From an uncultured Gammaproteobacteria bacterium (GTDB taxonomy: Bacteria > Patescibacteriota > Microgenomatia > UBA12405): a stretch of DNA of 28,594 nt. Location: contig CAZCYK010000002.1 of NCBI GenBank assembly GCA_964502975.1, positions 1-28,594 of the forward strand. The letters run 5' to 3'. The notes beneath the pieces were generated by a model, which made no database searches, was not told the origin of the DNA, and saw nothing but the letters and a program-made list of their open reading frames with translations. The position numbers and the translations under genes were made by a program. Below are positions 1 to 28,594 of the stretch, in pieces; the first letter of the stretch is position 1; each line of letters starts with the position of its first letter.

Positions 1-2
1 CA

Positions 3-137
3 GCAAAAAAAACATACCAACCAAAAGCAAAAAAACACAGTCGAGTTCATGGATTTTTAAAAAGAATGGCAAGTGCTACTGGTAGAAACGTACTTAAAAG
101 AAGAAGAGCAATGGGAAGAAAGAAGATTAGCGCATAA
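3..137 (+). CDS. rpmH: 50S ribosomal protein L34, 5' end outside the window
   Basis: Not in the ORF track. Manual translation from nt 3 gives [44 protein letters not shown], matching the L34 pattern (KRTYQP...HGF..RM....G..VL.RRR..GR). It lies upstream of rnpA as usual. Confidence 0.96.
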
Positions 138-138
138 A

Positions 139-180
139 TTAGCTTTTAGTAAATAGCGTTTAGCTTTTAGCATTTGATTT
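139..180 (+). repeat. Degenerate 7-bp tandem repeat just after the rpmH stop
   Basis: ttagctt ttagtaa atagcgt ttagctt ttagcat ttgattt. Confidence 0.7.
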
Positions 181-189
181 TAATTGAAC

Positions 190-287
190 AAACCCTTCTG
201 TCCCTCAGAAACTTCGGGACATCCTCCCTGCCCGAAAATGCTACGCATTATGTGTTGCAGGCGGGCCTTAAAAAAGGAGGAAGTCTT
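190..287. repeat. Two-hairpin palindromic element (family A) carrying a nested second palindromic element at ~228-266
   Basis: Removing ctgcccgaaaatgctacgcattatgtgttgcaggcgggc leaves aaacccttctgtccc..gggacatcctcc/cttaaaaaaggaggaagtctt, which aligns with 2369-2427. Confidence 0.8.
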
Positions 288-297
288 AATATAAGGT

Positions 298-303
298 TAT
301 AAT
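298..303 (+). promoter_or_regulatory. -10 box TATAAT 6 nt upstream of the rnpA GTG (leaderless-type)
   Basis: ggtTATAATtatattGTG; no SD motif. Confidence 0.65.
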
Positions 304-309
304 TATATT

Positions 310-720
310 GTGTTGAAAAAAATAAACAGAATTGGTCGGAAAAAAGAATTCTTGGAAATTAAAAATAAAGGAAAGATAATTAATAGTCCTTTGTTTGGAG
401 CATCTACTTTGGTAGATGAAACTGGAGAAATTAAATTTGGTTTTGTAATATCCAAAAAAATTTCAAAAAGAGCGGTTGATAGAAACAAAATTAAACGTAG
501 AATGTGTGAAGTTTTGGTAAAAAAATTAAATAAATTTAAACCTGGGACGAAAATTGTATTTTTGGCAAAAAAAAGTTTATTGGGGGTAAAGATTGGAGAG
601 ATTGAGGAAGAAATAGATAAAGTTTTTCAGTTTGTCAGATCATCAGCTTATCAGAAAAAACAAAACCCACCTCCGGATAAACCGGTATTCTCCCTTAAAG
701 AAGGGAGGAAGTCTAAATAA
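310..720 (+). CDS. rnpA: Ribonuclease P protein component with a repeat-derived C-terminal extension
   Basis: FGFVISKKISKRAVDRNKIKRR contains the RNR motif; canonical position after rpmH; the last ~19 codons come from a palindromic element. Confidence 0.95.
   Translation: MLKKINRIGRKKEFLEIKNKGKIINSPLFGASTLVDETGEIKFGFVISKKISKRAVDRNKIKRRMCEVLVKKLNKFKPGTKIVFLAKKSLLGVKIGEIEEEIDKVFQFVRSSAYQKKQNPPPDKPVFSLKEGRKSK
662..714. repeat. Family A palindromic element inside the rnpA 3' end
   Basis: aaaacccacctCCGGataaaCCGGtattCTCCCTTaaagAAGGGAGgaagtct: two hairpins, same layout as 2369-2427. Confidence 0.8.
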
Positions 721-923
721 TGAAAAAAGTGGTTTTAAGGATATTAATTTTTTATAAGAAACATATCTCTCGGGGGGAGAATTGTAGATTTATTCCAAAC
801 TGTTCGGAATATACTTATGAAGCGGTTAATAAATATGGAGCAATAAAAGGATTGTGGTTGGGATTAAAAAGGGTTTTAAGGTGTCGACCTGGTGGTGGAA
901 GTGGTATCAATCTGTTAAAATGA
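720..923 (+). CDS. yidD: Membrane protein insertion efficiency factor YidD
   Basis: CRFIPNCSEY...AVNKYGAIKGLWLGLKRVLRCRP motif; TAATG overlap with the rnpA stop; precedes yidC. Confidence 0.93.
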   Translation: MKKVVLRILIFYKKHISRGENCRFIPNCSEYTYEAVNKYGAIKGLWLGLKRVLRCRPGGGSGINLLK

Positions 924-960
924 AGTTCATAAAGTTTGTAAAGTTATAAAGTTATAAAGT
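923..960 (+). repeat. 8-9-bp tandem repeat starting at the yidD stop
   Basis: aagttcata aagtttgta aagttata aagttata aagt. Confidence 0.7.
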
Positions 961-965
961 AAAAA

Positions 966-1745
966 ATGAATTTATTTACTGCTCCATTTGTTAATGCTCT
1001 GTTTGGGCTTTATTATTTAGTCGGTAATTTTGGTGTAGCAGTGATTTTGGTAACCATAATTATTAAATTAATTTTATTTCCTTTGGTTTGGCCTAGTTTA
1101 AAGTCGGCCCAAAAAATTAGAGAAGTACAACCCAAATTAAATAAGCTAAAAGAAAAATATGGGAAAGATAAGCAAGCGATGGCCAAAGCCCAAATGGATT
1201 TGTATAAACAAGAAGGGATAAATCCATTGGCAGGTTGTTTACCCCAAATTTTGCAAATAGCAGTATTATTGTTGTTTTTCTCAGCGTTTAATATGGTAAC
1301 TGGTTTTTCAGGGAGAACCAAAGGAAGTGTGGAACAGATAAACGCTCAGCTTGTTCCCTCTTTTAGAATTGATGAAAGTTTTAAATTTAATTTGAATTTT
1401 TTTGGAAGTGATTTGTCAGCAACTCCATCAAAGCTGGTTAAAGAAGGAATAAATATTAATTTATTGTTACCGGCAATTTTGTTATTAGGATCGGGAGTAT
1501 TGCAGTTTTTTAGTGCAAAGTTGATGATGCCAAACCCGAAAGCTGATATGGAGGTTGTGAAAGCAACTAAAGACAAAGAGGACGATATGATGGCGACAAT
1601 GAGAACTCAATCGATGTATATGATGCCAGCTATGACAATTTTTATTGGATGGAATTTTTCGTTGGGAATGCTGTTGTATTGGTTTACAACGTCAGTGTTG
1701 ATGATTGGGCAACAAGTGTTGGTGAATAAAGTGAACAAGAAATAA
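966..1745 (+). CDS. yidC: YidC/Oxa1 membrane insertase, short form without a large periplasmic domain
   Basis: NFGVAVILVTIIIKLILFPL, QPKLNKLKEKY, LYKQEGINPLAGCLP and GMLLYW motifs; synteny. Confidence 0.95.
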   Translation: MNLFTAPFVNALFGLYYLVGNFGVAVILVTIIIKLILFPLVWPSLKSAQKIREVQPKLNKLKEKYGKDKQAMAKAQMDLYKQEGINPLAGCLPQILQIAVLLLFFSAFNMVTGFSGRTKGSVEQINAQLVPSFRIDESFKFNLNFFGSDLSATPSKLVKEGININLLLPAILLLGSGVLQFFSAKLMMPNPKADMEVVKATKDKEDDMMATMRTQSMYMMPAMTIFIGWNFSLGMLLYWFTTSVLMIGQQVLVNKVNKK

Positions 1746-1746
1746 A

Positions 1747-1781
1747 AAGTATTAAGTATCTAGTATTAAGTATCTAGTATA
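1747..1781 (+). repeat. 7-bp tandem repeat x5 with a 14-bp higher-order unit
   Basis: aagtatt aagtatc tagtatt aagtatc tagtata. Confidence 0.85.
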
Positions 1782-1823
1782 TAAAACATTTCAATTGAAA
1801 TTATGATTAAAATAAATATTTTA

Positions 1824-1832
1824 TGCTAAAAT
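1824..1832 (+). promoter_or_regulatory. Extended -10 (TGcTAAAAT) 7 nt upstream of the jag ATG
   Basis: taTGcTAAAATagcgactATG. Confidence 0.65.
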
Positions 1833-1839
1833 AGCGACT

Positions 1840-2310
1840 ATGGATAACAAAAAAAGAAATGAAAAAATACTAAAAATAACTTGTGATTTTTTGACTCAAA
1901 TAAATTTTGAGGTGGAAAAAGCTTTTGTGGAAGATGTTGAGGGCGAAGAAGATCAAGTGTTGGTGGGATTAGTAGTAACCAACCCAGCATCATTGATTGG
2001 ATTTAGAGGAAGAAATTTGGTTGCGGTTCAGTTAATTTTGGCTTTGATGGTAAGAAATCAGGTAGGAGAAAATATTCGAGTGCTTTTGGATGTAAACAAT
2101 TATCGTAATGAACAAAAAGAAAGACTAGAACAAACAGTAAGAGGTTTGGCTGAAAAATGTTTACTGGAACATAAAAACGTATCAATGGCGAGTATGAGTT
2201 CTTATGAAAGACGAATTTGTCATATGGTCATTGCTGGAATGGAGAAAGTGATAAGTGAATCTGAAGGTGAAGGTGAAGAAAGACATGTGGTGATAAAACC
2301 CAAAGAATAA
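1840..2310 (+). CDS. jag: Jag/KhpB/EloR-family RNA-binding protein (KH + R3H), lacking the Jag N-terminal domain
   Basis: KH GxxG loop LIGFRGRNL; R3H signature MSSYERRICH; SEGEGEERHVVI; follows yidC as in canonical synteny. Confidence 0.88.
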   Translation: MDNKKRNEKILKITCDFLTQINFEVEKAFVEDVEGEEDQVLVGLVVTNPASLIGFRGRNLVAVQLILALMVRNQVGENIRVLLDVNNYRNEQKERLEQTVRGLAEKCLLEHKNVSMASMSSYERRICHMVIAGMEKVISESEGEGEERHVVIKPKE

Positions 2311-2316
2311 TTACAG

Positions 2317-2351
2317 AAGTATTTAGTATTTAGTATTAAGTATTTAGTATA
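2317..2351 (+). repeat. 7-bp tandem repeat x5
   Basis: aagtatt tagtatt tagtatt aagtatt tagtata. Confidence 0.85.
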
Positions 2352-2368
2352 AAATTTGTTTTTTATAT

Positions 2369-2427
2369 AAAACCCCTCTGTCCCGATGAATCGGGACATC
2401 TCCCCTTAAAAAAGGGAGAAGTCTTAA
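2369..2427. repeat. Family A palindromic element, intergenic, apparently intact copy
   Basis: aaaacccctcTGTCCCGATgaATCGGGACAtCTCCCcttaaaaaaGGGAGaagtctt: perfect 9-bp hairpin followed by a CTCCC/GGGAG hairpin. Confidence 0.85.
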
Positions 2428-2443
2428 AACAATAAATAACTTG

Positions 2444-2452
2444 TGATAAGAT
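2444..2452 (+). promoter_or_regulatory. Extended -10 (TGaTAAGAT) 6 nt upstream of GTG 2459
   Basis: tgTGaTAAGATacggggGTG. Confidence 0.6.
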
Positions 2453-2458
2453 ACGGGG

Positions 2459-3754
2459 GTGAAGGGAGTAAGGGAAAAATTATCTAAAATACTGTTGTTT
2501 TTGTTGCTTTGTTTGATTCCGACTCAATTGGGAAAACATTTTTGGTTTGATTGGAGTATGGTGCTCGGGATAAGAATAGATTATTTGTCCCCCACTTTGT
2601 ATTTGGTGGACTTGGTGTGGATAGCCTTATTTATACTAGAAATTTCAATAACCAAATTTCAAGTATTCCAAATAAATGACAAAAAACAATTACCAATATT
2701 AAAAACATTATTAATTATTGTCTTTGTATTGATAAATATTTTGGTGGCGCAAAGTAGATGGATAGCGGTTTATAAGTGGTTGAGGGTTGGTCAATTGGTG
2801 TGGTTTGGATATTACGTTTATAAAAATAAAGATTTGGTGAAAAAGATGTTGATTAAAGTTTTGCCAATATGGATTGTGGTAGAGGGTTTGTTGGCTATTG
2901 GACAAATTGCCAAAGGTGGTAGTTTAAACGGATTTTGGTGGTGGCTTGGAGAAAGATCTTTTGATTTTAATACAATCGGAATTGCTCAAATGTCAGTGGC
3001 AAATAACGGAATAGTTAGGGCTTATGGGACTTTTTCTCATCCGAATAGTTTGGCGGGGTTTATGTTGATTAGCTTGATTTTGTGGGTTAGATTTAAATCC
3101 CTCTCGGCTACGCCGCTTCTCCCTTTGAGGAAAGGGAGACAGATTAATAATATTTATTGGTGGGGGGTGATGTGGCTTGGGATAATTGGAATTATTCTAA
3201 CTGGGAGTAGAACGATTTGGGTGTTGAGTTTACTCAGTATTGTTTGGTTGTTGTGGGGTAATTTTAGAAATATAAAAAATAAGGGAAAGATATTATTTTT
3301 GATAATTATTTTGTTTTTTACTATTTATAAAATGATTGATTTTAATTATCCATTCAGAAGTTTTTTGGGTGGCTGGGATGAAAATGGTTTACTAAAAAGA
3401 GGTCAACTAAACTTGGCTTCAATAGAAATGTTTGAGAAATCGCCACTTTTTGGGGTTGGGGCGGGAAATTTTTTGGTAAATTTGCCTGATTATCAAAAGA
3501 ATAATCAAATATTTTGGTTTCAGCCGGTTCATAATATTGGATTATTGTTATTGTCAGAAATTGGGATATTGGGTTTGTTAATTTTTGGTTTTAAGTCTCT
3601 GTTTTTTAAAACAATAAAAAATCTAATTAAAAACAATGACAAAATAATGTTGCTGATATTGGGGGTGATATTTTTGAGTGGAATGGTAGATCATTATTGG
3701 CTTACCCTACCTCAGAATATGTGGTTGTTGGCCTTAGTGTTGGGCTTAATTTAA
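2459..3754 (+). CDS. O-antigen ligase / Wzy_C-family polytopic membrane protein
   Basis: RAYGTFSHPNSLAGF, LTGSRT, SPLFGVGAGNF and QPVHNIGLLLLSEIGILG motifs; many hydrophobic segments. Confidence 0.85.
   Translation: MKGVREKLSKILLFLLLCLIPTQLGKHFWFDWSMVLGIRIDYLSPTLYLVDLVWIALFILEISITKFQVFQINDKKQLPILKTLLIIVFVLINILVAQSRWIAVYKWLRVGQLVWFGYYVYKNKDLVKKMLIKVLPIWIVVEGLLAIGQIAKGGSLNGFWWWLGERSFDFNTIGIAQMSVANNGIVRAYGTFSHPNSLAGFMLISLILWVRFKSLSATPLLPLRKGRQINNIYWWGVMWLGIIGIILTGSRTIWVLSLLSIVWLLWGNFRNIKNKGKILFLIIILFFTIYKMIDFNYPFRSFLGGWDENGLLKRGQLNLASIEMFEKSPLFGVGAGNFLVNLPDYQKNNQIFWFQPVHNIGLLLLSEIGILGLLIFGFKSLFFKTIKNLIKNNDKIMLLILGVIFLSGMVDHYWLTLPQNMWLLALVLGLI
3095..3140. repeat. Family A-like palindromic element in frame within the O-antigen ligase gene (encodes KSLSATPLLPLRKGR)
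   Basis: aaatccctctCGGCtacGCCGctTCTCCCTTtgaggaAAGGGAGAc. Confidence 0.75.
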
Positions 3755-3762
3755 AAAGTTTA

Positions 3763-3850
3763 AAAAATCTTTGTTACGAATTTTTCCACTGGAAAATGAA
3801 TCTGGTCGCCCAGGTTCAAACACGTTCCAAAATTGTAACTTCAGATTTTT
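3763..3850. repeat. Long imperfect hairpin element (copy D), homologous to 27635-27721
   Basis: aaaaatct-TT-gttac...gtaac-TTC-agattttt; inner stem gaatctgg/ccaggttc. Confidence 0.8.
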
Positions 3851-3882
3851 TATAAATATAAATTAAAATTATAATTTTAAGA

Positions 3883-3888
3883 TAGAAT
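3883..3888 (+). promoter_or_regulatory. -10 box TAGAAT 5 nt upstream of the flippase ATG
   Basis: gaTAGAATaagttATG. Confidence 0.55.
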
Positions 3889-3893
3889 AAGTT

Positions 3894-5108
3894 ATGTTAA
3901 AAAAGCCGATAATAAATACGTTGGTTCAGGTGGGCGGAAAAATTGTGACAATAATTTTGAGCTTGGTGACCACGGCTGTATTGACTAGAAAGTTGGGGCC
4001 AGAAGTTTATGGAAATTATCTTTTGATTACTTCGATATGGCTATTGTTTGATTCGGCAGTTGATTTTGGAAGTAAAGTAATTGGAGTGAAAGAGGCATCG
4101 GCCAAGGATAGTGATCAAAGAAATGAAATTTATATTCAGGTTGCTTGGTTTAGAGCTTTGACTTCCCTATTTCTTTTTTTGGTGGGATTAGTGGTAATTT
4201 TATTTTGGTCGGGGTTTGATGGTTTAGAAATAGAAGCCTTGGTGGCTTTGTTGATGATTGGGTTTACTGCTATTGCTGGGAGTCTAGAAATTATTTTTCA
4301 AACAGAAATGAGAATGGATTTGAAGGTGGCAGGTGATATTGTTTTCCCCTTAATTTTTATAATAATTTTATGGGTTGCTAGGGATAATGTAAATCTAGTT
4401 TGGATTTTTGGGGTTTATTTGTTGGCAAGAATATTGAGTTTGATTTTGAGTCTTAATTTGGCAAAAAAGATTGTTAAAAAAATAAGCTTTGTAAAACTTG
4501 ATAAGACTTTTTTGAAAAAATTTGTGAGAGAAACTTGGCCGATGGGTGTGTATATGATTTTGTTTTCTGGATATGATCGGGCGATTGATTCTATTTTGAT
4601 AAAGCAGATGATTGGGGTAAGAGAATTGGCCTATTATGGATTGGCGTACAAAATATATGGAAATTTGATACAACCAGCTTATTTTTTGATCAACAGTGTC
4701 TTCCCTCTAATGTCCGGTAAAACAGAAAACAAAAGAAAATTGTTTTGGCAAACAACCGGACTAATGCTTTTGGGGGCCTTGATAGTGGCACCAACGATTT
4801 ATTTTTTGGCACCGTGGATTATTTCCCTTTTGGCAGGAAGTGCTTATCTAGCATCGGTTGAGGTGTTAAGAATTTTATTAGTAGCGATGGTGTTTGCTTA
4901 TCTTGGTCACTTGGTTGGTTTTACCCTGATAGCCAAAGGAAAACAAAAATTAATATTGTTTATTGGAATAATATCTTTGATTGTTAATATTGGCGGAAAT
5001 TTATTGTTTATTCCTAAATTTGGAATTGTTGGGGCGGCTTGGGTGACGGTGGCGACGGAAGCGGTGGCGGGGTTGTTGATGATAGGTTTTTTAAGAAAAC
5101 AGTCTTGA
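3894..5108 (+). CDS. Wzx/RfbX-like polysaccharide flippase (MOP superfamily)
   Basis: NTLVQVGGKIV..ILSLVTTAVLTRKLGPEVYGNY, AIDSILIKQM..ELAYYGLAYKI and NLLFIPKFGIVGAAW motifs; about 12 hydrophobic segments. Confidence 0.88.
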   Translation: MLKKPIINTLVQVGGKIVTIILSLVTTAVLTRKLGPEVYGNYLLITSIWLLFDSAVDFGSKVIGVKEASAKDSDQRNEIYIQVAWFRALTSLFLFLVGLVVILFWSGFDGLEIEALVALLMIGFTAIAGSLEIIFQTEMRMDLKVAGDIVFPLIFIIILWVARDNVNLVWIFGVYLLARILSLILSLNLAKKIVKKISFVKLDKTFLKKFVRETWPMGVYMILFSGYDRAIDSILIKQMIGVRELAYYGLAYKIYGNLIQPAYFLINSVFPLMSGKTENKRKLFWQTTGLMLLGALIVAPTIYFLAPWIISLLAGSAYLASVEVLRILLVAMVFAYLGHLVGFTLIAKGKQKLILFIGIISLIVNIGGNLLFIPKFGIVGAAWVTVATEAVAGLLMIGFLRKQS

Positions 5109-5111
5109 CCT

Positions 5112-5274
5112 TTGACTTGATAATGATTTTTTCGGGCTTGCAACCATCGTAACAACCACTGGCGAGGCGTCGCGTAGTATATACCGATAAATCGGTATCG
5201 TGTCTTTAGACAAAATTTCTTCGTTTTTAACTTGAAATTTTAACAAAAGAAACGAAAAATATTATCTGCGTCAA
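5112..5274. repeat. Long composite hairpin element (copy A) with TTGAC...GTCAA ends
   Basis: TTGAC-TT-GATAAT...ATTATC-TGC-GTCAA; internal core gggcttgcaaccatcgtaa shared with 9600-9686; embedded perfect palindrome ataccgat-aa-atcggtat at 5181-5198. Confidence 0.8.
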
Positions 5275-5296
5275 ATTTTATTTCCAAATAATTTTT

Positions 5297-5385
5297 TATA
5301 TTTTCTCGTAACCGATTTTTTAAGAGTCGGCCAAATGTGCGTCGCACGTTGGATACTCTTAAAAAATGATTACTTCAAAAATATA
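5297..5385. repeat. Long hairpin element (copy F)
   Basis: 13-bp perfect stem attttttaagagt/actcttaaaaaat; apical atgtgc-gtc-gcacgt; basal tatattttc-TC-gtaa...ttac-TTC-aaaaatata. Confidence 0.75.
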
Positions 5386-5705
5386 TACATTATTGATATA
5401 TTCCCCTGTTGGTAATCAGTACTTATTTTGGTTGTAGAAATGAGCTTGGTAAGTACATTTTTTTAGATTTCAAATTCTCATGTCTCAAGTGTTAGATTAT
5501 AAATAATAACGGATTTATAAACCTAATATGTACAACTATTTATTTTGATCAAAACATTGGAACTGGTTTTTTTAGAAGAAAATTAGTACAGAAACATATT
5601 ATTATGTTATGACGTTTTTTCACGTTCCAACGAAACACTGTGATAGGGTTTAAGGTGGGTTTAGTGATTATTTACCGCAAATAAACCGAAAATATACCGC
5701 AGGGA

Positions 5706-5758
5706 TTAGTCTTTAGTAAGTAGCTTTTAGTATTTAGTAATACAAATTAGTATAAAAT
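5706..5758 (+). repeat. 7-bp tandem repeat running into a TAAAAT -10 box (5753-5758), 6 nt before ATG 5765
   Basis: ttagtct ttagtaa gtagctt ttagtat ttagtaa ... ttagtaTAAAATtaagttATG. Confidence 0.7.
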
Positions 5759-5764
5759 TAAGTT

Positions 5765-8700
5765 ATGAATCAGGGGTTACCATCGGCATTAATAATTGGA
5801 ATTGACCATTTTGTGGCTAAGAATTTGGCCCAAGAATTGGTAAATAAAGATATAAGGGTGGTGGGAGTGGGGGGGTATGTACCAGGTTTAAGTGATTTAA
5901 CAAATTTTGAGTGGGCAGGTGAGCTTGGAGAAGTAGAGGGTCATTTTAGTTATGTGTTTGATTTTTGTGGGGATAAAAAAGATTGGGAAAAAGTTGAAGC
6001 GGAAAAGTACGTTTTGGTGAGTGTTAACGATAAATCTAGATCAATGCTTTTAAATAATGAGGTAGAAAGTTGGTCGGTGGATTGGCGAATAGTGGAGACT
6101 GAGGGGGTCTATGGAGTAGGAATGGGGGAAGATAGTTTTTTGTCCCAAACAATACGCTTAGCGGTCCAAAACAAAAACTTGGAATTGCCTAGCCCAAAAA
6201 AAACTATCAGGCTATTGGCTATAGCTGATTTGACTGAAGCTATTTTAAGGGCTACTTTTTTGTCAGGGACTGAGAGGGAAAAATTTTTGGTTTTGGGAAA
6301 GGAAATTAATTTTGAAGAGTTGGCCAAAATTTTGATGGATAAGGCTAAAATGACTAGATTTAAGGTGATTGAGATAGAAAAAGTAATTGATCAGGGAGAT
6401 AGTGTTGAGGCTCAAAAATGTGAAAAAAAATTAAGATGGGAGGCAAAAATAAAATTTGAAGAAGGAGTGGAGGAAGCATTGCAATATTTCTTTTCTAAAA
6501 TGGATGAAGAAAATAGATTAAAAAAGAAAATGAAGGCATCAAGTGCTGATAAATATGCAATCTTGGCAGGTAAACAAAAGGAGGAGAAAAAAAACAAAAT
6601 GTACGATGTGGCAATTGAGGAGGAAAATTTTGATCAAATCAATCCTTTTATTAAAAAAAATAATACACTTTATGAAGAAGTAGAAGATGAGTTGGTTACC
6701 CCGACTGAGGAAGAAAAAGAAGAGATTTATATACCAAAACTGATTGACTACAGTACTCATTTGACGAAAAAAGAAGAAAAAATAGAAGAATCGGAAGTTA
6801 AGACAGTTGAAGTAGAAAAAGAGAAAAAGGAGGCGGAAGACAATGATTATATTGAGGAAGAAAGTGAAGATTTTTTTGAAATTCCCAAAATTAATTCCGA
6901 AGCTAAACCAAAAGAAGAAATAAAAGATAATAAAAAAAATCACAAACGAAAATTTAACTTAACTAAAATAAGCAGAAAATGGTGGGTATTTTTATTAATA
7001 ATAATAATTCTTTTTTTGGTTGAACCGATAAGGTGGGTGGTTGGTACAACTCAGTCGGTAAACAATATAAAACAAATACCAGAATTGGTAAAAACTAAAA
7101 AATATCTTCAGGCGGAAAAAATGGCTGATAAAAGTATCGAAAAATTAAATAGAATTGATGAAAAAATTAATGATTGGAGTTTGAATAAATTTAAAACATT
7201 TAGAAATTATCAAACTGGAATAAAAGTGGGGGGAGATGTGTTATTGCTAGAAAAAAGGGCGATAGAACTGGCGCGAATTGCTGACTTAATGAGCGAGGCG
7301 ATGTTTTTTGAAAAAACAATAAACTGGAGTGATGAATTAGAACAATTAGAAAATCAATTGATACAGGCTGAGGGTAATATTGGCGTGTTGCAGGCCAGGT
7401 TGAATGGAGATTATAGTTGGATACCAGCAAAATGGAAGATGGATGCTCAAAAACAGATGAAAATGGTCGAAGAGGTCAGGGGTCAATTGGAGGTAATGAG
7501 AAGGTTTGTAAAGGTGGTGCCGGAATTTTTGGGAATAGAGGGGAAGACAAAACAATATATGGTGTTGTTTCAAAACGAATCAGAATTGAGGCCGACAGGT
7601 GGATTTATTGGTAGTTATGGAATATTAAAATTTGAAAACGGTAGGTTACTGGGTTTGGATGTAAAAGATGTCTATGAAGCCGATGGTCAACTTAAGGGAC
7701 ATGTTGAACCACCTTGGGAAATTAAGACTGTTTTAAATGAAGCTAAGTGGTTTATGAGAGATGCTAATTGGCAGCCTGATTTTACAAAAACCAGTGCTGA
7801 TATCCAGTGGTTTTTGGAAAAAGAAACTGGCCAAAAGGTAGATGGGGTGATCGGGGTTGATTTGGCAGTGGCAAAATCGTTTTTGAAAGTTGTTGGAGAA
7901 ATATATGTGCCAGATTTTAAAGAAACAATTAATGAGGCTAATTTGTATGAGCAAGCAGAGTTTTACGCAGAGACAAAATTTTTTCCGGGCTCAGTACAAA
8001 AGGCAAGTTTTTTGGGGGCGGTGGGTAAACAACTGTTTGAAGGAATTAAGAGTTTAAATATAGAAAAAAAAGCTGCCCTAATGCAGTCAATGGTTGGATT
8101 ACTTGAACAAAATGAGATTCAGATTGCCCTAAATCATAAAGAAACGGCCCAAATTATTACGAACTTGGGCTGGGATGGCAAAATTTATAATGGGAAATGT
8201 GGGGTAGGTGATTGTATAACTGATTATTTGTTTGTAGTTGAGGCTAATTTAGGTGTTAATAAGGCAAATTATTTTTTGAACAGAAACATTGAACAAACAG
8301 TAAACATTGGTCCAAACCAGATAGAAAGAATTTTAAAAATTAACTACGAAAATACGGCAAAAAATAATAATTGGCCAGGTGGGGATTATAAGAATTATTT
8401 GAGGGTATACTTGCCAAAAGACGTGAGTCTGTCGCAAATTAAAGTGACGGATGCTGGTGATGTGTCTAATTTTAAAATATATAATAATAATGAGCTGAGA
8501 ATTAAAGAAGTTGATGGGAAAAAAGAGGTGGGATTTTTGGTGATTGTGCCGACTTTGAAAAAGCGGGTGGTAGAGATTAGCTATAGTAGTAAAATTGACC
8601 TAGTCGGTAAGACGAAATTTAATTATATTAGCTATATTCAAAGACAAAGTGGGAGTGGGGAGACAGGGTTAGTAAGCTTGATAACTTATCCTAGTGATTG

Positions 8701-8806
8701 GCAGCCAGTACAAGTGCAACCGGTGGCGAGTATGGTGGGAGGAAAACTGTTGTTTAACCAAAAACTGAATAAGGATATAAAGATGGGAATAGAATTAGCG
8801 AAGTAG
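5765..8806 (+). CDS. Fusion: degenerate NAD-dependent epimerase (SDR)-like N-terminus, acidic linker, single TM, coiled region, DUF4012-like domain
   Basis: ALIIGIDHFVAKNLAQELVNKDIRVVGV (Rossmann-like) and VYGVGM; TM WWVFLLIIIILFLV; DUF4012-type YMVLFQNESELRPTGGFIGSY, RDANWQPDF, VDGVIGVD and EANLGVNKAN. Confidence 0.8.
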   Translation: MNQGLPSALIIGIDHFVAKNLAQELVNKDIRVVGVGGYVPGLSDLTNFEWAGELGEVEGHFSYVFDFCGDKKDWEKVEAEKYVLVSVNDKSRSMLLNNEVESWSVDWRIVETEGVYGVGMGEDSFLSQTIRLAVQNKNLELPSPKKTIRLLAIADLTEAILRATFLSGTEREKFLVLGKEINFEELAKILMDKAKMTRFKVIEIEKVIDQGDSVEAQKCEKKLRWEAKIKFEEGVEEALQYFFSKMDEENRLKKKMKASSADKYAILAGKQKEEKKNKMYDVAIEEENFDQINPFIKKNNTLYEEVEDELVTPTEEEKEEIYIPKLIDYSTHLTKKEEKIEESEVKTVEVEKEKKEAEDNDYIEEESEDFFEIPKINSEAKPKEEIKDNKKNHKRKFNLTKISRKWWVFLLIIIILFLVEPIRWVVGTTQSVNNIKQIPELVKTKKYLQAEKMADKSIEKLNRIDEKINDWSLNKFKTFRNYQTGIKVGGDVLLLEKRAIELARIADLMSEAMFFEKTINWSDELEQLENQLIQAEGNIGVLQARLNGDYSWIPAKWKMDAQKQMKMVEEVRGQLEVMRRFVKVVPEFLGIEGKTKQYMVLFQNESELRPTGGFIGSYGILKFENGRLLGLDVKDVYEADGQLKGHVEPPWEIKTVLNEAKWFMRDANWQPDFTKTSADIQWFLEKETGQKVDGVIGVDLAVAKSFLKVVGEIYVPDFKETINEANLYEQAEFYAETKFFPGSVQKASFLGAVGKQLFEGIKSLNIEKKAALMQSMVGLLEQNEIQIALNHKETAQIITNLGWDGKIYNGKCGVGDCITDYLFVVEANLGVNKANYFLNRNIEQTVNIGPNQIERILKINYENTAKNNNWPGGDYKNYLRVYLPKDVSLSQIKVTDAGDVSNFKIYNNNELRIKEVDGKKEVGFLVIVPTLKKRVVEISYSSKIDLVGKTKFNYISYIQRQSGSGETGLVSLITYPSDWQPVQVQPVASMVGGKLLFNQKLNKDIKMGIELAK

Positions 8807-8812
8807 TTGAGG

Positions 8813-8926
8813 AGATAAGTAGATGAGTAGATAAATAGATAAGTAGATAAATAGATAAGTAGATGAGTAGATAAATAGATAAGTAGATGAGTAGATAAAT
8901 AGATAAGTAGTAAGTAGTAAGTAGTA
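8813..8926 (+). repeat. Tandem array of twelve 8-bp units (agataagt/agatgagt/agataaat, 24-bp higher-order period) followed by agtaagt 7-mers
   Basis: Units counted directly from 8813 to 8908; there are no unique spacers. Confidence 0.92.
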
Positions 8927-8946
8927 ATAAAGATAGATTTTTTTTA

Positions 8947-9061
8947 TTGACTCGACAATATTTTTAGCCATATTACCTTGGCTTGATAGTATTTTTACCG
9001 TCCTCGCACCATCGTAAAATCCACTCAGAGGCTTGCGGGCGGAAAAATACTATCTTCGCCA
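8947..9061. repeat. Long hairpin element (copy B) preceded by an unpaired TTGACTCGACAATATTT arm
   Basis: ggc-TT-gatagtattttt...aaaaatactatc-TTC-gcc (12-bp perfect stem); loop accatcgtaaaatccactcagaggc identical over 25 nt to 9631-9655. Confidence 0.82.
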
Positions 9062-9068
9062 GTTAAAC

Positions 9069-9077
9069 TGTTAAAAT
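9069..9077 (+). promoter_or_regulatory. Extended -10 (TGtTAAAAT) 5 nt upstream of ATG 9083
   Basis: cTGtTAAAATtgcatATG. Confidence 0.6.
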
Positions 9078-9082
9078 TGCAT

Positions 9083-9478
9083 ATGAAAAATGTGGTGGAG
9101 GATTTTGTTTGTGACCCGCCTTCGTTAAAAACTTCGGCGAGGCAAGGAGTGTTGCGGAATTTTAAGAAAGTTAGAGAAAATTTTAAGTGTGAGAATTGTG
9201 GGTATTTGGTTAAAGGTGACGGGTATACAGATCATTGCCCAAAATGTTTGTGGGGGAAGCATGTCGATGAAGAGATTCCAGGGGATAGAGCCAGTATGTG
9301 TAAAGGTTTAATGAAACCGATTAGAAGTGAATATCAAAATACAGATTTTAAAATTTTTTATAAATGTGAAAAATGTAATCATAAGTTTTGGGTTCATGCC
9401 GCCGTCGCTAAAGCTAAGGCGAGCCAAGGTGTAAGTGAAGGTGATAATAGAGATTTATTGGTAGAATTGGGGATTTAG
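9083..9478 (+). CDS. RNHCP-domain Cys-rich (putative zinc-binding) protein with two in-frame palindrome insertions
   Basis: FKCENCG...YTDHCPKCLWGKHVD..PGDRASMCKGLMKP...YKCEKC. ATG 9083 is preferred over TTG 9077, which overlaps the -10 box. Confidence 0.88.
   Translation: MKNVVEDFVCDPPSLKTSARQGVLRNFKKVRENFKCENCGYLVKGDGYTDHCPKCLWGKHVDEEIPGDRASMCKGLMKPIRSEYQNTDFKIFYKCEKCNHKFWVHAAVAKAKASQGVSEGDNRDLLVELGI
9116..9147. repeat. Short palindromic element (family B), in frame, encodes PPSLKTSARQG
   Basis: ccgccttcgttaaaaacttcggcgaggcaagg; 25/32 identical to 9399-9429. Confidence 0.75.
9399..9429. repeat. Short palindromic element (family B), in frame, encodes AAVAKAKASQG
   Basis: ccgccgtcgctaaagctaaggcgagccaagg. 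Confidence 0.75.
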
Positions 9479-9590
9479 TTGATTAGATAAGTAGATAAGA
9501 AGTTGAGAAGTAAAAAATGTTACGGTATAAAAACGGTTAATATGCGGAGAATGGATTAGTTTATTAGTTAATTAGTAAATAGTAAATAAA
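9476..9590 (+). repeat. Two degenerate 7-8-bp tandem tracts after the RNHCP stop
   Basis: tagttgat tagataag tagataag aagttgag ... ttagtttattagttaattagtaaatagtaaat. Confidence 0.6.
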
Positions 9591-9599
9591 TTTTTTTGT

Positions 9600-9686
9600 T
9601 TGACTCGACAATATTTATTTCGGGCTTGCAACCATCGTAAAATCCACTCAGAGGCATCGCCCTGCAATAAACATTGTCTGCGTCAA
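9600..9686. repeat. Long hairpin element (copy C), 87 nt, TTGAC...GTCAA ends
   Basis: TTGAC-TC-GACAAT-a-TTTATT-tc-GGGC...GCCC-tgc-AATAAA-c-ATTGTC-TGC-GTCAA. Confidence 0.85.
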
Positions 9687-9721
9687 ACCGTAGTTATAAA
9701 ACAAATTAAGGTTGGTTTGGA

Positions 9722-9730
9722 TGGTATAAT
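9722..9730 (+). promoter_or_regulatory. Extended -10 (TGgTATAAT) 6 nt upstream of the ftsH ATG
   Basis: aTGgTATAATgggagcATG. Confidence 0.75.
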
Positions 9731-9736
9731 GGGAGC

Positions 9737-11761
9737 ATGAAATTATTTGATGATTTGATTAAAAAAGTCCTTCGACAAGCTCAGGATAAAAAGGTGGGTA
9801 AAAAAATAAATAATACTGACGAAAAGGTTAATACTGGTGATAAGAAAAACAAAAATAAGGATGGTAAGACAGGGAATAGTAACCCGCCAAAAGCTGACGC
9901 ATTTGGGCGGGCAGGAAACGATTTTATGAAAAATTTGCCACCTGGAGTGAAGATTAAGCGGATTGAAGTCGGGCCAAAACAGATAATAAAAAGTGTTATT
10001 TATTTGGTTTTGTTTTTTTCGTTATTGTCGTTTTTAAAAGATTTTTTGGTAGCTGGGGGAGTAACTCAAGTACCAATTTCTAAGTTGATTGAGGGAATTA
10101 AAAACGAAGAAGTGGTTAAAGTGGTAGTATCGGACAATGAGATAATTGCCGAAACAAAAGATGGTGAAAAAATATTAATTACTTCGAAAGAACCAAATAT
10201 CTCTCTAACAGAGATATTGCAAAAAGAAGGGGTAGATTTGAGTAAAGTTGATTTTAGAGTCGATAATAAACAGGGCTGGAAAATGATGGGGCAAGTTTTC
10301 AGTTTGTTGTTGACCATAGCACTACCCTTGATGTTGATTTTGTGGTTTTTTAAGAAACAAAGTGGGGGTGCAGGTGGCGGGGGAATGTTTGGTTTTGGAA
10401 AATCAACAGCAAAATTGTTTATCAAAGGAAAACAAAACTTAACTTTTAAGGATGTGGCTGGGGTCAAAGAAGCCAAGGATGATTTGATGGAAGTAGTCGA
10501 TTTTTTGAAACACCCAGAAAAATATCACAAAATGGGAGCTAGAGCTCCAAAAGGAGTATTGTTGGTAGGCCCAAGCGGTGTGGGAAAGACCTTGTTGGCT
10601 AAGGCTGTTGCTGGTGAAGCAAACGTACCCTTTTATTCGATGGCTGGATCAGAATTTATGGAAATGTTGGTCGGGGTGGGAGCATCGCGGGTTCGCGATT
10701 TGTTTGGAACTGCTAAAAAAGCTGGCAAGGCAATTATTTTTATTGATGAAATTGATGCTATTGGTCGAATACGGGGAGGAATGGATGGTGGACATGGAGA
10801 AAGAGAACAGACTCTTAATCAAATTTTAGTGGAAATGGATGGATTTGAAGCAAACACAGCAGTGGTGGTATTGGCGGCGACTAACAGAGGTGATTTGCTG
10901 GATCCAGCGTTGCTGAGACCTGGTCGATTTGATCGAAGAGTGGTGTTGGAATATCCCGATTTGGAGGCCAGAAAAGATATTTTGGCAATTCATGCTCGTG
11001 GTAAACCTTTTGAAGAGAGTGTTGACTGGGACGTGGTGTCAAAAGGGACTGTGGGTTTTTCGGGGGCAGATTTGGAAAATATGTTGAATGAAGCGGCAAT
11101 TGCGGCAGCCAGACAAAACAAAGAAAAAATTAGTATGCAGGACATTGACGATGCATCGTTAAAAGTAAAATTGGGAGCAGAAAAGAGACGAACTCAAACT
11201 GATGATGACAAGCTGATGACGGCATATCATGAGGCAGGACATGCAATTGTAAACTATGTTGAAAAACTAGATCCAGTATCAAAGATTTCAATAATTTCTC
11301 GGGGAATGGCACTTGGGTTTACTTTGATACCTCCTCAAAAAGACGTAATTCATCAAACGAAAAGTAAGCTAATTAAACAAATGGCGATGGCAATGGGAGG
11401 AAGAGCGGCTGAAGAAATAATTTTTGGAGATATTACCACTGGAGCCTCAAGTGATATATCACATGCGACTAATATTGCTCGAGAAATGGTAGTTCAGTGG
11501 GGGATGTCGGATTTGGGGCCAATAAATTGGGGGCCACAAATTGATATTAATGATTTTGGAAAAGCTTATATGGAACCTTCAAAAATTTCTGATCAGATGC
11601 AGTCGAAAGTTGATGAAGAAATCAAAAAATTGATTAATGAAGCACACCAGGAAGCCAAAAAGGTTTTGTCTAAAAATAAGGGAAAATTGGAAATACTGGC
11701 CAAGACATTGGTAGAAAAGGAAAGTTTGGGTCAGGAAGAGTTTGAAGAGATAATGAAGTAG
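9737..11761 (+). CDS. ftsH: ATP-dependent zinc metalloprotease FtsH with a long N-terminal cytoplasmic extension
   Basis: Two TMs; Walker A GPSGVGKT; Walker [10 protein letters not shown]; pore FMEMLVG; [23 protein letters not shown]; HEAGH zinc motif. Confidence 0.97.
9769..9785. repeat. Short palindrome-type element in frame in ftsH (LRQAQD)
   Basis: CCTtcgacaagctcAGG; GC-rich island in an A-rich stretch; single copy in the window. Confidence 0.5.
9883..9915. repeat. Short palindromic element in frame in ftsH ([11 protein letters not shown]); inverse-orientation relative of the element nested at 228-266
   Basis: CCCGCCaaaagctgacgcatttgGGCGGGcagg; its reverse complement starts cctgcccg..aaatgc and ends ggcggg, like 227-265. 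Confidence 0.7.
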
Positions 11762-11805
11762 AGAAGTAGTTGAGTAGATGAATAGTATTTAGCTGAAAGA
11801 GGAGG
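11759..11805 (+). promoter_or_regulatory. 8-bp tandem tract from the ftsH stop, then an SD-like GAGGAGG (11799-11805) 7 nt before ATG 11813
   Basis: tagagaag tagttgag tagatgaa tagtattt ... GAGGAGGggaaaaaATG. Confidence 0.55.
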
Positions 11806-11812
11806 GGAAAAA

Positions 11813-14287
11813 ATGATATTATCAATCATGAAGTTTGTTGTATGGCATTATTTAATTGGATGGAAATGGTATTGGAAAAGATTTTGGTTTAATATCAAAA
11901 AAATAAGTCATTTTTTTTCTTTTGGAGTATTACTAAAAACACTATTTTCTCCTTGGAAAAGAATAACCTCGAACGATGATAAAGTTGGTTTTGACTTAGC
12001 AAAATTTTTTGAGAATTTGTCCTTAGATTTAATTTCGATATTTATTGGAGCAATAGTAAGATTAGTATTAATCGTTAGTTTTTTGATTTTAGTAATTGGA
12101 TATTGTGTATGGTCATTAATTTGGTTTTTGGTATGGTGGGCGATACCAATTTTTGGTTGGGAGTATTATCAGGCCGACAAAAAAATATCGGGTGACACAT
12201 TGCAAAATATTGGGAATAATATAAAAAATAATCCAGAGATTGCTGGCAAAATAATTTTTGAAAGTGAGGCAGGTAAATTTATTTTAGACAGAATGGAAAA
12301 TAATATTAGGGAAATTGTTGAAAACATAGAAATAAACAAAGAAGACTTGGTTGACTTTGATGATTCTACATTGGAAAAATTAGTAAGATGGTTTTTAACA
12401 AAAGCCAAGGAAGTGGAGACGGAACTTCAAAAACAGGAAACAAATACAGAAGAATTAGTTTTGGCGGCTAAATGGTGGGATAGAAGACAATTTTTTGGAG
12501 GAGAAAAAATAATGGATAAATGGGAACTAGGAAGACCAGGAATAGGCTTGGATTTGTTGTTTGGTTATACACCAAACCTAGATAAATATGGTGATGATTT
12601 GGGTATGAAACAAAAATTTTCGAGTAATTTGATTGGTAGAGAAAAAATAGTAGAAAAAATGGAAAAAATAATCAACGCTGGTAATAATATTTTGTTGGTG
12701 GGAGACCCAGGGGTAGGGAAAATGACAGTAGTCTATGAATTTGCTGATAGAGCAATTACAGGTAAGTTGGGGAAAGAATTGACATATAAAAAGCTGGTTT
12801 TGTTTGATTATAGAATGGCGATGGCAGGGAATAGTGATACTGATGCAAAAAAGAAAATATTGTCGAAATTAATGCGAGAAGCTGAGAGGGCAGGAAATAT
12901 TGTGTTAGTATTGAAAGATATTTCTCGGATTACTAATCCTGAGGTAGAAGGCAATGACTATACTGACGTAATTGAAAAAAATATGGAAAGTGGTCGATTA
13001 AAAATAATTTCGGTGGTTGATAGAGTTAGTTATGAAAGATTTTTGGCTAGTGATAGAAGAATTTTGAAAAATTTTGAAATAGTGGAAATTTTACCATCGA
13101 GCAAAGATGAGGCATTGTTGATTTTGATGCAAGCGGTTGATAGGCTTGAACTTAAAAATAATAAGATTAGATTTTCAGTACAAGCGGTTAAACAAATTTT
13201 AGAGGGAAGTGACAAGTATATTACTGATACCCCTTTTCCAGAGAAAGCTTTGGAATTGATGGAATTGGTGGTGGAAAATGAAATACTTGACGGGTCAACG
13301 ATAACAAAAAATGAAGTGAATAAAGTGTTGTCAGAAAAAACTGGAATATCAATGGTACGGTTGACTGAGTTGGAAAAAGAAAAATTGACAAATTTAGAAG
13401 AAATTATAAGTCAAAATTTGATTGGACAAAAGATGGCAGTGGACTTGGTGGCAAAAAGCTTAAGAAGTCGAGTAGTGGCATTGGGTAATGAAAAAAAACC
13501 AATTGGTTCGTTTTTGTTTTTGGGGCCAACGGGTGTGGGTAAGACAGAAATGGCAAAGGTATTGGCAGAGGTGTATTATGGGTCAAGAGAAGAGATTTTG
13601 AGATTTGATATGGCGGAATATGGGGGAAATGAGGGAATGGAGAGGTTGGTTGGATCGGTTGTTAAAAATCAGCCAGGGATAATGACTAAAGATATTAAAA
13701 ATAAACCAGCTAGTTTGTTATTGTTGGATGAAATTGAAAAAGCACCAAAAGAAATTTACAACTTGTTTTTGACAATGTTGGACGAAGGTTATATTAGTGA
13801 TGCCGCTGGAGACAAGGTTGTTTGTCGGCATTTGTTTGTGGTGGCGACATCAAACGCTGGGGCGACTTTTGTAAGAGAGGAAATAAAAAAAGGAATAACC
13901 GGGGAGGAGCTTCAAAAAAGGGTGGTGGAATATATTCAGAAAGAAGGTATTTTTTCACCAGAATTTTTGAACAGATTTGATGGGGTAGTGGTGTTTGAAC
14001 CACTGAAGCCAGAAAATTTAAAATCAATTGCTAGACTGATGTTGGATGGGTTTAAAAATGATTTGTTGAAGAAAAGCATTAATTTGGAGTTTGATGATGG
14101 GGTAGTGGAAAAATTGGCTAAAGATGGATTTGATATGGAATTTGGAGCTAGGCCGATGAGGAGAATCGTGGAATTAGTGCTGGGTGATTTGATTGGGGTA
14201 GGGATATTAAAAAATGAGATTAATGCGGGAGATAAGATAAGATTGATAGTAAGTGAGAAAAATATATTTGTAATTGAGAAAATGTAG
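11813..14287 (+). CDS. Clp/Hsp100-type double-AAA+ ATPase with an N-terminal membrane domain; NBD1 degenerate
   Basis: NBD1: LIGRE, LVGDPGVGKM, FPEKALEL. NBD2: FLFLGPTGVGKTE, RFDMAEY, LLLLDEIEKA, ATSNAG, PEFLNRFD, GARPMRR. Trp-rich hydrophobic N-terminal ~120 aa. Confidence 0.88.
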   Translation: MILSIMKFVVWHYLIGWKWYWKRFWFNIKKISHFFSFGVLLKTLFSPWKRITSNDDKVGFDLAKFFENLSLDLISIFIGAIVRLVLIVSFLILVIGYCVWSLIWFLVWWAIPIFGWEYYQADKKISGDTLQNIGNNIKNNPEIAGKIIFESEAGKFILDRMENNIREIVENIEINKEDLVDFDDSTLEKLVRWFLTKAKEVETELQKQETNTEELVLAAKWWDRRQFFGGEKIMDKWELGRPGIGLDLLFGYTPNLDKYGDDLGMKQKFSSNLIGREKIVEKMEKIINAGNNILLVGDPGVGKMTVVYEFADRAITGKLGKELTYKKLVLFDYRMAMAGNSDTDAKKKILSKLMREAERAGNIVLVLKDISRITNPEVEGNDYTDVIEKNMESGRLKIISVVDRVSYERFLASDRRILKNFEIVEILPSSKDEALLILMQAVDRLELKNNKIRFSVQAVKQILEGSDKYITDTPFPEKALELMELVVENEILDGSTITKNEVNKVLSEKTGISMVRLTELEKEKLTNLEEIISQNLIGQKMAVDLVAKSLRSRVVALGNEKKPIGSFLFLGPTGVGKTEMAKVLAEVYYGSREEILRFDMAEYGGNEGMERLVGSVVKNQPGIMTKDIKNKPASLLLLDEIEKAPKEIYNLFLTMLDEGYISDAAGDKVVCRHLFVVATSNAGATFVREEIKKGITGEELQKRVVEYIQKEGIFSPEFLNRFDGVVVFEPLKPENLKSIARLMLDGFKNDLLKKSINLEFDDGVVEKLAKDGFDMEFGARPMRRIVELVLGDLIGVGILKNEINAGDKIRLIVSEKNIFVIEKM

Positions 14288-14301
14288 TTGCAAGGAAATT
14301 T

Positions 14302-14310
14302 TGGTATAAT
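14302..14310 (+). promoter_or_regulatory. Extended -10 (TGgTATAAT) 6 nt upstream of ATG 14317
   Basis: tTGgTATAATttagatATG. Confidence 0.75.
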
Positions 14311-14316
14311 TTAGAT

Positions 14317-17300
14317 ATGAGTGAAAGAGGGCCTGAAGGGATAAAAATAACAATGGATAAATTGGCTAATTCTGCCGGCAATGAAGGAGTTAGAAAAGGA
14401 GAATTATCAGCATATGCAGAGAAAAAAAACGCAGTGTCTCAGCCTTTGGATGAAAAGGGTTATCTGGGTCCAGACTATGATAAATTTTTGAGAAGATTAG
14501 TGGTTGATGTGACGATTGGTTTAATCGATCTTGATAAAAACAGAGCAGGACATGAAGGTGAAGTTGATAGTGCTTCTGAATCTTTGGTTCGTTCTAAGTT
14601 TGGGGTGGGTAGCGTGAGTGAATTTAAGGATAGAATTGATGCTCAAAACTATAACTCTGGAGCCGTGACGAGATCTTATGAGAGGTTAACAAAATCGGTA
14701 AAATTGTTTCTTAATAAAAAAGGGTTTAGTGATGAAGCGTTGAGTACTATGTCGCCGCAAGAAATTGATGCCCAACTTTTTAGAAATTTTGAAGGGATTG
14801 GTTCGGATGTTAAAAGGGTATTGGTCGTGGATGGTCAACTGAAAACAGTTTTGAAGAAAGTCGATAATGTTCTAAATCGTGTGGAAATTTTAGATCAGGG
14901 TAGAAAGAAAAAAATGGACCTTAAAACAATTGATAAGGCTATGGATAAGGCTGAAGAAATTTTAGTTGGAAAAGCGATGGGAGATGATGCTTTGAAAAGA
15001 CAATCAGAATTGGTTATCGATTATTTGACTATATTAAAAAGAGAAGTTGATCAGGGAAAAGGAGATGCTGAAGTTGAAGATTGTATTGTGGGTTTTATCG
15101 GAGAACATATTCTAAGAAAGGGATTAACTCTTGATGATGAAGGTAATCTTAAGAGTACTAATGGAGATGATTTTACTTTATTAAAAGATGAGGAGGGAAG
15201 GACTCGGTATTATGACAATGGAGAAAAAATGTATATACATCCGGAAATAGTAAGGTGGATGAAAAAAAGAAATGAAAATATAGAGGATTTGATAATGATA
15301 ACTAGTAATGGGGAATTTAGTGATATAAGAGAGATAGACGCTGTTCTTAATAATGAGAATGAATTTATTTTGGATGATTATATTAGAAATAAGTATGTGG
15401 AAGGGAATGATTTGGGTAGAGGGAAAAAGGCGGATTTGTTGGTTATCAAAGATCAGCTGGGAAGATGGTTTTGTGATGCAATTAGAGATAGTGGTGATGA
15501 GACAAACAGAACTGTTTTGGGGACTTTAAACGCTTATAAAATTGAAAATTTATTACCCATGGGAGCAACAGGACTTGGGGTGGATATTGTTATAAATGTG
15601 TCAAATGATGTGTTGATAAGAAAAGCCCTGAAACAGGTTTGTGCTATAGATATGAAGAAAGGATCTTTGGGAGAACGAGAAAATATTGATGGTTTTTCGT
15701 CCATTGAGACTAAAAAGAACTCAATGGGAGAAATTAAAAGAATAATTGAGAAGATAACTGGCGATAATAAACGATATTTAGAGGGGGATAATAATTACCG
15801 GACAGAAGTTGACGGACTAGTAAGGCTGCTTAATGAGAGAGTTGTAAAATATGATCGATTGATTGCCCACCAAGAGAAAGTGGGTAGATATGGAGAACAG
15901 ATTCCAACTGAACCAGAACGAGTAGGAGAAAGGTTGCTGTATGCTAGAAAATTACTTGATTATGTTGAAGATAGCGGTTCTCCTCCTGGTAGTTTAAATA
16001 TTATGGATCAATGTACGAGACTATTTGAAATGTCTAGATTAGACTCTGTGGAACAAGAAATAAAAGATGAAATTCATGCGAGATTACATTTGGCTTTTAT
16101 GTTTTATCATATGCATGCTGCTGGTGGGTTGTTGAATAATAGGGGGCAGAGTATCGAAGACGCACACGAAAAGGGTTATGCAGACGGAATGTTGTTGGAC
16201 AAAATAACAATGGACTTTTTACTTAAAAATGGAGCAAATGGACTTCCGGTGGCCGAATGTTGGGATGCGATTGAAGAATTAAATTTTGGTTGGGAAAACG
16301 GAAAACCAGTTAAGGATAATGATAGTTATTTTAGGCTGTTATCGTTAATGGTTGGAATTGACTATACTAAAATTCAATATGAGAATGGGGACAGAGAGGG
16401 CAAAATCTCTTGGGAAAATAGTAAAGACGCGTCTTTGCCAATAACCGTGGATAATACAGAGGGTAAATTTCTAATTTCGATGAAAGAAAATGGTTTGAAG
16501 TTTTTGGGAGTAAAAGGAGAATTGACTGATGAAGCTTACTTGGCTAAATGGAATGAGATTGCGAACCCTTATGAAGTTAAAGAGGAACAAATTACATATA
16601 GACAAAAATTTGTGGGTGATTTTTATAAACTTCAAAATCCGGAATCCTTTTTTTGGGGAAAAGGAGCAGAAAACGCAATGAGGTTTAATTATTTTACAGA
16701 TATTAGTTCTGGTAGAAAGGGTATGGTGAAAGATTTTTTATTAACTGACATAAAAGAAAAAAGAGAAGCCAAAAATATTGGGAAATCTGAGACAGAAAAA
16801 TTGCCAACAGACAAAAAGTCTTTGGAGAAAGGTTTTGAATTGGCTGAAAAACTATTAGAAGCAACAGCTGAGACTTCGGTGTTTAATCCTTGTTTTGCGG
16901 GTCATAATGATTTTTCAGAATTGATTTTGACTGAAGCGAATACTAAGGATAGACAAAAGAAGATGAAAGTGATTGGTATGAGAGTAGCAATGGCTGATAT
17001 TGTTAGTTTTTATACTACCTGGCCAAGATACATAGCAGGCAATAAAGATAGTGATAGAAGAAGTGTGTTTAAACCACTTTATGCCGAACAAATTAAGACA
17101 GAAAGAATGGATAACCCTAAAAATGATTCTTATTTTTTGATGACGGCCATTTTGATAAAAAAGATTTTACCGGTGCAAGCATTTTTAATGAAAGAGGATA
17201 TCGGTAGTAAAGATTTATTGACGGTGGAATTTTGGAAAAAATTATATGATCCAATTTCGAAAGTAATTAGTTATGGCCAAGATGTTTTGACAGATCCTGA

Positions 17301-17643
17301 TGATGACTTCAAAACGATTAAAGTAACAGATAAAAATAAAAAAGATTTAAGTCGCAGACTTCGATTGTTAGTAGCGCGAGCAGTATTTCAATCGGCAATA
17401 AGTCCAACCAGTGATTTCGACTGGGGTGGTCTTAATTTGTTAGGTGATACATTAACAACAAAATTTACAACTGTAGACAATATTAGTGAAAAAGATGAAG
17501 AAGAAAGCTTTATTGAAAGAGAAGATAGGAGTTCATTAATAAATGATTCTGGTTTGAAAGAAGCGATGGAAGTTAAACATCAAATTTTATTGAATGCATC
17601 TAAAGAAAAGGAAAGAGATCAGATAGGTCGTGGGAGAAAATAA
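14317..17643 (+). CDS. Large (1108 aa) hydrophilic hypothetical protein; no recognised domain, signal peptide or TM
   Basis: Long uninterrupted ORF with its own -10 box; rich in K/E/D. Confidence 0.85.
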   Translation: MSERGPEGIKITMDKLANSAGNEGVRKGELSAYAEKKNAVSQPLDEKGYLGPDYDKFLRRLVVDVTIGLIDLDKNRAGHEGEVDSASESLVRSKFGVGSVSEFKDRIDAQNYNSGAVTRSYERLTKSVKLFLNKKGFSDEALSTMSPQEIDAQLFRNFEGIGSDVKRVLVVDGQLKTVLKKVDNVLNRVEILDQGRKKKMDLKTIDKAMDKAEEILVGKAMGDDALKRQSELVIDYLTILKREVDQGKGDAEVEDCIVGFIGEHILRKGLTLDDEGNLKSTNGDDFTLLKDEEGRTRYYDNGEKMYIHPEIVRWMKKRNENIEDLIMITSNGEFSDIREIDAVLNNENEFILDDYIRNKYVEGNDLGRGKKADLLVIKDQLGRWFCDAIRDSGDETNRTVLGTLNAYKIENLLPMGATGLGVDIVINVSNDVLIRKALKQVCAIDMKKGSLGERENIDGFSSIETKKNSMGEIKRIIEKITGDNKRYLEGDNNYRTEVDGLVRLLNERVVKYDRLIAHQEKVGRYGEQIPTEPERVGERLLYARKLLDYVEDSGSPPGSLNIMDQCTRLFEMSRLDSVEQEIKDEIHARLHLAFMFYHMHAAGGLLNNRGQSIEDAHEKGYADGMLLDKITMDFLLKNGANGLPVAECWDAIEELNFGWENGKPVKDNDSYFRLLSLMVGIDYTKIQYENGDREGKISWENSKDASLPITVDNTEGKFLISMKENGLKFLGVKGELTDEAYLAKWNEIANPYEVKEEQITYRQKFVGDFYKLQNPESFFWGKGAENAMRFNYFTDISSGRKGMVKDFLLTDIKEKREAKNIGKSETEKLPTDKKSLEKGFELAEKLLEATAETSVFNPCFAGHNDFSELILTEANTKDRQKKMKVIGMRVAMADIVSFYTTWPRYIAGNKDSDRRSVFKPLYAEQIKTERMDNPKNDSYFLMTAILIKKILPVQAFLMKEDIGSKDLLTVEFWKKLYDPISKVISYGQDVLTDPDDDFKTIKVTDKNKKDLSRRLRLLVARAVFQSAISPTSDFDWGGLNLLGDTLTTKFTTVDNISEKDEEESFIEREDRSSLINDSGLKEAMEVKHQILLNASKEKERDQIGRGRK

Positions 17644-17667
17644 TAATTACTAATAAATTGTCGTTTT

Positions 17668-19314
17668 TTATGTGCGTCTAGATTTTCCCTTCGGACTGTC
17701 TGGCGCAGATGATGTAGATGGTGTGGGTGATGCAGGTGATGTGGATGATTTGGAGTGGCGTGGTACATATTCTCCCTTATCTATTTTTCTATTGTTTACC
17801 CAAGTATTATATGGTGCTTTTATTCTACCCCATGCGTCATGTGCTTTCCCACCAATCATATCCTCTGCTCTCCTTTCAAGTCCACCTTTTGCAGTTTTCA
17901 TTCCGGGAAGACTGGCGTAACTATCACCGATCATTTTGTTAATCGGAGATGGTTTGATATTGAAAAGGAATTCGGGGACAATTTGGGGAATTTTGGAGAG
18001 TAACATGATACCGGTAAAACCGATTATAAAGCCGACAACTTCGCCGTTGGCAAGCATATTTGGTGCCCAAAAATAACTGTTATCGCCAGCCACAGCTCTA
18101 ACAAAAATGATTATAACTACGAGAAAAATAAGAGTGGCGGGGAAAACGACCAGATTGGCAATGAGTTGAACAATCCAAGAAGAAAAGTTTATTTTACTTC
18201 CAGGGAAAACCCCAAGAGCAATTTCTAGTGGTGCAATAACAATTTTTAAGAGGATATTTATATAGCATTTGGCTAGACCAAAAAATAATTTAACAAGTTG
18301 TATAAAAATAATTAGGTCAAGTAAAAAGAGGCCTAAAAAGGCACCAATACCACTAGATGTCATTTTGGAGAATAAACCGCCACCGGTAAAAAAACCTATA
18401 ATAAGTCCTATTATTGCGCCAAGGGATCTAAGTGTACCTTGGCTAGCTTCAGTTAAAAAGTACTTTGAGGTGATCCATTGAACCCCCCAAAAATTAAGAT
18501 TCATTATTTTGGGGACATCGTAACCGGTTATAGTATTAGCTATGGTATTAGGACCGTCACTATTATCGATTAGAGAGAGAACAATTCCTTGAAAAACATA
18601 GCTAAAATCAATTAGTAAACCAACTATGGCATAAGAAAAAGTAACAAGAATTAGAGTGATAATGATTTTTGGAATTATTACTTGGATGCTAATGGTAGCT
18701 TGAGGACTAATTTTTACTCGAAGCATGATCATTATGCCAAGAATAATAAAAAAGAGAGAAATAAGGGTATAAACAGCATTTCTTAGGGTTTTCCAAAGTG
18801 ACATAATACCGTTATTGTTGGCATTAAGAGTATCAAACCCAAAACCGTTGGCTGCGTAAGTAGGCTTGCCGAGAAAATTATCTATAGTGTGGGCAATGTA
18901 TTGAACGCCAGAAATTGGTGGCTGGTAAAGAGTAGCGATGGAATTATTGGTAAATCCAAGTAAGCCTCCTGGAACCCAGTTACCACTAGCAAGGTCTCCT
19001 TGCGTAACATCACCAATAATGCCGTTATTTAAAGAAAAAGCAGTGTTTATTATTTGTTCGTTGTTCCAAGTTTCTAGATTAAAACTTTCCCTGATGGCTT
19101 CTTGTTTGCCTAGAAGTGCTTCATTAAACTCGGTTTGATCGGAATTAATTTCAAGATCACCGTATCCTACATTTTGAGCAAAAATGTTTTTGGTTATAAA
19201 AATAGATCCAGAAATTATGGCAAAAACTAAAATAAATTTTGCTAGAGGGTTTAGACGGGGGAATAGTCGAGTGTCACGACGATTGAGATGGTTAAAAAAT
19301 CGTTTCAATTTCAT
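17668..19314 (-). CDS. Polytopic membrane protein, TrbL/VirB6-like (CPR type)
   Basis: Signal-like N-terminus ending IFA; W.TLRNAVYTLISLFFIILGIMIMLR...IPKIIITLILVTFSYAIVGLLID block; about 6-7 TMs; Ser/Pro-rich basic tail; co-oriented with the pilin array. Confidence 0.6.
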   Translation of the reverse strand: MKLKRFFNHLNRRDTRLFPRLNPLAKFILVFAIISGSIFITKNIFAQNVGYGDLEINSDQTEFNEALLGKQEAIRESFNLETWNNEQIINTAFSLNNGIIGDVTQGDLASGNWVPGGLLGFTNNSIATLYQPPISGVQYIAHTIDNFLGKPTYAANGFGFDTLNANNNGIMSLWKTLRNAVYTLISLFFIILGIMIMLRVKISPQATISIQVIIPKIIITLILVTFSYAIVGLLIDFSYVFQGIVLSLIDNSDGPNTIANTITGYDVPKIMNLNFWGVQWITSKYFLTEASQGTLRSLGAIIGLIIGFFTGGGLFSKMTSSGIGAFLGLFLLDLIIFIQLVKLFFGLAKCYINILLKIVIAPLEIALGVFPGSKINFSSWIVQLIANLVVFPATLIFLVVIIIFVRAVAGDNSYFWAPNMLANGEVVGFIIGFTGIMLLSKIPQIVPEFLFNIKPSPINKMIGDSYASLPGMKTAKGGLERRAEDMIGGKAHDAWGRIKAPYNTWVNNRKIDKGEYVPRHSKSSTSPASPTPSTSSAPDSPKGKSRRT

Positions 19315-19374
19315 TTATATATAAAATTCTAACAAAAAATAAAAGGTATAACAATCTTAGTATTTTAATTTAAA

Positions 19375-21468
19375 TTAATTTGGTGTGAGAGTTTGGTTGT
19401 TTGGGTTGGAGGGTTGGCCCTTAAAATCATCTTCATCGGTATACTCTGGAATAAAAACTGGTTCATTTGGGTCAAGATTTTGATAACAACCATAGTAGGT
19501 TTTTTGGGAATTGGTTTCTGGAGCAACTGCACGACCAACGTTTTCAAATTTTCTGCCATCAAAGAAGGGAGGGCTGGTTTGTACTTCACAAAGTTCACTA
19601 TAAATGTTGCCATCGATAATATTGTAGTTTTCGTCAACCAAAAATTGGTTTTCGGTAGAATCTACGGCGCTAGTCGAATTAGTAGTTAATCCTTTGCTTA
19701 GGGCAATTTTGTTGTCATGTAAAGAAACACAGCGAAAAACTTGTTGGCCAGCATTTTTGAAATCAATAGTGAATGGGGTATAACCCGTGGCATGGTTTTG
19801 GAGTAAAATTGAAATGGTCTTTTTTTCTCTCTCAAATTGTTGTTTATCTCTGGAATCGAAAAGATTGTTACGACAGGGAATGATTAGTGACCTCCAGGCT
19901 TCGACATGCCAGCCGTTGAATATTTCGGCAATACCATATAAATAGTTGTCGACCGACATAGTGACGGCATAGGTACAGCTTCCGTTCCATTTATCTTTTA
20001 GCTCGTTCCAAACTTCTTTTGGATTATTAATATTGGAGGTGAGATTAATTCCTTTATTTTGCATGTCTTCAGCCCAAAGTTTTTGTTCACTTTCTGATTT
20101 ATTGTCGAATTCGGCTTCGGTTCCAGGCCAATTATCTTGACAATTGTAGTTTGGATCTTCGGGTTGTTGCCAATCTACACTGCTTTTTGCTTGGGCGATG
20201 TTAATAATTTCGTATTTAATTTCACTGTCGTATGAATTGGCTAGTTTAATACAATTTTGATATTTTTCTTTACTGTTTGCTGGAGTATCTATATTGTTTC
20301 CGTCACCATTGTGTTCCCAGTGATCAAGAAGGTAAATTTTTACTTGATAGTATTGGGTGCTAAAATTGGGAATTTTATAGATAGACTTATCTTCGCCAAA
20401 ATAACTTTTAAGAATTTTTTGGTGACTGTAGCCAAGCATGGCCATGCCGAAAGCACCGTATTGGCTATAACCTTCAGTAAATGTTTCCTTTTCGAGTCTT
20501 TTGGCATCACAGTAAGCGTCATTGAGTTTATATTCTTTTGCCAAATCAGTAGAGTCTTTGGGAAGGCTGGATTTTTGCCATTTTTTGGAGATAATCCAGT
20601 TTTTCCAAGATTCGCGTAGATATTCGCGATTTTTGTCTTTATCTTTTGGATTGCCTTCGTTGTTAGTATCATTGGAAACGCAGGGAATATAGCCATGACC
20701 TGATTTGGGTATTACCCCCAATGTTCCATATTTGTCTTGTTTGTCATTATCTGCCCCTACTGCAAGAGCTTCTGATGATGTTTTATTATCGGTGGGAGCG
20801 TCTTGACCTTGCCCTTTTTTTGCTATGGAATAACGTAAGATATTGTTAAGCTGGTTACTAACTCCGGTCGCGGCATCTTTGGCTCCCGCAAAATAGCCTT
20901 TAGGAACATCTTGGTAATTTGTATAAAGATTTTGATAACAAATATCAGGATTGGAGAGTTCCTTTTCACAGTTAAGTGGACTTATGTTGTTAAGCTCTTC
21001 GTCGTCATATTCAATTGCTACACGATTGTTACGTTTGTAGAGAATTTTTTCATCACGTTTTTTATGAAAACAGATTATGTCATTAATACTAATATCTTGG
21101 GGGCAGTTGGTTTTGTCGTCGATGGGAAGAGCTTCGTTTTTTTTGTTTTTTCCAAACAAATCAGTAGTAAGAATTTCATAAAACCAGACTCCTCTTTGGT
21201 ATCTTTTTAGGGCTTCAGGGGTAATCCTGTTGGCTACATCTTGGTTTTCAGCGGTATAATCGGTGTGTGAGTCTTTTTGGTCTAAAACAGAAGGGTTGGC
21301 ATTGTTGGTTATATGAGAAATGTTTTCTCCAAAAATACGTTCAAAAACTCTGGTTATCCAAACCCAAATAGTTTCTCCGCCTTCTTGATTATCAGTTGCA
21401 AAAATAGTAGTGGGTAGACTAATGAAAAAAGAGAGAAAAATAAGAAAAACAAGTAACTTTTTTTTCAT
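19375..21468 (-). CDS. Secreted Cys-containing protein (697 aa) with SpoIID/LytB-like motifs in permuted order
   Basis: ATG 21468 overlaps the upstream pilin stop (TAATG) and gives a clean signal peptide MKKKLLVFLIFLSFFISLPTTIFA; EGYSQYGAFGMAMLGYSHQKILKSYF and MSVDNYLYGIAEIFNGWHVEAWRS. Confidence 0.7.
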   Translation of the reverse strand: MKKKLLVFLIFLSFFISLPTTIFATDNQEGGETIWVWITRVFERIFGENISHITNNANPSVLDQKDSHTDYTAENQDVANRITPEALKRYQRGVWFYEILTTDLFGKNKKNEALPIDDKTNCPQDISINDIICFHKKRDEKILYKRNNRVAIEYDDEELNNISPLNCEKELSNPDICYQNLYTNYQDVPKGYFAGAKDAATGVSNQLNNILRYSIAKKGQGQDAPTDNKTSSEALAVGADNDKQDKYGTLGVIPKSGHGYIPCVSNDTNNEGNPKDKDKNREYLRESWKNWIISKKWQKSSLPKDSTDLAKEYKLNDAYCDAKRLEKETFTEGYSQYGAFGMAMLGYSHQKILKSYFGEDKSIYKIPNFSTQYYQVKIYLLDHWEHNGDGNNIDTPANSKEKYQNCIKLANSYDSEIKYEIINIAQAKSSVDWQQPEDPNYNCQDNWPGTEAEFDNKSESEQKLWAEDMQNKGINLTSNINNPKEVWNELKDKWNGSCTYAVTMSVDNYLYGIAEIFNGWHVEAWRSLIIPCRNNLFDSRDKQQFEREKKTISILLQNHATGYTPFTIDFKNAGQQVFRCVSLHDNKIALSKGLTTNSTSAVDSTENQFLVDENYNIIDGNIYSELCEVQTSPPFFDGRKFENVGRAVAPETNSQKTYYGCYQNLDPNEPVFIPEYTDEDDFKGQPSNPNNQTLTPN

Positions 21469-21842
21469 TATTGAGCGTCGGGGATAGTAAAATCGGTAAC
21501 ATTGACCCCAGTGAATTCTTTGATAAACAATAAAATTAACCAAGAGACAAGAACACCGATTATACCGATAAAAGACATTGTAATAGTGTGGCTGGCAGCA
21601 GCAGCTTTTTTGGGATCACCACCTGAAGTGATATATTTAAAACCGCCAACCAGAAACATGGCAAAAAAAGTAAGACCGGCAAGGGGAACAATAACTTGGA
21701 GAATATTTTGGAAAAGACATTCGAAACCTTGGATGGTGGCGACGTCTTTATTTTCACCAGCAACACATTTTCCATCTAGCATTTCTTTCCACTGTTCTGC
21801 GAAAACAGGGGAGGGAGAGAAAAAATTAGTTAAGTGGTTCAT
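21468..21842 (-). CDS. VirB2/TrbC-like pilin-family membrane protein P8
   Basis: Two hydrophobic helices around GGFKYITSGGDPKKAAAASHTIT. Confidence 0.8.
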   Translation of the reverse strand: MNHLTNFFSPSPVFAEQWKEMLDGKCVAGENKDVATIQGFECLFQNILQVIVPLAGLTFFAMFLVGGFKYITSGGDPKKAAAASHTITMSFIGIIGVLVSWLILLFIKEFTGVNVTDFTIPDAQ

Positions 21843-21848
21843 AAATTA

Positions 21849-21854
21849 ATTATA
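21849..21854 (-). promoter_or_regulatory. -10 box TATAAT 6 nt upstream of the P8 ATG
   Basis: Minus strand: cctgTATAATtaatttATG. Confidence 0.65.
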
Positions 21855-21889
21855 CAGGAGAAATTGCTCTTAAAAAATAGAACTTGAAA

Positions 21890-22588
21890 CTATTCTTGAT
21901 AAAAAGGCTGGATAATTAGATTCGTAAAGTCAAATCCAAAAACAGTGCTAATAAGTCGCATGAGAGCCCAAGCGATAAAAACTATAGTTAGACCAATTAG
22001 GCCATGGGTAATAGAGGTCCGTGCGGCTGCTAGTTTTTTTTCGTCACCACTGGAGGTAATCCACTTGATACCACCAAAAAGAAGAATAAAAAAGAAAGTG
22101 ATAGAAGCAATGATATAAATAATATTTACCGCGGTGGAAATCATGCTTCCCGAAGTGATTGTTCCGAGCCCCGAAAAATTCCCTGGGGCATTAAGATCAA
22201 TTATGTCGTCGGAGGTTGAGTTGTTAGGAGAAGAACTACCACCAGTACTATTTGGGTCAGATTCCGGGGTACATTCTCTTTTTCCGCTTTCACACCCATT
22301 AGGGCAATTTGTTTTTTGCCAAGTTCCATCATCTCTACAAGTACGGAGTTCGCTTGCGGAGGAGTAACAAAATGAAAAACCGACATCATAATTGGATTTT
22401 CCATCGGTAGTACACATGTTTTTACAGGTCCATTTGCTTCCGTTTCGGGAACAAGATTCAGCACTTCCATAATTTGTGTCACTACATTGGCATACTTCGA
22501 CCCCTTTAACCGGAGAGATAAAAATTAGGGTGAAAATAAAAATTGTTAAAAAAACTGTTAAAAAATTTTTTATTATTATTAATTTCAT
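21890..22588 (-). CDS. Pilin-family protein P7 with a signal peptide and a 10-Cys N-terminal domain
   Basis: Classical signal peptide; ten Cys in ~80 aa; Ser-rich linker; core GGIKWITSSGDEKKLAAARTSITHG. Confidence 0.8.
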   Translation of the reverse strand: MKLIIIKNFLTVFLTIFIFTLIFISPVKGVEVCQCSDTNYGSAESCSRNGSKWTCKNMCTTDGKSNYDVGFSFCYSSASELRTCRDDGTWQKTNCPNGCESGKRECTPESDPNSTGGSSSPNNSTSDDIIDLNAPGNFSGLGTITSGSMISTAVNIIYIIASITFFFILLFGGIKWITSSGDEKKLAAARTSITHGLIGLTIVFIAWALMRLISTVFGFDFTNLIIQPFYQE

Positions 22589-22697
22589 TTTAGTAAGTCA
22601 AGAGTATTAAAGACTGGTTTATAACTGAATTATACTAGAATTAATAAAAATAAAAATTGTTAAATTATTGATAGTGAATAAATTAATACAAATTAAC

Positions 22698-22729
22698 AAA
22701 ATCCCTCTTCAAAACAAAAGAGGGGTTTT
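22698..22729 (-). terminator. Intrinsic terminator-like hairpin downstream of P6, possibly bidirectional
   Basis: aaaatCCCTCTTcaaaacaaAAGAGGGgtttt; T-tracts on both strands. Confidence 0.65.
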
Positions 22730-22754
22730 AGATTTCTAGTTTTTAAATTATTTA

Positions 22755-23159
22755 TTAGATTTTTGGAGGTACTAAAGCAGGAACTGCAAGCTGAAAAAAA
22801 TCAACTTGGAAAACGGCGCCAAGAAGTCTCATTATCGCCCAAGCGGCAAAGACAATGGCTAAACCAACCATGCCACTAGTTATAGAAGCACGAGCAGCAG
22901 CGACTTTTTTCTCGTCTCCACCAGAGGTTATCCACTTGATACCACCTCCAACTAGGACAAAAAAGAAAATTAGTGAAGTAATAATAAAAACTATGGACAT
23001 TAACCAGCCCAATATTTGACCGAATGTCAGACCGGCGATGCCTGAAAATGCACTACCTTCAGGTAACTCCGTTTTTAGTTCGGTAGCTAGATCTGTTGCC
23101 GCATAAGCTGGAATAGCAAATGAAGCAAGGTATGATTTATTTTTTATTTTTCCAATCAT
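22755..23159 (-). CDS. VirB2/TrbC-like pilin-family protein P6
   Basis: GGGIKWITSGGDEKKVAAARASITSG between two hydrophobic helices; leader ends AIPAYA. Confidence 0.82.
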   Translation of the reverse strand: MIGKIKNKSYLASFAIPAYAATDLATELKTELPEGSAFSGIAGLTFGQILGWLMSIVFIITSLIFFFVLVGGGIKWITSGGDEKKVAAARASITSGMVGLAIVFAAWAIMRLLGAVFQVDFFQLAVPALVPPKI

Positions 23160-23254
23160 TTTTTGTTTATAATTAATAATTAACTAATATTAACAGTAAT
23201 CTTTATGGTTTGTAAAGTGGCTTGTAAGTTTTTTAATATTATTTTTTAATTAAA

Positions 23255-23689
23255 TTAGACAGGGTTGGTGGGGTTGGGGTTTAAAAAACTGGGTATATTG
23301 AGTTGAAGGATATTGATACCAAAAAGTAATTCAATAACTTTTAGAATTACCCAGGAACTAAAAATAATAATTAAACCGACAAGCCCGTGGGTTATTTGGC
23401 CGCGGGCAGTAGTAAGTTTTTTTTCGTCACCAGATGAAACGATCCATCGGTAACCTCCAGTAAGAAGAATTAAAAAGAAAACGATAGTAGTAATAGTGAG
23501 AGCAAGGCTAATAGTTCCGGATATAAAATTTTTTGGGGTAATTGTTGTAAGATTTTTAAAATCACCACCCACACCAAGCTGGAGTTTGTCAGTAGTAGTG
23601 TTGGCCTCTCCCTCATCGGCATAAATAACTGGAGGGAAAGGAATGATCGCATATATTATTTTATTTTTAATTGAATTGAAATTAATCAT
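23255..23689 (-). CDS. VirB2/TrbC-like pilin-family protein P5
   Basis: GGYRWIVSSGDEKKLTTARGQITHG. ATG 23689 (8 nt after the P4 stop) is preferred over the overlapping TTG 23716. Confidence 0.8.
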   Translation of the reverse strand: MINFNSIKNKIIYAIIPFPPVIYADEGEANTTTDKLQLGVGGDFKNLTTITPKNFISGTISLALTITTIVFFLILLTGGYRWIVSSGDEKKLTTARGQITHGLVGLIIIFSSWVILKVIELLFGINILQLNIPSFLNPNPTNPV

Positions 23690-23697
23690 AGTGAATA

Positions 23698-24069
23698 TTA
23701 TAATAAGTTTGGCCAAGCGATTTCTAAAGTTTCTAGGCCATTAATTCCAAAAACAATACCGATGAATTTTAATATTACAAAAATAGAAAAGACAACGACA
23801 ACACCGACTACTGAATAAGTGAGTGATTTTTGGGCTTCTTCCCATTTTTTGGGATCGCCTTGAGAAGAAATCATATGGTAAGCAGACATAACAACGTGCC
23901 AAATAAAATAAATGACTCCGACCATAATAAAAAGAGTCACAATGGTTTGGATGACATTATTGGTGTAAACGATGGGTGAATTGGCGATTTTATTTTTTGC
24001 TGAATCAGTATCGCATCCTGGTTCGAGAATGGGGTTGCAGACAGCGTAAATTGATTTTATTAGTTGCAT
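23698..24069 (-). CDS. VirB2/TrbC-like pilin-family protein P4
   Basis: SAYHMISSQGDPKKWEEAQKSLT; N-terminal Cys pair. Confidence 0.8.
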   Translation of the reverse strand: MQLIKSIYAVCNPILEPGCDTDSAKNKIANSPIVYTNNVIQTIVTLFIMVGVIYFIWHVVMSAYHMISSQGDPKKWEEAQKSLTYSVVGVVVVFSIFVILKFIGIVFGINGLETLEIAWPNLL

Positions 24070-24070
24070 A

Positions 24071-24433
24071 TTATTGTTCTAATTGTGGTGATAAATTTTC
24101 AAAAATTTTTTCTAAATTGAAGATATTTTCAATACCAAAAAGATTGGCGAGAAGGGCAGTAATGCCGAAAGCGATAACAACTATGGTAATACCCAAAATT
24201 CCATCGGTAAGTCGTTTGCGGGCGGATTCAATTTTCTTTTCATCACCTTGGGCGGATAAAAATGAATAACCAGCAAAAATAACTTGGAGAACAAAAAAGA
24301 TAAAAGCAACAAGGGTTAGAACACCTATGACTGTGGAAATAATTTTGTCAAGTTCAGTAACTCCATAGTCATCCCCTGTCACATTAATTCCGACTCTACT
24401 TTCTAATTTTATCGCTAATAGATTAGATTTCAT
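24071..24433 (-). CDS. VirB2/TrbC-like pilin-family protein P3
   Basis: AGYSFLSAQGDEKKIESARKRLTDG. Confidence 0.8.
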   Translation of the reverse strand: MKSNLLAIKLESRVGINVTGDDYGVTELDKIISTVIGVLTLVAFIFFVLQVIFAGYSFLSAQGDEKKIESARKRLTDGILGITIVVIAFGITALLANLFGIENIFNLEKIFENLSPQLEQ

Positions 24434-24436
24434 AAT

Positions 24437-24790
24437 TTATTCGTAAACAGGTGTGATAACAGGATCAAGAATGTTGTTCATACCAACTAGTCTGCCAATA
24501 ACTGCGGTAAGAACAAAGGCACTGGAAACGATAACTAAACCAATAATACTTTGGTAAATTTTGGCCCAAGCGGCTTCAGTTTTTTTTGGGTCACCGCTGG
24601 CAGATATATAAGCAAAACCAGCTAGAAGAATTTGAATTACAAAGAAGACGCCAGCGACAACCCCAACGAGACTAAATAACCGATTTAATAAAATAAATAT
24701 TCCACCTCCTTGATCACCTTCTATATAGGCCTCGTCAATAAGCGGAGTTAAGACTTCTGGGGGGGTAATTTCTCCAAATATTGATAACAT
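24437..24790 (-). CDS. VirB2/TrbC-like pilin-family protein P2
   Basis: AGFAYISASGDPKKTEAAWAKIYQSIIG. Confidence 0.8.
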   Translation of the reverse strand: MLSIFGEITPPEVLTPLIDEAYIEGDQGGGIFILLNRLFSLVGVVAGVFFVIQILLAGFAYISASGDPKKTEAAWAKIYQSIIGLVIVSSAFVLTAVIGRLVGMNNILDPVITPVYE

Positions 24791-24812
24791 ATGTTGATTA
24801 TAACTGAGTATC

Positions 24813-25154
24813 TTATGGCAATAAAGGGTTTAATATTCGCAAACCAGTGACGGTTTGGATTATTTGAATAATAAAATAGGCACAAAAAACAACTAAAAAA
24901 CCAATAACTGCACTAGTAATGGTTTTTTTTGATTGTTCGGCTTTTTTACTGTCACCTGAACCAGCACTAGCAATCATATTGAAACCACCAAAAAGAACAA
25001 GACCAAGAAGGATAATACCAGCGACAACAATTGCGTTGGTAAGAAGTGAACTAATAAGAGGGGAAATGCTGGTATATTTGTCAATGGTATTATTGCTATT
25101 ACCTCCAAGTGGTAATTTACCAATGTCAACAGCAATTAACAAACGTTTGTTCAT
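24813..25154 (-). CDS. VirB2/TrbC-like pilin-family protein P1
   Basis: GGFNMIASAGSGDSKKAEQSKKTITSAVIG. Confidence 0.8.
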   Translation of the reverse strand: MNKRLLIAVDIGKLPLGGNSNNTIDKYTSISPLISSLLTNAIVVAGIILLGLVLFGGFNMIASAGSGDSKKAEQSKKTITSAVIGFLVVFCAYFIIQIIQTVTGLRILNPLLP

Positions 25155-25161
25155 TGAAGAA

Positions 25162-25167
25162 ATTATA
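25162..25167 (-). promoter_or_regulatory. -10 box TATAAT 7 nt upstream of the P1 ATG
   Basis: Minus strand: agaTATAATttcttcaATG. Confidence 0.65.
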
Positions 25168-25244
25168 TCTAAACTTGATTAAAAAAGCGAATAAGAAAAA
25201 TAGGGAGTTGATTTGTTAAAAATAGTGTTATAATACGCCACTTT

Positions 25245-25294
25245 ATTTAGTTGATTAGATAACTAGTTATTTAGTTTATTAGTATAATAGTTGT
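25245..25294 (+). repeat. 8-bp tandem tract whose last units contain the TATAAT -10 (25283-25288), 6 nt before ATG 25295
   Basis: ttagttga ttagataa ctagttat ttagttta ttagTATA ATagttgt ATG. Confidence 0.7.
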
Positions 25295-26173
25295 ATGAAA
25301 AAAACTGCCCCATTAATAATAGTATTTGGTATTTGGTATTTAGTATTTAGTATAAGACCAATTGAGGCGATAACAAAAACTACTACACCTATCGTGGAGA
25401 TCACTCCAGTAGCGACAGTAACAGCAACGGTGATACCCGAACCGACTATAGTAGTCAATAATATTACGGAACCTCAAGGGAAAGAAATTGAAATTAAAGA
25501 AGTAAAATGGAATGGATTTAATACTTTTAAGGTAGCTATAAATTGGGCAGTAAAACACGGAGTGTCGACGAATACTTTAGTGTTATTGTTCTTGTTGCCT
25601 TTGGTGGCAACACTAGTTTCGTTTTTGCATTATGTGGTGGGACTGTCAGGATATGGAATATTTATGCCAACAATGATTGCAATTGCTTTTTTGGCAACTG
25701 GAATTTTTGGAGGATTGATATTATTTAGTTTGATTTTAGTAATATCTTTGGTTAGCAATATGGTGTTGCGCAAGTTTAAGCTTCATTTTTGGCCAGCTAG
25801 ATCAATTAGTTTGATGTTTATTTCGATTGGTACTTTTGTATTGATGATGTTGTCTTCTTTTGTTAATTCGATTGATATTAGTAAAATTTCGATTTTTCCA
25901 ATATTGTTTATGATTTTGTTGACTGAGGAATTTAGTCGAACTCAATTGGCGAAAAGTAAAAAAGAAGCGAAGAAATTAACAATTGGGACGGTGGTATTGG
26001 CAATTACTGGAGCAGGGGTAATGAATTTTTCGCTAGTTCAAGAAACAGTGTTGAAATATCCTGATGCAATGATAGTAATAGTACTAGTAATTAATTTATT
26101 GGTGGGGAATTATACTGGGATTAGATGGTCAGAGATTGGGAGATTTAAGAAAGGAATAAGAAATAAAAACTAG
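25295..26173 (+). CDS. 7TM protein of the ATP-grasp-associated (7TM_transglut-like) family, with a signal peptide and Thr/Pro/Val-rich stalk but no transglutaminase domain
   Basis: LVLLFLLPLVATLVSFLHYVVGLSGYGIFMPTMIAIAFLATGIFGG motif; directly upstream of the alpha-L-glutamate-ligase-like gene. Confidence 0.75.
   Translation: MKKTAPLIIVFGIWYLVFSIRPIEAITKTTTPIVEITPVATVTATVIPEPTIVVNNITEPQGKEIEIKEVKWNGFNTFKVAINWAVKHGVSTNTLVLLFLLPLVATLVSFLHYVVGLSGYGIFMPTMIAIAFLATGIFGGLILFSLILVISLVSNMVLRKFKLHFWPARSISLMFISIGTFVLMMLSSFVNSIDISKISIFPILFMILLTEEFSRTQLAKSKKEAKKLTIGTVVLAITGAGVMNFSLVQETVLKYPDAMIVIVLVINLLVGNYTGIRWSEIGRFKKGIRNKN
25320..25354 (+). repeat. 7-bp tandem repeat inside the CDS, encoding the signal-peptide h-region VFGIWYLVFSI
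   Basis: tagtatt tggtatt tggtatt tagtatt tagtata, the same unit as intergenic 2317-2351. Confidence 0.8.
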
Positions 26174-26205
26174 ATTTAAGGTTTAAGAAATTAGATTTAA
26201 GAATA
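26171..26205 (+). repeat. 7-bp tandem tract starting at the 7TM stop codon
   Basis: tagattt aaggttt aagaaat tagattt aagaata. Confidence 0.65.
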
Positions 26206-26208
26206 ATT

Positions 26209-27582
26209 ATGTTAAATTTAAAAAAATATCGAAGGTTTTTGACCAAAAATGAGCGGAATAAGGTTTATTTGAGGAAAAACACAGCCAAGGGTAGAACAAT
26301 TGCTGATAGTAAATATAGAACAAAGAAATTGTTGGCCAAAAAGGGTGTGGGGGTACCGGCTTTGATAGCTAGGTTTAAAAATGAGACAGATTTGATAAAT
26401 TTTAGATGGGAAAATTTGGAAGGTAATTTTGTGATTAAACCAGAATCGGGTTATGGTGGTGAGGGAATTATTATTGTTCGGAAAAGAGGAAAATGGGCGG
26501 GAGAATGGCAAAAAATGAATGGAGAAAAAATTACTACCCAGGATTTACAACTTCATTGTCAGGAAATATTGGCTGGTAAATATAGTTTACATTCGATGAA
26601 GGATACAGTATTGGTAGAAGAGAGAATTAAAATTCATCCTTTGTTTTTGGCGCTTACACGATCGGGAACACCAGATATCCGGGTGATTGTTTATAATAAA
26701 GTACCAGTGATGGCAATGTTTAGAATTCCAACTGAAAAATCGGGAGGTAAGGCAAATTTACACCAGGGAGCAATTGGGTTGGGAGTGGATTTGGCTACCG
26801 GAATTACCACTTTTGGAGTGGAAAAAGGAGTGCCGATTTACCGAATATATGATTTTAATAAAAAGAAAAAACGAAAAGTGAATGGAATAAAGATTCCTTT
26901 TTGGAGAGAGATATTGGAAACTGCGGTAAAGTGTCAATTGGCAATACCAAGTCTCGGGTTTATGGGGGTGGATGTAGTACTAGACAAGGAAAAAGGACCA
27001 GAAGTGTTGGAGGTAAATGCTCGGCCTGGTCTGTCAATCCAACTTTGCAATATGGCTGGGCTAAAAGGTCGGATAGAAAAAGTGGATGAAATTGAAGTAA
27101 GAAATGTGGACCATGCGATTACTTTGGCAAAGTATCTTTTTGGAGAAAAGTTTTTTGTAAAAATTGAAGAAAAAGAGAAAAATAGAACAATTGATTCGGT
27201 GGAGACGATAAGGGTGAAAATCCCTAAAGGTTTTGATCTAAAAGATGAGAATATAAAAATTATTAAAAAAGGGAAACACCGGATGGTAGAAGTGGAGGCA
27301 AAAATTGATACTGGAGCCTTGAGAAGTTCGATAGATGAAAGTTTGGCTAAACAATTGGGATTGTTGGTTGAGGATAAAATATTGTATTATCGTCACTATC
27401 GATCGGCTTTGGCTAAGTCGCATGAAAGACCGGTAATTGGGATAAATTTTTGGTTAAAAGGGAAGAAAATTTCAACAACGGTTAATGTGGCTAGTAGAGA
27501 AGGGTTGACGGCTAGATTTTTGATTGGAAGGAGAGATTTAGATGGGTTTTTAATAAAGGCAAAAGGAAATGAGAAGAAATAA
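26209..27582 (+). CDS. Alpha-L-glutamate-ligase-related ATP-grasp (ATPgrasp_ST type) fused to a C-terminal retropepsin-like RimK-associated peptidase domain
   Basis: NERN...ADSKYRTKKLL, FVIKPESGYGGEGI, GTPDIRVIV..VPVMAMFRIPTEKSGGKANLHQGA, LEVNARPGL; C-terminal AKIDTGA...ERPV...LIGRRDL. Confidence 0.85.
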   Translation: MLNLKKYRRFLTKNERNKVYLRKNTAKGRTIADSKYRTKKLLAKKGVGVPALIARFKNETDLINFRWENLEGNFVIKPESGYGGEGIIIVRKRGKWAGEWQKMNGEKITTQDLQLHCQEILAGKYSLHSMKDTVLVEERIKIHPLFLALTRSGTPDIRVIVYNKVPVMAMFRIPTEKSGGKANLHQGAIGLGVDLATGITTFGVEKGVPIYRIYDFNKKKKRKVNGIKIPFWREILETAVKCQLAIPSLGFMGVDVVLDKEKGPEVLEVNARPGLSIQLCNMAGLKGRIEKVDEIEVRNVDHAITLAKYLFGEKFFVKIEEKEKNRTIDSVETIRVKIPKGFDLKDENIKIIKKGKHRMVEVEAKIDTGALRSSIDESLAKQLGLLVEDKILYYRHYRSALAKSHERPVIGINFWLKGKKISTTVNVASREGLTARFLIGRRDLDGFLIKAKGNEKK

Positions 27583-27634
27583 AATAGAATGTTTAAATTT
27601 TTTACTTGATAATGATTTTTTATTATTTTCTTTG

Positions 27635-27721
27635 AAAAATTCTCGTTACGAATTTTTTCACTGGAAAATGAGTCTGCGTAGCAGGCTCAAAAACGTTCAA
27701 AAACTGTAACTTCGAATTTTT
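27635..27721. repeat. Long imperfect hairpin element (copy E), homolog of 3763-3850
   Basis: aaaaattc-TC-gttac...gtaac-TTC-gaattttt; inner stem gagtctgc/gcaggctc; preceded at 27604-27621 by acttgataatgatttttt, identical to the 5' arm of copy A. Confidence 0.8.
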
Positions 27722-27743
27722 ATTTATATAATTATTAAAATTT

Positions 27744-28594
27744 ATGAAAAACAAAATTGCAATTTTTTATGGAGGGAAACTGAGTGATAAGATTGAGGAA
27801 TTTGTAGGGGCGGGGGAGAAAATGGGGGTGAAGGTGGACGCGATTAGTTATGGTGAAATTTATATGAATTCTCAGGAAAAAAGTAATGGGAAAATGATGA
27901 TCAAATTTAAATCTGGTAAAAAATTGGAAGATTATGGGGTAATTTATTTTAAATTTGTGAAACATTATCGGGAAGAAGCATCGTTAATAATGGATTGTAT
28001 TGATGATGATGTGAAAGTGATTGATTCGGTATTAAGACGTGGTCGACCAAGTGATTTTTGTAAAATTCACCAGATGAAGGCAATGATAGATGCTGGTTTG
28101 AATGTGCCAAGATTAGTGATGGGAAGGTTAAAATATTTAAGATATGAAGCGATAAAACAATTTGAATATCCATTGGTATTAAAAGGAAGCCAAGGAGACA
28201 GGCGATCTCAGGTGTTTAAATTTTTTAATGATGAGAGTTGGGATAAAGGCTGGGATGTGTTTTGTGAAAGGGAAATTAACGAAGGACAAAGGTATATGCT
28301 TCAAGAATATATAGTGAATACTGAAGATTATCGGGTAATGGTATTAGGGGATAGTGTTTTGGGGGTAATGAAGAGAGCGACTGGGGAAAACCCGCTTCTT
28401 AAAAATGTATTTACTAAGGCTGAATTGCCAGATTATGTATTAGAAAAGGCAATAGCTGCAGCTAAGGCGTGTGAAATTGAAGTGGCAGGAGTGGATGTAG
28501 TATTTAAAGAAGGAGTGAAGGATCCTTATTTTTGGGAAGTAAATCGAGCTCCAAATTATGATAGATTTGTGGAAGTGACGGGGATTAATGTGGC
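27744..28594 (+). CDS. RimK/LysX-family ATP-grasp ligase, 3' end outside the window
   Basis: Not in the ORF track (no stop). Manual translation: MKNKIAIFYGG...AGLNVPR...YPLVLKGSQG...YMLQEYI..TEDYRVMVLG...AGVDVV...WEVNRAPN, open to the window end. Confidence 0.85.
   Translation, partial: MKNKIAIFYGGKLSDKIEEFVGAGEKMGVKVDAISYGEIYMNSQEKSNGKMMIKFKSGKKLEDYGVIYFKFVKHYREEASLIMDCIDDDVKVIDSVLRRGRPSDFCKIHQMKAMIDAGLNVPRLVMGRLKYLRYEAIKQFEYPLVLKGSQGDRRSQVFKFFNDESWDKGWDVFCEREINEGQRYMLQEYIVNTEDYRVMVLGDSVLGVMKRATGENPLLKNVFTKAELPDYVLEKAIAAAKACEIEVAGVDVVFKEGVKDPYFWEVNRAPNYDRFVEVTGINV

Follow-up and report, generated by a model that had tools for sequence, protein, structure and literature searches.

Among described repeats, the closest to those discussed here are the REPINs, which form hairpins as doublets, carry compensatory changes and also survive as singlet remnants (PMC3116915), and the IS200/IS605 insertion sequences, the transposition of which uses the lagging-strand template (PMC6006769). 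The window, by which we mean the whole stretch of 28,594 nucleotides that was analysed, contains six long hairpins (A to F). Like the REPIN/REP-RAYT repeats, these and their copies in related contigs (loci with L numbers) are intergenic, multi-copy, hairpin-forming inverted repeats (~90-110 nt) with several subfamilies per genome; they are inverted doublets with compensatory arm changes (here 92-95% paired, with 14 and 12 double-change pairs), single arms occur as decayed remnants, and adjacent copies cluster. Unlike REPINs, the elements lack a GTAG/CGTC end tag, the arm is not itself a REP palindrome of 20-40 bp, a single polarity relative to the G-rich strand occurs without exception, and the apex of one subfamily (type 1) is conserved at least as well as the arms, in copies that were collected via an apex search. 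The RAYT gene, coding for a Y1 HUH enzyme, is present in a single copy per genome and is usually flanked by REPs; no RAYT was found in the genome fragments considered here, the host of which belongs to the CPR.

The ends of IS200/IS605 elements and of their miniature derivatives, the PATEs, are also imperfect hairpins, which are recognised in the single-stranded state of the DNA by their irregular bases. Further likenesses are an orientation bias linked to replication (here 44 of 44 copies are co-oriented with positive GC skew) and the absence of target-site duplications. The present elements differ in consisting of one long hairpin, where IS200/IS605 has distinct subterminal hairpins at its left and right ends, no conserved target or cleavage tetranucleotide or guide sequence is found in their flanks, and TnpA and TnpB were not found in the genome fragments. 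With MITEs such as Correia/NEMIS, RUP, ERIC and BOX they share a length of ~100 bp, long terminal inverted repeats, the intergenic position near genes, frequent co-transcription, subfamilies and chimeras. Unlike classical MITEs, they have a conserved arm-length asymmetry and all point the same way with respect to the DNA strand, and a MITE of a DDE transposase was rejected, since inverted repeats are present yet no copy is flanked by a direct repeat. Integron attC sites are likewise imperfect hairpins read on one DNA strand, with a basal stem, an unpaired spacer, a second stem, extrahelical bases and a variable terminal structure, lying 3' of genes in a replication-linked orientation. This identity was also rejected: the basal stem here covaries freely, the R-box triplets (5'-AAC ... 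GTT-3') are absent, the neighbours are housekeeping genes (rnpA, yidC, ftsH and similar) and not cassettes, and an integrase was not found.

Architecture and subfamilies of the hairpins

All six hairpins described in an earlier, sequence-only reading were recovered with the same positions, arms and loops, and their fold z-scores range from -3.3 to -7.0. A copy measures ~85-95 nt and has the form of an imperfect inverted repeat, which yields a long hairpin when the G-rich strand folds. The parts of this hairpin are an A/T-rich foot, an internal loop that is asymmetric and conserved, further conserved irregularities and a subfamily-specific apex. The loop lies 5-8 bp above the foot, with two nucleotides (T-Y) on the 5' side, three (T-K-C) on the 3' side and a closing G-C pair. 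Its exact signature, defined as a 4-bp stem, T[TC], G plus 4 bp ... C, T[GT]C and a 4-bp stem, occurs six times on the + strand of the window (A, B, C, D, E and a match at 19897-20074) and never on the - strand, against a chance expectation of 0.02 per window (mean of 200 dinucleotide shuffles). Unrelated loci (834 kb) gave three matches over the two strands together, and related CPR loci (206 kb) about 30. A bare 2x3 loop with flanks of 5+5 bp shows no enrichment relative to loops of other geometry; the special feature of the hairpins is the loop sequence with its G-C closing pair. Of the loop signature claimed earlier, it is the sequence-specific form that stands and not the geometry. The six hairpins share a basal architecture but are not independent, and fall into three sequence families: type 1 (A, B and C), type 2 (D and E) and type 3 (F).

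The canonical type-1 hairpin is element C (9597-9689, + strand; fold, and 103.7 bits with covariance model R1), located upstream of ftsH. Its 5' side consists of a T-run, stem 1 (TTTGAC), TC, stem 2 (GACAAT-A-TTTATT), TC and stem 3 (GGGC), followed by the apex TTGCAACCATCGTAAAATCCACTCAGAGGCATC and then by GCCC, TGC, AATAAA-C-ATTGTC, TGC and GTCAAA. Orthologues with compensatory stem changes lie upstream of ftsH in L129, L122, L136, L142, L135 and L121; the site is empty in L148 and holds a decayed copy in L147. Element B (8975-9065, + strand; fold, signature match, R1 83.6 bits) represents a subtype in which CCGTC..CGC/GCG..GGCGG replaces GGGC/GCCC as stem 3 under the same apical loop. Its core has a near-identical counterpart at a different locus in L013, a Ca. 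Shapirobacteria MAG, and the orthologous site in L147 carries a chimeric B/C copy. Immediately upstream of B lies an orphan type-1 5' arm (TTGACTCGACAATATTTTT, 8947-8965, + strand), the second orphan arm of the window, left over from a decayed copy. Element A (5109-5277, + strand; fold, signature match, R1) has its 3' half split by an insertion of ~80 nt (~5173-5252) with small hairpins of its own; the basal part TTGAC-TT-GATAAT / ATTATC-TGC-GTCAA is undamaged, and R1 matches the element as two halves, 5109-5193 and 5224-5277. The core ACCATCGTAA..CCACT..GGC, which A, B and C had been said to share, was found in all three.

Type 2 is represented by two complete hairpins on the + strand, both identified by fold, signature match and the type-2 alignment with its covariation. 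Element D (3763-3850; fold z -4.8), between a Wzy_C gene and a Polysacc_synt gene, has the arms AAAATCT-TT-GTTAC-G-AATTTT ... AAAATT-GTAAC-TTC-AGATTTT and the apex GAATCTGG-TCGC-CCAGGTTC, which contains T.G; the orthologous intergenic region holds type 2 also in L122 and type 1 in L124. Element E (27635-27721) reads AAATTC-TC-GTTAC ... GTAAC-TTC-GAATTT. The recurrence of the A-type 5' arm before E, noticed earlier, is borne out by an orphan arm (TTTTACTTGATAATGATTTTTT) at 27600-27621 (+ strand), and the orthologous intergenic region of L126/L145 contains a complete type-1 element. The only type-3 hairpin of the window, element F (5297-5385, + strand; CTCGTAACCGATTTTTT ... AAAAAATGATTACTTC), has fold z-scores of -5.4 (+) and -7.0 (-) and scores 26.7 bits with R1. 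Its basal loop is near-consensus, 3x4 owing to C.A at the closing pair, and the orthologue in the same intergenic region of L132 is of type 3 with a clean 2x3 loop; an additional type-3 copy occurs in L135 (1521-1607). The remaining signature match (GGCT-TC-GACATGC ... GCATGTC-TTC-AGCC, 19897-20074, + strand) lies inside a - strand coding region, has a fold z of only -1.5, an apex unlike types 1-3 and no R1 match; its status is uncertain and it is probably not an element.

Pairing is conserved within the types. The type-1 alignment (24 sequences) is 91.8% paired with compensatory changes in 14 of 27 pairs, a value matched by none of 500 shuffles. In type 2 (11 sequences) the alignment is 95.4% paired, compensatory changes affect 12 of 28 pairs, and the apical hairpin invariably contains a T.G. 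Stem 1 is freely variable (GAC, GGC, AGC, AAT, GAT, TAC, TCT, TTC). This strong covariation, together with chimeric copies, supports the earlier view of one family in which pairing is kept and the apical cargo is exchangeable. Compensatory pairing in orthologous copies could equally reflect a host function of the hairpin.

The T:G wobbles that had been assigned to the + strand exist in type 2 only; types 1 and 3 carry A.C on that strand, and their - strands fold better by 5-6 kcal/mol (RNA parameters). In these two types, the + strand is thus not singled out by wobble counts or folding energies. Read on the - strand, the loop has the form 3x2, with G[A/C]A opposite [A/G]A and Watson-Crick G-C closing. 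A kink-turn consists of a 3-nt bulge directly followed by tandem sheared G.A / A.G pairs; it would read 5x2 and was rejected. The covariation, the conserved non-Watson-Crick positions and the better folding of these - strands would suit independent small structured RNA genes, in which one strand of the element is transcribed and a protein is bound via the purine-rich (-) or pyrimidine-rich (+) internal loop. Such a gene would be new, as covariance models of Rfam 15 gave nothing above chance overlapping the hairpins at E<=10, either for the whole window or for sub-regions with lax filters; the earlier reading, too, had not recognised the family. We consider RNA genes very improbable. Wobbles and energy favour different strands in different types, neither strand has a conserved promoter or terminator next to the elements, the flanks are unrelated from copy to copy, the copies in L121 and L125a have lost the loop entirely and are now perfect palindromes, and the orphan arms and chimeras are repeat-like rather than RNA-gene-like.

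Strand polarity and turnover in related genomes

The many further copies that the sequence-only reading had led one to expect exist: about 50 were found in related Microgenomates contigs. A scan of metagenomes with the type-1 core gave 25 loci, L013, L035 and L057, which are contigs of public genomes, carry copies as well, and no phage or plasmid matched the hairpins. In all 44 tabulated copies, comprising the three types, the TY/TKC form lies on the G-rich strand, and in every related locus the signature is on the strand of positive GC skew. Four of these copies lie between opposite-strand genes: one in the rplJ-rplL spacer of L138, antisense to the flanking operon, two within a minus-strand block of five genes in L139, and one in L013. 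Because the polarity is the same whatever the direction of the neighbouring genes, the orientation tracks the DNA strand and not transcription, and it is the DNA strand that matters. Having the sequence of the leading strand, the G-rich strand is the parental template for the lagging strand, and as such is transiently single-stranded during replication. In L123 the GC skew does not switch at dnaA/dnaN, which agrees with the single-sign skew reported across the whole chromosome of Microgenomates UBA1400 (PMC7143001).

In genomes that are 65-85% identical, orthologous intergenic regions hold an element of any of the three types, a terminator or nothing, so that the comparison of orthologous loci proposed earlier reveals variation in both presence and type. 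Between L125 and L131 (87% identical) a type-1 element is replaced by type 2, with the type-1 3' arm remaining. Two copies in L124 are identical at 91 of 92 positions and occupy different intergenic regions, neither being present in the relative L136; L035 and L133, with coding DNA ~85% identical, share a 97-nt copy with 100% identity, again in different intergenic regions. One duplicated unit reaches ~10 nt past the 3' foot. An exact-boundary pair of filled and empty sites was not obtained from these comparisons, in which whole intergenic regions differ. Orphan arms beside complete elements number at least 11 in related loci, with 5' or 3' arms in L035, L122, L131, L132, L135, L136, L137 and L147, and chimeras are common.

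The absolute co-orientation, the single-sign skew of the clade, the selection on hairpin integrity and the conserved apical loops, which are C/A-rich against a genome-wide G excess and contain CCACT in types 1 and 2, would fit signals for replication or chromosome maintenance, that is, lagging-strand-template hairpins used by the replisome (priming, single-strand initiation or polar signals) in a lineage proposed to replicate unidirectionally. This seems improbable, since gain, loss, type swaps and half-arms in close relatives are unlike an essential signal, the more distant relatives L148 and L149 share the synteny yet have few or no copies, and the spacing along the chromosome is irregular. 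We know of no precedent for chromosomal priming hairpins at such density.

Gene context and proposed origin

Most copies have the orientation of the adjacent genes, with 2-27 nt separating them from the preceding stop codon and 30-50 nt from the start codon that follows. Elements occupy 25 of 62 intergenic regions between leading-strand genes versus 2 of 24 between lagging-strand genes, in a sample biased by the fetching of loci; such enrichment is unexpected for purely selfish DNA. Intrinsic terminators were rejected, as a terminator scan calls none of the six hairpins: a G+C-rich stem followed by a T run is absent, the feet are A/T-rich and, in type 1, followed by A-rich sequence. Canonical terminators, GC-rich and T-tailed, are present elsewhere in the same intergenic regions, and some copies (L124) lie between such a terminator and the promoter downstream of it.

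A duplex that is long and imperfect and contains asymmetric internal loops is similar to the substrates of RNase III. With the position between genes, the leading-strand enrichment and the pairing preserved in orthologues, this would suit cis-acting mRNA structures, i.e., inter-cistronic stem-loops (3'-end stabilisers, RNase III-type processing sites or U-tract-independent terminators) kept or spread by their benefit to the expression of flanking genes. As the main explanation we consider this unlikely, if less so than the replication signals: the elements of L138, L139 and L013 are antisense to their own operon, where the conserved loop and apex would be read as the complement, certain copies follow canonical terminators, no hairpin is terminator-like, and presence is sporadic among close relatives. 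Because of the antisense copies and those after terminators, neither of the RNA functions that the sequence-only reading had offered is likely, be it a structured RNA with a gene of its own or a site for sequence-specific processing of 3' ends. Its other suggestion, a single-stranded DNA mobile element, fits best, in view of the 44/44 polarity, the turnover and the near-identical copies elsewhere.

The explanation that we favour, with confidence about evenly balanced against doubt, is that the hairpins are lineage-specific, non-autonomous palindromic repeats of the REPIN/IS200 kind, with at least three subfamilies, which would fold, and be acted upon, as single strands of DNA in the template of the lagging strand. 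An element would be recognised and duplicated in this folded form, comparable to the action of HUH tyrosine transposases on IS200/IS605 ends and REP/REPIN sequences, and the asymmetric loop may mark the correct strand and register. Deletion at T and A runs would leave orphan arms, and recombination at the conserved apex would give chimeras. The data establish that the copies belong to one family, that their structure is conserved and their polarity uniform, and that turnover and recent duplication occur; the single-stranded intermediate and the part played by the loop are postulated. The enzyme is likewise postulated: no HUH/Y1 transposase, RAYT or other transposase is encoded among the window ORFs, the 20 related-locus ORFs and the genes of L147-L149, all from genome fragments of 1.5-28 kb, and the single trans-acting protein for which the hairpins had been proposed as recognition sites is still conjectural. 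Neither a target-site motif nor a GTAG/CGTC tag nor a duplication of the target site emerged from the tabulation of flanks and arms, recently duplicated copies included, and CGTC appears only where stem 1 happens to be GAC/GTC.

The mRNA stem-loop role is compatible with the mobile-repeat explanation as a secondary one. The hairpins are an undescribed family of ~90-base palindromic repeats that litters the intergenic space of an ultra-small CPR/Microgenomates clade; where they are transcribed together with genes, these repeats probably serve in addition as generic stem-loops of the mRNA, and this may be the reason why they are retained mostly between leading-strand genes.

Hairpin types, shared loop and pairing

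The sequence was re-read and six hairpins were recovered on the + strand where the sequence-only reading had placed them, with the arms and loops that it described: D (3763-3850), A (5109-5277), F (5297-5385), B (8975-9065), C (9597-9689) and E (27635-27721). Compared with shuffled sequences, their folding z-scores range from -3.3 to -7.0. They share a basal 2x3 internal loop, here called the TY/TKC form, with T-Y on the 5' side, T-K-C on the 3' side and a closing G-C pair. The exact signature (a 4-bp stem, T[TC], G and four more pairs, then C, T[GT]C and a 4-bp stem; span 40-220) occurs six times on the + strand and not once on the - strand of the window, against a mean of 0.02 in 200 dinucleotide shuffles. 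The bare geometry, a 2x3 loop between two 5-bp stems, which had been put forward as the shared mark of the hairpins, is not over-represented among loop geometries in the window, which is A+T-rich; the signal therefore lies in the loop sequence and the G-C closing pair, not in geometry alone. Hairpin F departs from the strict pattern solely by a C.A at the closing pair, and its orthologue in a related genome has a clean 2x3 loop. The sixth exact match, at 19897-20074 (GGCT-TC-GACATGC ... GCATGTC-TTC-AGCC), lies in the coding region of the - strand gene for a 722-aa protein; with 0.02 such matches expected per window it would rarely arise by chance, but it has a fold z of only -1.5 and no similarity to the three types described below, and it is probably a chance occurrence.

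The six hairpins represent three sequence families on one shared basal plan. Type 1 (A, B and C) starts with a T-run, followed by stem 1 (5-8 bp, e.g. TTTGAC), T-Y and stem 2, which reads G-A-Y-A-A-T, often with an A.C mismatch or a G bulge next, and continues with five to six T-A pairs. Above it come a second asymmetric loop, T-C / T-G-C, and stem 3, which is GGGC/GCCC or, in the B subtype, CCGTC..CGC/GCG..GGCGG; the apex of ca. 37 nt includes ACCATCGTAA[A/T]ATCCACTCAG[A/C]GGC, and the 3' arms place T-K-C opposite T-Y. Type 2 (D and E) stands on an A-run foot; above the common loop come GTTAC-G-AATTTT, a CCACTGGAAAATGA segment and, at the apex, a hairpin of 8 bp, and type 3 (F) has the arms CTCGTAACCGATTTTTT ... 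AAAAAATGATTACTTC. Element A belongs to type 1 and is interrupted in its 3' half by ca. 80 inserted nt (about 5173-5252), and orphan type-1 5' arms are found at 8947-8965 and 27600-27621. The insertion in A has hairpins of its own, ATACCGATAAATCGGTAT and TTTCTTCGTTTTTAAC...GTTAAAA..GAAACGAAAAA, and a relative at a greater distance has a module akin to it (CCCGATAAATCGGG..TCGTGTCTTTAGACA) in one of its spacers (L149, 4340-4636); it may be another type of mobile module.

The covariation predicted by the sequence-only reading is borne out in both types for which it was counted. In type 1, 91.8% of cells are paired and compensatory double changes occur in 14 of the 27 pairs, a value reached by none of 500 shuffles; sliding the partners by 1-3 columns reduces pairing to ca. 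50%. For type 2 the corresponding figures are 95.4% and 12 of 28 pairs, and in the apical hairpin one T.G is unchanged in all 11 copies while neighbouring pairs covary. In 19 of 24 type-1 copies the basal loop has T-C or T-T on one side and T-G-C or T-T-C on the other, with G-G-C and T-G-T as minor variants; two copies (L121 and L125a) have lost the loop and are now perfect palindromes. The pairing and its compensatory changes show that the hairpin and its irregularities are maintained and not accidental, and the asymmetry in arm length (2 vs 3 nt, twice in type 1) cannot be a product of mutational bias.

Several other identities were considered and rejected. The small ORF in type 2 (ATG to stop, 13-19 codons) differs in frame and length between D and E. 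The CCACT motif matches a DnaA box at 7-8 of 9 positions, but it is situated in loops and is not conserved in type 3. TTGAC as a sigma-70 -35 element is contradicted by a variable stem 1 and the absence of a following -10 hexamer. The defining features of kink-turns and attC sites are lacking, as are terminator-like features, and the elements are dispersed, unlike the tandem TIGR-Tas arrays found in the literature search.

Copies in related genomes and turnover of the spacers

Further copies, as the sequence-only reading had anticipated, were found in quantity. A scan of metagenomes with the type-1 core gave 25 loci (L121-L145), from activated-sludge and digester samples, with genuine hairpins at all except L130. 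A first pattern for the genome collection (15 specified bases) was too loose, most of its 120 matches being due to chance; the copies on contigs L013, L035 and L057 are real. When the related loci were scanned with the signature and with a covariance model based on 24 type-1 copies, more elements of types 1, 2 and 3 came to light; unrelated DNA (834 kb) gave three signature matches, both strands together. The proposed family is thus real, but its description was too narrow, since there are three subfamilies and dozens of copies across the clade. The supposed novelty also stands: Rfam 15 gave no relevant match at E<=10 for the whole window and two sub-regions, IMG/VR had no match to the core of type 1 or of type 2, blastn against phage and plasmid collections gave none, and no repeats, MITEs or REPs of such a kind in CPR bacteria turned up in literature searches. 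The closest public genome match bearing an element is a Candidatus Shapirobacteria MAG, and all related contigs have CPR/Microgenomates-like gene content and synteny. Contigs L035 (CAYRYK010000008.1) and L057 (CAYOPC010000075.1) are labelled 'uncultured Gammaproteobacteria' but are clearly CPR-like; they are 83-99% identical to the CPR-like contigs studied and share their elements, and mis-binning or mislabelling is probable.

Turnover was compared in eleven related genomes that all span rnpA to clpB, with coding DNA 65-85% identical. Their orthologous spacers are mosaics. In the yidC-jag spacer, four genomes carry type 1 and two, L132 and L035, a terminator-like module, and the window has a repeat with a period of 7 nt. 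Between the Wzy and flippase genes there is a type-2 element in the window and L122, type 1 in L124, orphan arms in L135 and plain terminators elsewhere; upstream of ftsH, seven genomes have type 1 and three type 2, with a decayed copy in L147 and an empty site in L148. In the comparison of filled and empty sites at yidC-jag and pst-DUF4012, whole intergenic regions were found to be replaced, so that boundaries are inexact.

Turnover and duplication can also be seen in individual copies. Between L125 and L131 (87% identical), a type-1 element in one corresponds to type 2 followed by an orphan type-1 3' arm in the other. Orphan 5' arms before, and orphan 3' arms after, complete elements were seen in at least 11 cases with junctions in T or A runs, which is consistent with slippage deletions between neighbouring copies. 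L147 has a chimera in which B-type arms meet a C-type arm and apex, the junction lying within the common apex. Two copies in L124 are identical at 91 of 92 positions, from the T-run to ca. 10 nt past the 3' foot, although they occupy different spacers, and neither is present in the relative L136; L035 and L133 differ by ca. 15% in coding DNA, yet share a 97-nt copy, 100% identical, in different spacers. The tabulated copies, recent duplicates included, show neither a target-site duplication nor a conserved motif in their flanks. A function of the hairpins as replication signals sits badly with this rapid gain, loss and decay.

The spacers contain other modules as well. Short tandem arrays with a period of 7-8 nt (units include AGTATTT, AAGTAGAT, TTAGCAT and AAGTTATA) are present at 135-175, 923-960, 1747-1780, 2318-2350, 5706-5760, 8801-8924, 9484-9499, 9555-9588, 11765-11786, 25243-25292 and 25320-25353. 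They directly follow stop codons of + strand genes or immediately precede the -10-like boxes of such genes, many have numerous stop codons in every frame, and orthologous spacers of relatives have other units with the same period (TCAGCTG, TAGATCG, TTTCTAA); phased protein-binding or bent-DNA arrays are possibilities. A recurrent double-hairpin module, e.g. CCCCTCTGTCCC-GATGAATC-GGGACATCTCCCC-TTAAAAAA-GGGAGAAGTC, is found at 188-294 and 2376-2432 and in spacers of L122, L124, L127, L131, L132, L135 and L136. It recurs in several orthologous spacers and, in contrast to the main family, takes both orientations (L131, L127); it has no Rfam match in the window and may represent either a variant of a terminator or a repeat family of its own. 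The TTGCGGWATAAAAACGGTTAATTTGCGG box before ftsH (9515-9550) and the ATGACGTTTTTTCACGTTCC and TTACCGCAAATAAACCGAAAATATACCGCA boxes before the DUF4012 gene (5609-5628 and 5671-5700) are kept in every related genome whereas the spacers around them are not, and are likely operator sites for a putative regulator.

Strand polarity and GC skew

The window is a bacterial chromosome segment with a G+C content of 35%. Its + strand carries rpmH (3' end), rnpA, yidC, jag/KhpB, genes for Wzy_C ligase-like, Polysacc_synt flippase-like, DUF4012 and RNHCP proteins, ftsH and a gene for a ClpB-like ATPase; the - strand harbors a gene block with an array of T4SS_pilin-domain genes. The T4SS_pilin domain (PF18895) scored above the Pfam threshold in six of the eight tandem small genes scanned and just below it in a seventh (21890-25154, - strand); genes for two large proteins of 548 and 722 aa without Pfam domains follow, and this arrangement is kept in L147-L149. 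The GC skew is very strong and of a single sign, +0.3 to +0.5, and ca. 0 to +0.15 over the - strand genes. A skew switch at dnaA/dnaN was sought to see whether element polarity flips there, and the skew was found unswitched (L123, 5000-13947). Several Microgenomates, among them the genomes CP011210, MFAS01000001 and Ch65, have skew of one sign along their entire chromosome, and unidirectional replication was proposed to account for it (PMC7143001); the skew of the window and L123 agrees with the strand disparity published for Microgenomates UBA1400 (PMC7143001).

The TY/TKC form lies on the strand of positive skew in 27 of 27 related loci and for 44 of 44 tabulated elements, with none oriented against the skew. 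Since ca. 74% of coding DNA is on that strand, most elements are co-oriented with neighbouring genes too. Four independent elements nevertheless lie between genes of the other strand and are still aligned with the skew; these cases comprise the rplJ-rplL spacer of L138 (called genes all on the - strand, contig skew +0.24), two elements of L139, one of type 1 and one of type 2, that are surrounded by a block of - strand genes, and a type-1 copy among other-strand genes in L013, at a locus orthologous to that of the L139 type-1 copy. The wobble pairs, which the sequence-only reading had taken as a clue to the strand, leave type 1 undecided (13 G.T vs 17 A.C on the + strand) and speak only through the one invariant T.G of type 2; fold energies favor the - strand for types 1 and 3 and are equal for type 2. 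It is polarity, not wobbles or energies, that decides the strand and the question of DNA or RNA. Uniform polarity under single-sign skew means that all copies in a genome probably have one absolute orientation, set by a property of the DNA strand and not by transcription. As the leading strand is usually the G-rich one (PMC7143001), the TY/TKC form would correspond to the parental lagging-strand-template sequence, which is transiently single-stranded.

A purely RNA-level function, with which the prevailing co-orientation with genes might be reconciled, is disfavored because antisense copies exist, copies are placed after canonical terminators, and the elements do not resemble terminators themselves. 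Of the spacers between leading-strand genes 25 of 62 contain an element, vs 2 of 24 between lagging-strand genes; the sample is biased, since it was by an element that most loci were retrieved, and a single region accounts for many of them as orthologues. If real, this difference suggests that retention depends on transcriptional context, which is compatible with a secondary role as mRNA stem-loop in the sense orientation.

Nature of the elements and their meaning for CPR genomes

The elements belong to a known kind, interspersed palindromic repeats, and match none of the catalogued RNA or mobile-element families; unusual for the kind are the strict single polarity under single-sign skew, the conserved 2x3 pyrimidine loop and the CPR host. 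That they form a non-autonomous palindromic repeat family akin to REPINs and IS200/IS605-type ssDNA elements is the best-supported reading, to which we give an even chance, by analogy. Compensatory changes and singlet remnants are found in REPINs (PMC3116915) as in the CPR elements, and the asymmetry of 2 vs 3 nt resembles the hairpin irregularities by which HUH transposases read strand and register (PMC6006769). Copies would be made or fixed in one orientation if the relevant intermediate were the folded G-rich strand exposed at replication, and the asymmetric loop would let an enzyme read the strand and register of the hairpin. From these analogies we infer that the intermediate is single-stranded, what the loop does and that an enzyme takes part; no transposase was found in the genome fragments covered, which were the window, 20 additional ORFs and three protein-fetched loci.

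A bolder reading, which we consider improbable, goes beyond selfish repeats and ties the elements, as genome-wide ssDNA hairpins of the same orientation, to the proposed unidirectional replication of Microgenomates, e.g. as sites at which an enzyme of the replisome, reading the asymmetric loop, would load, prime or process. If this were true, a single replication mechanism would underlie both the element and the single-sign GC skew.

CPR bacteria are usually described as almost devoid of mobile DNA. The one complete-genome paper on the relevant lineage reported no mobile elements (PMC7143001). The picture obtained here points in the opposite direction, with intergenic space made up largely of a few interchangeable hairpin modules in fast turnover. 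The strict polarity of the repeats provides a sequence marker of strand identity, independent of GC skew where the latter keeps one sign, so that the proposed unidirectional replication becomes testable. The repeats are also likely breakpoints for metagenome assembly and recombination in the clade. Should the cognate enzyme of the palindromic repeats be found, hairpin-guided ssDNA transposition of the IS200/IS605 and RAYT kind would extend to CPR bacteria, and the geometry recognised, a 2x3 loop of pyrimidines with a closing G-C pair, would be new.

Follow-up and report, generated by a model that had tools for sequence, protein, structure and literature searches.

The question raised by this locus is what kind of apparatus a tight block of pilin, hydrolase and membrane-protein genes could encode with no motor ATPase beside it. 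In the window (the whole 28.6 kb stretch of DNA analysed), an ORF check placed ten co-oriented minus-strand ORFs at 17668-25154, as the preliminary description had them: eight two-helix pilin genes (P1 to P8), one gene for a secreted permuted-SpoIID protein and one polytopic VirB6-like gene. The order pilins, hydrolase, polytopic protein was present in eight loci, window included, and synteny confirmed that the three kinds of gene are linked in related genomes. The source lineage is Microgenomates (Patescibacteria, Microgenomatia), as previously called, and specifically Candidatus Shapirobacteria. We consider it likely that the locus is "cluster B" of a chromosomal non-conjugative T4SS in a Candidatus Shapirobacteria genome, with six pilin kinds, a modular hydrolase and a divergent VirB6, and that the energising "cluster A" lies about 20 kb away; the window locus would thus be the pilin, hydrolase and VirB6-like half of a T4SS already known from ultrasmall Patescibacteria. 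Cluster B would comprise six ancient VirB2-like pilin kinds, in eight genes since the fifth kind triplicated, and a secreted wall hydrolase made of a clade-specific N-module and a circularly permuted SpoIID domain of lytic-transglycosylase type.

All eight small proteins matched PF18895 (T4SS_pilin) in Pfam with E = 1e-10 to 3e-5, in agreement with their earlier designation as VirB2-like T4SS pilins; seven reached the gathering score of 26.6 bits and P3 scored 24.5 bits. Each has two strong hydrophobic helices on either side of a short basic loop, S-x(1-3)-GD-x-KK fits every one of them, and a six-frame translation of the whole window contains the GD.KK core eight times in all, one in each pilin gene and none elsewhere. 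The stricter motif G[GA][FY]x[YWM]IxSxGD[PE]KKxxxA, given previously as the core of all eight, was too narrow and matched only P5 and P8, whereas the N-terminal regions are indeed unrelated (no alignment between paralogues). Pairwise identity among the paralogues was 28% on average and 44% at most. Since sequence searching with the pilin profile matched none of the solved structures of VirB2, TraA or TrbC, VirB2 homology rests on PF18895 membership and published structure-based annotation.

The last gene (17668-19314, minus strand) encodes a 548-aa polytopic protein with at least 7 hydrophobic segments, which has no Pfam or NCBIfam match and whose family numbers 3,815 clusters at 50% identity. 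Its proposed VirB6-like nature agrees with four signals that are weak but independent of one another. The top six of ~350,000 PDB chains in Foldseek were all R388 TrwI/VirB6 (prob 0.85-1.0, E 0.02-0.19, TM-scores 0.41-0.43; model pLDDT 66.7); PF04610 TrbL was matched by 4 of 52 distant family members (best E=7e-6); hhalign against 13 VirB6 proteins gave E ~1e-3 (7e-4) with a probability of just 18-26%, in a register that places the invariant P362, I365 and W380 on TrwI P181, I184 and W199; and the VirB6 HMM always aligned the same region of the polytopic protein, the controls scoring lower (shuffled sequences by whole-sequence score, unrelated polytopic proteins by domain score). The protein is therefore most probably a divergent VirB6, and its family is probably the divergent VirB6 whose scarcity in Microgenomatia has been reported. 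A VirB6-like family of ~3,800 clusters appears to be a previously undescribed detail.

Between the pilins and the VirB6-like gene lies the gene of a secreted modular hydrolase (19375-21468, minus strand, 697 aa from ATG 21468), composed of a signal peptide, an N-module and a permuted SpoIID domain. It has only nine homologues, six of which match PF08486 SpoIID, and two distant ones also carry VanY. The only PDB family that its family profile matched was the SpoIID/LytB lytic transglycosylases (5i1t, 5txu, 4rwr; E=2e-12), and the match falls in two stretches in swapped order, with the same swap in the loci L089 and L090; the earlier designation as a secreted, permuted SpoIID-type enzyme is thus supported. 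The clade-specific N-terminal module (residues 1 to ~300, 20569-21468, minus strand) has no Pfam match and is common to the post-pilin proteins of L004, L005, L089 and L090 and to a stand-alone 340-aa L001 protein (BLAST 1e-11 to 1e-30; HMM 387-464 bits). The homologue of the SpoIID C-terminal end (GYSQYGAFGMAMLGYSHQKILKSYF, residues 333-358, 20395-20472, minus strand) matched TIGR02669 positions 239-264 of 270 (E=1e-5) and aligned to 5i1t chain residues 292-327, and the homologue of the N-terminal half (residues ~498-640, 19549-19977, minus strand) aligned to 5i1t chain residues 28-174. A putative catalytic residue, Glu515 (19924-19926) within DNYLYGIAEI, corresponds in the alignment to the GEM-motif Glu (chain position 77; residue 101 of 5txu, a chain of 354 residues). 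Two motifs are kept in common with SpoIID/LytB enzymes, that of the catalytic Glu and ...SQYGAxGMA...IL..Y; in contrast to these, the domain begins with the C-terminal strand and helix, and the gene has no link to sporulation, SpoIIP or SpoIIM. Moreover, neither the His nor the Arg of the GHGxGMSQ motif is left in the window clade (TEGYSQYGA), whose SpoIID domain also carries an insertion of ~150 aa, so catalytic competence is uncertain. The predicted structure (pLDDT 39.7) was unusable.

The catalytic module after the last pilin varies between loci (permuted SpoIID; SpoIID with VanY; a separate Big_2 and NlpC/P60 protein; GH5 cellulase), and such interchangeable wall-degrading domains in this gene appear to be a previously undescribed detail. 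The idea that the SpoIID-type enzyme takes the VirB1 role is plausible, but the NlpC/P60 hydrolase directly after virB4 in relatives competes for that role. It is possible, though we doubt it, that the post-pilin hydrolase is a weapon, delivered or displayed at the tip against the host envelope, while the NlpC/P60 protein beside virB4 does the VirB1 job: an interchangeable module is expected for adapting to different host walls, the protein right after virB4 has an NlpC/P60-type region in two of the four relatives examined, and the hydrolase gene sits in the VirB5 slot of MPF_T operons, just before VirB6. However, a Sec leader was the only secretion signal identified, no similarity to VirB5 was detected in the N-module, and the Gram-positive T4SS hydrolases PrgK, TraG and CwlT likewise have two lytic domains and cut the donor wall (PMC12102498); either wall fits the present observations as the target. 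Like PrgK (pCF10), TraG (pIP501) and CwlT (ICEBs1), the window protein is a membrane-anchored or secreted modular enzyme inside a T4SS cluster, and the pairing of glycan- and peptide-cleaving domains frequent in those enzymes can be compared with SpoIID plus VanY in P0128 and P0129 and with NlpC/P60 in L001. Unlike them, it has a circularly permuted SpoIID/LytB domain and not SLT/muramidase as its glycan-cleaving module, and it adds the clade-specific N-module of ~300 aa. No mention of a permuted SpoIID beside T4SS pilins was found in the literature searched.

Six pilin orthogroups were collinear across five genomes. For P1, P2, P3, P4 and P8 alike, a positional orthologue with 50-77% identity is present in four other genomes, compared with 20-44% between paralogues in the same comparison, and copy number varies only at the fifth position (P5/P6/P7), with three pilins in the window and one or two in the other four loci compared. 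All pilin genes being on the minus strand, P1 (orthogroup 1, 24813-25154, 113 aa; PF18895 E=1.3e-9, 38.4 bits) has TM helices at 37-55 and 81-99 with the loop SGDSKK between them, and its positional orthologues in L005, L001, L089 and L090 are 55-67% identical. P2 (orthogroup 2, 24437-24790, 117 aa; E=4e-9) has orthologues of 50-77% identity that keep the N-terminus MLSIFG, P3 (orthogroup 3, 24071-24433, 120 aa; E=3e-5, 24.5 bits) has orthologues of 56-66% identity and a weak match to TrbC/VirB2 PF04956 (E=0.11), and P4 (orthogroup 4, 23698-24069, 123 aa; E=4.4e-8) has orthologues of 50-73% identity, its N-terminal Cys pair (IYAVCNPILEPxC) being also present in L005, the closest relative. Orthogroup 5 contains P5 (copy a, 23255-23716, 153 aa from TTG 23716; E=3.2e-7), P6 (copy b, 22755-23159, 134 aa; E=2.7e-6), which is nearest to P7 (56%) and to the single orthogroup 5 pilin of L089 and L090, and P7 (copy c, 21890-22588, 232 aa in total; E=3.2e-7 over residues 149-212), in which a signal peptide (hydrophobic leader 9-27) and an extra N-terminal Cys-rich domain of ~130 aa are followed by the two TM helices. 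For P5, ATG 23689 (144 aa) is the more likely start, because the leader MINFNSIKNK...PPVIYA predicted from it matches the orthogroup 5 leaders of orthologues. P8 (orthogroup 6, 21468-21842, 124 aa; E=1e-10, 42 bits) has orthologues of 53-75% identity and is always the last pilin, directly upstream of the hydrolase gene. Judged from these comparisons, the array is six ancient orthogroups in fixed order with only the fifth position expanding, which appears to be a previously undescribed detail. The higher identity of orthologues than of paralogues points to a fixed, non-redundant subunit set rather than a shuffling repertoire; the "combinatorial pilin repertoire" of the preliminary description is therefore weakened.

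If the pilin-like proteins were instead stoichiometric channel subunits, forming a hetero-oligomeric ring or short stalk with VirB6 and no extracellular pilus, the upkeep of six distinct, individually conserved kinds would be accounted for, and fixed-order orthogroups at 50-77% identity are a pattern typical of non-redundant structural subunits. A pilus is generally absent from Gram-positive T4SSs (PMC12102498, PMC10633639). Nevertheless, we regard this reading as unlikely: polymerising pilins have just this PF18895 membership and VirB2-like two-helix topology, and exposure at the surface is suggested by the variable, partly Cys-rich exposed N-termini and the copy change at position 5. A pilus has so far not been observed, as that reading would have it, and we know of no filament observed in any Patescibacterium; the present sequence data would fit both a long filament and a short stalk.

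An array serving as a host-range or antigenic-variation repertoire, with one major pilin active at a time and the rest as alternatives, has been put forward (PMC12102498), and alternative use was proposed for the VirB2 paralogues of Bartonella and Anaplasma. Low paralogue identity (28% mean) with unrelated N-termini, expansion and diversification of the fifth position with a new domain in P7, and a terminator-like hairpin after P6 that could permit differential expression all agree with it. We consider it quite improbable here, as single copies, collinearity and good conservation characterise five of the six kinds, a picture opposite to rapid turnover given that the VirB6-like proteins of the same genomes are just 36-40% identical. 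Moreover, P1-P5 are tightly coupled (gaps -19 to 22 nt), which hints at their co-expression, and the Southlakia pilin series is reported essential (PMC10633639).

Neither VirB4, VirD4, VirB11 nor relaxase domains were detected in the window ORFs scanned, nor a class III prepilin motif in the eight pilins, which confirms the absences noted previously. The window starts inside rpmH, the 3' part of which (3-137, plus strand, by its translation end) shows where the contig breaks at the origin. Ahead of rpmH, relatives have dnaA, dnaN and the virB4 cluster: VirB4 (PF19044, AAA_10, DUF87) adjoins dnaN-dnaA-rpmH-rnpA-yidC, a PrgI/VirB3-like N-terminus is encoded upstream of it, and the genes directly across dnaA-dnaN are PrgI/VirB3-like, TraC-like, VirB4 and NlpC/P60 hydrolase genes. 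On the 906-kb contig and on the 148-kb contig alike, VirB4 stood together with the pilin locus, at a distance of 19-21 kb from the VirB6-like gene. From synteny with relatives of 72-76% YidC identity, we infer that the virB4 cluster lies just past the contig edge in this genome too. The lack of an ATPase would thus be a contig-edge artefact, because the window starts in rpmH and virB4 lies beyond it in relatives; a search for virB4 elsewhere succeeded across the origin in relatives, but the contig of this genome ends before that point. The proposal of a self-contained, ATPase-less T4SS-derived filament locus with combinatorial pilins assembled without VirB4 is largely refuted and very improbable, for although the 28.6 kb window has no VirB4-, VirD4- or VirB11-type ATPase and the ten genes are packed closely in one orientation, the contig breaks in rpmH with VirB4 and its VirB3-like and TraC-like partners just beyond on the same chromosome in relatives, at least 11 further contig pairs are equal in size between the VirB4 and VirB6-like match lists, and the pilins are fixed orthogroups.

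Further, by analogy with the R388 system, we predict how the two clusters would work together, cluster A consisting of the PrgI/VirB3-like, TraC-like, VirB4 and NlpC/P60 genes that relatives have beyond dnaA-dnaN. Inserted in the cytoplasmic membrane, the pilins would keep their basic GD-x-KK loop on the cytoplasmic side and both termini outside; an oligomer of VirB6 would provide the platform for VirB4 to extract the pilins and stack them as a filament or conduit; the paralogue-specific N-termini, P7 Cys-rich domain included, would decorate its exterior; the hydrolase would open peptidoglycan, of its own or the host wall, to let the structure through; and the system would serve host contact or exchange, not DNA conjugation.

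Non-conjugative T4SSs with pilin arrays in CPR, as the preliminary description conceived them, are a concept already published (PMC10633639, PMC12102498, PMC12857230). Origin-proximal arrays of 2-11 VirB2-like pilins, without relaxase, are reported to be abundant in Microgenomatia, where VirB6 is scarce (PMC12102498); the T4SS itself is essential in Southlakia epibionticum (PMC10633639), and a pilus conduit was proposed (PMC12857230). The systems of S. epibionticum (SEML1_0006-0019) and of the Quinonero-Coronel et al. 2025 survey are likewise chromosomal and origin-proximal, with MPF_FATA-type VirB4 and PrgI- and TraC-like partners (seen here in relatives), tandem divergent PF18895 pilins (six in Southlakia, six orthogroups here), no relaxase nearby and associated wall hydrolases. 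In contrast, the system in the window and the Shapirobacterial relatives examined is split in two, with oriC and a dozen or so housekeeping genes in between, its VirB6 is too divergent for published HMM screens, and the hydrolase beside the pilins is a permuted SpoIID. With MPF_T T4SSs (R388 Trw, Agrobacterium VirB) it shares VirB2-type two-helix pilins, a VirB4 ATPase (here in relatives), a polytopic VirB6 with invariant Pro and Trp residues that match the window family in alignment, a dedicated wall hydrolase (VirB1 there) and a secreted protein encoded before virB6 (VirB5 there). However, the host here is monoderm, so an outer-membrane core of VirB7, VirB9 and VirB10 is missing; VirD4, VirB11 and relaxase were not found nearby and no VirB5 is recognisable; and there are 6-8 pilins instead of one, with a hydrolase of SpoIID instead of SLT fold.

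The intergenic spacing was 22 nt for P1-P2, 3 for P2-P3, 1 for P3-P4, -19 for P4-P5 (+8 if P5 starts at ATG 23689), 95 for P5-P6, 166 for P6-P7 and 47 for P7-P8; the P8 stop and hydrolase start share one base (TAATG), and 60 nt separate the hydrolase and VirB6-like genes. TATAAT is present upstream of P8. Neither promoter-like (29 vs 27.2) nor terminator-like sites (8 vs 5.4) were enriched in the region over shuffles, and the sole convincing terminator-like site, with total counts not above chance, was the hairpin after P6 (22703-22724, minus strand; 8-bp stem with 4 GC pairs, then a T-rich tail). Convergent with the VirB6-like gene is a large hydrophilic orphan of 1108 aa (14317-17643, plus strand), without Pfam match or Walker A motif; with sequence similarity among them almost nil, the orphan keeps its position in all six syntenic Shapirobacterial loci.

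The window starts inside rpmH and runs through rnpA, yidD, yidC, jag, a Wzy-like gene, flippase genes, a DUF4012 gene, RNHCP, ftsH, a ClpB-like gene and a large orphan gene, and beyond the pilin locus come 7TM_transglut, ATP-grasp and RimK-like genes. Its YidC was at most 84% identical to Candidatus Shapirobacteria proteins. Because of this gene order from rpmH onward and the YidC identity, we place the locus on the chromosome of a Microgenomatia lineage, about 17-25 kb from the replication-origin region.

Ten minus-strand open reading frames, all in the same orientation, span 17668-25154, and the gene spacing of the preliminary description was borne out, including the TAATG overlap of the last pilin gene (P8) with the next gene. 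Eight of them encode small proteins (P1-P8, 113-232 aa), each with two strong hydrophobic helices (Kyte-Doolittle segments) and a short basic GD-x-KK loop between them. In agreement with the pilin identity proposed for them earlier, all eight matched PF18895 T4SS_pilin in a Pfam scan (E = 1e-10 to 3e-5), seven reaching the gathering threshold of 26.6 bits (27.8-42.0 bits) and P3 falling below it (24.5 bits, E=3e-5); all eight also matched the NCBIfam model for a Mycoplasma ICE pilin-like protein, each under its cut-off. When all 28.6 kb of the window were translated in six frames, the GD-x-KK pentapeptide occurred exactly eight times, once per pilin gene, and the longer motif first given for these proteins fitted P5 and P8 and was too strict for the other six. 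A profile of 34 pilins had no match among PDB sequences up to E 10, solved VirB2, TraA and TrbC pilins included, hhalign of the pilins with the single TrwL sequence gave no match, and a weak PF04956 match of P3 (E=0.11) was the only trace of similarity to VirB2/TraA/TrbC pilins; such missing sequence matches are compatible with a shared fold. For P5 the ATG at 23689 is a more likely start than the upstream one, because the leader 'M..IKNK...P[VA]YA' is then the same as in the orthologues. Short N-terminal leaders ending in an aromatic-Ala motif (IYA, VFA, AYA, VYA) were observed in P4, P5, P6, P8 and their orthologues (examples at 24043-24069 and 21798-21842, minus strand, kept among orthologues); ordinary Sec signal peptides are longer and less polar than some of these, for example MQLIKSIYA. 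The aromatic-Ala end may be a processing site for pilin maturation. Promoter-like and terminator-like matches in the locus showed no excess over the chance level and therefore no operon structure is claimed from them; a hairpin at 22703-22724, after P6, was the sole convincing terminator-like site in the scan.

The pilin paralogues shared a mean identity of 28% (maximum 44%) and their N-terminal parts did not align, and the array had been interpreted in the preliminary description as a combinatorial repertoire. Best hits over 34 pilins from five loci gave a different picture: six collinear orthogroups, namely P1, P2, P3, P4, the P5/P6/P7 type and, in last place throughout, P8. Identity was 45-77% between orthologues and 20-44% between paralogues other than those of the P5-P7 group (P6 and P7 share 56% by BLAST). 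Copy number varied in the fifth orthogroup only: the Shapirobacterial loci L089 and L090 have a single copy, L001 and L005 have two, and the window has three. The N-terminal segments were paralogue-specific yet conserved among orthologues, and the Cys pairs of P4 and P8 were kept in L005, the closest relative. P7 (gene 21890-22588, minus strand) additionally has a proper signal peptide and a Cys-rich, exposed extracellular domain of about 130 aa (residues ~28-150, ~15 Cys) inserted between the Sec-type leader and the pilin core; the domain had no Pfam match and was present, among the loci compared, only in this extra copy of the fifth orthogroup in the window. Because the orthogroups are fixed and collinear and the N-termini are conserved among orthologues, these comparisons favour a set of six non-redundant subunits in which a single position can diversify, and speak against a freely combinatorial or antigenically varying repertoire. 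The pilin number reported for Southlakia is also six (PMC12857230). Evidence for a fixed six-member set in place of a variable repertoire constrains models of the filament or channel.

Directly after P8, the SpoIID-like gene (19375-21468, minus strand) starts with an ATG at 21468 and encodes a 697-aa protein that has a signal peptide. In 5.8 billion clusters only nine homologues were found; six of the nine matched PF08486 SpoIID, and in the two most distant ones a VanY peptidase is added at the C-terminus. The window protein itself had no Pfam match, and TIGR02669 scored 25.6 bits against a cut-off of 83.3, over 26 residues only. However, the profile built from the nine members matched only SpoIID crystal structures in the PDB (5i1t, 5txu and 4rwr, E ~2e-12), with profile positions 320-356 corresponding to the last 36 residues of SpoIID (292-327) and positions 451-596 to SpoIID residues 28-174, so that the C-terminal-end segment precedes the N-terminal-half segment, an order inverted relative to the canonical one. 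An AlphaFold2 model from the nine-sequence alignment was too poor to use (pLDDT 39.7), and the permutation was therefore examined by sequence instead; at that level the permuted SpoIID domain proposed earlier held up, and we read it as a circular permutant because the segment matching residues 292-327 comes before the one matching 28-174. The permutation appears to be old, since L089 and L090 encode, at the corresponding position, compact SpoIID proteins with the same swapped order (PF08486 34-53 bits). In the window clade about 150 aa have been inserted, and neither the His nor the Arg of the GHGxGMSQ motif remains. The catalytic glutamate expected in a YLxGVxxxE motif has a counterpart in Glu515 of DNYLYGIAEI, which in the alignment falls on the 'GEM' Glu of SpoIID (5i1t, 5txu; residue 101 of the 354-residue chain 5txu) and whose equivalent is conserved in all full-length family members. 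This E101 is presumably the catalytic residue of C. difficile SpoIID, and catalytic competence of the window protein is plausible.

The linkage of these genes was conserved in related genomes. In all seven other loci compared, whose VirB6-like proteins are ~30-61% identical to that of the window, the pilins are followed by one or two secreted proteins and then by the VirB6-like gene. The five Shapirobacterial loci also agree in their chromosomal surroundings, with the orphan, ftsH, RNHCP and DUF4012 on one side and, in four of them, 7TM_transglut and ATP-grasp on the opposite flank (the contig of L004 ends within the array). The post-pilin proteins of the Shapirobacterial loci have an N-terminal module of ~300 aa in common, and the catalytic part is exchanged: it is a permuted SpoIID in the window, L004, L005, L089 and L090, SpoIID plus VanY in the distant homologues P0128 and P0129, a separate Big_2 and NlpC/P60 protein in L001, and a 981-aa GH5 'Cellulase' without the N-terminal module in the distant locus L092 (2272-5217), while another locus, L091, has a 484-aa Cys-rich protein with no recorded domain. 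A GH5 polysaccharide-degrading enzyme in this slot of a type IV secretion system (T4SS) hints at action on the host envelope, and the swappable slot could be a read-out of the host wall type. The C-terminus of the GH5 protein contains ALWIEESGAN, which is reminiscent of the lytic-transglycosylase E-S motif.

The last gene of the locus (17668-19314, minus strand) encodes a 548-aa polytopic protein that had no Pfam or NCBIfam match of its own, PF04610 included, and belongs to a very large, unannotated family: a word-indexed search gave at least 683 matches, and an exhaustive one gave 3,815 clusters (50% identity), of which the best 150 were listed. It has at least seven hydrophobic segments, in line with the five or more TM helices expected of VirB6/TrbL. 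Its AlphaFold2 model had a pLDDT of 66.7 (~80-90 in a helical core, residues 170-450), and in a Foldseek search of ~350,000 PDB chains the six best matches were all R388 TrwI chains (prob 0.85-1.0), at weak significance (E 0.02-0.19, TM-score normalised to the target 0.31-0.43). 7o3v_F and the sequence-identical chains were confirmed as TrwI/VirB6; assignment of the targets to TrwJ/VirB5 was rejected, as 226 aa is too short for targets of 260-272 residues. In the TrbL/VirB6 HMM comparison proposed earlier, the window protein had no match and 4 of 52 distant family members matched PF04610 (best E=7.2e-6). Against an alignment of 13 plasmid VirB6 proteins, hhalign gave E=7e-4 to 1.4e-3 at a probability of 18-26% only, and the family's invariant P362, I365 and W380 fell on the VirB6-invariant P181, I184 and W199 of TrwI (core GPxFI...W), with a Pro-to-Trp spacing of 18 residues in both. 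A VirB6 HMM gave the window protein 11.7 bits and the best family member 20 bits, always in the same region, compared with at most 5.3 bits for shuffled controls (whole-sequence score) and 0.7 bits for unrelated polytopic proteins (domain score). Profiles of the multi-TM family found no VirB6 among PDB sequences, and hhalign of the family with the single TrwI sequence gave no match. The VirB6-like gene is the second one after the last pilin, both in the window and in seven other loci (in L001 it is the third), and in relatives it shares its chromosome with VirB4. The four signals pointing to VirB6 are independent but individually weak, and because of them and of the invariable position behind the pilins we consider the protein quite likely a highly divergent VirB6. 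A published HMM survey found VirB6 'scarce' in Microgenomatia and attributed this to extreme divergence (PMC12102498); the present family is probably that VirB6.

No VirB4 gene was found within the window, and the locus had been regarded as self-contained. Relatives contradict this. In those with 72-76% YidC identity, rnpA, rpmH, dnaA and dnaN occupy the 10 kb upstream of yidC, and beyond them lies a VirB4-type ATPase (784-791 aa; PF19044 P-loop_TraG, PF12846 AAA_10, PF01935 DUF87) followed by a large protein, which in L010 has NlpC/P60 and EEP domains. The search for virB4 elsewhere, as first suggested, thus found it in these relatives beyond dnaN, and the VirB4 homologues P0357 and P0325 share contigs of 906,714 bp and 148,166 bp with the pilin loci L001 and L004. 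On the 906 kb contig the loci overlap to give a continuous map: a PrgI/VirB3-like-CarboxypepD_reg gene, a TraC-like gene, VirB4 and a variable protein; then dnaN and dnaA on the opposite strand, and rpmH, rnpA, yidD, yidC and jag on to ftsH and the orphan; then, on the opposite strand, the VirB6-like gene, the hydrolase gene(s) and the pilins, followed by 7TM_transglut. VirB4 is 19-21 kb from the VirB6-like gene in relatives, the variable protein after it has an NlpC/P60-type region in two of the four examined, and 11 further pairs of VirB4 and VirB6-like matches, taken from two match lists, fall on contigs of coinciding bp size. Because the window starts in rpmH, the VirB4-side cluster would be just outside it, and we infer that this genome's own virB4 lies beyond the contig end; a search for exact copies of the window's YidC sequence gave a 944-bp contig only. 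A system split across oriC looks ATPase-less in a contig-level view, which calls for caution in annotation. In two relatives, a PrgI (VirB3-like) N-terminus, below threshold (24.2 bits vs 27), and a CarboxypepD_reg beta-sandwich are joined in one protein, encoded two genes upstream of VirB4 (L075, 8353-9285; L076, 8335-9270); as a VirB3 fusion this arrangement would be unusual. Neither a relaxase nor a coupling protein was found in the window, and relatives showed none in the 20 kb loci that surround VirB4 and the pilins. The ClpB-like AAA+ protein of the window (11813-14287, plus strand; AAA_2, ClpB_D2-small) was rejected as a surrogate ATPase, since it belongs to the ClpB family and its gene, found at the same position in the window, L004 and L005, is absent there in L001, L089 and L090. 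Its hydrophobic N-terminal region of ~130 aa suggests membrane anchoring.

Patescibacteria make up a large share of bacterial diversity. They attach to hosts and take up resources from them, and few machines besides the T4SS have been shown to be essential for this lifestyle, the T4SS in one Saccharibacterium only: Wang et al. (2023) showed that S. epibionticum requires for its epibiotic growth an unusual T4SS that has a predicted pilin series and lacks a relaxase and a coupling protein (PMC10633639). In their survey of Patescibacteria, Quinonero-Coronel et al. (2025) described a VirB4 clade related to MPF_FATA, 441 VirB2 arrays (2-11 genes, mean identity ~25%), especially in Microgenomatia and Saccharimonadia, and T4SSs near dnaA, rnpA and rpmH, with VirB1 rare (PMC12102498), and a pilus conduit was speculated on in a 2025 review (PMC12857230). 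Thus, the kind of system is already published (PMC10633639, PMC12102498), whereas the bipartite layout across oriC, the six-orthogroup pilin structure, the candidate VirB6 family and the permuted SpoIID with its swappable hydrolase slot are not mentioned in PMC10633639, PMC12102498 or PMC12857230; among the top-ranked papers of a literature search no mention of SpoIID was found. Microgenomatia are much less tractable, and the locus and its relatives supply a likely identity for their 'missing' VirB6.

In pilus assembly both VirB6 and VirB4 take part, and R388 entry descriptions place a VirB6 pentamer at the base of the stalk. By analogy with R388, the pilins would sit in the membrane with the basic loop cytoplasmic and the N-termini outward, VirB4 would extract them onto the VirB6 platform, and the hydrolase would clear peptidoglycan. 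A bolder and rather improbable reading is that the six pilin kinds form one heteropolymeric filament on the VirB6 platform and that the post-pilin protein is a functional VirB5 analogue, whose N-terminal module docks on VirB6 and which rides to the tip and presents an interchangeable permuted SpoIID, NlpC/P60 or GH5 warhead that breaches the host wall; if true, the locus would specify the needle as well as a host-specific cutting tip of a device with which the epibiont feeds or attaches. Overall, the observations of the preliminary description were confirmed and its interpretation was supported only in part.

A prophage or holin-endolysin cassette was rejected in view of the chromosomal location, class-wide synteny, housekeeping neighbours and PF18895 membership of the small proteins; a PHROGs scan of P7, P8, the SpoIID-like and VirB6-like proteins and the orphan gave no match. 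The GC skew of the plus strand was 0.3-0.5 at 1-17000 and 25000-28594 and about 0-0.15 over the minus-strand locus (17000-25000). This drop is a strong gene-strand effect on composition and not foreign DNA, which is not indicated because the GC content of the window is flat (0.32-0.40). The 1108-aa orphan (14317-17643, plus strand) is hydrophilic and convergent with the VirB6-like gene; it showed no Pfam match, TM segment or Walker A motif, and no BLAST match even to L005. Five other syntenic loci have a large open reading frame (785-934 aa) at its position, with almost unalignable sequences, and one may speculate that this fast-evolving protein beside a secretion system is a substrate or effector. 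At the other end, about 140 bp separate P1 from a divergent plus-strand group, comprising a 7TM_transglut membrane protein (25295-26173), an ATPgrasp_ST/Zn_protease-like ligase (26209-27582) and a RimK-like gene (27.7 kb to the end), whose position is kept in all four relatives in which the flank is covered; it is possible that this group is linked to the pilin locus, for example through modification of surface proteins or peptides.
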